This document shows, piece by piece, positions 1-64,000 of a DNA stretch of 64,000 nucleotides. Positions within the stretch are counted from its first letter, which is position 1; each line of letters starts with the position of its first letter. The stretch comes from Candidatus Saccharimonadales bacterium (GTDB lineage Bacteria > Patescibacteriota > Saccharimonadia > Saccharimonadales > EFPC-124). Under the pieces are notes generated by a model that ran no database searches, had not been told where the DNA came from, and saw only the letters and a program-made list of their open reading frames with translations. The translations under genes and the position numbers were made by a program. The DNA is taken from the NCBI GenBank assembly GCA_035280845.1, contig DATEFB010000026.1:16055-80054 (forward strand). The letters are read 5' to 3'.

Positions 1-1
1 C

Positions 2-115
2 ACCGTGCTTCGCAAGAAAAGCATCAACAAGCTGGCGCTCGGCGCGGGCGGCGGCATACGAGTTATCTCCGGTCAGCGTAAGTATCACCCGATTATTATA
101 CCCGTTAACCGGTGA
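2..115 (+). CDS. 3' end of an unidentified CDS entering from the left edge (partial)
   Basis: Frame is open from the window edge to TGA at 113-115 (...KSINKLALGAGGGIRVISGQRKYHPIIIPVNR*). No family recognised. Confidence 0.3.
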   Translation, partial: TVLRKKSINKLALGAGGGIRVISGQRKYHPIIIPVNR

Positions 116-186
116 ACGGCATATTGCAGCAGCCGCGCGGGCGTGGTACTTATAATCTGTACCCGAGGATCGAAAAGGAGGTCGCA

Positions 187-423
187 ATGCGCACAGTCCC
201 GCCCCGGCGGCGACCGTCTGGCGTGAAGGGCGTACTACTGATGATCGGCGCGTTGATCGTGCTGCTCACCTACCCGCTCGGTGTGATCTGGATACTCCTG
301 ACCACGCAAGACACCGGGGTGAGCATGCCCCGCCGACTGTGGTACGCGCTGGGTTGGCCGCTGATCACGTTCATCTCGATGATGGACGAAGCCAGCAAGC
401 GTCTGCCCCACGCGATCAACTGA
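187..423 (+). CDS. HGC-1: small membrane protein (two hydrophobic spans), no family recognised
   Basis: ORF 112-423 trimmed to ATG 187, 5 nt after AGGAGG (176-181). Hydrophobic spans GVLLMIGALIVLLTYPLGVIWILL and LWYALGWPLITFI. 58-70% GC on counted lines. TGA stop. Confidence 0.6.
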   Translation: MRTVPPRRRPSGVKGVLLMIGALIVLLTYPLGVIWILLTTQDTGVSMPRRLWYALGWPLITFISMMDEASKRLPHAIN

Positions 424-429
424 GTACAC

Positions 430-467
430 GGTCAGCCCGCGGCGTCTTCGGACCCCGTGGGCTGACC
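430..467 (+). terminator. GC-rich hairpin after HGC-1
   Basis: GGTCAGCCCGCGG (430-442) pairs with CCGTGGGCTGACC (455-467), 13 bp with one G-U. Starts 7 nt after the stop and ends 5 nt before the convergent dut stop. Confidence 0.6.
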
Positions 468-471
468 GTCA

Positions 472-900
472 CTATTTGCCGGTGCTGCCGAATCCACCAC
501 TGCGATCTGAATCGCTGAGCTCGCTCACTTCTTCCCATTCGATTGTTTCGTGTTTTGTCACTACCATCTGGGCAATGCGGTCGCCATCGTTAATGGTGTA
601 AGGCTCGTTGCTGAGGTTGATTAAAATAACGCCGTATTCTCCCCTGTAGTCAGCATCGATGGTGCCGGGAGCGTTCACAATGCTAATGCCGTGCTTGGCA
701 GCCAGGCCGCTGCGTGGCCGGATCTGAGCTTCGTACCCGGGCGGCAGCGCTGCGAACACGCCTGTTGGCACCACGGCGCGTTCCAGCGTCCCGAGGATGA
801 TTGGCGCGTCAATGTTAGCCGAAAGGTCGACCGCAGCCGAATGCGGTGTCTGGTGCACTGGTAGCGGATGTTTCGATTTGTTCACGACCTGTAGCTTCAT
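472..900 (-). CDS. dut: dUTP diphosphatase
   Basis: ORF 472-966 trimmed to MKLQVV (ATG at 898-900, AAGGAG upstream). Trimeric dUTPase motifs [20 protein letters not shown] and RSGGFGSTG. Confidence 0.93.
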
Positions 901-901
901 G

Positions 902-1789
902 TTATTTCTCCTTTTGTTGTGGCGCCGGCTGGCACACCGGGCAGGTATGCGTACCCCGGCCGGCAACCCGCGTCTTTATAATTACTGTTCCGCAGCGCGT
1001 GCATGGCTGGCCTTCGCGCCGAAACACATTGGCAAATGTCAGGTAGCTTCCTCGCTTGCCAGTCGCATCCACATAATTGCGGTCTGTTGAGCCGCCTTTT
1101 TGGATACTCAAACGAAGCACTGCCAGCAGGCCTTCGTACAACTTTTTTAACCGGGCAACCGGGACATCCCCTACCTTTGTTTCTGGGTGGATTTTTGCTA
1201 ACCACAGGCTTTCGTCGGCGTAGATGTTACCAATGCCGGCCACGACGGTTTGGTCGAGCAGCACTGCCTTTATACCGCTCTTTGCCCTGCGGTTCAAGCG
1301 TTCTATAAAAATATCTGCAGTAAAGTCGGCGGCCAGCGGTTCGGGACCAACTTTTTTAAAGAAATCCAACTCTTCGACCTCTGCCGTTGGCAGTAGGCGC
1401 ATCCAGCCAAACTTGCGCTGGTCGTTAAAAAACAGCCGGGACCCGTCGGTAAAGGTAAGCGTTACCCTGGTTGATTTGTCGGGCAGCTCGCCCACCAAAC
1501 TAGCATTAGGGTGTCCGGCGCCAAACGCAGCCGTCTTGCTGCGGAACACCAACTGGCCGGTCATCTTTAAATGGATCACCAGTGAATAGTTGGTCGAAAC
1601 ATCAATAATCAGCACCTTCGCGCGGCGGCGCACAGCCGTTACAGACGCGCCAATCAAAAATTGCGCAACATCCTGGGGTGAATTCGGAAAACCACGCGGC
1701 CAATCATGTTTCTGGCTGGCAATCGTACGGCCGGGCAGCAGGCCGTCGAGGCCAATCCGGACTGTTTCAACTTCGGGCAATTCAGGCAT
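902..1789 (-). CDS. mutM: formamidopyrimidine-DNA glycosylase
   Basis: N-terminal MPELPEVE catalytic motif, H2TH region, C-terminal CTRCG...CPVCQ zinc finger. 295 aa. Confidence 0.93.
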
Positions 1790-1878
1790 GCCACTATTGT
1801 ACCTTGGAATTTACAAACAATTTTCAAGATGATATAAAAATATGATCAGATCCAACTGATGCATCCGAGGGAGTTGCT

Positions 1879-2448
1879 ATGAGCTTCGACCAACGCGGTT
1901 TGGACGGCGCTATTGCTGCGGGTGAACCGCAGGTGGTGCGGCTGGACGGCCGGAACTTCCTGGTACTGGGCAAGGTGGCCGGAGCCGACTTCCAATACGT
2001 CGGCTTCGAGGTTGAAGCCACGCCGCGCGGTACCCCCCAATTGACCACGCTAGACCACCGTGTCCGGCAGCTCGACCTCCGCGACGGAATCGTGCGGCCG
2101 CTGCAGGCCAGCATCACCGTGCCGCTGGAGCTGGTACGTGCCACGGTGATGCCGCTGTACGAAACAGTGGTAGCAGTGGCAACCGACAGATGGCGCCGCG
2201 GCCCCTCTCAATCCAACGAGGAGCTGCTGCGACTGTCGCGCCAGGCCGCCGAATCCATGGTGGTTTCGGGGCTCTGGACCAACGCCGCACTCCTGATGGA
2301 GATGTGGGACCAAGGCATTCGCTGGCTGGGCGAGCGCAAGGTCGAAGACCTGGGCAACACGCCCTTCAGCACCACCGACCTGGACGCTCTGGCCACGCAG
2401 ATCTACGAGAAGATCAAGATCTGTGACACACCGGACAGCGGTGCCTGA
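1879..2448 (+). CDS. HGC-2: hypothetical protein (189 aa)
   Basis: GAGGGAG SD 5 nt before ATG 1879. 41/60 GC on line 1921. TGA stop. No family recognised. Confidence 0.7.
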   Translation: MSFDQRGLDGAIAAGEPQVVRLDGRNFLVLGKVAGADFQYVGFEVEATPRGTPQLTTLDHRVRQLDLRDGIVRPLQASITVPLELVRATVMPLYETVVAVATDRWRRGPSQSNEELLRLSRQAAESMVVSGLWTNAALLMEMWDQGIRWLGERKVEDLGNTPFSTTDLDALATQIYEKIKICDTPDSGA

Positions 2449-2457
2449 GCAGGATGC

Positions 2458-2506
2458 GGCCGCCAGTGGGACCTTCCGAGGAACCGCTGGCGGCCATCGC
2501 CTTTTT
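2458..2506 (+). terminator. intrinsic terminator after HGC-2
   Basis: GGCCGCCAGTGG (2458-2469) pairs with CCGCTGGCGGCC (2484-2495, one G-U), followed by a T5 run at 2502-2506. Confidence 0.65.
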
Positions 2507-2512
2507 GGACTA

Positions 2513-4009
2513 CTAGAACCGCGCGTTCCAAACGAATGTCGCGGTTGTGGCGCCAGGGTCGGCGTTCACGTTGATCGTAAACTGTGTGGCACCAACGCCA
2601 CTGATCCAGAATTTTGTCGCTGTTCCCATGCTGTTAGTTGGCGTCACGCTAATGTTCGCCAGCGCCGGAGTCGCCGCCAATGTATGCGTCACTGCAATTG
2701 ACGTTGTGCCGTTTGCGACCGTCGCCGCTCCTGTGGCCTCTGTCCGCCAACCCAGGTTATTGCGCAGAATAGTGTTTGTGCCGGCCGATTCTACCAGCGC
2801 AACGGTTGGCGCGGCGTTCTGCACAAGGACGTTATCGACAATAAGGTTATCGCCAGACCCGCCAGTTGCCTCTTCGCGGATAAGGCTGCGTGTTTTACCG
2901 GCGTCACCATCTGTCTGAATATTGTTTCCAGAAATAATGTTATAGTGCGTGCCAAATTCCAGGTGGATAGCCGAGGCAGCCACGTTACCTTGGTCGCCGG
3001 TGCTCGCGAAGAGGTTGTTCGCAACAATGTTACTACTGCCGACAATAAAGATGTTGTCGCCCGCAACGCCATCGAATGTCGAGCCAATAATGCGGGTGTT
3101 GCTTTGGTCCTGAATGCGGATGCCGATACAGTTGTTGCCGCCGCCCACAAAGTTAAGGCTAATAAAATGTTGTAGTCCGGCCTGATCCAATAACGCGACC
3201 GGCCGCGAACCGACCGGGTTGAGTGCGCCACCTAAGTTTTCGAAATCGCAGGCGATCAGCCAGTTTTCGTCGCTGCCGGTCAGCCAGACGCCGCCGCCAA
3301 AACCATCGCTGTTGTTGGAGTTATCGAACAAACAACTCAATACACGGTTATGGTGGCCGTATGCCCCGCCCTGCATTGGCCCCAATTTGAGCCCCCAGTT
3401 GTAGCTGCTGTAACAATGGACGCGCTCAAAACTGCACTGCACGGCGCCGTCGGCCGAGATGCCACCGCCAGCTGTTTGGTTGTCGGCGTTGCCGTCTACG
3501 GCAAAGTCTGCAAAATGCGCACCTGTAACTGGGTTACCTGCACCAGCCGCGAACTTAATGACGTAATCATTCAGTCCGTTAGCCGCTTTTAAGATTGTTT
3601 CTTCGCGGCCCATGCCAATGATCGTAATTGGCCCACTAATAGTCAGTGGTGCGCCGACAATTGCCGTACCCGCCCCAAGTAACAGCGGTTTGTTAGCAGT
3701 GATTGCAGCCGCAATAGCAGCCTGCAGCGCAACAGCGTCGTTGGTAGCGTTATCGAACACGGCACCGTAGTCACGGGCATACACGACGTGCTCATTCTTT
3801 TGGAGCGCATTGTTAAGAGTGGTTTGCAGGCCACTCGTCAGGTCAGTTATAGGGATACCGGCGCCCGGTTTGGTGTAACGCGTCAGGGCTGTATCGATGT
3901 CGGCGCTGCGCTTCAGGGAACCGTCGGTGTTGTGCTCGACATCTAAAAAGGCATTGAGGACGTCGCCCCAAACTCCACTGTCACCCCCAGGTGTTGGTAA
4001 TCGTGCCAT
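2513..4009 (-). CDS. right-handed parallel beta-helix (pectate-lyase-fold) repeat protein, tailspike/glycosidase-like
   Basis: 498 aa with many Gly/Asn-rich ~22-aa turns (NNxFxxxGDxGI-type repeats, e.g. IIGSTFDGVAGDNIFIVGSSNIVANNLF). N-terminal MARLPTPGGDSGVWGDVLN. Fold call is from repeat pattern only. Confidence 0.7.
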   Translation of the reverse strand: MARLPTPGGDSGVWGDVLNAFLDVEHNTDGSLKRSADIDTALTRYTKPGAGIPITDLTSGLQTTLNNALQKNEHVVYARDYGAVFDNATNDAVALQAAIAAAITANKPLLLGAGTAIVGAPLTISGPITIIGMGREETILKAANGLNDYVIKFAAGAGNPVTGAHFADFAVDGNADNQTAGGGISADGAVQCSFERVHCYSSYNWGLKLGPMQGGAYGHHNRVLSCLFDNSNNSDGFGGGVWLTGSDENWLIACDFENLGGALNPVGSRPVALLDQAGLQHFISLNFVGGGNNCIGIRIQDQSNTRIIGSTFDGVAGDNIFIVGSSNIVANNLFASTGDQGNVAASAIHLEFGTHYNIISGNNIQTDGDAGKTRSLIREEATGGSGDNLIVDNVLVQNAAPTVALVESAGTNTILRNNLGWRTEATGAATVANGTTSIAVTHTLAATPALANISVTPTNSMGTATKFWISGVGATQFTINVNADPGATTATFVWNARF

Positions 4010-4061
4010 GCAAACCCCGCTTTATTACTCTTAATCATAGCAAAATGGTTATGCTTAGCAA

Positions 4062-4898
4062 CTACTTGGCGAACCACTGTCGGACAGCAGGCGTAATCGT
4101 CGATGCAATGTGCTTATTGGGGCCCGGTATTACTGCGACCCCCACCCCTTCAAAGACTTTCATGCCAGCCACATCGAAGTTACGGACGATGTAGATTGTT
4201 GCCTGCTCGTATTCCCGTGTCAGCTCGCGCCACACAACAAAACGGTTTAGAAGTTCAAGTTGGCCAGGTTTAAATTGGCGGTCAGTCTCTTCGTGGAGCT
4301 CGCGGATGGCAGCCTGGAGCGAGGTCTCGCCTTCTTCGCAGCCGCCACCAAATGCACCAATCTTGCCGGGCTGGTCGATGCCCGGCTTATCGTCCCGCTG
4401 ATGGCCATACATGGTGCCGTCCGGGCCTATGAAGAGCGTAGCAGCCGAGCGGTGCACCTCTGGATGCTCAGCTGTGGCATTCAGAATATAGTCGCGCTCT
4501 TTAAACCACTTCTCGGCGCCCGGCCGGCAGACTGGTGCCAAAAGCGGATCGTCGAGGCTGCGCACCACATGGTATCCCTGGCCTTCATAGACCTCGAGCC
4601 CCTGCACAGAGACACCTTTGGCGATATAAATAAATTCATGTTCCAGGCGGTCGGCCGACAGGTCAAAATCGTACGTGATCCATTCTTCCAGGTCGGCTTC
4701 GGTTAGGTTGAGGTTGGTTTCTTCGTTAATTTCGCGTACAGCCGCAGCCAATGGTGAGGCGTCTTCGGGCTCCAGTGTGCCGCCAAAAAAACTCGCCAGG
4801 CCGGGGCTGTTAATGCCAGGCTTGTCATCGCGGTGTTGGGTGATCAAGTTGCCTTCGGGGTCAATCAGCAGCACGCCCGCGCAGTTGAATTCAGCCAT
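4062..4898 (-). CDS. tandem double-Nudix hydrolase
   Basis: Two Nudix boxes: GGTLEPEDASPLAAAVREINEETNL and GGGCEEGETSLQAAIRELHEETD. Confidence 0.85.
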   Translation of the reverse strand: MAEFNCAGVLLIDPEGNLITQHRDDKPGINSPGLASFFGGTLEPEDASPLAAAVREINEETNLNLTEADLEEWITYDFDLSADRLEHEFIYIAKGVSVQGLEVYEGQGYHVVRSLDDPLLAPVCRPGAEKWFKERDYILNATAEHPEVHRSAATLFIGPDGTMYGHQRDDKPGIDQPGKIGAFGGGCEEGETSLQAAIRELHEETDRQFKPGQLELLNRFVVWRELTREYEQATIYIVRNFDVAGMKVFEGVGVAVIPGPNKHIASTITPAVRQWFAK

Positions 4899-5442
4899 GT
4901 TGGGCCTCGAGCCATTGCAACAGAATCAGGGCGACGCGCTCTTCGTGCATGTCTCCCTTTACAATCATTTCTTTGGCGGTGGCAAAATCGTACCAACTGA
5001 CGTCGTCGATTTGCTCGCCGTCTTCGAGTGCCTGGTCGCCTGGCTGCCAGTCGGTGGCCGTAAAGACATACAAATCCCACTCTACCGTGGCGCCGAGGGT
5101 GGACTTTTTAAAGAACGTCACTTCTGCCACATGCATGCCAGCTTCTTCGGCGGCTTCGGCCTTCGCCTTGGAGGTAGCGGCATCCAGAATATCTTTGCCA
5201 GAGGTACGGAATGTCTCAAACTCGGCCAGCGTATCGAATACCTTACCACCGGGCAAGCGGAAATCGTGTACGCCTAATTCCTGTCTGAATTCTTTGGTTA
5301 GCAGCACTTTTTTGTTGGGAAGGTCGGCAATGATCAGCCGGACGCCAGGTGCACGGCGGGCGACTTCGAAGACGCGGCCATCTGGCTGGGCCACGTGTAC
5401 CAGCTCGAACAGTTTTCCTGTGGCAAAAATAGACTCATTCAT
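4891..5442 (-). CDS. Nudix hydrolase (ADP-ribose pyrophosphatase-like)
   Basis: PGGKV...AKAEAAEEAG Nudix-box-like segment. 8-nt overlap with the downstream Nudix gene. Confidence 0.75.
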   Translation of the reverse strand: MNESIFATGKLFELVHVAQPDGRVFEVARRAPGVRLIIADLPNKKVLLTKEFRQELGVHDFRLPGGKVFDTLAEFETFRTSGKDILDAATSKAKAEAAEEAGMHVAEVTFFKKSTLGATVEWDLYVFTATDWQPGDQALEDGEQIDDVSWYDFATAKEMIVKGDMHEERVALILLQWLEAQHG

Positions 5443-5483
5443 AAAAAAAGTATAGCACCGACAGGGGTGGTTTTTACTCTGCC

Positions 5484-8027
5484 ATGATACAATTGGTCTT
5501 TATGTCAACTGGAGAGATGGAAGATATTATTTTGGAACCCGGCTACCAACGGGTTGAGCACGTCGACGAAGAACCGTCGCACGCCCTGTTTGCGGCCTGG
5601 CAAAACAGCTCGGTCAACCAGGCAAACGCCCGCGAGGACCGCGAATTCCAGCGCACCGTACTCCGCGACGTCGTTGAAAGCGCCGCCCAATCGCAGGGCG
5701 ACCCCGCGCGCCGCGCCATAATCCGGGCGTACGGCGACATTACCGCCTATTTCTGGTTCGGGAACGACCACACGCCACTCCCCCGCGGCCTAAAGCGCTA
5801 TCTGCTGCCCGACGAAGACACGCCCATGCTCACCCTCGATTACAACCACGCCGACCACCAGGACATGCACAATGTCGCGGCCATGCTTGGCCCGCTCGGC
5901 CTTGGGGAGCTGCTGGCATACCGCCGTGAACTGTTTAATGAGCAAAGCCCTCACCTCTTTGAACCACTGGTCGAGGCGCTTGTCTCGAACACGCCCGGCT
6001 ACCGTTTGCTGGAGAGCTTTAACCTGGACCGCTACACCTGGAACGAGCGGCCGTTAACGCCCGTTGAACGCCTACTCGAGGAACAGGCCGCCGAAGATTC
6101 AGTCCGGCGGCGCCACGGCGTACCCGCCGGACAAGACCTGCGCACCCATACCGCCGCGCGGGCCGACCTGACGCGGGCTGTCCTGCGTCTTGATGAAACC
6201 ACCCGCTACGACCGCCATGCCATCCCCGAAACAGATTCGCCAGCAACCCGCGCGATCAAATTCTTTAAAGGATTGGCTGCTGACGAACTTGGCAGCTCTG
6301 TGCGCGGCACCGAGATCCGCTCTATAAAAACGGTGCATTACAACATGCCCGCCGACCCGCCACCAACTGGCGACCGCCGCCCGCTCCTCCCCCAAAAAGA
6401 GCAGGGTGCATACAGCGTTATCCGGATCGTCACCGACGCCGAAACAGTCAACCACTCCACCGAATCGTTCATAACCTGGGCCCAATCGATGGATTATTTG
6501 AGCTCGCCCGGCCAGGCCCGGCTGCGAGGCATTTCGACGTTCCTGGTTACCGACGCGCTCACAGCCCTCCTCGACGAAGAAGGCGCCGACATTAACTACA
6601 GCGAGCTTCTGGAAGAATTACTTGCCCGCTATACCGGCAGCCTGGCTGAATCCTACCGCGATTTTGTCAGCGCCAACATAGCCAGCCGGCAATTTGGCAC
6701 GCTGGCAACGCTTCTGGCTATGCCGAGCGAATTCGATGAAGAACTGGATTCGTTCATCCTTGCCTACGACAAACGACAGGGCTTTGAGCCACTCCGCGCC
6801 CTGTCGCGCCGTGAGTACAAACGCGGCATGCGTGAATCGCTGGGCAGCATTAAAAAACGGCCCGTCGATGATACCAACCAGCGCATCATCCAGTACCACG
6901 ACGCCGATCCCGAACTGGGCGGGTTCGATGAAGACGAGGCCGACCTTATTTTGAAGCTCAAAGCAATCGGCGACGGGCTCTTCCCCACCATCCCCGGCTA
7001 CCAACCGCTTGGGCTGGACGCCGAACGCAAGCTGTTCGCCCTGCGCTACACGCCCGAGGCCGACCCCTACACCGAATGCTCCACCATTATTCCCGACCAA
7101 GCCCGGCTGGCGCTCGCCCAAACCTACGCCGATGTTGGCCTGCATGAACTGGCTATGCTCGTGCACGGCACTCCAAACCTGACTGTCAGCCAGCTAACGC
7201 GCGACATCAGCCGTACCAACCGCTACATCTTGCCGCGCGATGCCTTTATGCCAGAATTCCCCGCCAACCTTGCAGATTACGCCGGACAAATTGGAGCCGA
7301 CGGTCGGCTGCACATGCAGTGCGTGGGGTCATCGCACTTTTTGTACCTGTCGCTTAAAGAGGCGTTCGGCACCGAGGCCGTGAGCATCATTAACGGCGAT
7401 GCCCTGCCAAGCATTGGCCGCCGCCTGCCCGGGGTCGGGCACCAGCAAACACCGTTTACAGATCCCGAAACAAACCAGCTCTATATTTTAGATGCCACGT
7501 CGCGCGGGGTCAGTACGATCGAAGTCCGAAACGCCGTCTCGGGCTATACAGACGCCCTTCGGCGTTTGGTTGGCCTGCATGTCCTGAAGCAGCTTATCCG
7601 GCCGCGTACAGCCCCAGAAGCGCCTAAGCGCCCACGTTTTGAATCCACGGAGGACCGGACTGTTGCCAGCCCCGAGGCACATCGTCAGGTGCTCCTTGAA
7701 CAAAACCGCGACACGCTGATTATGCAGCTGCGTATGGTGTACGGCACCGATGGCCGCCCTATGCGCCACGACGACCTGCTAGAGCAGACCGCCGGGCTTC
7801 ACACCGACGACATTGTATTCCGCACGCTCAGTACCGCTATTCTGGCGGCGGGCGGCCAGGCCGAACCCGAAGATCCGGCGCGGATCATGCGCTACATCCA
7901 AGCCCTCCAGGACTGCGACGACCGTTCCCTGCTGCGCAAGGTCGACCCCTTTGAATACACCCGCCAGCCGCGCCTGCTGCACGCGCTCGAAAAAGCGCTG
8001 GCCGAGATAGCCCGGCTTAGTCGTTAA
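5484..8027 (+). CDS. large hypothetical protein (847 aa) with possible C-terminal transglutaminase-like Cys-His-Asp core
   Basis: Long uninterrupted ORF at about 58% GC. Cys613 (7320-7322), His653 (7440-7442) and Asp670 (7491-7493) have the spacing seen in transglutaminase-fold cysteine proteases. Start codon uncertain (ATG at 5484, 5502 or 5517). Confidence 0.7.
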   Translation: MIQLVFMSTGEMEDIILEPGYQRVEHVDEEPSHALFAAWQNSSVNQANAREDREFQRTVLRDVVESAAQSQGDPARRAIIRAYGDITAYFWFGNDHTPLPRGLKRYLLPDEDTPMLTLDYNHADHQDMHNVAAMLGPLGLGELLAYRRELFNEQSPHLFEPLVEALVSNTPGYRLLESFNLDRYTWNERPLTPVERLLEEQAAEDSVRRRHGVPAGQDLRTHTAARADLTRAVLRLDETTRYDRHAIPETDSPATRAIKFFKGLAADELGSSVRGTEIRSIKTVHYNMPADPPPTGDRRPLLPQKEQGAYSVIRIVTDAETVNHSTESFITWAQSMDYLSSPGQARLRGISTFLVTDALTALLDEEGADINYSELLEELLARYTGSLAESYRDFVSANIASRQFGTLATLLAMPSEFDEELDSFILAYDKRQGFEPLRALSRREYKRGMRESLGSIKKRPVDDTNQRIIQYHDADPELGGFDEDEADLILKLKAIGDGLFPTIPGYQPLGLDAERKLFALRYTPEADPYTECSTIIPDQARLALAQTYADVGLHELAMLVHGTPNLTVSQLTRDISRTNRYILPRDAFMPEFPANLADYAGQIGADGRLHMQCVGSSHFLYLSLKEAFGTEAVSIINGDALPSIGRRLPGVGHQQTPFTDPETNQLYILDATSRGVSTIEVRNAVSGYTDALRRLVGLHVLKQLIRPRTAPEAPKRPRFESTEDRTVASPEAHRQVLLEQNRDTLIMQLRMVYGTDGRPMRHDDLLEQTAGLHTDDIVFRTLSTAILAAGGQAEPEDPARIMRYIQALQDCDDRSLLRKVDPFEYTRQPRLLHALEKALAEIARLSR

Positions 8028-8928
8028 GGTCGGTCCGGTAGCGCTGGTACAATTCCTTCGTATCAGGGCAGAGCTGCGATTCGGCGGCTAACTCGTTTAT
8101 GTGCTCAGCTGTCATCCAGGCTGTTGCGTCCCATTCGTGCGGGTTCTGTAAATCCTGCTGTTTTTTAAGGGTGATTTCGTATACATAAATGGTGTGGGTC
8201 ACAGTTGGGTCGGAATAATCCATCTTAAAGCAAAACTGCACGCGCTGTCGCAGCCCCGTTTCTTCTTTAAGCTCCCGTTGGGCGGCATCTTCGGGGTCTT
8301 CACTGTCATGCACTTTGCCGCCTGCGCCCAAGCCCCATAATCCGGGGTAATATTTTTTGTCCGGGCGGCGGCGGTGCGCAAAATACGCGCCAGTTTCGTC
8401 GCGGATAATCACCACCGCCACGCGGGTATGCGTCTGGCCAATGGTATATTCGGCATGCATAAAGCCATCGTTGTGCCACTTGTTTTTGACCATTTTAAAA
8501 TCGAACTGGGCTTTGTAATCGCCAAACATTGGCAGCCCTTTCTCGAGTAAAATCGGATGAATATCAACATACACCCGACTTACAACGTCGGCCTGCATAA
8601 AACTATGGTTCGTTTTGGCGCCGCCAATCACCAGTAGTTTCTTAAAGCCAAGTTCGCGGGCTTTGGCTATGGCTTCATCGACATTCGTTACAAAATGAAC
8701 CGATTCGTGTTTGTTCTTTTTGGGGATTTTGTGGACCAGCACAATGTGCTGCACGCCTTCGAACGCCGGCCCGCCATATTCACGGTAGGTGGCGTGCCCC
8801 ATGCAAATACACCCGTATTTGCGGGCAGTTGCCTCAAATAATTCTTCGTCGGCGACCCAGGCTGTGTTTCCGTAGCGGTCAGCAATAAACCCCTCTACCG
8901 AGGCAGCAATGTATAAATCCACCTTCAT
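8017..8928 (-). CDS. fusion protein: RibD_C/dihydrofolate-reductase-like domain plus Nudix hydrolase domain
   Basis: N-terminus MKVDLYIAASVEGFIADRYG...LLVIGGAKT is DHFR-family-like. C-terminus has Nudix box GGKVHDSEDPEDAAQRELKEETGL. Convergent 11-nt overlap with 5484-8027. Confidence 0.8.
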   Translation of the reverse strand: MKVDLYIAASVEGFIADRYGNTAWVADEELFEATARKYGCICMGHATYREYGGPAFEGVQHIVLVHKIPKKNKHESVHFVTNVDEAIAKARELGFKKLLVIGGAKTNHSFMQADVVSRVYVDIHPILLEKGLPMFGDYKAQFDFKMVKNKWHNDGFMHAEYTIGQTHTRVAVVIIRDETGAYFAHRRRPDKKYYPGLWGLGAGGKVHDSEDPEDAAQRELKEETGLRQRVQFCFKMDYSDPTVTHTIYVYEITLKKQQDLQNPHEWDATAWMTAEHINELAAESQLCPDTKELYQRYRTDLND

Positions 8929-8999
8929 GAGGCAGACTCCAGGACGGCCGCTTTCCCCTCTTGCATACTCTTAGTGTACCAAAGTTTAGATATGGAAAT

Positions 9000-9032
9000 G
9001 GCCCGGCGCACGGGGTTACGTGCATCCGGGCC
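9000..9032 (-). terminator. GC-rich hairpin after HGC-3
   Basis: GGCCCGG (9000-9006) pairs with CCGGGCC (9026-9032), with inner GCACG/CGTGC. Lies 23 nt beyond the TGA of 9056-9961. Confidence 0.55.
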
Positions 9033-9055
9033 AGTTCCATCCCTGCGTCTGAGCG

Positions 9056-9961
9056 TCAGGTGGCGGTGAGTACCGCGCCGGCGATGATGATGAAATCAGA
9101 ACCTTCTCTCCTGAGGCGTGCCCACGGCGGCTTGGTGGCCGATGCGGGATCGCTGAACGTGCTCACCCCAGGTAGCCCGCTGATCTGCTTCCGAGGGATT
9201 CCCTCGGCGACGAGCAACTGGTGGAACAGTCCGGTGAGGTTGAGCCCGTGGGGCTCTTCCTCGGTGGTGCCCACTCCCTCGTAGAGGTAGTGTTCGTACG
9301 TCGGTCCAGCGTCACGGAGTTGCGTCAGGGCGTCCTCGCTGATGGTGATGCCATCGCTGCGGCCACCGGGCGAAACCCAGGCCCACAGGTGCTTGAACGA
9401 GAACTTTCGTCCCGAATCCGTGACGGTCTTGCGGACCAACCTGACCAACCGCGTCACCAGACCGTGCGGCAACCGATGCCACACGCCCAGCAGAACTGCG
9501 GTGACCACGTAGTGCGGATCACCCCGACGGCGGCCAGGATCGACGTACGTGAAGTACGCCGCCGGCTCGTTGTCGAACGGCATGGCCACGCCAGCAAGGT
9601 GCTGGCCTTCCATCACCGTTCCCAGGCAGGCTGGGTTGGGATTGTCGGCGTTCAGGTAGCCGACCCCTTTCGCTGGCAGGACGAGCTGGTCGTCTGGCAG
9701 CTTTTCGGGTTCGGGCACCAGGCCCGGCACAACCAGGCGCGGCGTACCCTCCAAGGGCTGGATGCATCGCAGCTCCGCGCCCAGGGCACGGTAACTCCGT
9801 CGCTGCCAGTCCAAGGCGGCGGGATCAGACTCATGGGCTCGGAACTTCAGCCCACTGTCGGTGCTCACACACAGCACTCGCACTTCCAGACCCTTGCGGG
9901 CCAGGAGGGCGTTTGCTGCGTCGTCAGCCCGGGTCATGAGATGAAACCCAGTGCTACTCAC
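9056..9961 (-). CDS. HGC-3: hypothetical protein (301 aa)
   Basis: GTG start at 9959-9961 preceded by GAAAGGGG. High GC. TGA stop. No confident family. Confidence 0.7.
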   Translation of the reverse strand: MSSTGFHLMTRADDAANALLARKGLEVRVLCVSTDSGLKFRAHESDPAALDWQRRSYRALGAELRCIQPLEGTPRLVVPGLVPEPEKLPDDQLVLPAKGVGYLNADNPNPACLGTVMEGQHLAGVAMPFDNEPAAYFTYVDPGRRRGDPHYVVTAVLLGVWHRLPHGLVTRLVRLVRKTVTDSGRKFSFKHLWAWVSPGGRSDGITISEDALTQLRDAGPTYEHYLYEGVGTTEEEPHGLNLTGLFHQLLVAEGIPRKQISGLPGVSTFSDPASATKPPWARLRREGSDFIIIAGAVLTAT

Positions 9962-10054
9962 AGGTGCGCCCCTTTCAGGGATATCTCAAGTGCGCAGGGA
10001 TGCGAACTTAAGAGGTACTATACCATAAAAAAAGATTAATTCAAAACCCGACCT

Positions 10055-10570
10055 CTAGGGCTGCAGGCTGTTGGCCGGAGCCTGCAGGTTGCCGCCAGCA
10101 GTTTGAGGTGATTGTGCCTGCTGTTGTTGAGGTGTAGGCGCTGCCGTGCCCTGCTCGCCAAGCTGTTTTTGGATAACCTGTTGGATCGCCGGGTCGTCTT
10201 TAAAATCGTCCAACGACATGGGGATATTTTGTTTTTTTACATCTGTTACAGGAACGCTGGTGTCTGGGCGTTGGAGCACCCCGACAATGCCAACCACTAG
10301 GAATACGCCACCGGCCACAATCGCCAGGCGTTCAGCCAGGCCCAGGCTGCGGCGAGCTGGTGCTGGCAACGCTTCGGCAGCCGAGACTTCTGGCGTGCGG
10401 CGAACGCGCCTGGCTTCTATTTTAATTGCCCGTTCGGCGACCACCGCTTCGGGTGTTACTTCTGGAGCGGCTTGCGTAGCAGCCTTGGCTGCCTTTTGTT
10501 TCTGCGGACGTTTTTTAGCTACGTTCGCAGGTAATTTCTTACCGGTAGATGATTTCTTTCTGCGCGTCAT
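10055..10570 (-). CDS. membrane-anchored protein with Lys-rich N-terminus and Gln-rich C-terminus
   Basis: ORF 10055-10642 trimmed to MTRRKKSSTGKK (ATG at 10568-10570), which removes the overlap with the upstream gene. Single TM span LAIVAGGVFLVVGIVGVL. Confidence 0.6.
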   Translation of the reverse strand: MTRRKKSSTGKKLPANVAKKRPQKQKAAKAATQAAPEVTPEAVVAERAIKIEARRVRRTPEVSAAEALPAPARRSLGLAERLAIVAGGVFLVVGIVGVLQRPDTSVPVTDVKKQNIPMSLDDFKDDPAIQQVIQKQLGEQGTAAPTPQQQQAQSPQTAGGNLQAPANSLQP

Positions 10571-10577
10571 ATCCCTT

Positions 10578-11078
10578 CTATTGTAGCAGGTCGTGCGGAG
10601 CGACTTCGCGGCGGTGTTCGCGCACAATACCGCCGCTGGCACTGCGCTCTGTCACATTGACCCATGTGGCTTGGCGGGTGGCTTTGTATAGCCGCTGAGG
10701 CGAATCACCACTATAATCGCTTGGGGTAACGGGCTGCCTCCCCCACTTTTGGCGGTTGGCGTTTATGATTTTTAACGCCCCTTCCAGCCCGGTACCGCCA
10801 AGCTCTGCGGCCCGGCCTTGCATATACAGGCCGCCGCCCTGTTGCATTGAATCAAACAACACCACAAACACCCGTGGATCGCGGGCAATATTCTGGGAAT
10901 GCTGGGTGGCCGGTCCGCTGGCCCAGTAAAAGTTAAGGTCAGCGTCCCAGGTACTGAACACTGGCGAATTATGTGGGCTGCCATTTGCATTAACCGTTGC
11001 GATTGCCGCATGCCGCACCGTGCCCAGCAATTGCCTGGCCCGGGCGACGCGCTGTTGGTATGAGCCGTCTTGTTGCAT
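10578..11078 (-). CDS. pyridoxamine 5'-phosphate oxidase-family (FMN-binding split-barrel) protein
   Basis: 166 aa. Segment HAAIATVNANGSPHNSPV...FYWASGPATQHSQNIARDPRVFVVLFD resembles PNPOx-like proteins. Confidence 0.7.
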   Translation of the reverse strand: MQQDGSYQQRVARARQLLGTVRHAAIATVNANGSPHNSPVFSTWDADLNFYWASGPATQHSQNIARDPRVFVVLFDSMQQGGGLYMQGRAAELGGTGLEGALKIINANRQKWGRQPVTPSDYSGDSPQRLYKATRQATWVNVTERSASGGIVREHRREVAPHDLLQ

Positions 11079-11182
11079 GATGTAATTTTACTCTTTTTTT
11101 ACTACAGTAGCCGAATGTGAAAAAATCGTTATTTATTCCAAAGCTATTGTGCTTCGAGGGAACGAATGATATCGTTTGTCAC

Positions 11183-11404
11183 ATGTTGGGGATAGTTTAC
11201 GTGGTTATGATTATAATGATTGCCGTCGCGGTACGCGTATTCTTTAAGAAGGCCTGGATTGCCCAGTTAATCACTGGCGCCGGCCTCCTGCCCGCCCTTA
11301 TTTACTGCCTTATAACGCACAACTGGCTGTTGGCAGTCCCCCTCTTGCTGATTTGCGTTTCCGACCTGCGCTGGGCGCAGCGGAATTTTGCAATGCGGTT
11401 TTAG
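11183..11404 (+). CDS. small membrane protein (low-GC islet)
   Basis: ORF 11117-11404. ATG 11183 gives MLGIVYVVMIIMIAVAV... with 2-3 hydrophobic spans. AT-rich relative to neighbours. Start uncertain. Confidence 0.45.
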   Translation: MLGIVYVVMIIMIAVAVRVFFKKAWIAQLITGAGLLPALIYCLITHNWLLAVPLLLICVSDLRWAQRNFAMRF

Positions 11405-11462
11405 CGCAGGCTTCCTCATTGCTATAGATTGAAATCTGGGACGACAGTAGTAAAATAGCAGC

Positions 11463-11993
11463 ATGATAGCTGAAAAATTCCACATTATTGATGATTCTGG
11501 CATCAAATGGTGGATGTCTACCTACGATTCCAATCGAGCCCAGCCTTACTGTAGCGATCATAATATGCCGCTCCTCATTCCAGCTGAGAGAAGCCTGACT
11601 AGCCTTGCCTGCCCAGACTGCTCCGCACGCAAGCAGCTTCCCCGCTCGTGGCATGAACAGGAAAAATATGCAGCGCACAAGATACGATCAAAAGACATAG
11701 CAAAGGTTGATGTCATTGACCACAATGGGGTATTGACTCCAGTTGCAAAGGTTAAAGTGAGAGATACCGAATATAGCATCACCACGCAAATCATGGAATC
11801 TAAACATGGCCATCAAATAGTTATCTATGCAGGCAAAAAGGGCCACAAGAATTCACAAATCTTTGTCGACACAGATAATCACAAACTTGCTTTTGACCAT
11901 AAAGATACTAAGCCAACAGAGATATTTGCAAAAATCGAAGCGACCTTTAAAGACGGCACCAAGATGGTAATTGAAGCAGAGCCTAAAGCTTAA
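11463..11993 (+). CDS. hypothetical protein with N-terminal zinc-ribbon-like CxxH...CxxC (low-GC islet)
   Basis: 176 aa. PYCSDH...LACPDCSARK motif. Lys-rich beta-type C-terminus. 4-nt convergent overlap with polA. Confidence 0.6.
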   Translation: MIAEKFHIIDDSGIKWWMSTYDSNRAQPYCSDHNMPLLIPAERSLTSLACPDCSARKQLPRSWHEQEKYAAHKIRSKDIAKVDVIDHNGVLTPVAKVKVRDTEYSITTQIMESKHGHQIVIYAGKKGHKNSQIFVDTDNHKLAFDHKDTKPTEIFAKIEATFKDGTKMVIEAEPKA

Positions 11994-14542
11994 AGCTCAC
12001 CCCAGTTCGCCCCCGTCTTCACATCCACCTTCAACTTCACTGGCAGCTCGTAAATGCCTTCCATTGTCTCTTTTAAGAGAGTACTCACCTTCTCGGCGTT
12101 GGCGGTTGGCGTCTCTACCAAAATGCTGTCATGCACCTGCAAGATCTGTTGACCCAGGCCCTCGAGCACCTCTTCTACTTTAATCATGGCAAGCTTCATA
12201 AGGTCGGCTTCGGTGCCCTGGATTGGCATGTTAATGGCGGCTCGTTTGGCAGCTTCGCGCACGGCAAAGTTGCTAGATTTTAAGTCAGGAGTCGGTCTGC
12301 GGCGGCCAAAAATCGTCTCGACATAGCCGTCAATCTCGGCGCGCTTAATGATTTTTTCCATGTAGTTGCGGATTGGCGCACGCAGTTCGAAGTACTTGGT
12401 AATGAATTCTTTTGCCTCACCAAAAGTCATACCGGTCGCAACGGCCAAACCGTGTGGACTCATGCCATACAACACGCCAAAGTTCACAGTTTTGGCACGG
12501 GAGCGCTGGGCTTTGGTAACTTCTTCCAGAGGCACGCCGTATACTTCGGCGGCGGTGCGTACATGAATGTCTTCGTCTTTGTTAAAACTCTCCAGCAAAT
12601 CTTTATCGTCAGCCATAACAGCGGCCAAGCGCAGCTCGAACTGGCTGTAGTCGGCGCTCACAAACACATTACCTGGCGCGGGCACAAAGGCTTGGCGGAT
12701 TGCCTGCCCAATCTCGGACCGGGTTGGAATGTTCTGTAGGTTCGGGTTGGTCGAGCTTAACCGGCCGGTCGCAGCGCCATCCAGGTTAAAGGTGGTGTGC
12801 AGTTTGCCTTGGGCGTCCACCAGCTTAGGCAGCGAGTCGATATAGGTACTTTTAAGCTTGGTGTATTCGCGGTATTGGGTAATGAGGTCAATGACCGGAT
12901 GCAAGCCACGCAACTTATCCAGCTCGGCCGCGCCGGTTGAATAGCCGGTCTTCCCTTTTTTCACCCCTTGCGTTGGCAGGCTCAACTTTTCGAACAAAAT
13001 TGTGGCTAGCTGTGTGGGGGAACTTATGTTAAATTCCTGTCCGGCGAGCTCGTGGATTTTGGCTTCAAATTCAGCAATGCGTTCGGCAAATTTGGTGCCC
13101 ATGTTGTTTAGGAATTCGCTGTTGAGGGTGATGCCCCGGTGCTCAATAAGCGCCAGTAACTTGATTGCTGGGAAGTCTAGGTCAGTGGCAACCTTCTGCA
13201 GTTTTGGCAGTTGGTCGAACTGGGCTTTTTGGTCGGTGTAGGCCTCCCAAATACTTGGCAGCACCTGGTGCGGGTCGGCCATGTCGAGCGTCATGCCACG
13301 CAGGTCAGACAGCTCTCGGGCACGCTCCAGCGAGTTTAGAATAAACGCCGCCACATGCGTGTCATGGGCCACGTCGCCCGGCCAGTCAGTGCCCTCGGCC
13401 AGCAGCGCCCGAAGCGCAGTCTTAAGGTTGTGCCCAATAATCGGACCGTTCGATAATGTTTTGAGCGCCTCGGCGGCGGCCCCTTCGCCCAACGTAATAC
13501 GCGAATAGGTACCCTCTGTAGGACTCGCCCATAATTCACTACCCTCGGGATTCAAGGCGATAACGCGCGGGGCATCGGCAACAAAGTCGGCAGCGTTAAA
13601 CGGCTGCTCTTTGGTAAATGGCAGTTCGCGGCGCTCCACGTTTTCTTCGGCGATAGCCAGCTGCGCAGGCGTTAGCGCGGATTCTACCTGGCGCAACAAT
13701 GCGCGGAACTCGAGCTTACGAAGCATCGCCACAAATTCAGGCGTCACGCCGTCCTTTAATTTGGCCTCGCTCAGGTCCAGCGTAATGGGCGCGTCCACCA
13801 TTAAGGTCACCAGCTTCTGGCTCAAGTACGCCATGTCCTTGTTGGCTTCGAGTTTCTTTTTGACGGCCGGTTTAATAAGTTCGATGTTTTCGTACACGCC
13901 ATCGAGCGTTTTGTATTCTTTAATCAAATCAAGCGCGGTTTTTTCGCCAATACCGGCCACACCTGGGATGTTGTCGGACGAATCGCCCTTCAGCGCCTTT
14001 ACGTCACACCATTGGTGCGGGCCGACGCCATATTTCTCTTGGAAGCTTGCCAGGTTAAACAACTCAATGTTACTGAAACCTTTTTTGAGCGTGTAAATGT
14101 GGGTGTGGGCGTTCACCAACTGCAGTACATCGAGGTCAGAGGTAACCAGGTAACTCTCGATCCCCTTCTCGCCGGCCTGCTTGGCAAAAGCGCCCATAAT
14201 GTCGTCAGCTTCGTAGTCGTCGATCTCGTACAGTGGCCAGCCTAACGACGCCAGCAAATCCTGCAGGATCGGAATCTGCTCGTAAAAATCTGGCGGTGCA
14301 GGCTTACGGTTGCCTTTGTATTCTGGGTATAGCTCCAGCCGGGAACGGATGTTGGTCTTGGCCTTGTCCCACGCCACGCACACGTAATTGGGTTTTAACT
14401 TCTTAACGATCTCGAGCGCCATGGTTGCAAAACCGTACACGCCACCAGTTGGCGTGCCGTCTTTGGTGCTGAGGTTAGGCATGGCGTAGTAGCCACGATA
14501 AAAAACTGACTTGCCGTCGATGATAACTAAGCGCTCACTCAT
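11990..14542 (-). CDS. polA: DNA polymerase I
   Basis: 850 aa. N-terminal 5'-3' exonuclease region. Family A motifs ADYSQFELRLAA, KTVNFGVLYGMS and QVHDSILVE. Confidence 0.95.
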   Translation of the reverse strand: MSERLVIIDGKSVFYRGYYAMPNLSTKDGTPTGGVYGFATMALEIVKKLKPNYVCVAWDKAKTNIRSRLELYPEYKGNRKPAPPDFYEQIPILQDLLASLGWPLYEIDDYEADDIMGAFAKQAGEKGIESYLVTSDLDVLQLVNAHTHIYTLKKGFSNIELFNLASFQEKYGVGPHQWCDVKALKGDSSDNIPGVAGIGEKTALDLIKEYKTLDGVYENIELIKPAVKKKLEANKDMAYLSQKLVTLMVDAPITLDLSEAKLKDGVTPEFVAMLRKLEFRALLRQVESALTPAQLAIAEENVERRELPFTKEQPFNAADFVADAPRVIALNPEGSELWASPTEGTYSRITLGEGAAAEALKTLSNGPIIGHNLKTALRALLAEGTDWPGDVAHDTHVAAFILNSLERARELSDLRGMTLDMADPHQVLPSIWEAYTDQKAQFDQLPKLQKVATDLDFPAIKLLALIEHRGITLNSEFLNNMGTKFAERIAEFEAKIHELAGQEFNISSPTQLATILFEKLSLPTQGVKKGKTGYSTGAAELDKLRGLHPVIDLITQYREYTKLKSTYIDSLPKLVDAQGKLHTTFNLDGAATGRLSSTNPNLQNIPTRSEIGQAIRQAFVPAPGNVFVSADYSQFELRLAAVMADDKDLLESFNKDEDIHVRTAAEVYGVPLEEVTKAQRSRAKTVNFGVLYGMSPHGLAVATGMTFGEAKEFITKYFELRAPIRNYMEKIIKRAEIDGYVETIFGRRRPTPDLKSSNFAVREAAKRAAINMPIQGTEADLMKLAMIKVEEVLEGLGQQILQVHDSILVETPTANAEKVSTLLKETMEGIYELPVKLKVDVKTGANWGEL

Positions 14543-14575
14543 ACACCCCAGTATACACGGCCTTCCCGGAGAGCG

Positions 14576-15580
14576 TTACTCCTTTGAATCGGGACTTCCG
14601 CCAAGCCTGTCTACTACTATGTGGCCCATCTCGCGCGGGCCGTACCCGGGTTCCTGCCAGGGCATGCGCTCTGGGACCGCGCCCGGCCGAACTGGTTTGG
14701 CCAGCGAGCTGAGTGCAACTTTGACATCAGTCATAATGTTCACGGGTTCGGCGTGAGTGTTCGGATCCACAGCAACGGCAATGTCCCCTCCAACTACCGC
14801 CTGGGGTGAGATAATAAAACCAGGGTCGGGCGGCAATTCGCCCTCAGGCTGCTTCTTTCGTGATTTCCGTTTTGCCATGGCTGTCGGTGGTTTTTCTGAC
14901 TCTTCACTACTCAGAAGCCGGCTGAGCGCACGCATCGCCCGTGTCGTCAGCCCCTTTACTGCGCCCTGTTCGCGGCCCATGGCTTCGGCGGTTTCTTGGA
15001 CCGAACGTTCCTCGAAGTAGCGCAGTATCACCGCGTCCCTTTGGTCTGGAGTAAGGCTGCCCACCGCTCGCAGCAATTCTTCCCGTCTTACTCTGGCCAG
15101 GGCCACTTTTTCGGGATCGCCGAGGCGCGAGGCGTCAGGACGATAATGAATCGCGGTGTCATCAAGGCCATTTACGACGCGCTGGTGGTAGGCAGATTTG
15201 ACGTAATCGTACGAAATATTTACGGCAATCACGCGGAGCCACGCACCCATATCCTTACCTTGCCAGGTCACATTGCCGGCAGATTTAAAGGCGCGAACAA
15301 ACACGTCGGCAGCCAGGTCGTCGGCAAGTTGCGGATCGCGGCCGACCCGGAAAAAAATCACCTTCCGAACTTCATCGTGGTACCGATTGTAAAACTGGGC
15401 AAACGCAGCGTCAGCCTCACGCCTCTCTTGGTCGGTTGCGTCGTCGGTGCGGCCCCGTTGGATCGCCTGCATGATGCGCCAGGACTCTTCGGCTCTGGTA
15501 CGCTCAAACTCATCATCAACCTGGCTCTCGGACAAGTCGAATTCGGGTGCTTCGTGGGGCTCTTTGGTGCGGCGGTCCAT
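14576..15580 (-). CDS. sigma-70 family (ECF-like) RNA polymerase sigma factor with ~110-aa C-terminal extension
   Basis: Region 2 (DDLAADVFVRAF) and region 4 HTH (LTPDQRDAVILRYFEERSVQETAEAMGREQGAVKGLTTRAMRAL). Acidic N-terminal leader and a long unrelated C-terminal tail. Confidence 0.85.
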   Translation of the reverse strand: MDRRTKEPHEAPEFDLSESQVDDEFERTRAEESWRIMQAIQRGRTDDATDQERREADAAFAQFYNRYHDEVRKVIFFRVGRDPQLADDLAADVFVRAFKSAGNVTWQGKDMGAWLRVIAVNISYDYVKSAYHQRVVNGLDDTAIHYRPDASRLGDPEKVALARVRREELLRAVGSLTPDQRDAVILRYFEERSVQETAEAMGREQGAVKGLTTRAMRALSRLLSSEESEKPPTAMAKRKSRKKQPEGELPPDPGFIISPQAVVGGDIAVAVDPNTHAEPVNIMTDVKVALSSLAKPVRPGAVPERMPWQEPGYGPREMGHIVVDRLGGSPDSKE

Positions 15581-15623
15581 AGTAAACCATGTAATACCAC
15601 ATTAGTCAGGTTATAACAATGTC

Positions 15624-16301
15624 TTATTGCGTATCTGTGAGCTTGCGGCTGCGAACGTACACCAGCAGTACCAGATTGAGCAGGCTAAAATTATAAAGGA
15701 AATCTTCGAATGGGATAGTGCCAACGCGCCAGCCAGTCATCACCGGCTCGTTATATACAACAACCGGCGCTGCAGTCAGAACCGAATTGCACACAATAAA
15801 CAGCAGAATGACTACCCCGTTCCAATACCACCACGCTTTTTGACGCACCAGTGGCGTGCCCCACAAGGCGACGGCGGTAAGCACCGTGATTCCTGCGTCG
15901 ATAAGCGTCCGCTGGCGGTCCGCGAACACAGCGGCAAGCACCAGGCACGCAGCAATAATGGCACCAAGCAGCCAGCGCGGGGCGGCTACGGGCAATCGCC
16001 CCTTGTACCTGCTCTCGAGCACATGCCACACAACCATACAGGCAAACGGCACGGTAAAGAAAAAGGCTAGCTCTTCGAGCGGCAGGCCAATGAGCCGGGG
16101 CCCGGTAATAAACTCCTGGTTATATGACCACCAACCACTGGCGTGAGAGGCGGCATCCAGCACAATCCAGGTCAGTGAGATCATAAAGAAACTCAGCAGC
16201 AATGCGCGCCAATGCCGCCAAAAATCCCGAAACCACACCAGTGTCACTGCCAGCGGGCCGGCCACAATAGCCAGGTTAAAAACTGCGTAGAGCCAGCGCA
16301 T
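15624..16301 (-). CDS. lycopene cyclase domain protein (fused CrtYc/Yd type)
   Basis: 225-aa polytopic membrane protein with two PxE(E/D) motifs (GLPLEELAFF, TIPFEDFLYN). ATGA overlap with crtB. Confidence 0.8.
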   Translation of the reverse strand: MRWLYAVFNLAIVAGPLAVTLVWFRDFWRHWRALLLSFFMISLTWIVLDAASHASGWWSYNQEFITGPRLIGLPLEELAFFFTVPFACMVVWHVLESRYKGRLPVAAPRWLLGAIIAACLVLAAVFADRQRTLIDAGITVLTAVALWGTPLVRQKAWWYWNGVVILLFIVCNSVLTAAPVVVYNEPVMTGWRVGTIPFEDFLYNFSLLNLVLLVYVRSRKLTDTQ

Positions 16302-17146
16302 CAGTCAAAAATATGCCCGGCCGCCGAAACAACGAGTCGCGCGCGGCTTGGTTTTACCTTGCGGCCAAAAACAATGAGCGGGTCTTTGGCAATCGTGCGG
16401 GCAGTGTACGTGTATCCGTCGCTGGCTGTGGCGACCGCAACACGTGCGCGGCGTGGCAGGTAAGCAAAGCCTTCGGAGGCCTGCTTCTGCCAATCGTTAT
16501 AGCGGGCAATCTGAAGACGCATGAATTCAGTAAATGCCTCTGGTTGTTTTTGTGCAGTAGCTTCCTTGAGGTCTTTTAATCCAAAGTGCTTCAGGTCTTC
16601 TTGCGGAAAATAACAGCGGCCAAGGGCGTTGTCTTCGGCGACATCACGCACAAAATTGATCCACTGCATTGCCCGCCCCTGCAACCGCGCTGTTTCGTAT
16701 GACTCCTTTGGCAGGCGAAGGAGCGCGGCCATCATGAGACCAATTACTTCTGCAGACCCATACACGTACTGAAGGCTGTCGTCCAATGTCTTATATTTTT
16801 TTGGCTGAGCGTCGTGCAACATCGACACCAGGAAGGCGTCCACCCATTCAACATTGAACCCATAGATAATCTTGAGGCGGGCGATATTTTTGGTAACCCG
16901 CAGGTTGAGCTCGTCCTGGTCGCTCGCTTCAAGCTCGCGCATGGGGGCGTCGCCCAACCGTTGCCATATAGCAATAAGGTCGTTAAGCTGGCCAATGCGC
17001 TGCGGCGTTTCGTCGACGTAGTCATCGGCTGTGCGGACAAAGCTATATAACCGCGTGACATCCTGCCGCTGCTGGACGCCAAAAAACAGGCTGCTCGTAA
17101 AATACGTAGTGCTCCCCTGTCGAAAAATCGCCTCATCCGTATTCAT
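16301..17146 (-). CDS. crtB: phytoene synthase
   Basis: Asp-rich motifs ADDYVDE and RDVAEDNALGRCYFP. 281 aa. Confidence 0.9.
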   Translation of the reverse strand: MNTDEAIFRQGSTTYFTSSLFFGVQQRQDVTRLYSFVRTADDYVDETPQRIGQLNDLIAIWQRLGDAPMRELEASDQDELNLRVTKNIARLKIIYGFNVEWVDAFLVSMLHDAQPKKYKTLDDSLQYVYGSAEVIGLMMAALLRLPKESYETARLQGRAMQWINFVRDVAEDNALGRCYFPQEDLKHFGLKDLKEATAQKQPEAFTEFMRLQIARYNDWQKQASEGFAYLPRRARVAVATASDGYTYTARTIAKDPLIVFGRKVKPSRARLVVSAAGHIFD

Positions 17147-17148
17147 AG

Positions 17149-18606
17149 TTATTTACTGTAGCGCATCAGGGCGTTAGCCGCCACTTGTCCCGAGAGCACG
17201 ACCAGCGACACCCCTGTGCCAGGGTTAGTCATTTGGCCTGCAAAGTACAGGTTGCTTACCTTTTTGCTGCGGATGCGAGGACGCAATGGACCGCTTTGGG
17301 CGCGGGTGTGCGCCAGTCCAAAGCTGTTACCGCGAAAGGCGTTAAAGGTTTCGGTAAAGTATTCGCGGCCCAAAATGTGCCTGTGGACAATGTTCGCCTT
17401 GAACTGCCGGCCAGTCTGGTGTTCAATGCGGTCGATGGCGTGGTCGACAATCGTGTCATATGCATGGGCAGGATGTTCGGCATTCGTCACCGGAATCAGA
17501 ATGAACACATTTTCGTGCCCCTCAGGCGCAACACTGGGGTCTGTCTGAGATGGTGCGCAGGCATAAAAGAGCGGCTGGTCGTGTAGACGCCCTTGGTCGA
17601 ATACCGCCTGGAAGTTATCATCCCAGGGCGCATCGAAGAACAGGTTATGATGCGCTAATGGCAAGCGTTGCTTTATGCCAAGTGTGGCAATGATACCCGA
17701 GGGTGACATAGTGCGGCTTTGCCAGTACTTTTCGGAGTAGCTACGCGCCTGCGGCTCAAGCAGGTCGGCTTCGACGTGATGGTAATCGGCATTTGCCACA
17801 ACCGCATCAACTGAGTGTTCAACACCCAATACCCGAACGGCAGTGGCTTTGCCATCTTTGATTAGAATGTGTTCAACCGGAGCGTTATATGTGATTGCGA
17901 CGCCTTGCTCGCGTGCCAAAGATTCGAAGGCTCTCGCCACAGCACCAAACCCTCCCATGGGGTAGTGCGTTCGCAGGCCAAAGTCGACCCAGCTCAATAG
18001 ACTGTACAGCGCCGGGATATTGCTGGGTGACCCACCCATGAATACCACCATAAACTCCAGAATTTTCTGCAGCCGCGGGTCGTGCACATATTTGGCAATC
18101 CGGCCATGGTAGGTCTGTTCGAGCTCGGGGTTCAGGAGCATCTTCAAGGCCGCTGGTTGCAACAGTTGTTTCACATCCAGGCCTTCGGATTGCAGCAGTT
18201 GCGAACGCACAAGTTCATATTCGCGCTTGGTCTTGCCGAGCAGCTCGCCCAGACGCTCACCCGCCCCAGGTTCCAGGGTGTCAAAATCTTTGTACGCCGC
18301 GGGTGCTGGGTGAATGTCTAGTGGGCCGTCATCAAAATACGCGCGGTAGCTGGGTATAATTTCGCGTAGCTCGTAATAATCACTCGGTTGCTTGTCAAAG
18401 CGGGCAAAGAATTCCTCGTAAATATCAGGCATTAAATACCAGCTGGGACCGAGGTCGAAGGTAAACCCGTCATCGGTGGTGAGCACACGTGCCCGGCCGC
18501 CGGGCTGGTCGTTCTTTTCAAACACAATCACCTCATGACCGGCCTGCGCCAGGACCGCAGCAGCGCTCAAACCTCCAAACCCTGCACCAATAACAGCTAT
18601 CTTCAT
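17149..18606 (-). CDS. crtI: phytoene desaturase
   Basis: N-terminal FAD fold MKIAVIGAGFGGLSAAAVLAQAGHEVIVFEKNDQPGGRA. 485 aa. C-terminal NLYFAGQMTNPGTG. Confidence 0.9.
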   Translation of the reverse strand: MKIAVIGAGFGGLSAAAVLAQAGHEVIVFEKNDQPGGRARVLTTDDGFTFDLGPSWYLMPDIYEEFFARFDKQPSDYYELREIIPSYRAYFDDGPLDIHPAPAAYKDFDTLEPGAGERLGELLGKTKREYELVRSQLLQSEGLDVKQLLQPAALKMLLNPELEQTYHGRIAKYVHDPRLQKILEFMVVFMGGSPSNIPALYSLLSWVDFGLRTHYPMGGFGAVARAFESLAREQGVAITYNAPVEHILIKDGKATAVRVLGVEHSVDAVVANADYHHVEADLLEPQARSYSEKYWQSRTMSPSGIIATLGIKQRLPLAHHNLFFDAPWDDNFQAVFDQGRLHDQPLFYACAPSQTDPSVAPEGHENVFILIPVTNAEHPAHAYDTIVDHAIDRIEHQTGRQFKANIVHRHILGREYFTETFNAFRGNSFGLAHTRAQSGPLRPRIRSKKVSNLYFAGQMTNPGTGVSLVVLSGQVAANALMRYSK

Positions 18607-18648
18607 CTCTTTCTATAATACTCTGCAATGCAACCGATGCAGTAACCA

Positions 18649-19740
18649 CTAGCCCTTGCGGTCAACAATGTACTGCGCAAGCTCCGTAAGAAAGACGATG
18701 CCTTTGGGCTGCCACTGTGGATCTGCGCCGTCCAAGGCAGTCATGGCCAGTTTGCTGTGCTGAGCCGCCAGCTCGTAGGCATAGGCCAATGCCCCCGATT
18801 CCACAATAATTGTTTTACACTCCTGATACTGGGCATCCGTGAGCTCATGGTTTCCCAAATGCTCAAGCAGCCGTTCGCGCTGGGCCGGCTGGGCTTGTGC
18901 AAGTGCCCGGGCAACAAGCAGGGTTATTTTGCCTTCGCGCAGGTCATCCTTTGTGCTTTTGCCGCTTTTTGATTCATCGCCAAATGTGCCCAAAATATCA
19001 TCGGCCACCTGGAATGCCAGCCCCGCATGTATGCCGTAATCGTGCAAGCAACCCAACGTATCCTTAGGGGCACCGGCGGCAACTGCGCCCACGGTCAGCG
19101 GACTGATAAACGAATAATGCGCCGTCTTCCAGGTCAGCATGCGCCGCACCTGCTCTTCACCGACATCCTGCGCCGCTTCGCCGAATATGTCATTCACCTG
19201 GCCAAAGCCTGTCACTACCATGGAGCGGTTAATGATCTCGAGTATGGATGCCCGTGCCTCGGCCGGCAGAGCACTCTTGGCCACCTCCTCCATTGCTGTG
19301 TGCGCCCCCACAAACGCCGAAAGCCCGGCGACTGCTTCGCCAAAATGCAGGCTGTCGCCGCGCCAACCCCTTTGAGTATGCAGGTCACGCATCATAACAT
19401 GGGCAGTTGGACCGCCGCGCCGGGTAGCTGAATAATCGTAAATGTCATCCAGAATCAGTAAGTAAGCCTGTAGCATCTCGACAGCTACAGCAACTGGCAA
19501 TACCACTTCGAGGTCTTTGCCGCCGCACATCTGGTACGACGACAGCACGAGCGATCCACGAAGCCGCTTGCCGCCTCTATCCAGAATTGATGTATAGGCG
19601 TGGATGGTCTGGCTGGAATAATCGCCAAAATCCTGCTGCGCTTTTTGCTCTAGCCGCTGGCACAAGGCCGCAATACGGGGCTCGAGCAATTCTTTGTAAG
19701 CGGCCAATTGCGTTTCGAAGGTCGTGGTCGCGGGCGTCAT
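18649..19740 (-). CDS. crtE: polyprenyl (geranylgeranyl) diphosphate synthase
   Basis: First Asp-rich motif LILDDIYDYS and second FQVADDILG. 363 aa. First gene of the crt block. Confidence 0.85.
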   Translation of the reverse strand: MTPATTTFETQLAAYKELLEPRIAALCQRLEQKAQQDFGDYSSQTIHAYTSILDRGGKRLRGSLVLSSYQMCGGKDLEVVLPVAVAVEMLQAYLLILDDIYDYSATRRGGPTAHVMMRDLHTQRGWRGDSLHFGEAVAGLSAFVGAHTAMEEVAKSALPAEARASILEIINRSMVVTGFGQVNDIFGEAAQDVGEEQVRRMLTWKTAHYSFISPLTVGAVAAGAPKDTLGCLHDYGIHAGLAFQVADDILGTFGDESKSGKSTKDDLREGKITLLVARALAQAQPAQRERLLEHLGNHELTDAQYQECKTIIVESGALAYAYELAAQHSKLAMTALDGADPQWQPKGIVFLTELAQYIVDRKG

Positions 19741-19805
19741 ATGTTCTAATTATACGCGAGCAACAGTTTACATGCCACTGTTCACTCCTGTATACTGGCG
19801 GTGAA

Positions 19806-20378
19806 ATGACAAGCAAGCCCCTCATCCTGACGTTTGTAGGCATGCCCGGTGCCGGCAAGAGTTCATGCGTTGACCACGTTATGAGCGCCCGCCCCGAGCT
19901 GCCACCTATTCTGTATTTCGGTGGCATAACCATGGATGAAGTCGCCCGCCGTGGTCTCGAAGTCAACGAGCAGAACGAGCGCATGGTCCGCGAAGATATC
20001 CGCGCCAAAGAGGGCCCGGCGTCTCACGCCAAACGCATCTCGGCCAAGATAGACGAATACATTGCTGCAGGCCACACCCGCATTGTGGCAGACGGCCTAT
20101 ACAGCTGGTCCGAGTACAAATTCTTTAAAGAAAAATACGGCGACGGTGCAGTGATCCTTGCGATTGCCGCCCCACGCAAACTCCGCCACGAACGCCTCCT
20201 GCACCGCCCCATCCGCCCGTTCACCGAAGAGCAAGTGACTGCCCGGGAATATGGCGAAATTGAAGGCATCGAAAAGGGTGGCCCGATCGCCAACGCGGAT
20301 TACACCGTGCTGAACCGAACCACCCCGGAAGACCTTTTCGCGCAGCTCGACGAAGTACTGCACGAAATCGGCTTTTAA
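19806..20378 (+). CDS. P-loop kinase family protein (dephospho-CoA kinase / nucleotide kinase-like)
   Basis: ORF 19587-20378 trimmed to MTSKPLILTFVGMPGAGKSS (ATG 19806). Walker A is GMPGAGKS. Confidence 0.65.
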   Translation: MTSKPLILTFVGMPGAGKSSCVDHVMSARPELPPILYFGGITMDEVARRGLEVNEQNERMVREDIRAKEGPASHAKRISAKIDEYIAAGHTRIVADGLYSWSEYKFFKEKYGDGAVILAIAAPRKLRHERLLHRPIRPFTEEQVTAREYGEIEGIEKGGPIANADYTVLNRTTPEDLFAQLDEVLHEIGF

Positions 20379-21385
20379 TATAGCATCTTAATCTCTGGCA
20401 CCAACTGTTGCTGGCGCAGTGTTTGCGGCTGTTGCTGGGCACTCCCCGGCACAGGTTTGTCGCCGCTAAAGCGCAGTGTGTACTTACCCATGTCTTTATT
20501 GGATTGCTGGGCGCGGGTGTCGGCGTCGGCGCTGTCGCTCGGCGCAGTATTCAGGAATGAATAGCCGTACGACTTGCCCGTCTTCTGGTTATAAATAATG
20601 CCCACATCGTGGTGGTTGTTGCCATCAGGGTCGTACAGCAGGCCGGTCTTGTTGACGAGCAAAATATAATCATTGCCCGCCAGCTGGCTGCGCACGCCAT
20701 CGTTCACAAAAATATTGGTCGCCAAAAACTGCTTTATGATGCGCGTATAGCTGGCGTCTTCGGCCATCAGCTCGCGTAGCACAAACAGCGCCTCTTTCGA
20801 CGTGGTGTTGCCCAAATAAAAGCGGTTTGAATCCAGTGGGATCAAGCGCGTGTGCTCGAGCTCTGGAATCTGAGCCAGCCGTTCGTTTACTGCATACGGC
20901 CCGCCGAGCACGCCGTTCACCAGAATGCGCACCGCTGTGTTACCCGAACGGTTCAGCATGTCGTGCAATACCTGACCAACCGTGGCCTGGTACACGCCCG
21001 GCTGGTCATAGATACCATTGCCAGCGCGGCGGTCAGACTCCTGCCATGTCACAGTGGTGTCGAGCGTCACGGTGTTCGCCTGCAGGTTACGTAGCAACAG
21101 CAGCGTCACCGGCAGCTTGTTTATACTGGCGGCAAAGTGTGGCGTGGATTCGTTGTGGCCTAAAATTGTGCGGCCGGTTTGCATATCGTACAAGGTGACA
21201 TCTGTTAAAATGTTCAGCTGCTCGTTCTCGCGGATCTCTTTTTTTACAAATTGGCGCAGCAGAAACTGCTTGATAACTTCTTTGGTCTCTGGCCGGTCAA
21301 AATCGGCCACCTGGTTGGGCGAGGGCGAAAAATCGGCTGGTTGTACAGCTTGGGTAAGTTCGGGCGGAAGCGATGTTGGAATCAT
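20375..21385 (-). CDS. serine hydrolase, class A beta-lactamase-related
   Basis: SxxK (ASINK), SDN-like (SGN) and KTG (NKTG) motifs in the correct order. 336 aa. Confidence 0.75.
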   Translation of the reverse strand: MIPTSLPPELTQAVQPADFSPSPNQVADFDRPETKEVIKQFLLRQFVKKEIRENEQLNILTDVTLYDMQTGRTILGHNESTPHFAASINKLPVTLLLLRNLQANTVTLDTTVTWQESDRRAGNGIYDQPGVYQATVGQVLHDMLNRSGNTAVRILVNGVLGGPYAVNERLAQIPELEHTRLIPLDSNRFYLGNTTSKEALFVLRELMAEDASYTRIIKQFLATNIFVNDGVRSQLAGNDYILLVNKTGLLYDPDGNNHHDVGIIYNQKTGKSYGYSFLNTAPSDSADADTRAQQSNKDMGKYTLRFSGDKPVPGSAQQQPQTLRQQQLVPEIKMLY

Positions 21386-21458
21386 GCGAAGCTCCTTATG
21401 TAAGAGTCAGTATGCTCCAAAAATGATGGCTTTCATGCCAAAAATTTCATAGTTCCAG

Positions 21459-21493
21459 CCGGACGCCCCACCCGCAAAGAGCAGGGCGTCCGG
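21459..21493 (-). terminator. GC-rich hairpin after HGC-4
   Basis: CCGGACGCCC (21459-21468) pairs with GGGCGTCCGG (21484-21493), 10 bp perfect. Lies 12 nt beyond the TGA. Confidence 0.6.
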
Positions 21494-21505
21494 TGGCAAT
21501 GCATG

Positions 21506-22498
21506 TCAGGCGGCGTAGATCGGCTTGCCGCGGTCGGTCAGGAACACGTGCCCGGGGCTGAGCTTGTAGCCGTCGTAGGCCGAGTAGCCCTCCCACCGGC
21601 GCACCTGGCCGTAGCGGCCGAACGGGTCGATCGACAGTCGCCGGGTGTCCAGCGACTCACCGGCGGCGGGCGAACCGTTGACCCGCCGGTAGATCTCGTC
21701 GTGCAGGTGGATGTCCACGTCCCACGGCGGCAACTGCCCCCGGTTGCGCGGGCGGACCTGCCCCGCCTCGATGTCGAAGTCGTCCCGCCACCCCCATTCG
21801 ACCCCGGTGTCCCCCACTCGTGCCAAAACGTCGCCCCGCTTGATGGGCGTACCCATCGCGAACAGGTCGCCGTCGGGGATGTAGAGGTTGTCCGGGCCCG
21901 AATTGGGCTCGTGCCAGTCCCCGTCGGCATCGACGTAGGGCCGCAGGTAGCGGACCCCGGGGTCGATCCACGAGCAGTGGGCCTTCTTGGTCCACCAGTA
22001 GACGTTGGTTCCCGGGACGCGGTGCAGCGTGATGAGCCAGAGACCCAGGCCGAAACCGACCCGGCCACTGCGTCCGTCACGCTGGTAGACGACGTTGGTC
22101 AACCAGGACTGGTACGTCCGGAAGGCAACACCGTCAGCCGGCGCCAGGATGTCGGTGTCGTACGGCAGGTCGTAGTCGATGGCGTTGTGCAGGCCGTTGC
22201 CGATGATGCCGGCGACGATGTCGTGGCCGCCACCGTGGATGCCCCGCTCACTCCCCAGGTAGGTTCCTTCGGAGATGTTGCTAGTGCCGCCACTGCGCGC
22301 CGCGTCCCGCTTACGGAACGGCAGCGCCATCCATGGCGGCGGGACCTCCAGGCCGGGGAGCACCAGGCTGGGCTCCGGGCCACGGCGACCGTCAGAGGGC
22401 TGCGCCATTGCAGCCTCGCCGGTCAGTGCCGCTGCCGCCGCACCCAGCAGTGCGACGCCGCCCAATCCCAGGGCGCGCCGTCGTGTCGTGGGTTCCAC
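21506..22498 (-). CDS. HGC-4: secreted M23 (LytM-type) metallopeptidase with twin-arginine signal
   Basis: GTG start at 22496-22498. N-terminus METTRRRALGLGGVALLGAAAAA has a Tat-type RR motif. HxxxD (HNAID) and HxH (HLH) zinc motifs. 42/60 GC on line 21541. TGA stop. Confidence 0.8.
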   Translation of the reverse strand: MEPTTRRRALGLGGVALLGAAAAALTGEAAMAQPSDGRRGPEPSLVLPGLEVPPPWMALPFRKRDAARSGGTSNISEGTYLGSERGIHGGGHDIVAGIIGNGLHNAIDYDLPYDTDILAPADGVAFRTYQSWLTNVVYQRDGRSGRVGFGLGLWLITLHRVPGTNVYWWTKKAHCSWIDPGVRYLRPYVDADGDWHEPNSGPDNLYIPDGDLFAMGTPIKRGDVLARVGDTGVEWGWRDDFDIEAGQVRPRNRGQLPPWDVDIHLHDEIYRRVNGSPAAGESLDTRRLSIDPFGRYGQVRRWEGYSAYDGYKLSPGHVFLTDRGKPIYAA

Positions 22499-22570
22499 GA
22501 GCTCTCTCTTCCTCGAGACAACAAATGCATTACCAGTGCGATTGCTCGCACCTACCTACTATACGTACCA

Positions 22571-22595
22571 AAGAGGCCGAAAGTTCCGGCCTCTT
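22571..22595 (-). terminator. rpoD intrinsic terminator
   Basis: AAGAGGCCG (22571-22579) pairs with CGGCCTCTT (22587-22595). Lies 26 nt downstream of the rpoD TAG on the minus strand, followed by TTT. Confidence 0.55.
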
Positions 22596-22621
22596 AAAAA
22601 ACTACATCAATGTGGCACCTG

Positions 22622-23674
22622 CTACTGCAAGTATTCGTACAATTTCTTGGCGTCTTTGTGCTTGCGCAGCTTGCTTAAAGCCTTGGCTTCAATCTGGCGG
22701 ATGCGCTCGCGGGTAACGCTGAACTCCTGGCCGACTTCTTCGAGGGTGTGGCTCTTGCCGTCTTCCAGGCCAAACCGCATCTTCAGTATTTTTTGCTCGC
22801 GCTCGGTCAGCACGCCAAGCATGTCTTTGACTTGCTCTTTCAGCAGCTGAGTAGTGGCCGACTCTTCTGGGCTCTGGGCGTCTTCGTCTTCGATGAAGTC
22901 ACCGAGCACCGAATCGTCATCGTCATCACGGACGTTGGCGTCGAGTGACGTAATGTCCTGCTTAATCTTCATGACGTATTCGATCTTCTCTGGCTCCATT
23001 TCCATTTCTTTGGCCAGTTCTTCAATCGTTGGCTCGCGGTTGAGCTCCTGCGTCATACGGCGCTGGGTGCGCAGTAGCTTGTTGATCGTCTCAACCATGT
23101 GCACCGGAATGCGGATTGTGCGCGCCTGGTCGGCAATGGCGCGGGTAATGGCTTGGCGGATCCACCAGGTGGCGTAGGTGCTGAACTTAAAACCTTTGTC
23201 TGGGTCGAACTTCTCGACTGCGCGCAGAAGACCAGTGTTCCCTTCCTGGATCAGGTCCAAAAAGTCCAAGCCACGGCCGCTGTAGCGCTTAGCAATAGAA
23301 ACAACCAAACGCATGTTGGCTTCGGCCATCTTGTCCTTAGCAGACTTGTCGCCGGCTTTTACTTTCTGGGCTAGTGCCAGCTCTTCTTCTGGGGTCAAAA
23401 GTGGGATCTTGCCGATTTCACGCAGGTACAGGCGCACGCTGTCGTCAGAAATATCGTCGAGGTATGAACCACTTGCCGTGGTGGCGTCTTCTTCACTCCA
23501 CTCTTCCTCTTCTTCAAACTCTTCCGGGCTTGGTTCGAGGGTATCATCGGTCAGGTCCGGGTCGATAACCGCAGCGACGGTGTCTTCTTCGCCATCGACA
23601 ATATCGTCGGTAAGCGGACGCTCGTCAAACTCTTCAGCCGGTTTTTGGTTTGCGGTAGTTGCTTTTTTTGGCAC
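22622..23674 (-). CDS. rpoD: primary RNA polymerase sigma factor
   Basis: [27 protein letters not shown] (region 2) and [24 protein letters not shown] (region 4.2). Acidic N-terminus. GTG start. Confidence 0.95.
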
Positions 23675-23684
23675 AGGCTTGCCC

Positions 23685-25406
23685 CTAGTGTTTAAGTTCT
23701 TCGATTTCTTTGATGAGTTGTTTCATTGTAGTGTTCAGTTCTGACCGGAGGTCAGCATCATCGGAAGCGACAAACTGTTTGCTGAATTCACTGAGTTGTT
23801 TCTGTTTGTATTCTTTTTTGATTCTTTTGGCAATGTCGGCTGCGTCGTAGTACAGCTCGTCTGATACTGTCGGATACTTGGTGTCCGCAATCAGTTCTAA
23901 CTCACCCATTTTGACACTCATTTCGTCAGATTGCAACAGGGGCGCATTTTCTTTGATGTGCGCGGCAGCAGATTGGCGGAGTTCACCGGAAAATTCCTGC
24001 GGCTCCAGGCGGCTCAGACTGTCGCGCAGCTGTGGATGGCGGAATGCCATTGCCAGCAGGTGATCCTGGTATTCCATGCCCTCGGGATTGGTTGGAGCCA
24101 CGGCCATAGTTCGCGCCGGTGCCTTAGCCTGCTCTTTCTGGGGTTGTTGGTTCAGTTTTTTATCCAGCGCCTCGAAGCTACTGCCAATGCGGGTGGCTAC
24201 AACCTGTAGATAGTGTTCAAGCAGCACCGGATCACTAATAGTCTTAATAATGCTGATCACCCGATCGGTAATGCGCCGCTTGCCTTCGGCGGTCGTAAAG
24301 TCGTAGGTCTTACCGTACACATCAAGCAGCCACTCTACTGCATCGGTAGGGTTCTCGGTGGCCTTCTGCCACAGTTTTACATCTTTCTGGATGAGTTCAT
24401 CGGGGTCTTTGGCGCCGTCGGTAAGCGTAATGATACTTAGATTTACGCCCAGGTTACTGGCAATGCCGATCGCCCGTTCGGTGGCGGCAATCCCCGCCTT
24501 GTCGGCGTCAAAGCTCAGCCGGACGTCGGCCGAAAAACGGCTCAAAGTACGCAGGTGGTACTCGGTCAGCGCCGTGCCCGCGGTGGCGACCACGTTCTTG
24601 ACCCCAGCCTGATGGCTGGTGATCACGTCCATGTTTCCTTCTACAATCACCGCAAAATCTTTTTGGCGAATAGCTTCTTTGGCCAAATGAAGTCCAAAAA
24701 CGTGGCGCGACTTGTCGTACAACAAAGTTTGGGGCGTATTGATGTATTTTGGCGCGTTGGGTTCGTCGCGGATGAGGCGGGCAGTAAAACCGATCGGGCG
24801 CCCCTGGGCATCCTGCAGCGTGACCATCATGCGGCCGCGGAACATGTCGCTTGCGCGGCCACGACGCGTCACCACCAGCCCGGCGTCGCGCAGCTCGACC
24901 TCGGTGAATCCCCGCTTGGTCATTGCCTTAAGCAGCTCACCATTTGTCGGGCTGTACCCCAGCATAAAATCAACGATCGTCTGCTTTTGCAGGCCGCGTT
25001 TCTTAAAATACGCAATCGCCTCGGGGCTATGAATGAACACGCGTTGGTAAAACTTTGCCGCCAACTCCGAGGCTTGCGCCAAGCGCTCTTTCTTTTTGGC
25101 GAAGCTGCCATCGCCTTTTTGCTGGTACTGGGTAAGGTCGACGCCGGCTTTTCGTGCCAAAAGTTCCATTGCGCCCTTAAAGTCGACGCCCTCCATCTCC
25201 ATAACAAAGGCAAATACGTCGCCACCTTTGCCGCTGCTGAAGTCGTGCCAAATGTGTTTGTCGGGGCTGACCATGAAGCTGGGGGATTTTTCCTGGCTGA
25301 ACGGACTGAGCCCCTTAAAATTCCGGCCGGCGCGCTTAAGCTGGACGTATTGCCCAATGACGTCCTCAATGTTGAGCCGTGACCTGATCTCCTCTTTCGC
25401 TTCCAT
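23685..25406 (-). CDS. dnaG: DNA primase (zinc-ligand-less zinc-binding domain)
   Basis: 573 aa. N-terminal primase ZBD-like [13 protein letters not shown]...[21 protein letters not shown] segment IVEGNMDVI. Lies upstream of rpoD as in the classical operon. Confidence 0.92.
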
Positions 25407-25544
25407 GCTGCCCCTATTCTACCACTGTTCCACCGGTGGTATCCCTCCACAGCCTTCTTTCTGTAAAAAAGGGTCTGGAGGGATCCCATACTACACCATT
25501 GGAGGTGGCGCAGTATGGGGTCGTATCCCTGCTGATTCACTGGT

Positions 25545-26423
25545 TCACAGGGCGCCGAAGACGTCCCAGTCCGCAACACCAAAGTGGTACAGCCACTGGA
25601 TCTCGGTGCTGTTCCGGCCAGTCTTGAAGACCAGCGTTGAGGCGTTGTAGGCCAGGGGTAGCGGCTCGTCCAGGTTGGACTTGGGCGGAAGGGCCCGGCT
25701 CAGGGAGTCGGTGGCGTAGCCCAGCTTCAGCATCTGGAAGGCGTCCAGCAGCTTCGGTCCGTTGTCGCCCAGCGAGGCACCGGCCAACCCGTCAAGGCGG
25801 TAGCTGGTGGCAACCGTCACCAGCGGCCAGAGCACACTCCCCCAGCGGGAGGAGGGCTCAACGCCACTGACTTTGGCCACAACCCGGCGGGCCTTGGCGA
25901 ACAGTTCGAACCGGCTCGCCCCCTGCGCGGGGGTAAGCCACAGCATGCCGTCTTCGACCGGGACGCACGCCACGGCCTCACGGCGGTAGCGCGCCGGCAG
26001 CCAGTCCGGGACCCTGGCGTCGGGCGACAGCGGATAGCAGAAGTCGTATACCCATGCCTCTTTAGCCGGCACCGCCGCGAAGAGGTGGTACCCGTCGCCG
26101 GGGGCAACCCGTCGCACGCGCACCAGCTCGGTCGGTGCCGTAAAGCGGATCTGCTGCGAAGTGGCCGTAAGAATCCCGGCACCATCGTGGGCATACTCCC
26201 GGTCCGCCAGCTTGTGGCGGGCAGCCAACTCGGCGAGCTTGGCCGCGGTTCCGGTAACGTTCAGGGTCGCACCGCTGGCGGGGCGACCACTAGCCGGAAG
26301 CCCGGCACTGTAAGCGGCGAGCGGCTCGAAGCCCTCAACGTCCGCTTTCCAGTGCAGGCCCTCAGCATCTCCAGCGGCTCGCCGGAGCGCCCATGTCAGG
26401 GCCATGCAGTCAAACGCGAGCAC
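25545..26423 (-). CDS. HGC-5: hypothetical protein (292 aa)
   Basis: GTG at 26421-26423, 5 nt after AGGAGG. 40/60 GC on line 25861. TGA stop. No family recognised. Confidence 0.7.
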   Translation of the reverse strand: MLAFDCMALTWALRRAAGDAEGLHWKADVEGFEPLAAYSAGLPASGRPASGATLNVTGTAAKLAELAARHKLADREYAHDGAGILTATSQQIRFTAPTELVRVRRVAPGDGYHLFAAVPAKEAWVYDFCYPLSPDARVPDWLPARYRREAVACVPVEDGMLWLTPAQGASRFELFAKARRVVAKVSGVEPSSRWGSVLWPLVTVATSYRLDGLAGASLGDNGPKLLDAFQMLKLGYATDSLSRALPPKSNLDEPLPLAYNASTLVFKTGRNSTEIQWLYHFGVADWDVFGAL

Positions 26424-26565
26424 TTACACCTCCTGGGTGGCAGTGAATACCGCAAGGTACGTTCTCCTACAGTACACTTGCGGTACGTAGGTGGGCATAT
26501 TTTAGTATCCAATCATCCTGCTGTCAATCTGGCAACAGCAGGCAGAACTGTGGTTAAATGCTTAC

Positions 26566-27153
26566 ATGCAACCCAAATATTATGGTGCCGCGGCAGAATA
26601 CAACAAACCAGCAGGCGGCAGCGCAGGCGGCCTAAGCGGTATCCTTAAAATATTTGGCATCTTTATTGGCGCGATAATTGTCATCGCCGTCGTCCTGTCT
26701 GTTGTCAGCTCAATCGGCAAAGGGCCACAAAACGACTTCGCCCGGCTGGTGGCCCGCATGAGCTCCCTGCAAAATCTCCTCGACAAGCAAAAGGGCAACA
26801 TTCGCAGCAGCGACCTGCGCACCGTAAGCGCCACCGCCCTCATCTTGGTAAGTGGCGATACCAGCACACTGGCCAAACAGATGAGAGTAAGCTTTGGCCT
26901 CGAGGCCGTCCCCGAAGACATTACCGCCGCCGAGACCGACACAACCACTGATCCAGAACTAAAGAAAGCCCAGCTAACCGGGGGATTCGACCGCGAATAT
27001 GTCGCCGTGCTGCGCGATAAGATCGCCGCCGCCTACCAGCTTGCTGAAACACTCAAGGCAGCAGGTGGTAACGAAGCAACGATTGACGCGCTCAACAAAA
27101 CACTTGTCAGCCTCGACGCGCTCGACAGCCAGCTGACAAAACTTGCGCTTTAA
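26566..27153 (+). CDS. membrane-anchored hypothetical protein
   Basis: 195 aa. N-terminal TM span ILKIFGIFIGAIIVIAVVLSVVSSI followed by a helical soluble part. Confidence 0.6.
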   Translation: MQPKYYGAAAEYNKPAGGSAGGLSGILKIFGIFIGAIIVIAVVLSVVSSIGKGPQNDFARLVARMSSLQNLLDKQKGNIRSSDLRTVSATALILVSGDTSTLAKQMRVSFGLEAVPEDITAAETDTTTDPELKKAQLTGGFDREYVAVLRDKIAAAYQLAETLKAAGGNEATIDALNKTLVSLDALDSQLTKLAL

Positions 27154-27470
27154 GCTGTAACCAATTGGTGCGAGTGCACAATAAGGTCGCGGATTTCTTC
27201 TTCGCTCAACTGCCCCGAACAAACAACAGTATTCCAGTGCTTTTTGTTCAGATGGTAACCGGGCAGCACCGTCTCGTATTTTTCGCGCAACACTTCGGCC
27301 AAATGCGGGTCGCACTTAAGGCTAATCCGTACCGGATTGCGGTCTTCGGCAATCAAAGCAAACATTTTATCGCCGACTTTATACACAGCGACATCTTTGC
27401 CAAACGGATAGTCCAGCACAGCCCCGGGCAGCGACAGAATAAATGTTTCGAGTTGTTTATGCGTGATCAT
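27150..27470 (-). CDS. MmcQ/YjbR family DNA-binding protein
   Basis: LPGAVLDYPFGKDVAVYKVGDKMFALI...GYHLNKKHWNTV is the characteristic YjbR pattern. Confidence 0.8.
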   Translation of the reverse strand: MITHKQLETFILSLPGAVLDYPFGKDVAVYKVGDKMFALIAEDRNPVRISLKCDPHLAEVLREKYETVLPGYHLNKKHWNTVVCSGQLSEEEIRDLIVHSHQLVTA

Positions 27471-27478
27471 GTGCTCGA

Positions 27479-28042
27479 TTATACCGTGAACGACCCTTTT
27501 TCCAGATAAAACTTTAGCTCGTCGATACTTTCCCTGATGTCATCGAGCGCGCGGTGCGTCTCTTTCTTAGGAAATTCCAGGCCGTATTTAGCCTGCATGA
27601 CAACCTTCCAGGCGCTCACATCGAGCATGCGGTAATGCAGCCGCGCCTCGAGTTCCGGCCACCACGCGCGAATGAACTGGCGGTCCTGATGAATCGAATT
27701 GCCAGCCAGTAGCACAACATTGCCTGGGCCAGCGTATTGGTTTACAAATGCCACAACCGCAGCCTGCACTTCTGCCTCGCTTGGGCTCCGCTGCGATAAC
27801 GCGATCATCTCCTGCGTCTCGGCCGGCCGGGCAGCCGCCCATGGGTTGGCGCCAAACAGTTCTTTGAGCTGGGATTCATCCTGCCGCACACCGCTCTCGT
27901 ACGTGCCAAGCGCCGTAAAATCCCAATCCGTAGCAATCGCCGCAACCTCAACAATGCGGTCGGTGGCAGGTGCCAGGCCAGTCATCTCCAGATCCAGCCA
28001 CAGCAGTATAGTCGGGTTTGTCTTCTTAATGTCGGCCATCAC
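27479..28042 (-). CDS. orn: oligoribonuclease
   Basis: DEDDh exonuclease motifs [17 protein letters not shown] and [11 protein letters not shown]. 187 aa. Confidence 0.9.
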
Positions 28043-28437
28043 TTCCCTTTCGGTTTAAAATCTAACGAGATTGAGTTTATGCAGTAGCGCTGGCCAGTAG
28101 GCTGGTCGGGTGCATCCGCGAAAATATGGCCAAGATGACTGCCACAATTGGCACAGGTCACTTCGGTGCGGGACATGCCATGCGTCGCGTCGCCGTGGAA
28201 CTCCACTGCACCCGGGCGGGCGTCGTAAAAACTGGGCCACCCGCAATTGGCGTCGAACTTGGTGCCGCTCTCGAACAGGTCTGCCCCACAAGCGCCGCAC
28301 ACGTATTTGCCTTCGCCGTCTTCGAACTCGTACTTACCCGTAAAAGGCAGTTCGGTCCCCTTTTTGCGGAGCACGCGGTACTGCTCGGGCGTCAGGATTT
28401 TCTTCCATTCTGCGTCGGTTGTTTGCTTGTTTGGCAT
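28039..28437 (-). CDS. msrB: peptide-methionine (R)-S-oxide reductase
   Basis: Two CxxC pairs, GWPSF, and catalytic [17 protein letters not shown]. Confidence 0.93.
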
Positions 28438-28451
28438 ACGTTTAGTATAGC

Positions 28452-30125
28452 TTACAGGCGAACGGGCGCCGGGATGTTCATGATGTCGAGGCCGTCCTTA
28501 AGCACGTCGGCGTACAGCTGTACAAGAAGCTGGCGAGTCGGCTGGCGGTCACTGCCAACCACACGGTTGTGTTCATAAAAACGGTTGAACGTCTGGGCGA
28601 GCTCGTACAGGTACGTGCAAATATGATGCGGCATCATTTCGGTCACAGCCTTGCCAATGACCTCTGGATATTCGCTGATTTTGCGTGCCAGGCTGCGTTC
28701 GTCGCTTTCGAGGCTGCCGTCAAAGGCTGCCTCGGCATCCGCAGCTTTTTGCAGAATGCTGCAGGCGCGGGCGTGGGCGTACTGCAAATACGGGCCGCTG
28801 TTGCCTTCCATCGCGACCGATTCTTTGGGACTGTAAATGATGTCGCCGCCGATTCGCTGCTTTAAAAATGCGTATTTTACTGCGGCGTATGCGGTCTCTT
28901 TTGAACCTTCTGCCACTGCTGCCTCGGCTGCTTGCAGAATGTCATTGCCGTACAATACATTACCTTTGCGCGAACTCATTTTTACACCACCCTCCAGCTT
29001 AACCATGCCGTGGGTCAGATGGGTAGTGCGTGGGGGCAACTCGGGCTGGAACTGCTCAATGCTTTTGAGCACGACTTTCATGTATTCAATAATGTCGTTG
29101 CCAGTAATAATAACCGACTGGTCAAAGTGGTAGTCGCGCCATTTTGCCATAATCAGGCCAACGTCTTTCGCCTCGTAGGTGGGCAAACCCTGGCTGTTTA
29201 TAAACACGCGGGTGTGCAGGCCATGCGCTTCGCCATCAAAGACAATGGCGCCGTCGCTCTCTTTGTATACGTCCTTTTTCAGCTGCTCGCGAACGGTGTC
29301 GATGCCAAGCTGCACTGTTGAGCTTTCGGGATAATACTTCTCGAACGGATCCACGCCAAGCTCAGTATAAAACCAATCAAAATAGTCGTAACTCCACTGG
29401 CGGCACTCCCAGTAAATCTTGGCGAAGGTACTGTCGTGGTCGTCCTGGGCGTGCACATCGTACACTTTTTTGTTCACTTCTACGATCTGGGCTTTGGCAG
29501 CTTCGTCTTCGTAAGCAGTATTGCCCTTCACGTATTGGTCGGCCATCCAGGTGGCGCGTTCGTGCAACGATGCATCCTTCTTTGACTGCACTGTCTGCCA
29601 GGCCGATTCTTCGTCGTCGCCAATAATTGCCCACATGGCCTTGCCAACGTGCAGCCCAACGTCACCGCCAAAGTTAACGCGGTGCACTTCGCCACCAGCG
29701 GTTTGGATCAGCTTAGAAATGGCATCGCCTATAATGGTGGTATACAGGTGGCCGGCGTGCAACGCCTTAAATGGGTTCGGGTCGGAATATTCGGCCACGA
29801 CAACCTTGCCCTTGTAGGTTTGCGGCTTCACTTCGGGGGCATGGGCAGCAGCGGCCATAATCACGTGGTCGTGCAAGGCAACGTTAATGAAACCGGGCCC
29901 GGCAATAGTAATACTGTCGGCGTAGTCTTTTAATTCGGGCTCCAGCGCAGCTACCAGCTCTTCGGCGATCTGGCGCGGCGGCCTGTTCAATACACTCGCC
30001 AATTGCATGGCGACGTTGGTCGAGTAGTCGCCGAATTGTTCATCGGGACGGGTCAGCTCTGGGGTAATATCCTGGCTGAATACTTTTTGTATAACGCGTC
30101 GTAATGTATTTTGAATGGTTTCCAT
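28452..30125 (-). CDS. argS: arginine--tRNA ligase
   Basis: ORF 28452-30185 trimmed to METIQNTL (ATG at 30123-30125). HIGH-type HAGH. Anticodon-binding C-terminus. Confidence 0.92.
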
Positions 30126-30174
30126 AATCACAGTTATTGTAGCATGCCTCTGGTAGAAGGATCTCATGCAGGCA

Positions 30175-30252
30175 AAACCCAGCATTCCCCGTCTCAGAAA
30201 CGTCCTCGCCTGGCGGCTGCGGATTGTTTCTTCATCAGGGAATGCTGGGTTT
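30175..30252. repeat. nested-hairpin element, copy 1 of 2 (candidate structured RNA or recombination site)
   Basis: 15-bp perfect outer stem AAACCCAGCATTCCC/GGGAATGCTGGGTTT encloses a 48-nt core. The core shares GTCCTCG...CTGCGGA(A)T..GTTT with the core at 63270-63317. Confidence 0.55.
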
Positions 30253-30262
30253 CTTGGCTAGA

Positions 30263-31861
30263 TTACGCAGCAGCCGCTTTAATCAACCCATCAAACAACG
30301 GGTGCGGACGGTTCGGCCGTGACTTCAATTCCGGGTGAGCCTGCGTACCAATAAAGTACGGGTGGTCAACGTGTTCAATCATCTCTACCAGTGTGCCATC
30401 CGGCGACTTGCCACTCAACTTCAGCCCGGCCTTCTGATAGTATTTGTCGTATTTCTGGTTCACCTCGTAACGGTGGCGATGGCGTTCGTCTATCTGGTGT
30501 GCGCCATACACCCGCTCCGCCAGACTACCCTTCTCGAGCACACACGGGTACGAGCCCAGGCGCATTGTGCCGCCGGTCGCCTCTTTGCCTTTTTGGTCAT
30601 TCATAATGTAAATCACTGGGTGCTTGGCGTCTGGCTTTACTTCGGAACTGATTGCGTCGTGCAGCCCGGCATTCCGTGCCGCGCCAATGACCGCCATCTG
30701 CATACCCAGGCAAATGCCCAGGTACGGCACTTTGTTGGCCATAGCATATTGGGCCGAGGCAATCATGCCCTCCAGGCCGCGCGAGCCAAACCCGCCAGGC
30801 ACAATCAGGCCATCGTACGCCGAGAGGACTGCCTCAGCGCCTTTCTCTTCGACTTCTTCGGCGTTCACCCAGTCAAAATCAAGGTTTACTTTGTTGGCCC
30901 AGGCTGCACTGCGCAGCGCCTCGATCACCGAGATGTACGTGTCTTCGTTGTCCAGATACTTGGCAACGACACCAATCTTTACCGTTTGGTCGTATGTAGT
31001 TGTGGCTGCCTTTAAGACGTCGCGCCATTTTTTAAGGTCAGGGGTGTGGTCGGCAACACCCAACCTCTTAAGCAGGATTGAACCGGCCTTGTGCTCCCAC
31101 AACGTGAGCGGCACCTGGTACACGGTGCGGGCGTTTGGCAGCATAATTACCGCTTCTGGAGGCACGCCGCCGAATAAACTGATCTTGGCTGCGGCACTGT
31201 GCGGCGGTTGACTCTCGGCACGGACCAAGACAAGATCAGGAATGATCCCGACACTGCGCAGATCACGGAGTGCGTTCTGCACCGGCTTTGATTTAAACTC
31301 CTTGCTTGTCCCCAAAAATGGCATGTACACCACGTGGGCAAACGCGCACCGGCCCGGGAACTTTACAGCCATCTCACGGATCGCTTCCAAAAAGGCGGTG
31401 GCTTCAATGTCGCCCACCGTCCCACCGATTTCGACAATATGAATGTCGCTCCCCTGCCCCGCGGCAATAATATCTTCCTGAATTGTGTTGGTAAAATGCG
31501 GCACCATCTGCACGGTCTTGCCCAAAAACTTTCCGGCGCGCTCATCTTCGATCATCTTTAAAAAGAGTCTGCCGCTCATAGTAGAACTCCGCTGTGTCAT
31601 GTTGACGTCCAGGAAGCGTTCGTAGTGACCAAGGTCCAAATCGGTCTCGGCGCCGTCATCTGTTACGAAGCACTCTCCATGTTCAGCCGGATTGAGCGTC
31701 CCGGCATCGACGTTCAAATAAACGTCGAGCTTCTGCATACTTACCTTTAAACCCCGGGCTTGTAAAACGGCGCCCAATGACGCCGCTGTGATGCCTTTTC
31801 CAAGTCCAGAGATGACCCCTCCGGTCACAAAAACATAGTTGGTCGTGTGTGTGTTCCCCAT
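30263..31861 (-). CDS. pyrG: CTP synthase
   Basis: ORF 30263-31924 trimmed to MGNTHTTNYVFVTGGVISGLGKG (alternative MPMGN start at 31867). Glutamine amidotransferase GICLGMQ. Confidence 0.95.
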   Translation of the reverse strand: MGNTHTTNYVFVTGGVISGLGKGITAASLGAVLQARGLKVSMQKLDVYLNVDAGTLNPAEHGECFVTDDGAETDLDLGHYERFLDVNMTQRSSTMSGRLFLKMIEDERAGKFLGKTVQMVPHFTNTIQEDIIAAGQGSDIHIVEIGGTVGDIEATAFLEAIREMAVKFPGRCAFAHVVYMPFLGTSKEFKSKPVQNALRDLRSVGIIPDLVLVRAESQPPHSAAAKISLFGGVPPEAVIMLPNARTVYQVPLTLWEHKAGSILLKRLGVADHTPDLKKWRDVLKAATTTYDQTVKIGVVAKYLDNEDTYISVIEALRSAAWANKVNLDFDWVNAEEVEEKGAEAVLSAYDGLIVPGGFGSRGLEGMIASAQYAMANKVPYLGICLGMQMAVIGAARNAGLHDAISSEVKPDAKHPVIYIMNDQKGKEATGGTMRLGSYPCVLEKGSLAERVYGAHQIDERHRHRYEVNQKYDKYYQKAGLKLSGKSPDGTLVEMIEHVDHPYFIGTQAHPELKSRPNRPHPLFDGLIKAAAA

Positions 31862-32070
31862 AGGCATGGAGTATATCGTAGAGGCATATGCCGTGCAATC
31901 TGAAATTTTGCTATGGATAAGCAAGTTTTCGTGCTATGGTTAACCAATTTAATTGAAAACGCTTATGCTACCCCTGTGACACACACCCGACACCTTGGAC
32001 GAACAGAAAAGTACGTGCCGCAAATTCCACATCAAAGTCGCAAAATCCAACGTTTTTACGACGCCCGCCC

Positions 32071-33339
32071 CTATTCGCTGCGGAGTGCCTCGATAGGATT
32101 CAGCCGTGACGCCTTAAGCGCAGGCAGCGTCCCGGCGACAAAGGCAATCAACATAATCAGCCCGACCACGAACAGCGCGCCAGACGGGTCAACGACAAGC
32201 AGAGTGAACCCCTCAAAGTCCTTCAAGAAGTTGGCGGCTGCATAATCGTTGACCAAGTTGCTTGCACCAAACGCGGCACCAACCGCTACGGCAGAGCCCC
32301 AAAAGCCAACCAGCGCCGCCTCTATTGCAAACAGGGCAAAGACTTTGCTGCGGCGCATGCCCAGCGCCTTCATGAGGCCGATTTCTTGTGTGCGCTCGTA
32401 CACACTCATAAGCAAGGTGTTAATGATTCCAAAGCTGGCCGCGACCAGTGCGATAATGCCGATAATGTTAAGGGCCGCAGTAATGGCGCTGACCACAGAT
32501 GTCAGTGTGCCGATGCTCTCTTTGAATGACGTCGCCGTGTAACTTCCGGCTGCTTCCAGCCGTTTTTTGAGCACAGATTCGTCGGTTGTGTCGTTCACAT
32601 CTTTAAACGAAGCAAACAGTTGGATAAACCGGCCGGTCTGGCCTTGCGCCTGGGCAATCGTCTTGGCCGTCGTTACGTCAATGTACACCGCGCCAGCCGT
32701 TACAATTGCCTCGCGCATAACGCCGACTACAGTGAGCTCCCGCTCTACCAACGCACCCGTGCCATCTTTGTAGGCAACCGTTACTTTAGTGCCCGGGGCG
32801 TCCTGAACAGTCAGGCCAAGCGGTTCAAGGTACTTCTGTGGCAGAACCATACTGGCCGAATCTTCGTTCTTAATGAGCCTGCCCGACGCAAGGTCGAGGT
32901 TAAGGCCAAAATCCTGCTGAAGCTGGCTGAGCGCGTATTTTTTGCCGTCATTGCGGGTAATGTATTCGGGAGTCACCTGGTACAACGGCACGACCGAAGC
33001 GATACCTTCTACCTTTTTGAGTTTGTCCACGTCGCCCTGGGTCATGGTGGCGTTGTAGAACGAACTCAGGCTGGCGGTTTTCTTGTCTGGATCGTATTCC
33101 TTTAGCTCTGCGCCGCCACTAAAGGGATTTTCTTCAGTCTTGGGCGTCACTTCGAACACGCCGGGCACTGCAACGTTACCAAGCTGGCGCTCCAGGTACT
33201 GGTTGGCGCCAGTGTTTAGGGCGGTTGTTAGCGTCAGGGTAAATCCACCAATAAAGATAGCCAGGATAGTCAAAAGCGTGCGGAGCTTCGAGCGCATCAG
33301 GTTTCGGTTGGCAGTTGCCAGAACGTCTAGGAACTTCAT
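32071..33339 (-). CDS. ABC transporter permease, MacB/FtsX family
   Basis: 422 aa. N-terminal TM span, large periplasmic-type loop, C-terminal FtsX-like 3-TM bundle. ATGA overlap with the ATPase gene. Confidence 0.85.
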   Translation of the reverse strand: MKFLDVLATANRNLMRSKLRTLLTILAIFIGGFTLTLTTALNTGANQYLERQLGNVAVPGVFEVTPKTEENPFSGGAELKEYDPDKKTASLSSFYNATMTQGDVDKLKKVEGIASVVPLYQVTPEYITRNDGKKYALSQLQQDFGLNLDLASGRLIKNEDSASMVLPQKYLEPLGLTVQDAPGTKVTVAYKDGTGALVERELTVVGVMREAIVTAGAVYIDVTTAKTIAQAQGQTGRFIQLFASFKDVNDTTDESVLKKRLEAAGSYTATSFKESIGTLTSVVSAITAALNIIGIIALVAASFGIINTLLMSVYERTQEIGLMKALGMRRSKVFALFAIEAALVGFWGSAVAVGAAFGASNLVNDYAAANFLKDFEGFTLLVVDPSGALFVVGLIMLIAFVAGTLPALKASRLNPIEALRSE

Positions 33340-34016
33340 TTCTTCTTAACCTCCGTTAGTTGGCCGTCCTTCATAAGGAAGCGGCGGCGGCATTTGGCAG
33401 CTAGCTCGTCATCGTGCGTCACAATAATCAGGGTAATGCCCTTTTCGCGGTTCAGGCGGAAGAGCAGATCCTCTACACGTGCACCGTTCTCGCTGTCGAG
33501 GTTGCCGGTTGGCTCGTCAGCAAAAATAACTTCGGGTTGGTTGGCGAGGGCGCGGGCGATCGCCACACGCTGCCGCTGCCCGCCCGACAGGTCGGTGGCG
33601 CGGTTGTTCACTTTATCGGTCAGGTCGACTTCTTCCAGCGCTTTCATGGCCATTTTTTTGCGCTGGCCATAGCTAACACCGGCAATCTTCAGTGGTAGTA
33701 ATACATTCTCGAGCACCGTTTCACGGCCGTTCAAAAAGAACTGCTGAAAAATAAAACCGAATTTCTTGCTGCGAAGCTGATCAAGCTTGGCGCCTTTCAT
33801 CGACTCATATTCGTGTTCATCAAACGAGATGGTACCCGAATTGACGCGGTCAAGCGCAGCAATCACGTGCATAAGCGTGGATTTGCCCGAACCGGATTTA
33901 CCAATAATCGCAACGCTCTCGCCACGCTTAATTCCAAGCGATACTTTGTCGAGAGCCACAAAGGCGTTGTCGCCCTTGCCATAAATCTTTGTAATAGAAT
34001 CAACGTCAATAAGCAT
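33336..34016 (-). CDS. ABC transporter ATP-binding protein (MacB/LolD-like)
   Basis: Walker A GKSGSGKST, signature LSGGQRQR, Walker B IFADEPT. Confidence 0.92.
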   Translation of the reverse strand: MLIDVDSITKIYGKGDNAFVALDKVSLGIKRGESVAIIGKSGSGKSTLMHVIAALDRVNSGTISFDEHEYESMKGAKLDQLRSKKFGFIFQQFFLNGRETVLENVLLPLKIAGVSYGQRKKMAMKALEEVDLTDKVNNRATDLSGGQRQRVAIARALANQPEVIFADEPTGNLDSENGARVEDLLFRLNREKGITLIIVTHDDELAAKCRRRFLMKDGQLTEVKKK

Positions 34017-34065
34017 ACTTTAACAGTAGCACGAGGCACTCGTGGCGCAAAGTTGTCGGTGTGGA

Positions 34066-34094
34066 GGCCGCGACGGAGAATCCCCGCCGCGGCC
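34066..34094 (-). terminator. GC-rich hairpin after HGC-6
   Basis: GGCCGCG (34066-34072) pairs with CGCGGCC (34088-34094). Lies 16 nt beyond the TGA. No U-tract. Confidence 0.45.
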
Positions 34095-34110
34095 CGCTCC
34101 CAAAAAACGA

Positions 34111-34965
34111 TCAGCAAGGCAGCGCGTTGTCACCCAACCTAGCCGGGGCTGGCTCCACCGGGCCGGTATTATCCCAACCGCGGTAGGCACGGCACAGCAC
34201 CAGGCCGCGGGCCTCGAGCCCGGTCTTCATCTGGCCGATGGCCGTTACGCTGAACCCCTTGTGCTGCAAGTGCATGAGCACCGTGCAGCCCTTACAGGCA
34301 TTGGCAACGGTGTAGTTCACCACCGACTGGCGGCTCTTGCCGCGCCAATCCTCGGTGTCCACATCCCACAGCCACTGGCGGATGCCAGCATCGGCGTAGG
34401 CTTTGTCGACAGTGGCGTTATGCGCACCGTACGGCGGCCGGCCGTAGTCCGACGCGACGTCGCCGCTGATTTGCCGCTTTGCTTTTTCGTACCCCAGCCG
34501 CTTTAGGTTGGGATGCGAATCACTGTGGTTGATCACATACTGGCCGTTGGTTCGGGCCACCTGCACCAGGTCCAGGCCCTGCTTCAGGTACCAACGGTAG
34601 CACTCACCGGTCGGCGCAATGACCAGGCCGATGTTCTGTTGCCGGGCGTATTCCATGACCTCCCGGTACATCGTGGCCGACGCCGGGCAGTCGTCGTAAG
34701 TCAGGACCACGGCATCGCCGATGTTTGGGCCATGACCCAGGCTGTAGGTAGCCGGGTCGATCGTGACTGGCGTGAACTCGGGCGTGGGTTCGGGCGCCGG
34801 GACCGGCAGCAGAAACGATGGAACGGTTGCTGCCAGCGGCGATGGCGGGGCGCTCACCATTGCCGGCGGACCGATCATGGCCGCCGCCTTGGGTGTCGCC
34901 TGTGTCGCCAATGCCAGAACCAGCGCAATACCTGCGCCAACTGCCAAGCTGGTGCGGACTCGCAT
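34111..34965 (-). CDS. HGC-6: secreted polysaccharide deacetylase (NodB homology domain)
   Basis: ORF trimmed to MRVRTSLAVGAGIALVLALATQATPKAAA (Sec-type signal, ATG at 34963-34965, GAAAGG SD). NodB motifs TYDDCP, HSDSHP and RPPYG. Pro-rich linker. TGA stop. Confidence 0.8.
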   Translation of the reverse strand: MRVRTSLAVGAGIALVLALATQATPKAAAMIGPPAMVSAPPSPLAATVPSFLLPVPAPEPTPEFTPVTIDPATYSLGHGPNIGDAVVLTYDDCPASATMYREVMEYARQQNIGLVIAPTGECYRWYLKQGLDLVQVARTNGQYVINHSDSHPNLKRLGYEKAKRQISGDVASDYGRPPYGAHNATVDKAYADAGIRQWLWDVDTEDWRGKSRQSVVNYTVANACKGCTVLMHLQHKGFSVTAIGQMKTGLEARGLVLCRAYRGWDNTGPVEPAPARLGDNALPC

Positions 34966-35044
34966 GCGTGTGCCTTTCGTCGTGGGAGCTAAAAAGAGGC
35001 GAACCTCATTCCTGCCGACCATGATATCAAATGAGCACCAGATG

Positions 35045-35947
35045 TCAGATTTTTATGTGGCGATATATTTCCTCGAGTGTTTGGGCATTGTAATATGCCA
35101 ACCCACTAAACGAGTTGCCTTGCTGGCCACTGGGCATCCGGTGCACCCCGCAGGCTACGACCATCCGCGAGGCCTCTTCGGGGCTGGCGATACCCAGGCG
35201 CAAACTCTCAAAAAGAACTTCGGTGTGTACGAGCCGTAGCTCATCGCGCCCCGGACTGTCGGGCATACCTGTCACTTCTAAGGGCGTGCTTTGGGCAATT
35301 ACTACCCCTTGCCGAGTCTGCGCGAACGGCTCGTACTGGTAATTCACATCTGCAACGCGACCACAATTACTCACTTGCAGCGGCTCTGCCGAACCTGGTG
35401 TCACCAGATACATATCTTCTGGCAGGTAATTCACCAGCCGTAGTGCGTGGCCCGTCAGGCGTGCTGTGTTTACCGTCTCTAAATCATTAGGGCCCCGGTA
35501 CTCTGTAGGCTGAGGCACACCAATCCGTTCGGCCGAAAGCAATGCACCAGTTGCCGGGTCGCGGATAATATTCGCTGGGTGCCCGAAGGCGCCCTGTGTA
35601 TCCATGCTGGTACGGTGTAAGTACCGCCCACCAATCCGGCTGGCAACAACCAATGTGTCGAGGGCGGGGCCAGCCAACAGGCGTCGCATGTCTGGCTCGT
35701 TAGCCAGGCCAGTGTAGCTCACCTCAAATAACGGCAGGTCGCGAAGCTGCCCTCCTTCCAACTCTATGGTAAGCATTTGGCGAGGCACGCGCCGCTCGGT
35801 GGCACGCACAATGCGGGATTCATCGAACATGCCGTCATCTCGCGGGGCTTGTAACTCGTGCGGTTCGCCTGTGTGCGGCGTCATGAGCAAATCGTGCGCA
35901 GTGGCAACGAAAAGCTCTTTATATGGCAGGTTGGCTCGTTCGATCAT
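35045..35947 (-). CDS. hypothetical protein (301 aa)
   Basis: ORF 35045-36004 trimmed to MIERANL (ATG at 35945-35947). About 57% GC. No family recognised. Confidence 0.55.
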   Translation of the reverse strand: MIERANLPYKELFVATAHDLLMTPHTGEPHELQAPRDDGMFDESRIVRATERRVPRQMLTIELEGGQLRDLPLFEVSYTGLANEPDMRRLLAGPALDTLVVASRIGGRYLHRTSMDTQGAFGHPANIIRDPATGALLSAERIGVPQPTEYRGPNDLETVNTARLTGHALRLVNYLPEDMYLVTPGSAEPLQVSNCGRVADVNYQYEPFAQTRQGVVIAQSTPLEVTGMPDSPGRDELRLVHTEVLFESLRLGIASPEEASRMVVACGVHRMPSGQQGNSFSGLAYYNAQTLEEIYRHIKI

Positions 35948-36054
35948 ACGGTATCCATAAAAAAGACTCACAACACGTGAGTAGACTATGTGTAGTGCAA
36001 GCATAATACCACGCGAAACGCGCCGAACAACAGCGCCTGCCTGCTATTTTGCGC

Positions 36055-36081
36055 CAAAAAAAGCACCCGCTGCGGGATGCT
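36055..36081 (-). terminator. intrinsic terminator after tRNA-Ser
   Basis: Minus strand reads AGCATCCCGCAGCGGGTGCT (7-bp stem) followed by a T7 run, starting 8 nt after the tRNA 3' end. Confidence 0.7.
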
Positions 36082-36088
36082 CTTTTCA

Positions 36089-36180
36089 TGGCGGAGAGAG
36101 AGGGATTCGAACCCTCGGTACGAGTTGCCCCGCACACACGCTTTCCAAGCGTGCGCCTTCAACCGCTCGGCCATCTCTCC
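36089..36180 (-). tRNA. tRNA-Ser (anticodon GGA), CCA encoded
   Basis: Hand-folded cloverleaf. Acceptor GGAGAGA/TCTCTCC, anticodon stem CACGC/GCGTG with loop TTGGAAA, long variable arm, T-arm GAGGG-TTCGAAT-CCCTC, discriminator G plus CCA. Confidence 0.93.
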
Positions 36181-36303
36181 GTATAGCAGACATTGTAACA
36201 GATTGCCGGGCAGTTGCCAGTTGCCGGTACTCATTGTATAGTGCAACAAGCCAATGGCACCTGAAACTAGGTGCCAAGGAATGCCGAGAGAAAGGTACAG
36301 CCT

Positions 36304-36993
36304 ATGCACGTCAGTGCAGCACAGATCGCCGAAGCAATACTTACGGCGGCTGGCACCGTACCCGATCCCAACATCACAAACGACCTGGCGTCGTGCATCG
36401 CGCACGGCAACGGGGCACTGCGGGCCGGAGAAACACGGACGGTGTGGCTGGTCTTGGGTTCGGTCCTCGAAGCCGAGGACGCCACGACTGCCAACCCGCT
36501 CCTGGTGAAACACGGACTCCGAGTGACGCCGCGCCCTGGCGCCCTCCTGTCTACCGACCGTGTGGCGAGCACTTTTCGCGATGCAGTCAAGGCAGGCATC
36601 GGGCGGGCTGGGGGGGACTATCCGCCAGATTACCGCCGGACGTGGGCGCCGCGCCCTACAGTGTCGGACGACCCCATTCCCATGGGTGGCGTCGGGCAGA
36701 GCGTGGCGGTCGCCAACAGCATCGATGTCCTGAAGGCGGGCAACGAATTCGACTGGTTCAACCTGGAGTCGCTCAGGGATTTCCCTGTCGGCTGCCTGGT
36801 GTACCGGCTGAAATCAACAGGTCCGCTGGCGGCATATCAGCGGTTGGCGCCCACGCGGTGGCTCAACATGTCCATCCCCGAACCCAGATGCCCAGTTGAC
36901 CTGAGTGCCATTCTGGGCGAGCTGAACGTCAGCTCCATCGGACCGGGGCCGGCAAATCATCCCCGTCCATTGCTCTACAGCGTTGCATCCTGA
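36304..36993 (+). CDS. HGC-7: hypothetical protein (229 aa)
   Basis: ATG 36304, 8 nt after GAAAGG (alternative GTG 36271). High GC. TGA stop. No family recognised. Confidence 0.7.
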   Translation: MHVSAAQIAEAILTAAGTVPDPNITNDLASCIAHGNGALRAGETRTVWLVLGSVLEAEDATTANPLLVKHGLRVTPRPGALLSTDRVASTFRDAVKAGIGRAGGDYPPDYRRTWAPRPTVSDDPIPMGGVGQSVAVANSIDVLKAGNEFDWFNLESLRDFPVGCLVYRLKSTGPLAAYQRLAPTRWLNMSIPEPRCPVDLSAILGELNVSSIGPGPANHPRPLLYSVAS

Positions 36994-37000
36994 TGTCAAG

Positions 37001-37036
37001 GCGCGGCGGTCGGGACTGTCCCACCGACCGCCGCGC
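37001..37036 (+). terminator. GC-rich hairpin after HGC-7
   Basis: GCGCGGCGGTCGG (37001-37013) pairs with CCGACCGCCGCGC (37024-37036), 13 bp perfect. Confidence 0.65.
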
Positions 37037-37122
37037 GGCATTCCTATGGCTTTTTCTTAAAATTATTATATTATATAGTCACGTCATTTGGCGTATTTTG
37101 GGAATATAGACACGGAGCTCTC

Positions 37123-37686
37123 ATGACGACCCTCGATGACCTGGCTGCCGACTTTGTGCTCCGGCACATGACTGGCGACCCACGACCCGAGCAGCATGAC
37201 ATCCGCACCCTCGTGGGCACCGTATTCAGCCACAAACTCAACTACGTCGTCGAAGACGAGGGGTTGGGTTTCTCGCTACTGCTGGCGCTCAACACGTTCA
37301 GCATCCCGGGGGAGCCAAGCAACCCGCTCAAGCGGCATCATGTTCTCTGGACGCCGTACACGCACCAGAAGCGGCGGCCTCTTACCCAACAGGATGTTCT
37401 GTACGAGCTGACCAACCTGGGCGTCGAAGACCCGACCGGCTACGTGGCCGGCATGGCGCCATCGCAAACCATCGTCGTGCAGTGGCGAGATGAGGTCTGC
37501 CTGGCCTTCCAGCGTCTGCACCAGACCGGCCGATGGGCAAAACGCTCTTACCCCCTGGGGTACAGTACTGTCATCCCCCTGATGGAATTCATCAGTGGCG
37601 TACTGACGGGCATGCACACGGCCGTGGCGACGCCCGGTCCGCCTGGCCCGGTCCAGTACCCGCTCCCCTACCTGACGACGACTTGA
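37123..37686 (+). CDS. HGC-8: hypothetical protein (187 aa)
   Basis: GGAG 5 nt before ATG 37123. High GC. TGA stop. No family recognised. Confidence 0.7.
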   Translation: MTTLDDLAADFVLRHMTGDPRPEQHDIRTLVGTVFSHKLNYVVEDEGLGFSLLLALNTFSIPGEPSNPLKRHHVLWTPYTHQKRRPLTQQDVLYELTNLGVEDPTGYVAGMAPSQTIVVQWRDEVCLAFQRLHQTGRWAKRSYPLGYSTVIPLMEFISGVLTGMHTAVATPGPPGPVQYPLPYLTTT

Positions 37687-37689
37687 GGC

Positions 37690-37712
37690 GGTGGCGGCCT
37701 CGTGCCGCCACC
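37690..37712 (+). terminator. GC-rich hairpin after HGC-8
   Basis: GGTGGCGGC (37690-37698) pairs with GCCGCCACC (37704-37712), starting 4 nt after the stop. Confidence 0.6.
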
Positions 37713-37747
37713 CAGTCGGGCTATATTCCCATCTTTTCGCGCTATCA

Positions 37748-37772
37748 CGCGGCCATACACCGGCCGCGTTTT
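37748..37772 (+). terminator. additional intrinsic terminator upstream of the ABC operon
   Basis: CGCGGCC (37748-37754) pairs with GGCCGCG (37762-37768), followed by TTTT (37769-37772). Confidence 0.5.
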
Positions 37773-37866
37773 GATTTGCTTTTGCTTATAACTGTTGTGA
37801 AAAAAGGCCTATCTGTTAAACGCAGGCGCTCGTATACTGGAAATAACCCGTATCCATTTGGTAATT

Positions 37867-38736
37867 ATGCAACCAGCAATAGAAATTTTTGGCCTCAGCA
37901 AGATGTTTGGCGTGGGCGACGCGACAACCGTAGCCCTCGACAACCTCACCCTTACTATCGAGAAGGGTGAATTTGTCGCCATCATGGGGCCAAGCGGCTC
38001 GGGCAAGACTACGCTCATGAACATCCTAGGCCTGCTGGATACCCCGACGCACGGCGAATACTACCTCGAAGGCAAAGCCGTGGCCGACCTTTCGCAGCGC
38101 CGCCGCGCCAGACTCCGCCGCGACCACATTGGCATGATCTTCCAAAACTTTAACCTGCTCAGCCGCACCAACGTCATCGAAAACGTCGCCCTACCTCTTA
38201 CTTACAAAGGCAGCACCCGCACCAAACGGCTGACGGCTGCCAGCAAACTGCTCAAAACGTTTGGCCTGAACGAACGCGAGTATTACATGCCCTACCAACT
38301 TTCCGGGGGCCAACTGCAACGCGTGGCAATCGCCCGCGCGCTGGTTAGCCGCCCGGCTATTATTTTGGCCGACGAACCAACCGGCAACCTCGACACCAAA
38401 TCCAGTGAAATTATTATGGAAGAGCTGGCCGACATCCACCGCCAAGGCAACACCATCATCATGGTCACCCACAACCCCGACGTCGCCATTTACGCCGACC
38501 GCATCATCCAAATGATCGACGGGCGCGTCGCCACCGACAGCAAGCACCCCAGCAAAGATATCGACGCCAGCGCCAAGCGCCCGCTGAACAGCTTCCGCAA
38601 AGCGCTCGAAGCCGCCGCCAAAGCCAACGAACAATACGCCGATGCCACAGAGGCAATGACCGCCAGTCTCAGCCCCAAAAAAGCCCGCAAAAAACGTGCC
38701 ACCAAAGTGGCAAAAAAACGAAAGGCTAAAAAATAA
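37867..38736 (+). CDS. ABC transporter ATP-binding protein (MacB-like) with Lys-rich C-terminal tail
   Basis: ATG 37867 (track start is TTG 37858). Walker [10 protein letters not shown], signature LSGGQLQR, Walker B ILADEPT. Confidence 0.9.
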
Positions 38737-39965
38737 TGCGCTGGCTCGTCGATTTAAAAATCGCTATTAACAACCTCAAAGCTACCAAGGTCCGCACCGC
38801 GTTGACCATTTTAGGCATTGTGATTGGCGTCGCCTCAGTTACGGCAATTTTTGCCTTGGGTGAAGGCGCAAAAAACATGGTGCGCGGGCAAATTGGCCAG
38901 CTTGGGAATGACATCATCGCCATTCGGCCGGGCAAGGTTGCCGTTAACGAGGCTGGCTCACTGTTCAGTTCGGGACTGTTGCCCACCCTCAGCTCGTCTA
39001 CCCTGACCGAACGCGACCTTGAGACAGTACAAAAAACCGACGGCGTCGCTGATGCTGCGCCATTCATGCTGGTCACCGGCAGCATTGGCACCACCGAAGG
39101 GCGCACCGCCAGCGGCACTATTATCGCCACCAGCCCACAGCTCGACGAAGCCCTCAGCTTTGGCATGCGCTCGGGCGAATTCTTAAGCCGTGGCATTGTG
39201 CGCGAAACAGTAGTGCTCGGCCAGGATTTAGCCATCCAACTGCTCGGATCAGACGTTGCCATTGGCCAAAAAGTAAAGCTGCGTGGTCAGGAGTTCACCG
39301 TTATCGGCATTCTTAAACGGTTCGATTCCTCTATCGCCGTCAGCAACGCCGTTGACCTGAATAAGTCAGCGTTCGTGAGCATGGAAGCTGGCAAATCGTT
39401 TAACCAGGGCATCGCCCAAATCCAGCAAATTACCGTAAAAACCGACGACGCCGGCAAAACAACGCCAGTCGCCAATACACTGCGCACTTCCCTGCTTGCC
39501 AACCACGAGGGTGAAGAAGATTTCAGCGTCCTGCGCCCAGAAGAAGCGCTGCAACTCACCGACCAGCTCTTCCGTATACTTACCACATTTATTAGCGCGA
39601 TCGCCGGTATCTCTATATTGGTGGGCGGCATTGGCATTATGAACATCATGCTGGTCAGCGTTACCGAACGCACCCGCGAGATTGGCATCCGCAAAGCCGT
39701 TGGCGCCACCAACCACCAGGTGCTCTCACAGTTCCTCATTGAGGCGTTAGTCATGACTATTGCTGGCGGCCTGTTTGGCATTGCTGGTGGATACGCAATT
39801 GCCTTTGTGGCCGGTACATTCTTGGGCTTTATGCCCGGCATCACCGTGTGGATTGTCCTTATGAGCATGGCCATTGCCCTTACCGTCGGCCTGTTGTTCG
39901 GTGCGTGGCCCGCTGTAAAAGCCGCACGCAAAGACCCGATCGAAGCCCTGCGTTACTTCCAGTAG
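38736..39965 (+). CDS. ABC transporter permease, MacB/FtsX family
   Basis: 409 aa. TAATG overlap with the ATPase gene. MacB-type topology with a C-terminal FtsX bundle. Confidence 0.88.
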   Translation: MRWLVDLKIAINNLKATKVRTALTILGIVIGVASVTAIFALGEGAKNMVRGQIGQLGNDIIAIRPGKVAVNEAGSLFSSGLLPTLSSSTLTERDLETVQKTDGVADAAPFMLVTGSIGTTEGRTASGTIIATSPQLDEALSFGMRSGEFLSRGIVRETVVLGQDLAIQLLGSDVAIGQKVKLRGQEFTVIGILKRFDSSIAVSNAVDLNKSAFVSMEAGKSFNQGIAQIQQITVKTDDAGKTTPVANTLRTSLLANHEGEEDFSVLRPEEALQLTDQLFRILTTFISAIAGISILVGGIGIMNIMLVSVTERTREIGIRKAVGATNHQVLSQFLIEALVMTIAGGLFGIAGGYAIAFVAGTFLGFMPGITVWIVLMSMAIALTVGLLFGAWPAVKAARKDPIEALRYFQ

Positions 39966-40040
39966 TTTATACTGCACCATGAGATTGACATTAGCGCCTA
40001 AAAATGCTAATGTTTAATTAAACGTTTCGAAAAAACAAAC

Positions 40041-41033
40041 ATGGCAACGAACACATTAGCACCTCCCCGTCCGGCAACAGGCGTTGAACGCGACAGTATT
40101 ACCGAACGTATCTGGCAAGGTACCGACCTGCTTGTGCATGGACGTTTTCAGGAGGCACACACCGCGCTCGAACAAGACGGCCGCGGCACCTCTGCCCGGC
40201 ACACCGTAGAACTAGCCCGCGCCATGCAGCTCCAAGTAATGCAAGAGGCCGAGACACCAGGGCCAGACGGCCACGCCCCCATCGAAGATTGGAATACCTC
40301 TAAGGTAACCGCCAACCGCATGGCACTGCTGCTCCTTGGCCTGCCGAGCGCTGCCGAAGCCCAGGACCGCATCGACAACCATTCTTCCCATGACAAACCA
40401 ACAGACGTCGCCTTGCTGAGCGGGTTTAACCAAGAAATTGCCGGTGTCCTTGCCCATATGCCGCCCGCTATGATGGATGAATTCCCCGACCGCCTGTTGC
40501 GCCGCAGTAACAACCTGCTTAAAGGCAAGTGGGGCCTGCCAATTATGGATGAGCGCAATATCGCCATAACCATGGCCGGTGCCCGCCGCGAAGCTGCAGT
40601 ACTGCGTGCACTGCATCAGACGCTACCAGAAGATTGGTCGGTTCGCCAAACCTCTACAGAAGAAGATTTACGCGGTTCAGACCTGGTTGTGTACAACCCC
40701 GACGGTTGGGAGCTTCGCATGGATATTAAGTCGCGCAATGGTTTTGACCACGCCGTAGACGACATGTTGCGCCAGGGCATTATTAGCCGTGAGCAAGCTG
40801 ACCGTGCCCGCGAAAAAGGCGTTGTCTATCGCCGCAGCAAAGACCAGACTGGCGAAAAGGTTTATAACTGTATTTTCGATGCCGACCAGATGGGTCGAAT
40901 CAACAACTATGAATATGACGACCCCTTTAACGTCTTTGAATTCGTAGAGCGCCAGTTCGAGGAACAAAGCCAGTCACGCTTGCGAAAACTGGGTAAACAT
41001 GCTATAATTGTGCAAAGTCAGACCACCTACTAG
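40041..41033 (+). CDS. hypothetical protein with possible PD-(D/E)xK nuclease-like core
   Basis: 330 aa. E184...D214 (GSDLVV)...D228-I-K230 (ELRMDIK) matches PD-(D/E)xK spacing. Otherwise unrecognised. Confidence 0.55.
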   Translation: MATNTLAPPRPATGVERDSITERIWQGTDLLVHGRFQEAHTALEQDGRGTSARHTVELARAMQLQVMQEAETPGPDGHAPIEDWNTSKVTANRMALLLLGLPSAAEAQDRIDNHSSHDKPTDVALLSGFNQEIAGVLAHMPPAMMDEFPDRLLRRSNNLLKGKWGLPIMDERNIAITMAGARREAAVLRALHQTLPEDWSVRQTSTEEDLRGSDLVVYNPDGWELRMDIKSRNGFDHAVDDMLRQGIISREQADRAREKGVVYRRSKDQTGEKVYNCIFDADQMGRINNYEYDDPFNVFEFVERQFEEQSQSRLRKLGKHAIIVQSQTTY

Positions 41034-41042
41034 GAGTGTTCC

Positions 41043-41282
41043 ATGCGCATCAGCGAAGACGGCGGGATCGAATTCGATTCCGCCGAAGCAGAGGCGGCGC
41101 TACAAGCTATCGGCACTGCCGCTGGCCCCAGCCCCACCTGCTCGTTCCTGTCTACTGCCCTCGCCGAGGGCTCATCGCATGACCGCGACCTGCTGTTCGC
41201 CCACATGAGCGCTTGCCGTTCCTGCGCGAGCAAAGTCGCAAAACACTACCGCTCAGGCGGATCGGCTGGGGGCGCCGCGTAA
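41043..41282 (+). CDS. small protein with ZAS-like C-x20-H-x3-C-x2-C motif
   Basis: 79 aa. C33...H54-MSA-C58-RS-C61 resembles the zinc anti-sigma (zf-HC2) ligand pattern. Starts 9 nt after the upstream stop. Confidence 0.5.
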   Translation: MRISEDGGIEFDSAEAEAALQAIGTAAGPSPTCSFLSTALAEGSSHDRDLLFAHMSACRSCASKVAKHYRSGGSAGGAA

Positions 41283-41319
41283 CATACGCTGCGCCCCCTT
41301 GTCATATTCAGATGCAGTA

Positions 41320-41757
41320 TTACTCTTCGCCACGCTCTTTTTTGCGCTGCTCAGGAGTTTCGTGGGGACGGGCGTAATCATCATCCAGGCGCCAGGTGGT
41401 GCCAAGCTCAGGGGTAGACACTTCCAGGATGTCTGTATCGGTCAAGCCCTTCAGCCGGTGCTTCTGGCCCACTTTTGTGCTATAACCGACGCCAGGCTGC
41501 AGTTCTGTTTCGATTAATTCGCCCTTGCTGTCTTCCCAAATGACAGCCGCACGGCCGCTCATTAAGAACCAACTCTCCTGCTTTTCGTCGTGGACCTGCA
41601 GGCTCAGGCGGGCGCCTTCGTTCACATGCAACACTTTGCCCATGTAAGGTGCATCCTCTGCAACCCAGTGAATTTCGTAACCCCAAGGTTTTTCGATGCG
41701 CTTTGCATATGGCTCATTACTAAAACTGGCTGGGTCAAAGTGTGGCGCGTCGTGCAT
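41320..41757 (-). CDS. cupin-fold protein (type II phosphomannose isomerase C-terminal-like)
   Basis: KPWGYEIHW...LSLQVHDEKQESWFLMSG...HRL pattern. Overlaps the upstream isomerase stop by 1 nt. Confidence 0.7.
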   Translation of the reverse strand: MHDAPHFDPASFSNEPYAKRIEKPWGYEIHWVAEDAPYMGKVLHVNEGARLSLQVHDEKQESWFLMSGRAAVIWEDSKGELIETELQPGVGYSTKVGQKHRLKGLTDTDILEVSTPELGTTWRLDDDYARPHETPEQRKKERGEE

Positions 41758-42788
41758 TATCCTAGCTCCTTCTTAAACTTCTCTACCAGATCGACTGGCG
41801 TTGGGTTAACACCGTTTAACAGCGCCATGTACGTGGTTGCGAAGTCGCCAAGCAGCACCAGGTACAGCAGGTGTTCGAGCACGCTGCCGCCCTTGGCCTC
41901 GACGCGGATTGCGGCTGGCCGCAGGCCGCTCAGCAGGCGGTCGGTGACGTCGAAGCGTTTTAATACCCGGGGGTGCTCGTAGCTGCTAATAAGGTCAACT
42001 ACCGCGAATGGCTTTTCGACCGGGTGGCTGCTCCACCCAATAAACTCATTATGGTTGAGTTCGGGGAAGAAGTTGCTCCAGGCCGTATTTTTAGCGTTTT
42101 CGTTGACGTCGATTTTCCATTTGTACGCCGCCGGGTACGTTAACGGGCCGCCGTAAATAATTGGCGTTTTACCTGCCAGCTCCTGAGCCAGCTGCTTGGC
42201 GGTGTTGTGTGCCTCTGGCATATCGGCCTTCCAGGCGTTAGCAGCCTGTTCGAGTGGCGCAATGAGCGCTTCCAGCTCGGCGATTGCCGTTGGCGCGACC
42301 AATTTTGCAGCCACTAAAATTTCTACCAAAGCGCGGTACATGTACAGCACGCCGGTGCGCGGCTGCGTGCATTCCGGAATCACGGCCAGCGGGTCGCCGT
42401 GTTCGTGCGCGCGCTCTACCAGCTTGCCGCCGTGGGCAATGGTCGCCACTTGGGCACCTTTGGCCCTGGCTTCGTCGAGCGCCTCAAGCGTTTCTTCGGT
42501 GTTTCCCGAATAGCTAGCAGCAATTACCAGCGTGTCCGGCCCGACAAACTTAGGCAGTCGATATTCCTTACTAACGACAAACGGCACATTGAGTGCCGGC
42601 CATGTGTGCGCAAGTTCTGCCACGAGTGAGCTCCCGCCCATCCCGGCAAATACCACATTTTTTATTTCTTTAAACTGTGCAGTGCCTGCCAGGCCAAAAT
42701 CATGCGCCAGCTGTTCTGGCTGCTTGGCCGTAAAACCCAGTGCGTCCTGCGGATCGCGTTGTTTGATAACATTTACATCGTCTAGCAT
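41757..42788 (-). CDS. bifunctional phosphoglucose/phosphomannose isomerase (SIS domain)
   Basis: 343 aa. SIS motif VFAGMGGSS. Family-typical C-terminus. Confidence 0.85.
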   Translation of the reverse strand: MLDDVNVIKQRDPQDALGFTAKQPEQLAHDFGLAGTAQFKEIKNVVFAGMGGSSLVAELAHTWPALNVPFVVSKEYRLPKFVGPDTLVIAASYSGNTEETLEALDEARAKGAQVATIAHGGKLVERAHEHGDPLAVIPECTQPRTGVLYMYRALVEILVAAKLVAPTAIAELEALIAPLEQAANAWKADMPEAHNTAKQLAQELAGKTPIIYGGPLTYPAAYKWKIDVNENAKNTAWSNFFPELNHNEFIGWSSHPVEKPFAVVDLISSYEHPRVLKRFDVTDRLLSGLRPAAIRVEAKGGSVLEHLLYLVLLGDFATTYMALLNGVNPTPVDLVEKFKKELG

Positions 42789-42868
42789 AAAGTCTCCTTA
42801 TTCCCCCACCGCGTGTAAATATGATACGATGAATAGCATAAAAGCGTAAACAGTATAAGAGGTGGGAA

Positions 42869-43438
42869 ATGGACGCAAAACAAGATCAACATCCGCCGAT
42901 GCAGGGTGACGACGAACTCGCCAAGGCGCTGCAAGGCGGTTTGCAATTCGAAGAAACGCCAGTCGCAGGTGGACAGGCAGGAGGCGGTGTGCCGGGCCCA
43001 GATCCAACAACTGCACCAGACCCGCTGGCCGACGAGCCGCCGACTATTGGCATGGCTTTGCCGCAACCAGATGACCTCGAGGATGACGCTCCAGAGGAAG
43101 CACCTGCTGCCCCTGCTCCCGAAATCAAACACTCGCACGCAAAAGCAAACGACGACAAAAAGTCAGAGCCAGCATCGAACGCAACCAGCACCGGCAGCGG
43201 CCCGCTCGACAAGTTGAAAGCCTCCGCCCTCGAAGAACTCCGTCCGTTGGTCGGCAAGCTAAACCTGCCCGCCGAAGAAAAGTTCGATACGCTTTTGCTG
43301 ATTATTCGCTCTACAGATGACCAGGCCTTGCTCGACGAAGCCCACGATGCCGCCAAAGGCATCACCGATGACACAAAGCGGGCCCAGGCACTGCTGGACA
43401 TCATCAAAGAAATCGATTACTTCTCGAGCAAGCGCTAA
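42869..43438 (+). CDS. acidic Pro/Ala-rich hypothetical protein
   Basis: 189 aa. Low-complexity acidic N-terminal half and helical C-terminal half. Confidence 0.55.
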   Translation: MDAKQDQHPPMQGDDELAKALQGGLQFEETPVAGGQAGGGVPGPDPTTAPDPLADEPPTIGMALPQPDDLEDDAPEEAPAAPAPEIKHSHAKANDDKKSEPASNATSTGSGPLDKLKASALEELRPLVGKLNLPAEEKFDTLLLIIRSTDDQALLDEAHDAAKGITDDTKRAQALLDIIKEIDYFSSKR

Positions 43439-43444
43439 TCCAGC

Positions 43445-43969
43445 CTAACTTGCATGAAAGCGCTGCCGCATTGTCTGCAGCGCTTTTCGTACGCCGCCAA
43501 AACCGCTGTAAATATCACTGTCCTGGATAGATTCCAGCGGCATCCAATGCAGCGAGGCAACATCATCGCCAGGCGCGAGCGGCTTTTCGGAGCGCAACCG
43601 CGCCCACAGCACCGTTGCCAGCACCTCGTGTGTCTCGCCCTCAAACTCGTACATGTCGGTGGCCCAGCAAAGGAACTCGGGCGTGTCGTAATCGGCTTTT
43701 AGGTACCCGGTTTCTTCTTCGATCTCGCGGTGGATTGCTTCGAGCGGTGTTTCTCCCGGGTCCAAAAAACCGCCCGGCAGGTCGAGCGTGCCCTTGCCTG
43801 GGTCTTGGCCACGAACCGCGACCAGCACCTCATCTTGCTGGTTTAATAAAACGATTGTAGCGCCGTTATACATCTTGTAGAACAAACTGTGCCCGGCTGG
43901 GCAGACGTAAAAGCCCTCGGATTTTTTTGTGACAGGCTTTGCGCACCGACGGCAAAAGTTAATCTCCAT
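43445..43969 (-). CDS. Nudix hydrolase with N-terminal zinc ribbon
   Basis: CRRC...CPAGH ribbon. Nudix box GGFLDPGETPLEAIHREIEEETGY. Confidence 0.85.
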   Translation of the reverse strand: MEINFCRRCAKPVTKKSEGFYVCPAGHSLFYKMYNGATIVLLNQQDEVLVAVRGQDPGKGTLDLPGGFLDPGETPLEAIHREIEEETGYLKADYDTPEFLCWATDMYEFEGETHEVLATVLWARLRSEKPLAPGDDVASLHWMPLESIQDSDIYSGFGGVRKALQTMRQRFHAS

Positions 43970-44315
43970 TTTTAGAGGCTCCTTTTAAGACATGCAGCTT
44001 GATGCCCAGTACGCCGTGGGCGATTTCTTGGTCATTGGTGTAATAACGGCGCATTTCGGCTAAAATGTAGCGCTCGTCGGAGGCGCCAAAACGGGCAGGT
44101 GGGTAGGCTTGTAGCAATTCGACAAAGCTGGGATACCGCAGGACACCCACAACCTTAGTAACCACCTCTTCTTCTGTGGCACGGTTAGTCACAATGATCA
44201 GGTCACCGGGCCGGATGCGGCGGTGGGCTTCATCGTTAAGACGGGGCTCAATAATACGCTCACCCTTTTTAATCTGGTCAAATACACCTGCAGAAACCAC
44301 CGAATAATGCGTCAT
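43959..44315 (-). CDS. ASCH domain protein
   Basis: 118 aa. FDQIKKGERIIEPRLND...GDLI pattern typical of ASCH/PUA-like domains. Confidence 0.65.
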   Translation of the reverse strand: MTHYSVVSAGVFDQIKKGERIIEPRLNDEAHRRIRPGDLIIVTNRATEEEVVTKVVGVLRYPSFVELLQAYPPARFGASDERYILAEMRRYYTNDQEIAHGVLGIKLHVLKGASKNGD

Positions 44316-44357
44316 ATAGTTTCTAGTGTAGCAGGCAACTACCCCGTATACGAACAG

Positions 44358-44400
44358 TGGCCGTGCCGCAGACGCCGAAGGGGCGAATGCGACACGGCCA
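44358..44400 (-). terminator. GC-rich hairpin after HGC-9
   Basis: TGGCCGTG (44358-44365) pairs with CACGGCCA (44393-44400). Lies 22 nt beyond the TGA. Confidence 0.5.
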
Positions 44401-44422
44401 GTGCCGTTCTTGCAGGGATGAC

Positions 44423-45103
44423 TCAGCTCAGCCGGGTGGCCAGCTCGCGGATCAGGCCGATGATGACGTCGGGGTCACCGTCGGTGTCCGCGAAGGTGCG
44501 GTCGGCCAGCACGCCCACGAGTCGGCGGCCGGAGCCACACAGCTGCGGCAGGTCGCCGAGCACCATCACCACGGTGGTACCACCGCCGACGTCCACCTTG
44601 GTGGACGTGCCATAGGGCTCCGCCGTCGGCCCAGCGATGTGCTGGCCGGGCGCCTGACTGGTGGGGCGGTTGGCCAGGCCCGAGTCCTGCACCGACGCCG
44701 GTTCCGGGGTCCGGGCAGCCTCAACCTCGTTGAGGATGTCCTTGGACTCGCGGGTACCGGTGAAGGTGATCTTGGGCTTGGACTTGGTGCCGGTGTTGCT
44801 GTACGAGCCGCGCTTGCGCATGGCGGTCATCACGGTCTGCGTGCGCACCTTGTCGGTGCCCAGCAGCTCCATCACGATCGCCGAGAAGCTGGCTCCGGTG
44901 AACCCGTTGTTGGCGTCGAAGAACTGCCTGCGGGACTGCTCCAGGAGCGTCTCGACCAGCAGGGCCTGCGTAGCCACGGGCAGGGTCTTGAGTGCGGCAC
45001 GACCAATGTCGCCGTTCAGCACCTTGAACACCGTCAGGGACGGGTCCTCGGTGACCTTCGTCGCGGTCCCGGGACGGGTGCTGGCGGCGGGCGGCGTGGT
45101 CAT
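44423..45103 (-). CDS. HGC-9: hypothetical protein (226 aa)
   Basis: ATG at 45101-45103, 7 nt after AGGAGG. High GC. TGA stop. Two folded-looking halves joined by a Ser/Thr/Pro-rich linker. Confidence 0.7.
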   Translation of the reverse strand: MTTPPAASTRPGTATKVTEDPSLTVFKVLNGDIGRAALKTLPVATQALLVETLLEQSRRQFFDANNGFTGASFSAIVMELLGTDKVRTQTVMTAMRKRGSYSNTGTKSKPKITFTGTRESKDILNEVEAARTPEPASVQDSGLANRPTSQAPGQHIAGPTAEPYGTSTKVDVGGGTTVVMVLGDLPQLCGSGRRLVGVLADRTFADTDGDPDVIIGLIRELATRLS

Positions 45104-45166
45104 ATGTTTACCTCCTGCTTTGGGCGTACATAAGTATACGCCGAAACGGACTAGACAATATTATAT

Positions 45167-45202
45167 AACAAAACAGGAGATTTTACAATCCCCTGTTTTG
45201 TT
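45167..45202 (-). terminator. groEL intrinsic terminator
   Basis: AACAAAACAGG (45167-45177) pairs with CCTGTTTTGTT (45192-45202). Lies 19 nt downstream of the groEL TAG, with a T-rich 3' arm. Confidence 0.7.
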
Positions 45203-45221
45203 TATAGTATGTCTATCTAGA

Positions 45222-46871
45222 CTACATCATGCCCATGCCTGGCATGCCGCCACCGGCACCGCCAGCTGGCGCTTCCTTCTCTGGAACTTCAACAACCAAA
45301 GCGCCCATAGTCATTGCGGTTGCAGCAATACTTACGGCGTTCTGAATTGCCTCTTTCGTCACGCGGGCTGGGTCAACGATGCCTTTTGCCTTGAGGTCAA
45401 TCAGGGCGTCTGGGCTATTAACGTCAAAGCCTTGCCCGGCTTTCTTACTCTTAACAACTTCTGGCAATTTTTCGTCGGCGTTTACACCGGCGTTCACCAT
45501 CAGCTGGCGGAATGGCTGGAGCAAAGCGTTCTTCAAGATCTGGCGGCCAGCAGCGATGCCGTCGGTACCCGCAACTTCGATGCCTTTGCTCAGGTCGACG
45601 AGTGTTACGCCACCACCGGCAACAATGCCTTCATCAAGCGCAGCCTTGGTTGCGGCTACGGCGTCATCGACGCGGAATTTGGCTTCCTCAATCTCGACTT
45701 CACTGGCACCACCAACCTTAATCACGGCGACTTTGCCACCAAGGGCTGCGGCGCGCTTCTCGTAATTCTCTTTGTCGTAGTCGCTGGTTGTCGCTGCGGC
45801 CTGGGCGCGGATTTGCTTCACGCGCTCGCTCACATCTTTTGGCGTACCAGCGCCTTCAATAATGGTAGTCTCGTCTTTAGTGACAAGCACCTTGCGGGCA
45901 GAACCAACCATGCTTAGGTCGGCGGTCTCAAAGGTGATGCCCTGTTCACTGCTAATAACTGTTGCGCCGGTCAAAACAGCCAAATCCTGCAAAATATCCT
46001 TGCGACGGTCACCAAAGGCAGGAGCTTTTACAGCTACAGTGTTAAAGACGCCCTTCAGTTTGTTCAGGATGAGGATGCCCATCACCTCGGCCTCTACGTC
46101 TTCAGCAATAAGCACGAGGTCCTTTTTGCCAGCTTGGGCAAGCTTTTCGAGCATTGGCAGGAATTGCTGGGCACTTGTAATTTTTTCGTCAGTAATAACG
46201 ACTGCTGGTTTTTCGTAAACAGCTTCCATACGGGTGGTGTCGGTAACCATGTATGGGCTCACGTAGCCACGGTCCATGGTGAAGCCTTCCACGATTTCGC
46301 TCTCGAGGTGCAGGCCTTGACCTTCCTCTACGGTTACAACGCCGTCTTTGCCGACCTTACTAATGACATCGGCAATCAGCTTGCCGATTTCTTTGTCGCC
46401 AGCAGAAATGGTGGCGACTTCAGCGACGCGCTCTTTTTTGCTGCCAATGTCTTCGCGGAGTTCTGCAAGCTTGGCCAGCACTTCGGCGCCAGCTTGCTCA
46501 ACACCTTTGCGGAGCTCCATTGGATTGTGGCCAGCGGCAATAAGGCGGTTGGCTTCAGCCAGGATGCTGTAAGTCAGTACGGTAACGGTAGTCGTGCCAT
46601 CACCGGCGACATCGTTCATTTTGTTGGCAGCCTGCTTAATCAGCTCGGCGCCGACTTTGTAGCCCAATGTCTCGTCATCGTCATCTGGAAGGTCAACTGC
46701 TTTCGCAACAGTCACACCGTCGTGGGTCACCGTTGGGCCACCATAGCTTTTGCCAATCACCACATTGCGGCCTTTTGGCCCCATGGTCACTTTTACTGCG
46801 TCGTATAAGGCCTTTGCGCCGCCGAGTACGCGGGCGCGGGCGTCGTCGTCATAAAATACTTTTTTTGCCAT
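45222..46871 (-). CDS. groL: chaperonin GroEL
   Basis: 549 aa. GDGTTT motif. C-terminal GGMPGMGMM tail. Confidence 0.97.
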   Translation of the reverse strand: MAKKVFYDDDARARVLGGAKALYDAVKVTMGPKGRNVVIGKSYGGPTVTHDGVTVAKAVDLPDDDDETLGYKVGAELIKQAANKMNDVAGDGTTTVTVLTYSILAEANRLIAAGHNPMELRKGVEQAGAEVLAKLAELREDIGSKKERVAEVATISAGDKEIGKLIADVISKVGKDGVVTVEEGQGLHLESEIVEGFTMDRGYVSPYMVTDTTRMEAVYEKPAVVITDEKITSAQQFLPMLEKLAQAGKKDLVLIAEDVEAEVMGILILNKLKGVFNTVAVKAPAFGDRRKDILQDLAVLTGATVISSEQGITFETADLSMVGSARKVLVTKDETTIIEGAGTPKDVSERVKQIRAQAAATTSDYDKENYEKRAAALGGKVAVIKVGGASEVEIEEAKFRVDDAVAATKAALDEGIVAGGGVTLVDLSKGIEVAGTDGIAAGRQILKNALLQPFRQLMVNAGVNADEKLPEVVKSKKAGQGFDVNSPDALIDLKAKGIVDPARVTKEAIQNAVSIAATAMTMGALVVEVPEKEAPAGGAGGGMPGMGMM

Positions 46872-46891
46872 AGTTCATATTCTCCTTAGGG

Positions 46892-47161
46892 CTAAAGCGT
46901 TGCAATAACGCCTGTTTCGCGGACGCTAATGTAATCCTTGCCATCGATTTTCAGTTCAGCCAGACTTTGGGCGTACTGCTTATAAATAATACGGTCGCCG
47001 ACTTTCACGTATTTAACCTCGGGGCCCACGGCAATAACGCTCGCGATGGTTGATTTTTCTTTTGCCCCTTCAGGGATGTAGAGGCCGGATGTGGTCTTAT
47101 TCGCAGCCTCTTCAGGCACCGCAATAATGCGGTCATCAATCGGTTTGATGCTCGTGCTCAT
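46892..47161 (-). CDS. groS: co-chaperonin GroES
   Basis: 89 aa. IKPIDDRIIAV...TSGLYIPEGAKEK mobile-loop pattern. Confidence 0.95.
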   Translation of the reverse strand: MSTSIKPIDDRIIAVPEEAANKTTSGLYIPEGAKEKSTIASVIAVGPEVKYVKVGDRIIYKQYAQSLAELKIDGKDYISVRETGVIATL

Positions 47162-47204
47162 TAGGTAAACCTCCTTAGTTTTCTGTACTTTTTACTATGC
47201 CAAA

Positions 47205-47231
47205 CTAGCACTTGCAATGCAAGAGTGCTAA
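47205..47231. promoter_or_regulatory. CIRCE operator (HrcA binding site) upstream of groES
   Basis: CTAGCACTT-N9-GAGTGCTAA versus consensus TTAGCACTC-N9-GAGTGCTAA. Lies 44 nt upstream of the groES start. Confidence 0.85.
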
Positions 47232-47308
47232 AATATATGCAATTCCATATTTCTTGGAAGTTTCAAGTGCACCGACTTCCGCTTCTCACCGTTCCGAAAG
47301 AGGGAATC

Positions 47309-47926
47309 ATGAACGACAAGACGCGGCGGCGCGTACTCCGCTTTTCGCGGTTCATCTGCCTGTTGCTCAGGTTGATGGGTCGGCTGGAGGTGCGCGGCGT
47401 GCAGAACATCCCGCACGGCGGGTTCGTGGCGGCCGGTAACCACCGGTCCACGGCCGACGGCATCGTCGCCTTCCGGGCACTGATCCGGCACGGCAACGGC
47501 CAGCCGGTGGTGTTCATGGCCACGCGCGGCGTGTTCCGGATCCCCGTCGTGGGCAAGGTCATGCTGCGCATGGGGTTCATCCCCGTGCACCGCGGCGACA
47601 CCCGCACGGCAACTACCGGCCAGGTGGCGCTCGAGGGCGCCCAGGCGGCGGTCAAGGACGGCTGCATCATGGGAATGTACCCTCGCGGCGGCATCTCGAC
47701 CGCGGAAAACGTGCGGCGAATGAAGGGCGGCGTATTCCGGCTGTACGAGGCTGGCGCCACAGTGGTGCCGATGGTCTCCACCGGAGCCGAGCGCCTGATC
47801 CCCCCGGGCTGCTGGTTCCCGCGCTTCTGGCGCACGGTGACCATCGAGTTCATGCCTCCGGTCAGCCCAGGCCTCGACAAGGCCACCATGCTGGCCACCC
47901 TCGACCACACGCTCTACGGAGCATGA
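47309..47926 (+). CDS. HGC-10: lysophospholipid (1-acyl-glycerol-3-phosphate) acyltransferase family protein
   Basis: ORF trimmed to MNDKTRRR (ATG 47309, AGAGGGA SD). Acyltransferase motif I NHRSTADG. Motif III-like YPRGG. High GC. TGA stop. Confidence 0.75.
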   Translation: MNDKTRRRVLRFSRFICLLLRLMGRLEVRGVQNIPHGGFVAAGNHRSTADGIVAFRALIRHGNGQPVVFMATRGVFRIPVVGKVMLRMGFIPVHRGDTRTATTGQVALEGAQAAVKDGCIMGMYPRGGISTAENVRRMKGGVFRLYEAGATVVPMVSTGAERLIPPGCWFPRFWRTVTIEFMPPVSPGLDKATMLATLDHTLYGA

Positions 47927-47940
47927 CGGTCGTGAAACCA

Positions 47941-47993
47941 CGGTTACCCGGCGTAAGTCCCCAGACGGACTGCGCCGGGTGACCGGTTTTTTT
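47941..47993 (+). terminator. intrinsic terminator after HGC-10
   Basis: CGGTTACCCGGCG (47941-47953) pairs with CGCCGGGTGACCG (47973-47985, one G-U), followed by a T7 run at 47987-47993. Confidence 0.7.
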
Positions 47994-48014
47994 ATTGGGC
48001 GCATATATGCCGCC

Positions 48015-48042
48015 AAAAATAAAACACCTCAAGCATGAGGTG
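48015..48042 (-). terminator. AT-tailed (backbone-type) minus-strand terminator
   Basis: CACCTCA (48025-48031) pairs with TGAGGTG (48036-48042). On the minus strand it is followed by TTTTATTTTT. Confidence 0.55.
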
Positions 48043-48065
48043 CATATACGTTCGTAAGTAGACAT

Positions 48066-48101
48066 CCCTGCCCGGTGCCCAAACAAGGGCACCGGGCAGG
48101 G
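48066..48101 (-). terminator. GC-rich hairpin after the HGC-11 operon
   Basis: CCCTGCCCGGTGCCC (48066-48080) pairs with GGGCACCGGGCAGGG (48087-48101), 15 bp perfect with a 6-nt loop. Lies 8 nt beyond the TGA. Confidence 0.7.
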
Positions 48102-48109
48102 TCGTTCCG

Positions 48110-49060
48110 TCAGTTGAGCTGGCGTCCGGTTAGATACCGGCCCGCGACCGCCAGGCGAAGCTGGGCGCCTTCACCTCTGGCGATGATGGCGAAGTTGCCA
48201 AGCTGAAGCCGATGCTCCAGACCGGGCAGCCACCAGGCGCCGGCGGGGTCCCACCACACGATCGTGTCGCTGACCGTGCTGTTGGGCGCACCGCCACCGA
48301 CGATCGGCATGGCGCCGCCGCCTTCGATTGCCGGCCTGCGCTCCCCCTGGGTGCCCGCCAGGGCATACAGGGCCGACGGGCGGACTTGCCCTACCAGGCG
48401 CACCGGTCCGACCGGTCGCGCCGGCTCGTAGCGGTACCTCCTGGGTGTAGCAGGCACAGTCGAGTAGTCGAAGTCATCGACCTGCCACTCGCCGCCCTCC
48501 CAGAAAGGCACGTTTGCGAACCGCGCGATCATGGGCGTCAGCGCATCACCGTCGTCCGGATGCGGCAGGCGCGTGAGCCCCTGCCCGCTCGCCGTACAGG
48601 CCAGCAGGTAGGTGTTCATGAAGCTGTCGCCGACATCCCAGAGGTTCTCGGGGAGGCCGAGCAGCAGCTCTACCGGCGTGTCGCTGCCCATCACCTCTCG
48701 CCAGTCGACCAGGCGAAGGAAGGGCAGCAGCGTCTTGAACCGGCCAGTGGCCTGTTCAATCTGCCTGCGCACCTCCTGCACCTCGCGCTCGCGCTGGATG
48801 TCGGAAACGGTGATGAACCGGTTGATGATGCCCGGCAGCACCTCGGCCTCGATGTCCTCGAACGCTTCGGTGATCTCACGGATGTAGGGGTTCTCGCCCG
48901 CCACGTCCGTGTGCAGGGACCGCTGAAGGCCGCGGTAGGCGTTCTTGATGATCTCCATCAATCGCGCCACCCGCTCTGGCTCTGTGAGCGACGAATCGCC
49001 CCAGATACCAGCGACGATGTACTTGGGGATACCCAGCGATTCCAGAGGGTTCCGGATCAC
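48110..49060 (-). CDS. HGC-11b: hypothetical protein with degenerate J-domain-like N-terminus (HTD instead of HPD)
   Basis: GTG at 49058-49060 overlaps the upstream stop (GTGA). N-terminus NPLESLGIP...IIKNAYRGLQRSLHTDVAGENP...EITEAFEDI parallels the J-domain helix I-III pattern. 45/60 GC on line 48361. Confidence 0.7.
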   Translation of the reverse strand: MIRNPLESLGIPKYIVAGIWGDSSLTEPERVARLMEIIKNAYRGLQRSLHTDVAGENPYIREITEAFEDIEAEVLPGIINRFITVSDIQREREVQEVRRQIEQATGRFKTLLPFLRLVDWREVMGSDTPVELLLGLPENLWDVGDSFMNTYLLACTASGQGLTRLPHPDDGDALTPMIARFANVPFWEGGEWQVDDFDYSTVPATPRRYRYEPARPVGPVRLVGQVRPSALYALAGTQGERRPAIEGGGAMPIVGGGAPNSTVSDTIVWWDPAGAWWLPGLEHRLQLGNFAIIARGEGAQLRLAVAGRYLTGRQLN

Positions 49061-49695
49061 CGGTATGCCTCCTCGTCGGTATCGCCATCGTCATCGTCAT
49101 CGCCGTCGTCGGCACCGGCGGACACCTTCTGGCGGCCGTAGGGGTCGTCGTCGTCCTCGTCCCCAGCCGGCACGCTGTGGTGCTCGCACGCGCCGGACAG
49201 CACGGAATCGGTCTGGTCGATGGTGAACGCCTGAGCGTTGGCCCATCCACCCAACCGGGTCATGTACTGTGCTGCCTGCTCTGCCGAGGCCGCGGTGAAG
49301 CCGGCCTCATTGAGCTTGTCGAACCACGCGAGCATCCGCACGAGAATAGAGTCCTCTTCGAGGCTGTTATTCGCGGCGGATTCCTCGGCGGTACGCAGAC
49401 CCGTCGCCTCCAGGCACTCGATGGCCATGTAGACGGCATCAATGCCGTAGTCGTCGATCAGACGGTCGAACCAGTCCCCCATCTGCTGCTTGTGGTAGCC
49501 CGCGGCGTCGGCCAACAGGTCGACAGCGGCCTCCGTGTTCAGCGAAGGGAACCTGCTGACGATGTCAGCGATCACGAACATCTGGGCCTTGTCCAGCAGC
49601 GCGAGGTGCTGGTCCCACGCAAGTACGGATGCCAGCGCACCCCCGGCGCGATTGACGCGGGCGGGAAGGCGCGGATCCGGCTCTTGAGCGGTCAT
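49057..49695 (-). CDS. HGC-11a: hypothetical protein with poly-Asp C-terminal tail
   Basis: ORF trimmed to MTAQEPD (ATG at 49693-49695, GGAGGA SD). The longer start would lie inside the upstream terminator hairpin. Tail is GDEDDDDPYGRQKVSAGADDGDDDDDGDTDEE. Confidence 0.7.
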   Translation of the reverse strand: MTAQEPDPRLPARVNRAGGALASVLAWDQHLALLDKAQMFVIADIVSRFPSLNTEAAVDLLADAAGYHKQQMGDWFDRLIDDYGIDAVYMAIECLEATGLRTAEESAANNSLEEDSILVRMLAWFDKLNEAGFTAASAEQAAQYMTRLGGWANAQAFTIDQTDSVLSGACEHHSVPAGDEDDDDPYGRQKVSAGADDGDDDDDGDTDEEAYR

Positions 49696-49704
49696 AGGTC
49701 CTCC

Positions 49705-49738
49705 AAAAAACGGAACTGCCACCTCGTGGTGGCAGTTC
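49705..49738 (-). terminator. intrinsic terminator of the phosphohexomutase gene
   Basis: GAACTGCCACC (49713-49723) pairs with GGTGGCAGTTC (49728-49738). On the minus strand it is followed by CGTTTTTT, which abuts the HGC-11a SD. Confidence 0.75.
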
Positions 49739-49778
49739 AGATTATAAAACGTTTTTAACGCTTTGTCTAAAGCAAATG

Positions 49779-51338
49779 TCAGACTTGCTTCTGCAGGTCA
49801 GCTTCAATCGCCCTAAAGATACCGCCCGGTTCGGCAATTGCTTTGGCTACAATCTCATCCGCCCTCTCCTGCGTGTTGGCTACGCTGTAAATGCGCAGCT
49901 GAGGGGCGTTCCCGGATGGGCGCATGTGGGCGATGTCACCGTTATCGAAGTACATCCGAACACCGTCCAGGCTATTGATCTTGGTAATGTTGCCGAATCC
50001 GTGCGCAGCACTGAAGCACTGCCCCAGAGCGGCCCGCGCCTCAGGCGTGTCTTCGCTGTAGCGCTGGATGATTTGCTTGGACACCTCTGTTGGAAAATCG
50101 TTAATCAAACCCGCCTGGGTGAAGCGCTGTGAAAGCTCATCGAAAATGCCAGATATTGGCTTGCCAGATTGAACCGCGGTAACGAGCGCCGCCGCAATTG
50201 GCAAAAAGGCATCGCGGGTTGGCAGCGCCTTTAAGGTTTTGCCATTCACCTGCAAGTCGCCGCCAATCAGGAACCCGCCATTCACCTCCCAGCCGACAAC
50301 ACGTTTGCTGCCAGCGCGAAGGGCATTATACATAACAGATACGACATAAGGGGATCCAATCTTGGTATGCTGCCAATGGATGTGGCGGTCTGTCAGATGC
50401 TTGTCTACTGCGTCACTGGCGCTCACAGGGTATCCGGCAAAATCAGCGTCAAGCCAATCAGCCACAACCGCACCCAACACATCGCCCCGGTGAAAAACGC
50501 CGGTTTCATCAATAACAAACGGCCGGTCAGCGTCGCCGTCTGCCGAAACAATGGCAAATGCGTCGGGGTGCTGCTTGGCGAGCACCTTAAAATAGGCCTG
50601 GTCGTCTGGGGTAACGTTTTCGGTATCAATGGGCACGAACTTATCGCTGCGGCCAACCGTTTCCACGGTTGCGCCCATAGCCTGCAACATGTCTACGTAC
50701 ATATCGCGGCCAACAGATGAATGCTGGTAGAGCACGACTTTTTTGCCCGCCAGCGCATCTGAATCAAAGATGTCCCTAAAACGAAGCTTGTAATCGTGGG
50801 CGGCCGTAGCATCCTCTGGTGGGAGCGTCACGTGGTGTTTCAGTGAGCCATCGCCTGAGAATTCTGATTTTTCAGCCTCAAGCGCATATAATTCAGCCCG
50901 GACTCCTGCCACCGCCTCTTTAATCGAGAGCTCGTCATCTTTTAATACTTCGCCGTCGGCCTTGTAAAACTTAATGCCGTTGCGGTCATCTGGAATGTGG
51001 CTGCCAGTAACCATAATGCAGGCCGACAGTTTAGTGAGCGCATAATACGCCACTGTTGGCGTAGGGACCAAGCCGGAATACACCACATGGTGACCACTGT
51101 CGGTGATTGCCTTGGCCATCACCTTTAAGATACGAGGGGTGCTGTCGCGCAGGTCCCCGGCCAGATACACCGTTGATGCTGGCGCCAACCCTTCCGCCTG
51201 GGCCATAAACCGCAGGAACCCGGTGGCATTTATGTAGCATTCCAAATCTGTCATGTCGGTCACCAGGCCTCGTAGGCCAGAGGTGCCAAAAGCAAGCTCT
51301 ACCGGTTGGTAGGTGAGCGTTTCCAGTAGTGTAGGCAT
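49779..51338 (-). CDS. alpha-D-phosphohexomutase family protein (phosphoglucomutase-like)
   Basis: FGTSGLRG. Active-site loop TGSHIPDDRNG. Metal loop SADGDADR. 519 aa. Confidence 0.85.
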   Translation of the reverse strand: MPTLLETLTYQPVELAFGTSGLRGLVTDMTDLECYINATGFLRFMAQAEGLAPASTVYLAGDLRDSTPRILKVMAKAITDSGHHVVYSGLVPTPTVAYYALTKLSACIMVTGSHIPDDRNGIKFYKADGEVLKDDELSIKEAVAGVRAELYALEAEKSEFSGDGSLKHHVTLPPEDATAAHDYKLRFRDIFDSDALAGKKVVLYQHSSVGRDMYVDMLQAMGATVETVGRSDKFVPIDTENVTPDDQAYFKVLAKQHPDAFAIVSADGDADRPFVIDETGVFHRGDVLGAVVADWLDADFAGYPVSASDAVDKHLTDRHIHWQHTKIGSPYVVSVMYNALRAGSKRVVGWEVNGGFLIGGDLQVNGKTLKALPTRDAFLPIAAALVTAVQSGKPISGIFDELSQRFTQAGLINDFPTEVSKQIIQRYSEDTPEARAALGQCFSAAHGFGNITKINSLDGVRMYFDNGDIAHMRPSGNAPQLRIYSVANTQERADEIVAKAIAEPGGIFRAIEADLQKQV

Positions 51339-51339
51339 A

Positions 51340-52674
51340 TTACCGTCCTATAACTTCTTTAATCTTGGCAACAAAGGTATCGAGCTCTTCCTGGCTCTCA
51401 GCCTCGGCGTTCAAGCGAATCACCGGTTCGGTGTTGCTGGCGCGAATATTAAACCATTTGGTTGGATAGTTCACGGTCAGACCGTCCAGCTCATCCTGTT
51501 CGCCATCTGCAAAAGCATCGCGTAATGTGGAAAGAGCCGCCTGGGCGTCCTCTACCTCAAAGTTGATCTCTGGGCCCATCGCGTACAGATGGTACTCGTC
51601 TACCAATTCGCTGAGCTTCTTACCGCTGTCGGCAATAGCCTGCATGGCAACTAGGGCGGTGATCAGGCCGCTGTCGGCGTCAAAATTCTCGGTAAAGAAA
51701 AAGTGGCCGGTGGTCTCGCCACCAAATGGGGCGCTCACTTCGCGCAGTTTTGCGCCAATGTACACGCGGCCAGCTTTGGTGCGCACAGGTTGGCCGCCCC
51801 ACTTCTTAATGAGCTCTATTGTAGCCCGGCTGGTGCGGACTTCGTGCACAATTTTGGCACCAGGGAACTTTTGCAGGTAGTAATGGGCAACAATGCTCAT
51901 CAGATCACTTCCAAGAACCATTCGGCCTTTGTCGTCTACAAAACCAGCACGGTCGCCATCACCGTCGAAGGCAATACCAAAGTCATACCCATTTTCGGTT
52001 ACTTTGGCGATCAGGTCGGCCAGGTTCTCTGGCTTCTGAGGGTTGGCTTCGTGGTTTGGGAATGTGCCATCCGGCTCAAAGTACATTGCTTCTACCTCGA
52101 GTGGTAATTTAGGCAAAATAGATGGCAATATAGCACCAGCCATGCCATTGCCGGCGTCGATTGCTATCTTGAACGGTTTGAGGCCAGTCACAAAGGTCAT
52201 GCAGTGTTCCACCCATTCGTCGGTAATACTGCGCTTGGTAACAGTGCCAGGAGTGGCAGCCGGTTCCTTAAACGTGCCATGCATGACCGCGTCGCGGACG
52301 GCATCGAGGCCAGAGTCTAGCCCAACAGGGGTGACTTTGTCGCGGTACAGCTTAATGCCGTTGTATTCACCGGGGTTGTGGCTAGCAGTAATAACTCCGC
52401 CGCCCGCCAGGTTGAACTTCCCGACAGCAAAATAAATCATGTCGCTGGTCACTTGGCCAATGTCCCACACGTCCCGCCCTTGCTGGCGCAGTCCCTCAAT
52501 AAACTGGGCAGCCAGATCGGCTGAGTCCGGCCGCATGTCGTGGCCGACAGCGACGACACCCTCTTGTGGCAGCCAGTCAGCAAAGGCCCGTCCAATCTGA
52601 TTACAGGTTTCGTTGCTTAGCTCTGATCCCACTTTACCGCGTATATCATACGCCTTGAAAATTGCAGCATTCAC
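51340..52674 (-). CDS. phosphomannomutase/phosphoglucomutase
   Basis: Active site TASHNPGEYNG. Metal loop FDGDGDR. 444 aa. Confidence 0.9.
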   Translation of the reverse strand: MNAAIFKAYDIRGKVGSELSNETCNQIGRAFADWLPQEGVVAVGHDMRPDSADLAAQFIEGLRQQGRDVWDIGQVTSDMIYFAVGKFNLAGGGVITASHNPGEYNGIKLYRDKVTPVGLDSGLDAVRDAVMHGTFKEPAATPGTVTKRSITDEWVEHCMTFVTGLKPFKIAIDAGNGMAGAILPSILPKLPLEVEAMYFEPDGTFPNHEANPQKPENLADLIAKVTENGYDFGIAFDGDGDRAGFVDDKGRMVLGSDLMSIVAHYYLQKFPGAKIVHEVRTSRATIELIKKWGGQPVRTKAGRVYIGAKLREVSAPFGGETTGHFFFTENFDADSGLITALVAMQAIADSGKKLSELVDEYHLYAMGPEINFEVEDAQAALSTLRDAFADGEQDELDGLTVNYPTKWFNIRASNTEPVIRLNAEAESQEELDTFVAKIKEVIGR

Positions 52675-52802
52675 TTACAAAAACTCCTTCATACGTTGCT
52701 ACGTGAATCTTTATTATACCAGTCTATTGACTTTTTAATCTGTTTGTGGTTAAATATTCACTTAGTTCAGCTTAACAATGTGTTACCGAGGAGGTGAAAG
52801 CC

Positions 52803-53195
52803 TTGAGCGCGGATCGAACGTCTGCATCCTCCTCTGGTAACCAAGGGGAAGATACGCAGATCAGTTACGACATTCGTGCACCGGTAGGGGGCCTCCGCGA
52901 TGCGGTACAGGCACTCATCGGTAACGATGCTCGTCGCTTCATCGATCTGGCAATCAGTTCGGGTCCGGGACATCGTGCCGAGGTGAGGGTCTACCCTCAC
53001 GCCGACATGCTGCACCCTGATTCGACGCGAGAGGACCTGTTCCACATCTTTGGCGCCACGTGCTACCCGCTCGTGGACGGCAAAGAGACAGGCCCGGGCA
53101 TCAGTTGCTCGGGGTACGTCAACACGCAAGTCACCATCGCACCACTAGAAACCGGGAAGCTTCGGCTTCTGTTCACCGAGGGAGATCCACTGTGA
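52803..53195 (+). CDS. HGC-12a: hypothetical protein (~130 aa)
   Basis: TTG 52803 lies 8 nt after GAGGAGG (52788-52794). The track start GTG 52794 overlaps the SD. The TGA stop overlaps the next start (GTGA). Confidence 0.6.
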   Translation: MSADRTSASSSGNQGEDTQISYDIRAPVGGLRDAVQALIGNDARRFIDLAISSGPGHRAEVRVYPHADMLHPDSTREDLFHIFGATCYPLVDGKETGPGISCSGYVNTQVTIAPLETGKLRLLFTEGDPL

Positions 53196-53839
53196 TCACA
53201 ACCATCAGCGGCGTCGACATCCCCCAGTCCTTCCAGACCAACATGGAAGCGCAGGGGATCAAGGCCGCGAGCCAGATCACCGCCTACTCCATCATCACCG
53301 AGATCAACGGCGAGATGGTGGAGCTGGTGACCCAGTGCCGTGCCGGTGCCCGCAAGGACTGGCGCGACCTCCTGGGGTTGAACCTCACGGAGGACATCGA
53401 CGCCCAGTGGGCGATGGCCTGGGTCAACGCCGACGGCTCGATCGAGACCGCTGGTCCCAACCTGGTGCTCGCCAAGCGGGCCGCCGCGAACCTGCGGAAG
53501 TACCACTTCAGCGGTGATGCTCTGCGGGTCTCGGTCGAGAACACCAACGACCACGACGCGCCGTTCGCCTTCTTCGGGGAGACCCTGGAGGGTGACCGCG
53601 ACGTCGCCGTCTACGAGGGCACCGACCTCCGTCCGTACGAGCGCGCCTTCGTCGGCGAGCTGTACGGCGTCGAGCCCACCGCCCCCTGGGGCATGGCCTG
53701 GCAGCCGGTTTCCATCCCCTGCGCGACGGGGGAGGACGGCGAGAACCCGGAGCCGGAGTTCCACCGCGTGATCGTGGCCGTCGGCACCTCGACGGAGCAC
53801 GCCTACCAGGCGTTCCGCGACCTCGCCGTCTGCAACTGA
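53192..53839 (+). CDS. HGC-12b: hypothetical protein (215 aa)
   Basis: GTG 53192 is in frame with ORF 53060-53839 and preceded by GAGGGAG. 42/60 GC on line 53581. TGA stop. Confidence 0.65.
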   Translation: MITTISGVDIPQSFQTNMEAQGIKAASQITAYSIITEINGEMVELVTQCRAGARKDWRDLLGLNLTEDIDAQWAMAWVNADGSIETAGPNLVLAKRAAANLRKYHFSGDALRVSVENTNDHDAPFAFFGETLEGDRDVAVYEGTDLRPYERAFVGELYGVEPTAPWGMAWQPVSIPCATGEDGENPEPEFHRVIVAVGTSTEHAYQAFRDLAVCN

Positions 53840-53865
53840 CGCGCTTCCCCGCACCAAGCTGAGCA

Positions 53866-53908
53866 CACCCCGGCAGCCGTTTCCCTCGTGGATTCGGAAG
53901 CCGGGGTG
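53866..53908 (+). terminator. GC-rich hairpin after the HGC-12 operon
   Basis: CACCCCGGC (53866-53874) pairs with GCCGGGGTG (53900-53908). Confidence 0.55.
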
Positions 53909-53945
53909 CGTTCATATCTGGGCATAAAACTGATAAGATGAACCT

Positions 53946-54926
53946 ATGCAATGGACAGAAGGCATCCCCGGCCAGGAATGGGATACGACACTAAGCCTCG
54001 CAGGGGGTCACTTTTTACAAACCAGCCATTGGGCAGCCTTCCAGCATGCCATCGGTCGCAGGGTGTTTTACGCCTACGGCACAAGTTGGCAGTGCATGGC
54101 CATCCTCGAACAATCCCGAACTGGCACCCGCCTGTATTGCCCCTACGGACCGCTCGCCAAGAGCCCCAAAAGCTTCGCACAAGCGCTTGAGGCCCTCCGC
54201 CAGCTCGCCCGCCAGCAAAAAGCCGTCCTTGTACGTATTGAACCAATTGTAAAGACCAGTGGCGCACAGATGCGTGAACTGGGCTTAAAGGCCGCACTGA
54301 AGGATATCCAGCCTCGCCTCACCTGGGTGCAGGACCTCACAAAATCGCAGGAAGAGCTTCTGGCCGACATGACAGCTACGAACCGTAATCTCTGGCGCAA
54401 TCACACGTCCAAGGGGTTAAAACTGCGCGTCAGCAGCAAGCACGCCGACATGCGCCATTTTATAGATATGATGCGCGAGGTAGCTGGCCGCAACCACATT
54501 CTGCAGCACTCCGACATCTATTACCGCACCATGGCCAAGGTACTTATGGAGCGTGGCGCAGGTAAGCTCTATCTGGCCGAGCACGAGGGCAAGCCCGTTG
54601 CCAGTGCCTTTTGCTTCGATAGCCCGACCACCCGCTATTACGCCCATGCCGCCGCCAGGTTCGAAGCCCGCAAACTCCACCCAGGCACCCCACTGCTTGC
54701 CGAAATGATCTTTGACGCCCAGGTAGAGGGTAAACAACAGTTTGATTTTGTTGGCGTCGCCCCGGCCGACGCTCCAGATACGCACCGCTGGAAGGGCCTG
54801 ACTAAGTTCAAGCAGTCCTTCGGAGGCGATTACAAAGCATACCACGGCACCTGGGAACTACCAGTGCGGCCATTGCGTTACGGTGTCTACAGGGCCGCCT
54901 ACCAGATCAAAAAAGCGCTCCGCTAG
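53946..54926 (+). CDS. FemAB-family peptidoglycan interpeptide-bridge aminoacyltransferase
   Basis: 326 aa. N-terminus ...GGHFLQTSHWAAFQ and C-terminal KGLTKFKQSFGG are typical of FemX/FemAB proteins. Confidence 0.8.
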   Translation: MQWTEGIPGQEWDTTLSLAGGHFLQTSHWAAFQHAIGRRVFYAYGTSWQCMAILEQSRTGTRLYCPYGPLAKSPKSFAQALEALRQLARQQKAVLVRIEPIVKTSGAQMRELGLKAALKDIQPRLTWVQDLTKSQEELLADMTATNRNLWRNHTSKGLKLRVSSKHADMRHFIDMMREVAGRNHILQHSDIYYRTMAKVLMERGAGKLYLAEHEGKPVASAFCFDSPTTRYYAHAAARFEARKLHPGTPLLAEMIFDAQVEGKQQFDFVGVAPADAPDTHRWKGLTKFKQSFGGDYKAYHGTWELPVRPLRYGVYRAAYQIKKALR

Positions 54927-54935
54927 GGGCGCTTT

Positions 54936-56162
54936 TTACGACAAGTGCTGTTCGAGCTGTTGCGCGTCATTCCAGGGCTGTCGCTCCAGTCCAAGCTGTC
55001 GGTATGGGCGCTGGGTAGAAGCTAAAATGACAAGGGTGTCTCCCCGCCGGGCAATACTCAGGGCTTTCTCGAGCGCCTCGGCGCGGTCGGCGACTTCTTC
55101 GGTGCGAGCATCCGCCCCTGCGGCCACAACCCCTTCCAGTAGCTGCTGGCGAACCGTCACTGGACTTTCCTCGGCCGTATATTCCCCATCTGTAATAATC
55201 AGCCGATCTGACTGGGCGGCGAGCTCACCGATCTGTTGGCGCCACTCCGGAGTCACCAGCAAGCTAGCTCCCACCACAGCCAGTAAACGGTTTTTTGTAA
55301 AATGCTTCAGCGTTTCGAGCGTTTCTGCCACACCGTCTGGAGTTGTGTTGCCATCTATAACAATCTGATACGGCCGGTTAGCGGGTATATATTGCAACGC
55401 GCCGGGCTGATCTGTTACCGCTGCAATCCCATCTTCTATGGAACCGATCGGTATATGTAACATGTAGGCGGCTGCGGCTGCGGCGACCACACTGTAAGTG
55501 GCCGTCTTGCCAGTTAAAGACGTCGTCAGGTTAATGTCGGTTTGGTGGTCAACCACTAACGAAATAGCACTCCCCTTGGGGTGGATCTGGACGCCGCCAA
55601 TCTTGCATTCGGCTTTTTCGTGGGTGCCGTAGGTCATGGTAGCCGTCTCGTGCAATCCTGCAGGCAACGCGTAACATGGGTCATCACGGTTTAGAACTAC
55701 TTGGGCTGGATGCAAGCCAAGCAGCTTGCGCCAGATGGCACGGCGCGCAGTATTACTGGCTTCATTCAGATGCGAATCACCACAGCGGCGCATAACCAAA
55801 AGTGTCGGCTGCAAACCGGCAAACCCATGGGCCGGTAACTGGGGCGGCACCTCGATCAGGATATAATTGCAGCCAGCCCGCCGCATCTGAGCCAACAGGG
55901 CCTGCATGCGGAACGGGTCGCCCAAGACATCTGCCTGGTCACTCCCTTCGGCCCGCTCGCCTGCGATCTCGACAAACTGGGCCGAGATAATGCCGACCTT
56001 TGCACCCTGCTTGCGCACAATCCGGCTGATGCACTCAATAGTCAGCTGGCCGCCATCTGGTCCGGCAACCATAATAATTTGCATACGCCGTGCCGGGTAC
56101 CGATGCGTCACGGCCGCGGCATGGGCTTGCACCTTTGTCGTCAGTGAATTCAAAACCCCCAT
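54936..56162 (-). CDS. Mur ligase-family paralog with degenerate ATP-binding P-loop
   Basis: Overall MurE/MurF-like layout (central and C-terminal domains, ...DGNTTPDG..., ...IITDGEYTAEE...). Has VAGPDGGQLT where GTNGKTT is expected. Confidence 0.7.
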   Translation of the reverse strand: MGVLNSLTTKVQAHAAAVTHRYPARRMQIIMVAGPDGGQLTIECISRIVRKQGAKVGIISAQFVEIAGERAEGSDQADVLGDPFRMQALLAQMRRAGCNYILIEVPPQLPAHGFAGLQPTLLVMRRCGDSHLNEASNTARRAIWRKLLGLHPAQVVLNRDDPCYALPAGLHETATMTYGTHEKAECKIGGVQIHPKGSAISLVVDHQTDINLTTSLTGKTATYSVVAAAAAAYMLHIPIGSIEDGIAAVTDQPGALQYIPANRPYQIVIDGNTTPDGVAETLETLKHFTKNRLLAVVGASLLVTPEWRQQIGELAAQSDRLIITDGEYTAEESPVTVRQQLLEGVVAAGADARTEEVADRAEALEKALSIARRGDTLVILASTQRPYRQLGLERQPWNDAQQLEQHLS

Positions 56163-56192
56163 AGCTATATCTATGATAGCAAAGGTGGCAAG

Positions 56193-57488
56193 TTATGCAG
56201 TTTTCTTTTGAAGGGCTTCGCGGGCAATGCCGGCGTCGCTCCACGGCTGGCGCTCCCCGCCAACAATGCGGAATTGCTCGTGGCCCATCCCTGTTATAGC
56301 TACGATGTCTCGGGGCCGAGCCTCCGAGATAGCTTTGACAATCGCCTCTTTACGGTCGGCCACCTCAACAGTCTTGGACTGACCCTTCCCTTGCACAATA
56401 CCTTCCATGACTGCCGCGCGAATCGCAGCCGGGTCCTCGTAATAGGGCTCGTCATCTGTCAGGATGATGCGGTCAGCCAACCGGGCGGCAATTTCGCCCA
56501 TAATCGGCCGTTTTCCCTTGTCTCGGTCGCCAGTAGCACCAAATACCACCCACAACTTGCCTTTTGTCAGATGGCGCAGGGTGTCGAGCAGGTTCTGCAA
56601 CGCGTCGGGCGTGTGCGCATAGTCGATCACCACTTCAAATCGCTGGCCTTCATCGATCCGCTCCATGCGGCCTGGGACGCTTTCGAGAGCTTCAATCCCC
56701 TTGGTCACCTGCTCTGGCTCAAGCTGAAGATAATACCCTACAGCGGCGGCTGCGGTGGCATTATACACGTTAAACTTGCCGGGCAAGTGGGTGTGAAAAG
56801 CCAATGTATGTTCGTTTTCCACCTTAAGGGTGACATCTGTCCCCTGGTGGCCCAGATCGGCTTCAGCGATCCGCACTGTTGACGCTTTATCTGTACCGTA
56901 CGTAACCTTGCGCTCGCTGGCTTCGTACTTGTTATAAAAATCAAACCAGTCGTCGTCTCGGTTGAGCACAATCAGTTTTGGCCGCCGGGCAAACAGTTTA
57001 CCCTTGGCTTCGGCGTAGCGCTCCATAGTCTTGTGGTAGTCCAGATGGTCCTGAGTCAGGTTGGTCATAACGGCTACGTCGCACGGGACGCCCCAGACCC
57101 GGTGCTGCACCAGCGCCATAGAGGTAACCTCCATTACAATGTAGTCGCAGCCATTCTGCTTCATGCGGGCCAACATGCGCTGAACCTCAAAAATGTCGTT
57201 TACTGTTCGGTTAGAGGTGTTTGGCTCGAGCGTGCCATCACCGAAGCTGTAAAATGCTGTGCTATTTACACCGACTTTATGGCCAGCCTGCATCAGCATC
57301 TTGGCGATGTATGCAACAGTAGTCGTTTTACCGTTTGTTCCGGTTACCATAATCACCCTTGCGCTACGCGCCGGAAACCCATATCGAATGTTGGCCGCTA
57401 TGGCTACCACCAAGTGATAGGCGTTCGCAACCTGATACACGGCGTTCTTAGGAATCACCTTTTTAATACCCTGTTTGATCTGGTGCAT
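56193..57488 (-). CDS. murE: UDP-N-acetylmuramoyl-tripeptide synthetase (MurE-type Mur ligase)
   Basis: ORF 56193-57608 trimmed to MHQIKQGI (ATG at 57486-57488). P-loop VTGTNGKTTT. DYAHTPDAL motif. Confidence 0.85.
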   Translation of the reverse strand: MHQIKQGIKKVIPKNAVYQVANAYHLVVAIAANIRYGFPARSARVIMVTGTNGKTTTVAYIAKMLMQAGHKVGVNSTAFYSFGDGTLEPNTSNRTVNDIFEVQRMLARMKQNGCDYIVMEVTSMALVQHRVWGVPCDVAVMTNLTQDHLDYHKTMERYAEAKGKLFARRPKLIVLNRDDDWFDFYNKYEASERKVTYGTDKASTVRIAEADLGHQGTDVTLKVENEHTLAFHTHLPGKFNVYNATAAAAVGYYLQLEPEQVTKGIEALESVPGRMERIDEGQRFEVVIDYAHTPDALQNLLDTLRHLTKGKLWVVFGATGDRDKGKRPIMGEIAARLADRIILTDDEPYYEDPAAIRAAVMEGIVQGKGQSKTVEVADRKEAIVKAISEARPRDIVAITGMGHEQFRIVGGERQPWSDAGIAREALQKKTA

Positions 57489-57542
57489 ATACCCTCGCTT
57501 TTGTCTTATGCCAATCATAGCAGATAGACGGAGGTGCGTGAT

Positions 57543-58166
57543 ATGGGGTACAGTTATGGCGTCCTTTGTTCCATCTGCGGATTCGGAGATACCGTGCCCC
57601 TTCTGCAAGCGTATGCTCGGCCAGAGGTCATAGCCACTTCGTCAGATGCCCCTTTCGTTATAGCTATCGCCGGAGAGGCGCCATCAAGCACCCTGCACAC
57701 TGGCGGTCTGGCTACCACCAATAAAGGCTGGGCAATCCTGGCCGCACCCTTTGTCGATGACCCCTGTAACGGCCTGGGCGCCGCAAGTTGTGGCCAGGCC
57801 ATGGCACTGCGCGCCTTCAAGAGTGCGTACGACCGGCACATGCTGCCACGAGACGACAACTTCACCCTGGTCACCGAAAGTATGGATCTCGCCCATCTGT
57901 TGATCAGATGGCAGAACGGCGACGAACATCTCCCCCTGTGGTACGCCCGCACCGGCGTAAACTCCACCCTTCGGAAGGTGCAGCGCGGCGTCCTTAGGAT
58001 TGGCCGCCGGATGACAGTGCGCTGCCTGCCGGTCATGAGTCTGCCACCGGTGGGCGAGGCCGCCAGGTTACTGTCGTTCATCGGCCTGCGCTACCTCAGG
58101 GGCGACATCTCCCCAGCCGACCAGCACGACGAAGCCCGAATCGCCCTCCGTGAAGCGGGGCTGTAA
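57543..58166 (+). CDS. HGC-13: hypothetical protein (207 aa)
   Basis: ATG 57543 lies 8 nt after GGAGG (57530-57534). High GC. The only cassette ORF ending in TAA. Confidence 0.65.
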   Translation: MGYSYGVLCSICGFGDTVPLLQAYARPEVIATSSDAPFVIAIAGEAPSSTLHTGGLATTNKGWAILAAPFVDDPCNGLGAASCGQAMALRAFKSAYDRHMLPRDDNFTLVTESMDLAHLLIRWQNGDEHLPLWYARTGVNSTLRKVQRGVLRIGRRMTVRCLPVMSLPPVGEAARLLSFIGLRYLRGDISPADQHDEARIALREAGL

Positions 58167-58181
58167 CAGAGCAGAGGACAT

Positions 58182-58208
58182 GGGTTCCGGGGCGCACGCT
58201 CCGGACCC
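58182..58208 (+). terminator. GC-rich hairpin after HGC-13
   Basis: GGGTTCCGG (58182-58190) pairs with CCGGACCC (58201-58208), with one bulged T. Confidence 0.45.
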
Positions 58209-58254
58209 GCCTTCCTTGCAAAACACTATCCACTGAGCTACCATTCAATCTGTA

Positions 58255-59283
58255 ATGATCATTCTTGGCATTGAGAGCAGCTGCGACGAAACATCGGCTG
58301 CGGTCGTAGTAGACGGCCGCAAGCTTTTAAGTAACGTTGTTCAAAGCCAAATCGATATCCACAAAGCCTTCGGTGGCGTTGTGCCCGAGATTGCAGCACG
58401 CAGCCACATTGAGGTTATCCTGGCAGTTGTCGACCAAGCCCTTACAGAGGCCAAAATCACCTGGGACGATGTAGACGCCATTGCCGTGACGTATGCGCCC
58501 GGCCTGATTGGCTCACTTCTTATTGGCACGCTTACCGCCCGCACACTGGCGGTCACAAAGAACAAACCGCTCTACCCCATCCACCATGTAGAAGGGCATG
58601 TATACGCCAACTTTTTATTAGCCGAGCAACCCGCCTTCCCTATGCTGTCGCTTATTGTCAGTGGTGGCCACAGCCAGCTTGTACTGTTTAAAGGGCATGG
58701 CGACTACCAAATGCTTGGCCAGACACAAGATGACGCCGTTGGCGAAGCATTCGACAAGGTAGCCAAGGTGATTGGACTCCCCTACCCCGGCGGACCATCT
58801 GTGTCCAAAGCTGCGCTCGAGGGTGATGACCGGGCATATGCTTTCCCCAAAGCCAAGCTCACCGGCAAATACGACTTTAGCTTTTCGGGCCTTAAAACGG
58901 CCGTCCTGCGCCGTGTGCAGCAGGAATGCGGCAAAGGACACGACTTCCCTTCCATGCAGCTTGCAGAGCTTCTCAGCGTCTCACAGCGCAACAATATTGC
59001 GGCATCATTCCAACGCGTGGCCATTGAGACGCTGGTCGACAAAACAATGCTCGCCTACAACGACTTTTCACCAGCATCGGTGGTTATTGCGGGTGGTGTT
59101 GCCGCCAACCAGGAGCTCCGCCGTCAGTTGCAGGAGCGACTGCCGATCCCAATCGAATACGCGCCTATTTCACTGTGTACCGATAACGCTGCCATGATCG
59201 CCACCCTCGCCTACTACGAAGCCCAGCGCAAAGAGGCGGCTGACCCGTTCTCGCTCGAGGTCGTTCCCAGCCTCTCTATGTAA
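58255..59283 (+). CDS. tsaD: tRNA N6-adenosine threonylcarbamoyltransferase
   Basis: ILGIESSCDETS, HHVEGH, and the family-typical C-terminus CTDNAAMIA. Confidence 0.95.
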   Translation: MIILGIESSCDETSAAVVVDGRKLLSNVVQSQIDIHKAFGGVVPEIAARSHIEVILAVVDQALTEAKITWDDVDAIAVTYAPGLIGSLLIGTLTARTLAVTKNKPLYPIHHVEGHVYANFLLAEQPAFPMLSLIVSGGHSQLVLFKGHGDYQMLGQTQDDAVGEAFDKVAKVIGLPYPGGPSVSKAALEGDDRAYAFPKAKLTGKYDFSFSGLKTAVLRRVQQECGKGHDFPSMQLAELLSVSQRNNIAASFQRVAIETLVDKTMLAYNDFSPASVVIAGGVAANQELRRQLQERLPIPIEYAPISLCTDNAAMIATLAYYEAQRKEAADPFSLEVVPSLSM

Positions 59284-59326
59284 AAACCGCCCCAGATGGA
59301 GCGGTTTTTTGTTTAGTCGCCACAGA

Positions 59327-59662
59327 TTAGGACTTTGTAATGCCCTTGAATTGCAGGTAGTCGTTGTACCCCTTGTCGAAGAAGTCCTTGGCATCTGGGT
59401 GATAACAGACGTAATTACGCAGTGCCCGCACATCTTCTTTGGAATCCTTAAACTTGTCGTCATTATTCTCTGAGCAATACCGTGTCAGGCCGTCTTCCAT
59501 GAAGAGGCCGTCTAATGAGTTCGTGGCTGACAACCCAATCCAGATTACAAGGAACCCAATGTTCAAGGTAATCGACGCTAGGATTATTAACCGGCGCCAC
59601 GAGATCCGGTTGTGCCCTGCCGTCAGTAGCTTAGGGGTGCTCTTAGTTTTCGTTGTTGCCAT
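59327..59662 (-). CDS. small membrane-anchored hypothetical protein
   Basis: 111 aa. TM span LIILASITLNIGFLVIWIGL. Cys-containing soluble domain. Confidence 0.55.
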   Translation of the reverse strand: MATTKTKSTPKLLTAGHNRISWRRLIILASITLNIGFLVIWIGLSATNSLDGLFMEDGLTRYCSENNDDKFKDSKEDVRALRNYVCYHPDAKDFFDKGYNDYLQFKGITKS

Positions 59663-59856
59663 AGTGCTTATGCTCCTTGGTTTTGTTATACCACAAACGC
59701 CTCAAAGCTTCACTACTCCCCCGCCGAACCTATGATATACTGGTGCAGAAAACAAAAAGGTGCGTGGAAATCAGTTCTATTTTTGTTCATTCACTAGAGG
59801 AGGACATGTCTAGGATTCTTTGATTTTCGTGTGAAACCGCACTTTTCTTAACTATT

Positions 59857-62418
59857 ATGAAATTACCAAAAACCTACGAACCACAAGCCTACGAGCCAGA
59901 GGTATACACCCTCTGGGAACAAAGCAAAGCCTTTGCGCCAAAAGGGGACCCAAAAAAGGGTTATTTTAGCATCGCACTACCGCCACCAAATGCCAACGGT
60001 AACCTGCACGTCGGCCACGCACTCACAGTTGCAGTCGAAGACGCCGCCATCCGGTACCACAGGTTAAAAGGGGAGGCGACCGTCTTTATTCCGGGCGCCG
60101 ACCATGCGGGCTTCGAAACCTGGGTTGTGTATGAAAAAGCTCTTGACATCCGAGGCAAGTCGCGATTTGATTTTTCACGTGATGATCTGTACCAGCAGGT
60201 GTGGGACTTTGTTGAGCAGCAGCGTGGCAATATGGAGATCCAGCTGCGGGAGCTCGGAGCAAGTCTCGATTGGGATAGCCTCACCTTTACGCTGGACGAG
60301 AAGGTAATCACAACTGCATATGGCACATTTAAAAAGCTGTGGGATGACGGCCTTGTTTACCGTGGTGAACGTATCGTTAACTACTGTACAAAACACCAAA
60401 CGTCCTTCGCAGATATCGAAGTTATCCACAAGAACGAAAAGTCCAAACTTTGGAGCATCGCGTACACGCTTGTCGACAAAATAGGCGAGATCGTCGTCGC
60501 TACCACCCGTCCCGAAACACTCCTGGGTGACACTGCCATTGCTGTTAACCCCAATGACCCCCGTTACAAAGACCTTATCGGCAAAAGGGTATGGGTACCA
60601 ATTACCAACCGCGAGATCACCATTATTGCCGATGACGCCATTGATGCCAGCTTTGGAACTGGCGCCGTTAAGATCACCCCTGCGCACGACCCTGTCGACT
60701 TCGAGATAGGGGAGCGGCACAACCTCCAGGTTATCGAGGTTATTGGCATCGATGGCAAGATGACAGGCGAGGCACCTAAGGAATACCAGGGGCTTGATGC
60801 CCTGGAGGCCCGCAAGCTCGTCTTAAAAACCCTGGAAGAGACCGAGGCCCTCCGCGGCGAACAAGACTACGAACACTCCGTTGGCCACTGTTACAAGTGT
60901 GGTACGGTTATTCAGCCGCTTATTAAAGACCAGTGGTTCTTAAAGGTCCAGCCACTAGCCGAACGGGCAATCGCCGCCATAGAGGCAGGGGAGATTACGT
61001 TCATCCCCGCCAACAAGGGCAAGGTGCTTGTAAATTACCTTCGTCACCTCAAGGACTGGAACCTCAGCAGACAGATTCCCTGGGGCATTCCAATCCCGGC
61101 ATTCCAAAGCGCGAATGACCACACCAAGTGGATATACGACGACCGCGTTGACCAGCCCAGCATCGAAGTAGATGGTATTACCTACCACCGGGAGGAAGAC
61201 ACCTTCGACACTTGGTTCAGCTCGGGCCAGTGGCCATACATCACGACTGATTATCTCGAAAAAGGGACGTTGGCAGATTTCTATCCGCTCAGTGCCATGG
61301 AGACCGGCGGTGACATTCTCTTCCCATGGGTCTCGCGCATGATCATGCTGGGCCTTTACTGCACCGACCAAGTGCCATTCAAAACGGTCTACCTGCACGG
61401 CCTCGTACTCGATGAGCATGGCCTGAAGATGAGCAAAAGCAAAGGTAATGTTATTAACCCGCAAGACGCCGTTAAAGAGTATGGCTCAGATGCACTGCGC
61501 ATGGGCCTGCTTGCCAGCCGCAGCCCGGGCATTAACCAGGCGTTCAGCACCGGCAGCGTGGTGGCTGGGCGTAACTTTGCGAACAAGCTCTGGAACATGT
61601 CGCGTTTTATCGAAGACAAACTTGGCGAAAACTATAAAGAGCGCACTCCGGCACCAGAGACTGCTGCTGACCACTGGATTCTCGACCGGCTTAACAAGGC
61701 TGGCGCCCAGATCGGAAAGCTCATCGAACAATACCGCTTCGCTGAAGCTTACGAGCTCATGTACCACACTATCTGGGACGATGTTGCCGACTGGTATATA
61801 GAAAGTAGTAAAATTCACACCAACAATTCTGTTTTGGCGTATGTTCTAGAAACCATCCTGACAATTGCACACCCATTTGCCCCATTTGTGACCGAAACCA
61901 TCTGGCAAACGCTTAAGTGGGAGAAATCCCTGCTTATCAACGGGACCTGGCCCACCCCTGTTGCAATCAAACCAGCCGAAGCCCGGACATTCGAGCAGCT
62001 CAAAGTCCTGGTCAACGAGATCCGTTTTGTGGCTACCAGTCTTAGCAAGGGCAAACAAACCTTACTGTTCATTAGCGACCCGCTTATCGAAAACAATACC
62101 GCGCTGATCCATCACCTCGCCCAACTCAAAGCCATCCAGCAGGCAGGGCAGGGGAGGGGAATGCGCCTGGCCGTTGCCAAACACGAAGTCTGGCTTGATG
62201 TTGATGAAGCCACTCTTTATGAGCACCAGACCAAACTCGAGCAGCGCCTGGCCGAAACCCGCGCCGGTATTGACCGCCTCGAGGCACGTCTGGGCAATGC
62301 CGGGTACGTCGACAAGGCGCCGCCAACGGTAGTCGAGCAAACACGCATGCAGCTTGCCGAACAAAAAACAATCGAGCAGCGTCTTGTGCGCGAACTCGAT
62401 GTTATTAAACCGCTTTAA
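59857..62418 (+). CDS. valS: valine--tRNA ligase
   Basis: 853 aa. HIGH-type PNANGNLHVGHAL. KMSKS motif. C-terminal coiled coil. Confidence 0.96.
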   Translation: MKLPKTYEPQAYEPEVYTLWEQSKAFAPKGDPKKGYFSIALPPPNANGNLHVGHALTVAVEDAAIRYHRLKGEATVFIPGADHAGFETWVVYEKALDIRGKSRFDFSRDDLYQQVWDFVEQQRGNMEIQLRELGASLDWDSLTFTLDEKVITTAYGTFKKLWDDGLVYRGERIVNYCTKHQTSFADIEVIHKNEKSKLWSIAYTLVDKIGEIVVATTRPETLLGDTAIAVNPNDPRYKDLIGKRVWVPITNREITIIADDAIDASFGTGAVKITPAHDPVDFEIGERHNLQVIEVIGIDGKMTGEAPKEYQGLDALEARKLVLKTLEETEALRGEQDYEHSVGHCYKCGTVIQPLIKDQWFLKVQPLAERAIAAIEAGEITFIPANKGKVLVNYLRHLKDWNLSRQIPWGIPIPAFQSANDHTKWIYDDRVDQPSIEVDGITYHREEDTFDTWFSSGQWPYITTDYLEKGTLADFYPLSAMETGGDILFPWVSRMIMLGLYCTDQVPFKTVYLHGLVLDEHGLKMSKSKGNVINPQDAVKEYGSDALRMGLLASRSPGINQAFSTGSVVAGRNFANKLWNMSRFIEDKLGENYKERTPAPETAADHWILDRLNKAGAQIGKLIEQYRFAEAYELMYHTIWDDVADWYIESSKIHTNNSVLAYVLETILTIAHPFAPFVTETIWQTLKWEKSLLINGTWPTPVAIKPAEARTFEQLKVLVNEIRFVATSLSKGKQTLLFISDPLIENNTALIHHLAQLKAIQQAGQGRGMRLAVAKHEVWLDVDEATLYEHQTKLEQRLAETRAGIDRLEARLGNAGYVDKAPPTVVEQTRMQLAEQKTIEQRLVRELDVIKPL

Positions 62419-62765
62419 ATAAACAAGTGGTGGGTGAGGGCAATGTCCGCGATGGCATGCTTCCAGTGGTCCAGCCGGTGGCGGACAATGTCTTTTTTGT
62501 GACGAGACAAACGCAGCGACCGACTGTCGACATATTTGCCATTGTCACTCGCATCTTTAATTAGCTGCGAGCCTGTTTTGTCGGAATGGTGGTGCAGGTC
62601 GTGATCGATCTTCTCGATCTTACTGGAATCGATCGATTTTTTGGCACGCCCGCCGTCTTCGCCGCCATCTGTTGCGCCAAGTAATTGCGTGGCATGCACG
62701 CTGCTTAGCAAGATCGTGCTTGCAATGAATAGACTAAGGGTGGTAACGAGGTGCGACTTTGCCAT
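62415..62765 (-). CDS. small secreted His-rich hypothetical protein
   Basis: Signal-peptide-like MAKSHLVTTLSLFIASTILLSSVHA. 4-nt convergent overlap with valS. Confidence 0.5.
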   Translation of the reverse strand: MAKSHLVTTLSLFIASTILLSSVHATQLLGATDGGEDGGRAKKSIDSSKIEKIDHDLHHHSDKTGSQLIKDASDNGKYVDSRSLRLSRHKKDIVRHRLDHWKHAIADIALTHHLFI

Positions 62766-62832
62766 GTTTGTGTTAGCTTATGCTGAATAAACATTAGCAC
62801 AATATTGGCAACTCGTCAATTAGGTGTCTGTG

Positions 62833-63228
62833 TTAAAACGCAAGCTTTTTAGCGATCTCTGCCAAGGCGGTGTGGTCGGGATCGGATTCCGTGTCTTGCT
62901 CGGCGAACCAATCTTTGCCGCTCCTGCAAGGGAAGACCTGCACATGGGCATGCGGCACATCAAAGCCGATTATCTTAACACAAGCTCGGTACTCGCGGCC
63001 ATACACCTCTACAATGCGGCGCATGACTTTGCGCACCGACTGCATAAGCGCTGCGTAATCGTCGTCGGCCAGGTCTTCGACACGATTCACCTGCACCTTA
63101 GGCACAACCAGGGTGTGCCCAGGCCGGACAGGATGGATATCGAGGAAGGCGAGCGTTTTTTCATCTTCATACACTTTGTGGCTGGGGAGTTCGCCACGAA
63201 TGATACGGGTATATATTGATGGTTCCAT
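62833..63228 (-). CDS. HIT-family (histidine triad) nucleotide hydrolase
   Basis: ORF trimmed to MEPSIYTRIIRGELP (ATG at 63226-63228). Histidine triad PHAHVQVFP. Confidence 0.88.
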   Translation of the reverse strand: MEPSIYTRIIRGELPSHKVYEDEKTLAFLDIHPVRPGHTLVVPKVQVNRVEDLADDDYAALMQSVRKVMRRIVEVYGREYRACVKIIGFDVPHAHVQVFPCRSGKDWFAEQDTESDPDHTALAEIAKKLAF

Positions 63229-63251
63229 ATACTTAGTATGCCATAGAGTGG

Positions 63252-63335
63252 GTGATGTGCACTGAGCGCCCTGCTCACTAGTCCTCGGCACGGAGTGCCT
63301 GCGGAATCGTTTACAGCGCGCTCAGTGCACATCAC
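63252..63335. repeat. nested-hairpin element, copy 2 of 2
   Basis: 18-bp perfect outer stem GTGATGTGCACTGAGCGC/GCGCTCAGTGCACATCAC encloses a 48-nt core. Inner hairpin GGCAC-GGA-GTGCC. Core is homologous to 30190-30237. Confidence 0.55.
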
Positions 63336-63340
63336 TTAAC

Positions 63341-63369
63341 TTGACAAGCATAAGCATTTTTAGTATGGT
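63341..63369 (+). promoter_or_regulatory. sigma-70-type promoter giving a leaderless transcript
   Basis: TTGACA (63341-63346), a 17-nt spacer, then TATGGT (63364-63369). The ATG of the next ORF starts 7 nt after the -10 box and has no SD. Confidence 0.5.
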
Positions 63370-63375
63370 ATTTGT

Positions 63376-63885
63376 ATGATCCCTGGCGCAAGCTCGTACC
63401 ATTCATACACCAATTTCCGGCCACAAACACCTCGACCATTCGTCGCCAATACCTTTGGCAGTCGGGCGTTTCACCCAGAAATACATGCCGCCCAGTTCCA
63501 CGCCAACTTGCCCGCTCAACACACTTACGACCGTCCGGTACAGCAGCCCGCCGCCCTCAACCACTACGTACCAGATGCAACCATTAAAACAATTGGCGAT
63601 AGTCGCAGCGTAGGCATGAACACCCAGCTTAAGCCTGGCACAGTTGTAGAGGTGAACCGTCCCGGCCACCAGACCGAATATGCCTATGCCAACTACGGTG
63701 GACACCTGTCGCCGCTCACCCAAAGCACGCTCAACCATGTACCGAACGAAATCCGCGACCAGGTAAAACGCCTGGGCGGACCCTCTTATTTCGCCCATGA
63801 CCTGCATAATAAGTTCTCGACAACCGGATTTATGTCGCAGTTCAACGCCAATAACTTTCATGGGCCGAACAAGCCGCTCATTTAG
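63376..63885 (+). CDS. hypothetical protein (169 aa, His/Asn/Pro-rich)
   Basis: Uninterrupted ORF. No family recognised. Confidence 0.5.
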   Translation: MIPGASSYHSYTNFRPQTPRPFVANTFGSRAFHPEIHAAQFHANLPAQHTYDRPVQQPAALNHYVPDATIKTIGDSRSVGMNTQLKPGTVVEVNRPGHQTEYAYANYGGHLSPLTQSTLNHVPNEIRDQVKRLGGPSYFAHDLHNKFSTTGFMSQFNANNFHGPNKPLI

Positions 63886-63923
63886 TTGACGGTGTTAATT
63901 GCCTGTTGTATAGTCCAGCCAGC

Positions 63924-64000
63924 ATGAAACTCATAACCTGGGCAAAAGCACACGTCACCATCGCCGCCATAAGCACTGCGGCGGTTCTTTTTGCCCTTGG
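63924..64000 (+). CDS. 5' end of a membrane/secreted protein gene running off the right edge (partial)
   Basis: ATG 63924 gives MKLITWAKAHVTIAAISTAAVLFAL..., a hydrophobic N-terminus. Truncated by the window end. Confidence 0.35.
   Translation, partial: MKLITWAKAHVTIAAISTAAVLFAL

Follow-up and report, generated by a model that had tools for sequence, protein, structure and literature searches.

GC-rich units between housekeeping genes

The window, a 64,000-nucleotide stretch named Candidatus Saccharimonadales at NCBI, has a GC content of 56.2%. By GroEL, its best relatives are with few exceptions MAGs of Saccharibacteria, in agreement with the backbone assignment of the preliminary description. 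Thirteen blocks with 15 ORFs (C1-C15) have GC contents of 62.3-69.4%, compared with 0.51-0.58 for the backbone, and are as real as that description had claimed:

C1, 187..469, + strand: small hydrophobic ORF 187/112-423 (TGA), GC hairpin 428-469; GC3 0.80
C2, 1879..2495, + strand: 189-aa ORFan 1879-2448 (TGA), hairpin 2458-2495; GC 0.64, GC3 0.79
C3, 8988..9961, - strand: 301-aa ORFan 9056-9961 (TGA), hairpin 8988-9044; GC 0.65, GC3 0.77
C4, 21455..22498, - strand: secreted LytM/M23-like peptidase 21506-22498 (TGA), hairpin 21455-21496; GC3 0.88
C5, 25477..26423, - strand: 292-aa ORFan 25545-26423 (TGA), hairpin 25477-25532; GC3 0.81
C6, 34065..34965, - strand: secreted NodB-type polysaccharide/peptidoglycan deacetylase 34111-34965 (TGA), hairpin 34065-34095; GC3 0.77
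C7, 36304..37036, + strand: 229-aa ORFan 36304-36993 (TGA), hairpin 37001-37036; GC3 0.72
C8, 37123..37712, + strand: 187-aa ORFan 37123-37686 (TGA), hairpin 37687-37712; GC3 0.79
C9, 44353..45103, - strand: 226-aa ORFan 44423-45103 (TGA), hairpin 44353-44405; GC3 0.91, the highest
C10, 47309..47985, + strand: PlsC-type lysophospholipid acyltransferase 47309-47926 (TGA), T-tailed hairpin 47941-47985; GC3 0.85
C12-C11, 48066..49695, - strand: two-gene unit of a 212-aa ORFan 49057-49695 and a 316-aa ORFan 48110-49060 (both TGA), hairpin 48066-48101; GC3 0.80 and 0.84
C13-C14, 52803..53908, + strand: two-gene unit of a 130-aa ORFan 52803-53195 and a 215-aa ORFan 53192-53839 (both TGA), hairpin 53866-53908; GC3 0.64 and 0.86
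C15, 57543..58209, + strand: ORFan of about 207 aa 57543-58166 (TAA), hairpin 58181-58209; GC3 0.70

In the correct frame, the cassette ORFs have GC3 values of 0.64-0.91, and the backbone genes mostly 0.56-0.67. The blocks are a distinct compositional class, and their GC1/GC2/GC3 (about 0.66/0.49/0.8) are like those of a 65-68% GC genome. Averaged over 12 units, the GC profile runs at about 0.55 in the flanks, dips to 0.35 at -80..-40 (the promoter zone), rises to 0.62-0.67 from the start codon and 0.68 in the hairpin, and returns to 0.43-0.54; the unit boundaries are sharp, and the neighbours show no GC gradient. The reported bias for TGA stops also held, with 14 of the 15 cassette ORFs (C15 ends in TAA) against about 8 of 50 backbone ORFs (Fisher p = 7e-8). 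Amino-acid usage has moved toward Streptomyces-like values, with lysine at 2.5% in the cassettes, 5.7% in the backbone and 1.4% in Streptomyces. In their choice between C and G in codons, the cassettes correlate at r = 0.92 with the backbone and at r = 0.77 with Streptomyces (8 families, one reference), which fits long residence and gives no support for a specific donor. The GC elevation of C13 (52803-53195) is weak, and C15 is the least distinct single-gene unit in composition. The list in the preliminary description lacks an 847-aa ORF at 5484-8027 whose composition is intermediate (GC3 0.71). Positions 11117-11993 form an AT-rich islet.

Each block is a self-contained transcription unit with an AT-rich leader carrying a sigma-70-like promoter, a Shine-Dalgarno sequence, one or two ORFs and a GC hairpin terminator. 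GGAGG-like Shine-Dalgarno sequences precede most annotated cassette starts, though not every one as had been stated. Of the 7 units within 34-54 kb, 5 are immediately preceded by a match to a sigma-70-like promoter; promoter-like matches include TTGCCA-17-TATAGT at 36214-36242 (C7), TTGTAA-17-TATAAT at 45188-45160 (C9) and TAGACA-17-TATAAT (11/12) at 49769-49741 (C12-C11). A long GC-rich hairpin ends all 13 units, one more than had been counted, with fold energies of -28 to -41 kcal/mol for the 70 nt past the stop; the mean is -33.4 kcal/mol for the 15 cassette ORFs and -16.8 kcal/mol for backbone genes (Mann-Whitney p = 7e-8). The C1 hairpin region folds at -40.6 kcal/mol, and the C2 hairpin (-36 kcal/mol) is common to C2 and the convergent gene 2513-4009. 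By the scan criterion only the C10 hairpin has a T tail within 34-54 kb, and comparison of the hairpins with one another revealed no common sequence.

Every unit lies in an intergenic spacer between housekeeping genes that are intact, as described before, and no integrase, transposase or flanking direct repeat is present at the units. C1 lies at the window edge, C7 adjoins tRNA-Ser(GGA) at 36089-36180, and a 10-nt inverted repeat joins the 5' leader of C3 to its 3' flank. The C12 and C11 ORFs overlap by 4 nt, and the C12 product is acidic-tailed.

Products and relatives outside the clade

Three of the 15 products are recognisable (the C4 peptidase, the C6 deacetylase and the C10 acyltransferase), and all three are predicted to act on the cell envelope. 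C4 bears a twin-arginine-type signal, its HxxxD and HxH motifs are invariant across 9 homologues, its Pfam match to M23 is weak, and the best 14 PDB matches of its predicted fold (a low-confidence model) are all LytM/M23 domains. Structural and catalytic columns are invariant in both the C4 and the C5 families; by these columns, and for C4 also by the fold match, C4 and C5 are real proteins. C6 matches PF01522 with 43.6 bits (cut-off 23.1), and C10 matches PF01553 with 76.7 bits (cut-off 23). On the other hand, no match was found for C1 in Pfam and NCBIfam, for C2 in Pfam, PHROG and PADLOC, or for C3 and C13-C14 in family searches, and neither C3 nor C9 has a relative in IMG/VR. The 90% cluster of C2 has 3 members, all metagenomic or Saccharimonadales.

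A search of 5.8 billion proteins with C4, C6 and C11 returned no high-identity donor, and C11 had no homologue there outside its own 92% cluster; eight C4 homologues were found by large-database search. An exhaustive scan of 1.84 billion representatives likewise returned no high-identity donor for C5 and only about 7 homologues. Outside the clade, the named proteins closest to C6 come from Micrococcaceae and Arachnia (45-52% identity) and from an Actinomycetota MAG. In the C6 tree, the four verified Saccharimonadales copies form one clade, free of named Actinomycetota, that adjoins Actinomycetota deacetylases. For C10, 64 of 78 plasmid tblastn matches were from Actinomycetota, Streptomyces acyltransferases among them, at 30-40% identity. 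Actinomycetota supply the nearest named relatives for two of the three cassettes that carry a known domain; judged from sequence, an affinity to this phylum is seen in C6 and, weakly, in C10 only, at 30-52% identity. The Actinobacteria-like donor of the preliminary description is borne out to this extent, without a high-identity donor for C4, C5, C6 or C11, the four cassettes covered by the large-database searches; its host-to-epibiont direction is plausible for C6 alone, where the transfer is ancient. For 12 of the 15 ORFs it is composition that points to a foreign origin, because for the ORFans tested (C4, C5, C11) no donor homologue turned up even in very large databases.

Same-slot copies, divergence and turnover

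All four traceable families (C4, C5, C6, C7) occupy the same sites in other Saccharimonadales species. C4 orthologues stand in the rpoD|beta-lactamase-like slot of L086 (56-60% identity) and L088 (56-62%), with flanks at 58-100%. A C5 homologue (33-34%) is in the DnaG|g26566 slot of L175, where DnaG is 88-90% and g26566 65% identical. C6 has orthologues in L092 (56-62%), where the slot next to the ABC1 ATPase gene is again the one occupied, and in L093 (45-52%), in the same variable region, with flanks at 66-96% in both; its homologue in L090 stands in a different gene context. C7 has a homologue at the same position in L093 (29-32%; GC3 0.86-0.89), with flanks as for C6. The traced copies are thus 29-62% identical, and most flanking genes 65-96%; C5, C6 and C7 diverge faster in protein sequence than most flanking genes, and C4 lies close to the least conserved of its flanks.

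Backbone four-fold sites are near random, or close to saturation, against those species. The four-fold excess identity is 0.12-0.35 for C4, C6 and C7, 0.03 for C5 (the most diverged family) and 0.08-0.33 for the backbone, and DNA similarity is continuous from the backbone into C6. As estimated from these sites, cassette synonymous divergence matches that of the backbone, and since the two are equal, there is no evidence of allele replacement. The relatives' copies are usually GC3-elevated too, with reduced values for C5 in L175 (0.67), C4 in L086 (0.70) and the window's C6 and C7 (about 0.75).

Of the empty sites that the preliminary description had proposed to look for, those of C10-C12 in L006 and C8 in L093 were found, and those of C4, C5, C6 and C7 are occupied. 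In L006, a spacer of 70 bp between groES and the PGM gene takes the exact place of C10-C12, and the slots of C9, C13-C14 and C15 (MurE|TsaD) hold, respectively, a different ORF (GC3 0.88), a different GC-rich ORF and a 102-aa ORF (GC3 0.86, TGA). L093 has a gene of GC3 0.94 where the window has a 75-bp spacer. C1-C3 and C8-C15 were found in no relative beyond 90-93% cluster members, and relatives with 7-8% protein divergence already share cassettes. In a close relative, C8 is carried by a JGI contig of 6350 bp, a size also listed for the contig of that relative's C6 and C7 copies; C12-C11 occur together with C10 in a close JGI relative.

Origin and maintenance of the units

Our leading explanation, held at about even confidence, is that the blocks were acquired horizontally long ago, one gene at a time, from high-GC bacteria and came to lie in spacers near terminators; they would be fast-evolving and only partly ameliorated, with slots still turning over. 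With the same balanced confidence we regard them as accessory genes that reside in a clade of soil Saccharimonadales and not as fresh insertions. The preliminary description had read them as many independent recent captures of single genes from an actinobacterial host, about one per 5 kb. That reading is unsupported, because same-site copies in relatives exist for every traceable family (C4 in L086 and L088, C5 in L175, C6 in L092 and L093, C7 in L093), which largely refutes it for C4-C7. It would account for the high GC, the TGA stops, the untailed GC hairpins and the twin-arginine signal, and it suits a Saccharibacteria backbone, the apparent restriction of the other families to their 90-93% clusters and the empty C10-C12 site. 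However, high-identity donor homologues are lacking for C4, C5, C6 and C11, the top Actinomycetota identity is the 45-52% of C6, the cassettes have promoters of sigma-70 type, AT-rich and with strong TTGACA/TATAAT-like matches, and relatives 7-8% apart in protein sequence already share cassettes; we consider recent capture very unlikely. Far less probable still is a chimeric metagenome assembly or binning in which high-GC reads were spliced into a Saccharibacteria contig. Chimeras are possible in principle, the source being a metagenome contig of MEGAHIT style (k141_2610388), but the checked junctions agree in a second ENA assembly and in a Logan assembly of an SRA run (at most 2 mismatches over 3-9 kb), and the agreement of three assemblies argues against a chimera. 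Further arguments are that other species, from unrelated samples, carry orthologous cassettes flanked by the same housekeeping genes (Logan SRR13589006 and SRR25934543; ENA ERZ27392699; JGI 3300063416 and 3300078620), and that every unit has promoter, Shine-Dalgarno sequence and terminator and truncates nothing.

A possible but doubtful alternative is that the cassettes are long-term residents of whatever origin whose GC-richness is actively upheld. Such upkeep could come from GC-biased gene conversion at polymorphic loci prone to recombination, or from selection on the properties of codons or mRNA, and the outcome would be a discrete, fast-evolving, GC-rich compartment for host interaction, dispersed through a slow housekeeping backbone. 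When an equal-input model is calibrated with the four-fold sites of the backbone, a GC3 excess dating from the splits would now be at most 0.10-0.15, and the observed excess is +0.17 to +0.20 for C4 (window, L088), C6 (L092, L093) and C7 (L093). Amelioration thus looks slower than neutral, with the excess at or above the neutral bound, and the recurrence of the excess in the orthologues of four families despite near-saturated synonymous sites favours active upkeep. So do ORFan families confined to this clade and a C/G codon preference resembling that of the backbone. Evolutionary rate alone does not explain the GC, because fast backbone genes keep a normal GC3 (gene 40041-41033, 40% identical, GC3 0.58; FemAB is 43% identical), and a GC3 of 0.85 is not the neutral equilibrium of the genome, because the lowly expressed polA and dnaG are at about 0.65. 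Against upkeep, we know of no bacterial process that gives a 25-point GC3 gap limited to single genes, with boundaries this sharp and flanks free of a gradient. GC1 and GC2 are shifted as well, as in a true high-GC genome, and some orthologues lack the excess (C5 in L175, C4 in L086, the window's C6 and C7), which looks like decay. Singleton cassette changes lean toward loss of GC (14 S>W, 1 W>S), though not significantly once the parsimony bias is simulated.

Among the closest known systems are the horizontally acquired genomic islets whose amelioration Lawrence and Ochman reportedly modelled. The units share with them atypical composition, intergenic and patchy occurrence, a GC3 spread as for different ages and, in 3 of 4 traced families, faster protein evolution. 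In contrast, they are single genes free of mobility genes or flanking repeats, with only C7-C8 beside a tRNA gene; they hold position over near-saturating synonymous divergence; and their GC3 excess reaches or exceeds the limit set by neutral decay. They also surpass the recipient in GC, whereas acquired genes are as a rule richer in AT than the genome that receives them. Like the taxonomically restricted ORFans said to have been described by Daubin and Ochman in 2004, they are short, lineage-restricted, mostly fast-evolving and free of database relatives within conserved synteny. A phage origin is assumed for classical ORFans, which are AT-rich, whereas the cassettes are rich in GC and lack relatives in PHROG, INPHARED and IMG/VR. 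Integron gene cassettes also have an ORF followed by a hairpin-forming site, but the units here are not arrayed, lack an integrase, have their own promoters, and end in hairpins of no common sequence or attC architecture. Flexible or replacement genomic islands and two-speed genomes likewise have conserved slots, contents far more diverged than the flanks and envelope-acting enzymes, but here the slots hold single genes and the composition shifts toward GC.

The density of the units had been called unprecedented, which was overstated: about 17% of the window is GC-island, against up to 13% of genome length attributed to transfer in a survey of Patescibacteria (mSystems 2025, PMC12455944). In that survey, the islands and the genes transferred singly ran to hundreds; most were not recent (partners 3.9-34.5% diverged), and most transfers took place among Patescibacteria, with Actinomycetota a minor donor (1 event). 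It was built on donor-recipient pairs, whereas the ORFans tested here have no identifiable donor and the signal is compositional.

For old acquisition, we propose that single genes would have entered ancestors of the clade at different times from bacteria of 65-70% GC. Such an entry is shown phylogenetically only for C6, with Actinomycetota as the nearest outgroup; it is hinted for C10, and for the remaining cassettes we infer it from composition. Natural transformation probably took up the DNA, and illegitimate recombination would have integrated it beside terminators, where the genes may have come under native-type promoters. They would then have been passed on vertically in the same slots, with their GC3 eroded only in part, and the spread of 0.64-0.91 is as staggered ages would give. 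The slots would go on gaining, losing or exchanging genes. Since the recognisable products act on the cell envelope, the cassette class plausibly serves the surface interaction between epibiont and host.

Composition, signals and assembly of the GC-rich units

The 15 GC-rich cassette ORFs (C1-C15) lie in 13 units between housekeeping genes of ordinary composition, referred to here as the backbone; C12-C11 and C13-C14 form two-gene units and the others are single genes. The backbone is that of a Saccharibacteria genome, as had been supposed from sequence alone: the 80 best genomic relatives of its GroEL (45222-46871) were almost all Saccharibacteria MAGs. The closest GroEL, from locus L006, was 84% identical and the remaining ones were at most 77% identical; a GroEL scan of metagenomes returned nothing above 77% identity, so no close relatives were gained. 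NCBI assigns the 92.9-kb contig containing the window to Candidatus Saccharimonadales bacterium (locus tags VJM32_*). Contigs of a second ENA assembly again carried the groES-C10-C11 stretch and the C4 block together with its flank on either side, and the C4 block was found once more in the Logan assembly of run SRR5195123. Across contigs from the three assemblies the junctions were the same, with at most 2 mismatches. The agreement of these contigs, together with orthologous arrangements in further species and samples, makes an assembly chimera very unlikely.

The GC content of the whole window was 56.2%, and a 400-nt GC profile showed discrete plateaus of 0.60-0.69 at the sites named in the preliminary description. 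The cassettes had a GC of 0.62-0.69 and a GC3 of 0.64-0.91, compared with 0.51-0.58 and mostly 0.56-0.67 (about 0.6) for the backbone. Within each block, the ORF was taken as the frame that combines high GC3 with low GC2; in several blocks the longest ORF was an antisense shadow with a GC1 of about 0.85. The reading frames first assigned were right and agree with the gene calls on the public contig. The preference for TGA stops also held: TGA closes 14 of the 15 cassette ORFs, compared with about 8 of 50 in the backbone (Fisher p = 7e-8). In a mean profile of the units, GC was 0.55 in the flanks, 0.35 in the promoter zone (-80 to -40), 0.62-0.67 from the first codon, 0.68 in the hairpin and 0.43-0.54 beyond it. 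The rise in GC is sharp-edged and restricted to the transcription unit. As in horizontally acquired islets, the composition is atypical of the recipient genome and has sharp boundaries. Together the units cover about 17% of the window.

A long GC-rich hairpin, reported earlier for most units, closes all 13, with folding energies of -28 to -41 kcal/mol over the 70 nt past the stop. For the 15 cassette ORFs this energy averaged -33.4, versus -16.8 for backbone genes (p = 7e-8). Among the units in the 34-54 kb region, only C10 has a T tail on its hairpin, and 5 of 7 have a good sigma-70-like match immediately upstream. Motifs resembling a Shine-Dalgarno sequence precede most starts. The hairpins share no sequence beyond chance 8-10-mers, which sets aside a repeated element of the REP, MITE or attC kind. 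Integron cassettes have an attC architecture, a tandem array and IntI, whereas the units here are scattered, each with its own promoter, and their hairpins share just those chance oligomers. Flanking direct repeats of at least 9 bp, as expected of target-site duplications, were not found around the units, and the called genes include no integrase, transposase or other mobility gene. Only C7-C8 lie close to a tRNA gene (tRNA-Ser), and that tRNA is conserved in relatives.

Two further observations concern these signals. C2 and the convergent beta-helix/pectate-lyase-like gene at 2513-4009 share one GC hairpin (2458-2495) as a bidirectional terminator. C3 (-41/+9), C7 (-27/+43) and C8 (-24/+35) have exact inverted repeats of 10-11 nt with one arm in the 5' leader and the other in the 3' flank, positions being relative to start and stop. 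Such repeats were present in 3 of 13 units, compared with none of 49 backbone genes and about 2% of the mispaired controls; the 5'/3' duplex energies of the cassettes were no better than those of mispaired flanks.

Other features of the window, with coordinates and strand where assigned
902-1789, 4062-4898, 8017-8928 and 43445-43969: oxidised-nucleotide sanitation genes, unusually concentrated (fpg/mutM, a double-Nudix protein, a DHFR-Nudix fusion and another Nudix hydrolase); they may bear on the mutational spectrum of the lineage and its comparatively high GC for Saccharibacteria
5484-8027, plus strand: 847-aa ORFan (an ORF without family match), GC 0.60, GC3 0.71, TAA stop, strongly negative GC skew, no match in Pfam or NCBIfam; perhaps an older representative of the GC-rich class
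11117-11993: AT-rich islet with two short ORFs (GC 0.48 and 0.43; GC3 0.64 and 0.44) without family match, a compositional outlier opposite in sign to the GC-rich cassettes
15624-19740, minus strand: carotenoid gene cluster of backbone composition (lycopene-cyclase-like gene, crtB, crtI/D, polyprenyl synthase)
32071-34016, minus strand, and 37858-39965, plus strand: inverted paralogous pairs of ABC ATPase and MacB/FtsX permease, 42% and 26% identical
35045-36004: ORFan g35045
36089-36180: tRNA-Ser(GGA)

Cassette products and their relatives

Three cassette products could be recognized. C6 is a NodB/PgdA-type polysaccharide deacetylase with a signal peptide (Pfam PF01522, 43.6 bits against a cut-off of 23.1), and its matches to the NCBIfam PgdA and NodB models were under the equivalog cut-offs. 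C10 is a PlsC-type lysophospholipid acyltransferase (PF01553, 76.7 bits against a cut-off of 23) that scored 56.5 with TIGR00530, under the cut-off of 103. C4 scored 20.7 with Pfam M23, under the cut-off of 28.7; its zinc-binding HxxxD and HxH motifs (H104/D108 and H264/H266) are conserved without exception in 9 homologues, and several homologues of the family have a twin-arginine leader. In the predicted model of C4 (mean pLDDT 57.5, core 75-93), the 14 top Foldseek matches in the PDB were all LytM/M23 domains. C4 is thus a predicted LytM/M23-like peptidase, with the motifs and modelled fold of that family. The recognizable products act on the cell envelope and may be relevant to hosts.

For the 12 other products, Pfam, NCBIfam (where tested), PHROGs and PADLOC gave no match; PDB sequence-profile searches with C4 and C5 were likewise negative, and no paralogy was found between cassette products. 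The ORFan cassettes nevertheless look like real proteins as judged from their alignments, because seven members of the C5 family, which are 22-35% identical, share 21 invariant columns. The predicted structure of C5 (pLDDT 52.6) was unusable. Since the window also holds ORFans of backbone composition, the GC-rich class is not defined by missing annotation.

Neither phages nor defence systems account for the cassettes. A tblastn search of the 15 products against 50,697 phage records yielded generic deacetylase and acyltransferase matches only, PHROGs and PADLOC gave no match for the 10 ORFans tested, and IMG/VR scans with C3, C4, C5, C9 and C11 were all negative.

A near-identical donor, as recent transfer from a host would leave, was not found for C4, C5, C6 or C11, the four cassettes searched in the large databases, the best identity outside the clade being 52%. 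Outside the clade, the named relatives of C6 belong to Micrococcaceae (Zafaria, Arthrobacter, Paeniglutamicibacter), Arachnia, an Actinomycetota MAG and one Lysobacter, and are 42-52% identical over the catalytic domain. In a neighbour-joining tree without support values, the four verified Saccharimonadales copies of C6 form one clade with no named Actinomycetota inside, and this clade adjoins Actinomycetota groups. This topology is consistent with a single old transfer from Actinomycetota and later inheritance within the clade. Plasmid matches of C10 came from Actinomycetota in 64 of 78 records, mostly Streptomyces, at 30-40% identity. No foreign relatives of C4 or C11 were found among 5.8 billion proteins, nor of C5 among 1.84 billion representatives. 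Between species with flanks 85-96% identical, the ORFans share 29-34% identity, and such rapid divergence could have erased the donor signal. Cassette composition and amino-acid usage are those of a genome with 65-68% GC. In eight families, the third-base preference for C versus G in the cassettes correlated with that of the backbone at r = 0.92 and with that of a Streptomyces reference at r = 0.77, a weak hint of long residence.

Conservation and turnover of the slots

The preliminary description had read the cassettes as recent imports, which does not hold for any family that could be traced: C4-C7 occur at or beside the same sites in relatives (loci L086, L088, L175, L092 and L093). Of the loci compared, L093 belongs to ERZ27392699 NODE_1, L090 to a 437-kb ERZ1758402 scaffold and L006 to CAZJVU01. 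C4 had only eight homologues in 5.8 billion proteins, 55-66% identical. Those in L086 and L088 sit between the same rpoD and beta-lactamase-like genes, with flanks 58-100% identical, and have a GC3 of 0.70 (L086) and 0.83-0.85 (L088), compared with 0.54-0.61 for their neighbours. The C6 orthologue in L092 adjoins the same ABC transporter gene (56-62% identical, flanks 84-94%, GC3 0.87). In L093 it lies in the same variable region beside a g35045 homologue, with the transporter no longer adjacent (45-52% identical, flanks 66-96%, GC3 0.84), and in L090 a homologue with a GC3 of 0.89 has a different location. A C7 homologue in L093 keeps its position at 29% identity (GC3 0.86-0.89). For C5, about seven homologues came out of an exhaustive HMMER search in 1.84 billion representatives; the one in L175 occupies the same slot (the spacer between the given backbone genes) and is 33% identical, while the adjoining DnaG is 90% identical. 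C11 had no homologue in 5.8 billion proteins past its own 92% cluster.

Two further C4-family homologues occur in other Saccharimonadales-type contexts, in L089 and in an SRR14005100 contig; one of these contexts has a ValRS-like fragment as the neighbour, and in the other the gene is flanked by MFS and PMT_2 genes. The family has thus changed location during the history of the clade. The carotenoid cluster also occurs in L086 (2403-6511), where two ATP-citrate-lyase-like genes and one for an acyltransferase-3 are interposed between it and the beta-lactamase-like gene. The two ABC/MacB pairs bracket a variable stretch that holds C6, g35045, the tRNA-Ser gene, C7 and C8; in L093 the same bracket has other contents, including a GDSL lipase, a DUF4385 gene and an AT-rich ORF.

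The comparison with sister genomes that had been proposed revealed patchy presence. In L006 the C10-C12 site is empty, with a groES/PGM spacer of 70 bp, and three other slots are occupied by small ORFs unlike those of the window, with elevated GC3 (0.88, 0.86 and, less marked, 0.75). C8 is missing from L093, and a gene of L093 with a GC3 of 0.94 is missing from the window. In the close relative JGI 3300078620, C6-C7 and C10-C12 are ordered as in the window, with cassette proteins 92-93% identical. Within 10 kb on either side of GroEL in 80 Saccharibacteria species, the backbone was syntenic and no relative of any cassette product was found. Other Saccharibacteria loci have just 0-3 such genes per roughly 20 kb, and the clade of the window (the window, L090 and L093) is enriched in them. 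Isolated ORFs with a GC3 of 0.83-0.94, no Pfam domain and often TGA stops also occur in other Saccharibacteria loci:

L090: 7286-7786 and 15386-16516
L093: 2939-3670
L012: 7694-8269
L021: 1296-1727

Age, compositional decay and meaning of the cassettes

Backbone DNA is just 65-78% identical to that of these relatives. Four-fold identity of the backbone at conserved codons was 0.33-0.52 versus a random expectation of 0.26-0.45, a four-fold excess fraction of about 0.10 for L086, 0.18 for L093 and 0.2-0.27 for L092, L088 and L175. For C4, C6 and C7 the four-fold excess was 0.12-0.35, the same level as the backbone, and for C5, the most diverged, 0.03. C4, C6 and C7 have therefore co-diverged with the backbone, which rules out hypermutation of these cassettes. 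Under an equal-input model, in which an excess existing at a split is reduced by the square root of the four-fold excess fraction, a cassette starting at 100% GC would retain an excess of at most +0.10 to +0.15 today.

GC4 excess (GC4, GC at four-fold sites) of cassette copies
C4: window +0.195; L088 +0.19; L086 +0.11
C6: window +0.075; L092 +0.19; L093 +0.17
C7: window +0.075; L093 +0.19
C5: window +0.125; L175 -0.11

The mean cassette excess is at the upper bound; certain copies have clearly decayed and others lie above the bound by about 2.5 standard errors. By parsimony, the lineage-specific four-fold changes in C4 and C6 were 14 from G or C to A or T and 1 in the opposite direction, compared with 78:52 in three backbone genes. 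Simulated parsimony bias by itself gave 3-4.5:1 at a GC4 of 0.85 and 1.4-1.5:1 at 0.65. The latter matches the 78:52 count, so the backbone looks to be at equilibrium; the 14:1 count of the cassettes leans towards decay and is not significant.

Taken together, the best-supported reading, ordinary in kind, is that the cassettes are single genes acquired horizontally from high-GC bacteria long ago. The acquired genes would now be driven by native-type promoters and inherited in conserved inter-operon slots; most would evolve fast, with partly ameliorated composition, and gain and loss of slot genes would still be continuing. Dense recent capture from a host by an undescribed mechanism, as first proposed, is unsupported, the traceable families being old and slot-conserved. 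Nor is the density beyond precedent: about 17% of the window is high, yet it is on the order reported for Patescibacteria, where horizontal transfer accounts for up to 13% of genome length (PMC12455944). Our search of the full-text literature turned up no account of such GC-rich gene islets from Saccharibacteria.

Could the high GC3 have arisen in place? Weak constraint or a GC-biased mutational equilibrium is rejected because fast-evolving and presumably lowly expressed backbone genes keep a GC3 of about 0.6-0.65: the gene at 40041-41033 is 40% identical with a GC3 of 0.58, FemAB (43% identical) is similarly ordinary, and polA and dnaG are near 0.65. In the L006 and L093 gene sets, identity and GC3 showed no rank correlation. 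The other reading, which we consider unlikely, is that GC richness is maintained and is not a fading mark of import. The cassettes would then form a dedicated fast-evolving compartment, a bacterial 'two-speed genome' of single-gene host-interaction units kept at Actinomycetota-like codon usage, stops and untailed hairpins, for which either selection or GC-biased conversion at hyper-polymorphic loci might be responsible. Its room comes from the GC3 excess, which is at or over the neutral decay bound, its decay being slower than a neutral model would permit. In an extreme version, the units would be tuned for expression in a high-GC host after DNA delivery by conjugation-like type IV secretion, a system reportedly described for Patescibacteria.

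For composition scans, the cassettes are a caution, as a strong contrast exists here without recent transfer. The slots, with conserved housekeeping flanks and diverged GC-rich genes, offer a compact system to date gene gain in an uncultured epibiont, and the same slots test whether amelioration proceeds at the neutral rate that most composition-based dating of transfer assumes. The envelope-acting cassettes (M23 peptidase, peptidoglycan deacetylase and acyltransferase) are candidate enzymes working on the host surface and, if they came from Actinomycetota, would be a genomic clue to the hosts of soil Saccharimonadales.

Follow-up and report, generated by a model that had tools for sequence, protein, structure and literature searches.

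A conserved hairpin core at the tip of locus-specific stems: two copies in a Saccharibacteria contig and a family across bacterial phyla that is absent from Rfam

The two long hairpins in the window (the whole stretch of DNA analysed here, 64,000 nucleotides of a Candidatus Saccharimonadales (TM7) metagenome contig) are real members of a widespread family that is absent from Rfam. The family consensus is (N)UCA-x-GUCCUCG-(variable hairpin)-CUGCGGA-y-UUCG, and every time it stands at the tip of a long stem specific to the locus. The conserved unit is an asymmetric hairpin core of about 35–50 nt. It is composed of J1 (UC/UC), an irregular P2 (AC..UCC / GGA..GU), J2 (UC/UGC) and an apical P3 hairpin of free sequence. 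In DNA letters, one half of the core reads CTCA-N-GTCCTCG and the other CTGCGGAATCGTTCG. The long outer stem, P1, lies outside the conserved unit. The parts of the two window elements, all on the plus strand, are as follows.

30175-30189, plus strand: element 1, CTCA-side arm of the outer stem P1, AAACCCAGCATTCCC, perfect 15-bp complement of 30238-30252
30190-30237, plus strand: element 1, core of 48 nt, found by pattern match, folds and covariance-model match
30193-30196, plus strand: element 1, CTCA of the core
30196-30201 with 30226-30231, and 30203-30205 with 30221-30223, plus strand: element 1, P2 (AGAAAC with GTTTCT, and TCC with GGA)
30206-30207 against 30218-30220, plus strand: element 1, J2 (TC against TGC)
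30208-30217, plus strand: element 1, P3 (GCC-TGGC-GGC)
30238-30252, plus strand: element 1, TTCG-side arm of P1, GGGAATGCTGGGTTT
63252-63269, plus strand: element 2, CTCA-side arm of the outer stem P1, GTGATGTGCACTGAGCGC, perfect 18-bp complement of 63318-63335
63270-63317, plus strand: element 2, core of 48 nt, found by pattern match, folds and covariance-model match
63274-63277, plus strand: element 2, CTCA of the core
63277-63278 with 63309-63310, and 63282-63284 with 63303-63305, plus strand: element 2, P2 (AC with GT, and TCC with GGA)
63285-63286 against 63300-63302, plus strand: element 2, J2 (TC against TGC)
63287-63299, plus strand: element 2, P3 (GGCAC-GGA-GTGCC)
63318-63335, plus strand: element 2, TTCG-side arm of P1, GCGCTCAGTGCACATCAC

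As the first-pass annotation of this DNA had described, both elements are nested hairpins whose perfect arms, of 15 and 18 nt, are mutually unrelated in sequence. The two cores have CTCA, GTCCTCG, CTGCGGA and GTTT in common on the plus strand, and TCC pairs with GGA across the TC/TGC internal loop while the apical helices differ. The core length of exactly 48 nt is also correct for both, but it is a coincidence, as core lengths in the family run from about 33 to more than 90 nt. Folding z-scores of the elements are -5.2 to -8.9 on both strands, as RNA or as DNA. Both have the P1-J1-P2-J2-P3 architecture with GUCCUC and UGCGG in the covariance model R1, which scores element 1 at 36.4 bits (E=2.9e-8) and element 2 at 67.2 bits (E=3.6e-18); both are in the seed alignment of R1, so these scores show consistency and are no independent test. 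Element 2 belongs to the common subtype a (CTCACTAG...GGAATCGTT). Element 1 belongs to subtype b, with a P2 of the AAC/GTT type, like those of L144, L211 and Collinsella. The antisense strand of element 1 contains words similar to CUGAUGA...GAAAC.

The core is found in Collinsella, Clostridia, Spirochaetota, Fibrobacter, Saccharibacteria, Wallbacteria and Krumholzibacteriia. A strict 21.5-base pattern has at least 119 matches in species-representative genomes of many phyla, with about 11 expected by chance, and a related pattern gives 60 metagenome loci; a 14-base pattern gives chance matches only. The covariance model makes 105 matches in 92 loci, some of which fail the scan pattern. The invariance of CTCA, GTCCTCG and CTGCGGA among the copies is partly forced by the scan patterns. 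Apical loops are mostly C-UUC-G. The annotation had counted two copies, which holds for about 83 kb of the contig in the covariance-model search, and many further copies are present in other genomes. Copy number per genome seems low, with two in the 83-kb Saccharibacteria contig and at least five as the highest number seen in one genome. Rfam 15 gives no match at either element (only a tRNA is found in the window) and none in 15 element-bearing loci, in line with the earlier statement that the hairpins belong to no known RNA family. A match to insertion-sequence ends, which the annotation had named next to an Rfam hit as evidence against its reading, is likewise absent. Among the parts of the literature reached by term searches, including the motif-discovery papers PMC11109978, PMC8632094 and PMC5737381, we found no description of the motif.

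It is extremely improbable that these are ordinary terminator hairpins or chance palindromes with a few words in common. The window elements do resemble simple long intergenic hairpins, and the Rfam similarities, obtained in E-value mode for element 2 and L265, are to generic miRNA-precursor hairpins only and far below threshold. However, the common pattern GTCCTCG-N6-20-CTGCGGA matches twice in the window against 0.02 times in shuffles, the strict-pattern work brings up over 170 loci from different phyla that have this nested architecture, the highest covariance-model score is 77 bits, and the window copies have no terminator signature. This explanation is already refuted by the pattern scans, the pairing statistics and the covariance-model search.

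Pairing in the family is strongly supported. Paired cells make up 88.4% of the family alignment; shuffles give 61.5% and slid controls no more than 52%. The covariation score is 0.655 versus 0.164. The P2 pair 18-53 is CG in 30 copies, UA in five and AU in three. At P2 pair 17-54, A-U changes to G-C in four copies recovered by the model alone. Further copies at the covariance-model loci keep their pairing through changes on both sides; the annotation had named a lack of such changes as evidence against its reading. The earlier claim of a selected nested structure stands for the helices, which vary yet stay paired around conserved loops. It does not stand for the outer stems, where the differences are not compensatory because each copy has its own arms, and the mismatches in these look like neutral decay. 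P1 mismatches across copies are of the G.U type on the plus strand in 52 cases and on the minus strand in 76, and 139 are of other types. Such a spread is expected if a DNA palindrome decays at random, and it argues against RNA-filtered change. On the opposite strand the loops read C-GAA-G and J1 reads as tandem G.A. The C-GAA-G loop is extremely stable as DNA. As the C-UUC-G loops can also be read as this stable loop, and J1 as tandem G.A, the evidence on the strand is mixed.

The long palindrome differs at every site and, judged from sequence, appears to be copied at least partly from neighbouring DNA. In 12 copies the upstream co-oriented ORF runs into the CTCA-side arm, and in two an ORF end overlaps the other arm, counts that may take in spurious ORFs in G+C-rich contigs. 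In locus L242 the arms align over 78 nt, with the inner 25 nt identical and the outer part 64% identical, and the aligned stretch takes in the final 56 nt of a gene for an M14 peptidase. The same overlap of arm and gene end is seen in L143 and L142, at a phosphoglucomutase gene. Where a CTCA-side arm runs into the upstream coding end, as some do, the opposite arm must be an inverted copy of the flank. Not every outer stem is traceable to the local flank, as the arms of copy L312-A have no counterpart in empty sites. For element 2, two empty relatives each resemble a different arm, and a weak palindrome may already have been present in the target before insertion. An arm-identity gradient obtained by global alignment was set aside, because identity in the control was inflated.

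The spacer upstream of the HIT-family gene has no element in L309, L310 and L311 (82–87% HIT identity), one in the window and two in L312 and L313 (84% HIT identity). The window copy has the same place and orientation as L312-B, with unrelated arms and flanking blocks that are about 90% identical. The presence of zero, one or two copies in close relatives indicates that the element is gained and lost. The pyrG-argS spacer, which holds element 1 in the window, is just 37–46 nt long in L124 and L128. One Treponematales genome has at least four copies of a single 190-nt version. Presence/absence, near-identical long multiple copies in some genomes and outer stems that in some copies look like inverted flank together make a mobile or selfish DNA origin likely. 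The annotation had set the hairpins apart from both terminators and MITEs; the first part agrees with the lack of a terminator signature at the window copies, and the exclusion of MITEs was too strong. We found no enzyme, autonomous parent, target-site duplication or defined insertion junction, which counts against the insertion reading, and at the HIT-locus junctions no direct repeats were noticed. A full-length element in which a gene replaces P3 was considered and dropped, as no split element with a gene between the core halves occurs in the 2.4 Mb of loci examined.

The likeness to bacterial MITEs (Correia/NEMIS, RUP, BOX, ERIC) is considerable, since those are also small, non-coding, dispersed, polymorphic for presence and absence, able to form hairpins and possibly co-transcribed. 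MITEs, however, have conserved terminal inverted repeats, target-site duplications and related transposase-bearing insertion sequences, none of which is seen here; the outer ends are unique to each locus and only the centre is common. REP, BIME and REPIN sequences, which are mobilised by RAYT, are likewise short non-coding intergenic palindromes that form long hairpins, often right after genes and transcribed with the upstream gene, and they are multi-copy, gained and lost, and non-autonomous. Their hallmarks are a conserved arm, a GTAG/GTGG head, a cognate RAYT gene and tens to hundreds of copies. REP sequences conserve the arms, which define the family, and leave the centre free; in the present family it is the centre that is kept, and each locus has arms of its own. 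A REP family is confined to one species or genus, whereas this core is nearly identical across phyla. The arms are unrelated between copies, no RAYT or GTAG head was found, and no neighbouring protein recurs.

The element usually follows a stop codon at a short distance and turns its CTCA side towards the gene that ends there. Copies begin 0–40 nt past stop codons; 19 have a gene end pointing towards them on the CTCA side only, and five have one on the TTCG side only. In adjacent pairs the CTCA sides point outward in nine of nine. The upstream genes are ordinary housekeeping genes, and NusA, ClpB, PurF and AspRS are among the neighbours. No recurrent neighbouring protein family or partner gene was found next to the copies; the rve transposase at L292 is part of a 5.7-kb tandem repeat and no consistent partner. 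An apparent placing of copies at contig ends was an artefact of the 8-kb locus blocks. The features around the two window copies are the following, with the genes given as context only.

28452-30125, minus strand: argS, start 49 nt from element 1
30263-31924, minus strand: pyrG (CTP synthase), from the ORF list, with synteny and Pfam families in relatives
62833-63228, minus strand: HIT-family gene, start 23 nt from element 2
63341-63369, plus strand: promoter-like site TTGACA-17-TATGGT, for the ORF 63376-63885

Element 1 lies directly after the pyrG stop codon (30263-30265), as first annotated, at a distance of 10 nt, and is antisense within the pyrG-argS spacer. The argS ATG is at 30125, and a TACAAT that stands 6–7 nt before it is kept in the relative L124. 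The HIT ATG is at 63228. The TTCG-side arm of element 2 stops 5 nt short of the TTGACA of the promoter-like site, and the TTGTCAAG block of that site is kept in the relatives L309, L310 and L312. With this site, element 2 falls between two divergent starts and outside both predicted transcripts. The annotation had placed both copies near minus-strand starts; the distances of 49 and 23 nt are right, and the position is incidental: copies generally follow a stop codon. The two window copies appear to be passengers.

The position after genes also fits a cis-acting structured RNA at mRNA 3' ends, in which the stem would end or protect the transcript, the J1-P2-J2 tip would bind a protein or ligand conserved across phyla, and the outer stems would be kept by selection for RNA pairing. 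Besides the spacing and co-orientation given above, tandem co-oriented copies follow a GH116 gene in Fibrobacter, and the conserved nucleotides occupy both strands of an irregular helix, as is typical of protein-binding RNA. In Collinsella the element is fixed directly after a pyruvate formate-lyase gene, its core is kept in about 85 species-level genomes, and conservation of Collinsella element 1 greatly exceeds that of the downstream spacer. G.U states are frequent on the sense strand and A.C states are few, and there is a compensatory change from A-U to G-C. The conservation and the sense-strand G.U pairs suggest a secondary use as a 3'-end RNA hairpin. For the family as a whole we regard the RNA explanation as doubtful. 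Both window copies are antisense to, or outside, predicted transcripts, and several others stand before genes in the anti-orientation. There is no T-run or U-tract beyond the stem in the family and no asymmetry between plus and minus strands in the tails; any A- or T-runs are themselves part of the P1 pairing. Mismatches in P1 show no G.U excess limited to one strand, the elements go with no particular class of gene, and the copies of coding sequence in the arms and the polymorphism of zero, one or two copies need a process at the DNA level anyway.

A single-stranded DNA site for recombination or transposition, by analogy with attC, REP/REPIN with RAYT and IS200/IS605 ends, is unlikely. Here the folded core would be read by a tyrosine recombinase or HUH transposase encoded elsewhere, and the arms would aid extrusion. 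The gain and loss of the element and its multiple copies in some genomes agree with such a site, as does the conservation of structure with free P1 and P3 sequence. The strand opposite the upstream gene has C-GNA-G loops and a tandem G.A J1 in a Y-GA-R context; d(GCGAAGC)-like C-GNA-G and Y-GA-R tandem G.A motifs are very stable in single-stranded DNA. Integron attC sites are similar in several ways. They are hairpins of 60–140 nt defined by structure, with free stem and tip sequence, conserved unpaired or extrahelical positions and a fixed orientation directly after an ORF, and the orientation bias after ORFs seen here is attC-like. The attC boxes are R''(RYYYAAC) and R'(GTTRRRY). They are conserved at the base (AAC/GTT) with no pairing beyond, in arrays next to intI, whereas this family has its conserved part at the apex, goes on pairing far beyond it and has core housekeeping genes as neighbours. 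R''/R' boxes and cassette arrays of ORFs and sites are absent, and AAC/GTT occurs in subtype b only, flanked by further long stem. Ends of IS200/IS605 elements and PATEs are marked by separate subterminal hairpins, LE and RE, together with an intact or remnant TnpA/TnpB gene; this element is a single continuous nested hairpin. Further points against such a site are that the neighbourhoods of the copies have no recombinase, transposase or integron integrase in common, that the conserved sequence is at the tip while attC, REP and insertion-sequence ends conserve the base or arms, and that the wobble states in Collinsella favour the sense strand and not the antisense one. The strict pattern has 0 matches in the IMG/VR virus collection, and BLAST against the PLSDB plasmids gives only partial matches at chance level; a phage or plasmid origin was rejected on the same results.

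Other known systems were also compared. An intrinsic terminator has a G+C-rich stem of about 5–14 bp, a loop of 3–8 nt and a direct T/U tract, and neither window element has a terminator-like site; a canonical bidirectional terminator was rejected, since no T-tract stands outside the stem. The HMP-PP thiS and guanidine-IV mepA riboswitches and the HRC-8-4 motif are terminator stems with conserved tips, but they are ON switches in the 5' UTRs of one gene class with a U-tract, whereas the genes that the present copies follow are unrelated, a U-tract is not consistently there, and some copies stand outside transcripts. A riboswitch or other 5'-UTR RNA finds no recurrent gene family here, and the copies are mostly downstream of unrelated genes. 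Mimicry of 23S rRNA (1100-1135) was rejected: CUCACUGGUC is present in E. coli 23S rRNA, but the copies align no better to it than to shuffled rRNA, and the covariance model has no match in the rrn operon. Hammerhead, hairpin, twister and pistol ribozymes are excluded by the single coaxial rod, the lack of a three-way junction, missing key core nucleotides and the lack of an Rfam match. SRP RNA, 6S RNA and Y RNA are also rods with conserved tips, but the present element occurs in several copies behind genes and gives no Rfam match. By reasoning on the antisense strand, a K-turn or sarcin-ricin motif does not fit, as tandem G.A is present and the 3-nt bulge and bulged G are not. Direct reading of the sequence shows the wrong GG/GC spacing for a sigma-54 promoter. 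A Tn3-type inverted repeat (GGGG...GGAAAA...CTCACTAAG in L265) was dismissed, as its TAAG is not conserved across copies and pairing goes past GGGG.

The explanation that we tentatively favour over its rivals, though we hold it less likely than not, is a small non-coding, non-autonomous insertion that nucleates palindromes. Its core would promote fold-back copying, and in some lineages, such as Collinsella, it would have been co-opted as a 3'-end RNA hairpin. The CTCA-side arm would be resident sequence, which may include the last codons of the upstream gene, and the TTCG-side arm would be the copy. A strand with its 3' end just past the strongly folding core would snap back on itself and prime fold-back or template-switch synthesis that copies its own upstream flank. 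The product would be a perfect outer stem, which would later decay from the outside inwards. Copies would persist at sites where constrained sequence borders the CTCA side and the copied arm reaches into free intergenic DNA. Such a survival rule would account for the orientation of the CTCA side towards the upstream stop codon and for the outward CTCA sides of all neighbouring copies. Quasipalindrome template switching, or fold-back duplication, is an established mutational mechanism, and poxvirus concatemer junctions are duplex copies of imperfect hairpin ends. They have in common with the family an imperfect central hairpin and perfect inverted copies of adjacent unique DNA, with one arm resident and one copied. 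Those cases are sporadic or viral replication intermediates, whereas here the same nucleating core is found at many loci and in many phyla. A functional RNA would account no less well than a selfish element for a core that is almost the same in different phyla and conserved in Collinsella.

A bolder reading, which we hold with low confidence, is a new class of element. It would be a "hairpin cap" of about 40 nt, present in at least seven bacterial phyla, that builds its own stem by copying the flank, gene ends included, and whose loops would be read, on RNA or single-stranded DNA, by a factor conserved across phyla. As part of this reading, and just as questionable, the cap would be a self-palindromising mobile sequence with neither terminal repeats nor an adjacent enzyme.

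If confirmed, the family would be a new entry among the few structured motifs that are conserved across phyla: a conserved non-coding element, widespread in bacteria of gut, rumen, termite-gut, bioreactor and soil habitats that include CPR/Saccharibacteria. Its architecture would reverse that of REP elements, MITEs and attC, with a conserved centre and host-derived arms. It would also be a natural, recurrent bacterial example of fold-back inverted duplication, gene 3' ends included, with a directly testable mechanism, and the invariant GUCCUC/UGCGG loops would predict a binding partner. Long hairpins directly after many housekeeping genes may affect the 3' ends of their transcripts.

The window carries two nested hairpins on the plus strand. 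As the first-pass annotation had claimed, their arms are unrelated in sequence and each pair encloses a 48-nt interior.

Elements in the window
30175–30252: element 1, perfect 15-nt arms, 48 nt enclosed
63252–63335: element 2, perfect 18-nt arms, 48 nt enclosed

Both cores share the words CTCA, GTCCTCG, a short hairpin, CTGCGGA and GTTT on the plus strand, also as first read. The window has two matches to the arrangement GTCCTCG-N6-20-CTGCGGA, where 0.02 would be expected, and both elements fold with z-scores of −5.2 to −8.9 relative to shuffles, on either strand and as RNA or DNA. Element 1 lies antisense to both pyrG and argS, 10 nt after the pyrG stop and 49 nt from the argS ATG (30125). 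Element 2 lies 23 nt from the HIT ATG (63228); HIT and ORF 63376 start divergently on either side of it, and a TTGACA-17-TATGGT site follows just downstream of the element. The distances in the first-pass annotation were right for both elements. Neither window copy shows a terminator signature, and both belong to minority context classes of the family. Around the two elements (30126–30145 and 63341–63375), −10-like hexamers lie just 6–7 nt before the start codons: TACAAT, ahead of argS and kept in the related locus L124, and the TTGACA-17-TATGGT site ahead of ORF 63376. This short spacing suggests leaderless or very-short-leader mRNAs in this Saccharimonadales genome. The homologues of argS and HIT assign the window to Candidatus Saccharimonadales (TM7/CPR). 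The window also holds other short, perfect or near-perfect inverted repeats, all without the core.

Other inverted repeats in the window
428–469: 19 nt, 89% complementarity
37001–37036: 13 bp, 10-nt loop
48066–48101: 15 bp, 6-nt loop

The element belongs to a family. The strict pattern CTCA-N2-6-GTCCTCG-N5-20-CTGCGGAWTNNTT gives at least 119 matches in 185,579 species-representative genomes against about 11 calculated by chance, and a complete scan of the metagenome collection with a related pattern gives 60 loci; both patterns were taken from the two window copies, and Collinsella predominates among the genome matches listed. Among these listed matches, about 85 species-level Collinsella genomes carry the element at a single orthologous locus. 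Four other Saccharibacteria, several Clostridia/Bacillota MAGs (one Clostridia MAG has at least five copies), Spirochaetaceae, Treponematales, Fibrobacter, Wallbacteria, Krumholzibacteriia, Bianqueaceae and Anaerovoracaceae are also represented there. L130, L145 and L181 look like chance matches; in the rest of those listed, the same core is enclosed by a long outer stem peculiar to each locus. The element had been described as two-copy. This holds within about 83 kb of the window's contig, where an inverted-repeat search and the covariance model find only elements 1 and 2, but fails for the family, since many further copies occur in other genomes and metagenome loci. IMG/VR contains no match to the strict pattern, and a loose 14-base pattern in viral contigs and plasmid BLAST (partial matches) stay at chance level. 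The first reading placed the element in no RNA family; no Rfam 15 family matches it at gathering thresholds in the window and 15 loci, and E-value mode returns only generic miRNA-precursor hairpins. The sole Rfam match of the window is an 89-nt tRNA gene (36092–36180, minus strand, 60.6 bits). Literature searches, including term searches inside motif-discovery papers, turned up no description of the motif. A chance or simple-terminator reading is excluded, and the existence of the family is established.

Anatomy of the element, oriented as the window plus strand
P1: variable outer stem of CTCA-side and TTCG-side arms, typically 15–25 bp; at least 90 bp with large internal loops in G+C-rich copies
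J1: 2×2 internal loop UC/UC, closed by a C-G pair
P2, subtype a: irregular helix ACUAGUCC / GGAAUCGU, as in element 2
P2, subtype b: irregular helix AACGUCC / GGAUUGUU, as in element 1 and Collinsella
J2: internal loop UC/UGC
P3: apical hairpin of free sequence, 5 to more than 50 nt

In an alignment of 39 copies, paired cells amount to 88.4%; shuffles give 61.5% and slid partners 52% at most, and the covariation score is 0.655 versus 0.164. At P2 pair 18-53, 30 copies have C-G, five have U-A and three have A-U. A covariance model, proposed as a check in the first-pass annotation, was built from this alignment (R1) and gives 105 hits in 92 loci. Fifteen distinct copies among them violate the scan pattern, and in four of these P2 pair 17-54 changes from A-U to G-C. 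With ascertainment relaxed in this way, GUCCUC and UGCGG are still essentially invariant. The nested structure is real. G+C-rich copies have a second conserved internal loop (GGGG-UCC... / ...CCCC) about 26 nt below the core, held in rods of 190–240 nt from Spirochaetes and unassigned metagenome contigs, a possible sign of a more extensive conserved structure (about 110 nt) in G+C-rich lineages. The GGGG/CCCC helix keeps a constant distance to the core and is bulged (UCC, CC or UCCCA) solely on its CTCA-side strand (L166, L249, L250, L261, L265, L271, L274, L284, L292 and L294).

No recurrent protein family adjoins the copies. The upstream neighbours are ordinary genes (among them phosphoglucomutase, FabF, AspRS, IPMDH, RNR small subunit, NusA, ClpB, PurF, FBA, AraA/AraD, ABC and MFS transporters, GH116; pyruvate formate-lyase in Collinsella, pyrG in the window). 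Of 61 distinct copies, 19 have a gene 3' end pointing in solely from the CTCA side and five solely from the TTCG side, eight have one on each side and 29 have none. The distance from stop codon to stem start is often 0–40 nt, and no T-tract follows outside the stem across the family. Fibrobacter has two or three co-oriented tandem copies after one gene. Neighbours in opposite orientation within about 1 kb have their CTCA sides outward in all nine pairs (L230, L238, L242, L261, L270, L274, L285, L294 and L312). In L292 (1–14676) and L306 (JGI contig Ga0209723_1003303), three tandem repeats of a 5,702-bp unit occur, which encodes an eCIS_core/DUF4157 protein, an uncharacterised 813-aa protein and an rve-type transposase. 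Each unit has one long-rod copy of the element; the copy in the third unit is divergent.

Copies are gained and lost. The pyrG–argS spacer is 37–46 nt long and lacks the element in L124 and L128 (about 80% ArgRS identity). The HIT spacer, bounded by conserved blocks TTGTCAAG ... TCTATGGCATACTAAG, holds zero, one or two copies in a comparison that leaves out the two closest relatives (91–95% identity, JGI 3300078620).

Copies in the HIT spacer
Window: HIT identity 100%, one copy
L309: 84%, none
L310: 82%, none
L311: 87%, none
L312 / L313: 84%, two copies, CTCA sides outward

The window copy has the position and orientation of L312-B, one of the two L312 copies; the flanks are about 90% identical and the arms unrelated. 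One Treponematales genome has at least four copies of a single 190-nt version. At the exact place of element 1, other relatives (about 80% ArgRS identity) carry a 412-aa ORF without a Pfam match, on the opposite strand between pyrG and argS (L125, 8726–9964, minus strand; also L126 and L127); it may be an unrelated insertion.

Certain outer arms are copied from the flank. In L312-B, the arm on the CTCA side runs collinear with the empty L309 sequence (TGATGCAC...CAGG.TATGG). L309 offers nothing that corresponds to the arms of L312-A, so the flank-copy rule is not proven for all copies. In 12 copies the end of an upstream co-oriented ORF extends into the CTCA-side arm, and in only two does an ORF end extend into the TTCG-side arm; the ORF calls behind these counts are crude in G+C-rich contigs. 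In L242 the arms align over 78 nt (inner 25 nt identical, outer part 64% identical), a stretch that takes in the final 56 nt of an M14 peptidase gene; L142 and L143 show the same pattern at the end of a phosphoglucomutase gene. A coding end cannot be shaped to fit downstream DNA, and therefore the TTCG-side arm must be the inverted flank copy. Over 2,076 aligned positions, P1 mismatches comprise 52 of G·U type on the plus strand, 76 on the minus strand and 139 others. This mix fits random decay of a DNA palindrome rather than RNA-filtered substitution, and agrees with an inverted flank copy as the origin of the TTCG-side arm. We infer a fold-back mechanism, in which a strand with its 3' end just past the strongly folding core would snap back on itself and be extended along its own upstream flank, forming an outer stem that would then decay from outside inwards. 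Copies would survive where the CTCA-side arm, the resident one, borders on constrained sequence, and such survival would account for the gene-end bias and the CTCA-outward pairs.

The evidence on the active strand is divided. For the sense (plus) strand speak the CTCA-side bias of gene ends (19 versus 5 copies) and, in 33 distinct Collinsella orthologues, frequent G·U and rare A·C states (pair 13-142, GU 17 and GC 15; pair 38-121, UG 25, UA 6 and CG 2), with one compensatory A-U to G-C change. Also, the first Collinsella element is far better conserved than the spacer after it. The Collinsella data suggest that the element is secondarily used there as a 3'-end RNA hairpin. A rival reading of the family as a genuine 3'-UTR protein-binding RNA is somewhat less likely than the fold-back reading. 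For the other strand speak slightly better folding in most copies, J1 as tandem G·A, and the commonest P3 loops, C-UUC-G and C-UGC-G, which there become C-GAA-G and C-GCA-G, loops exceptionally stable in DNA. A second rival, an ssDNA recombination site, is improbable. Collinsella has a second, divergent element about 173 nt downstream of the first (L135, about 3330–3470, minus strand) with GTCCTCG and CTGCGGAATGTTT, no CTCA and a 50-nt P3; it recurs at the equivalent position of other Collinsella loci, and its variation between species far exceeds that of the first. Upstream in L135 (Collinsella aerofaciens, about 3639–5990, minus strand), the pyruvate formate-lyase gene is split into a 683-aa ORF and a separate 84–100-aa ORF for the glycyl-radical C-terminus.

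The element is like REP/REPIN, MITEs and attC sites in its size, location and polymorphism, but it lacks their defining features because its conserved part is central and its arms are host-derived. Terminator-embedded aptamers (HMP-PP, guanidine-IV; PMC8632094) share only a conserved tip. Where it can be traced, flank copying accounts for unrelated long stems around one core. We regard the element as a novel form of extragenic palindrome; tentatively, it may represent a new class of self-palindromising element.
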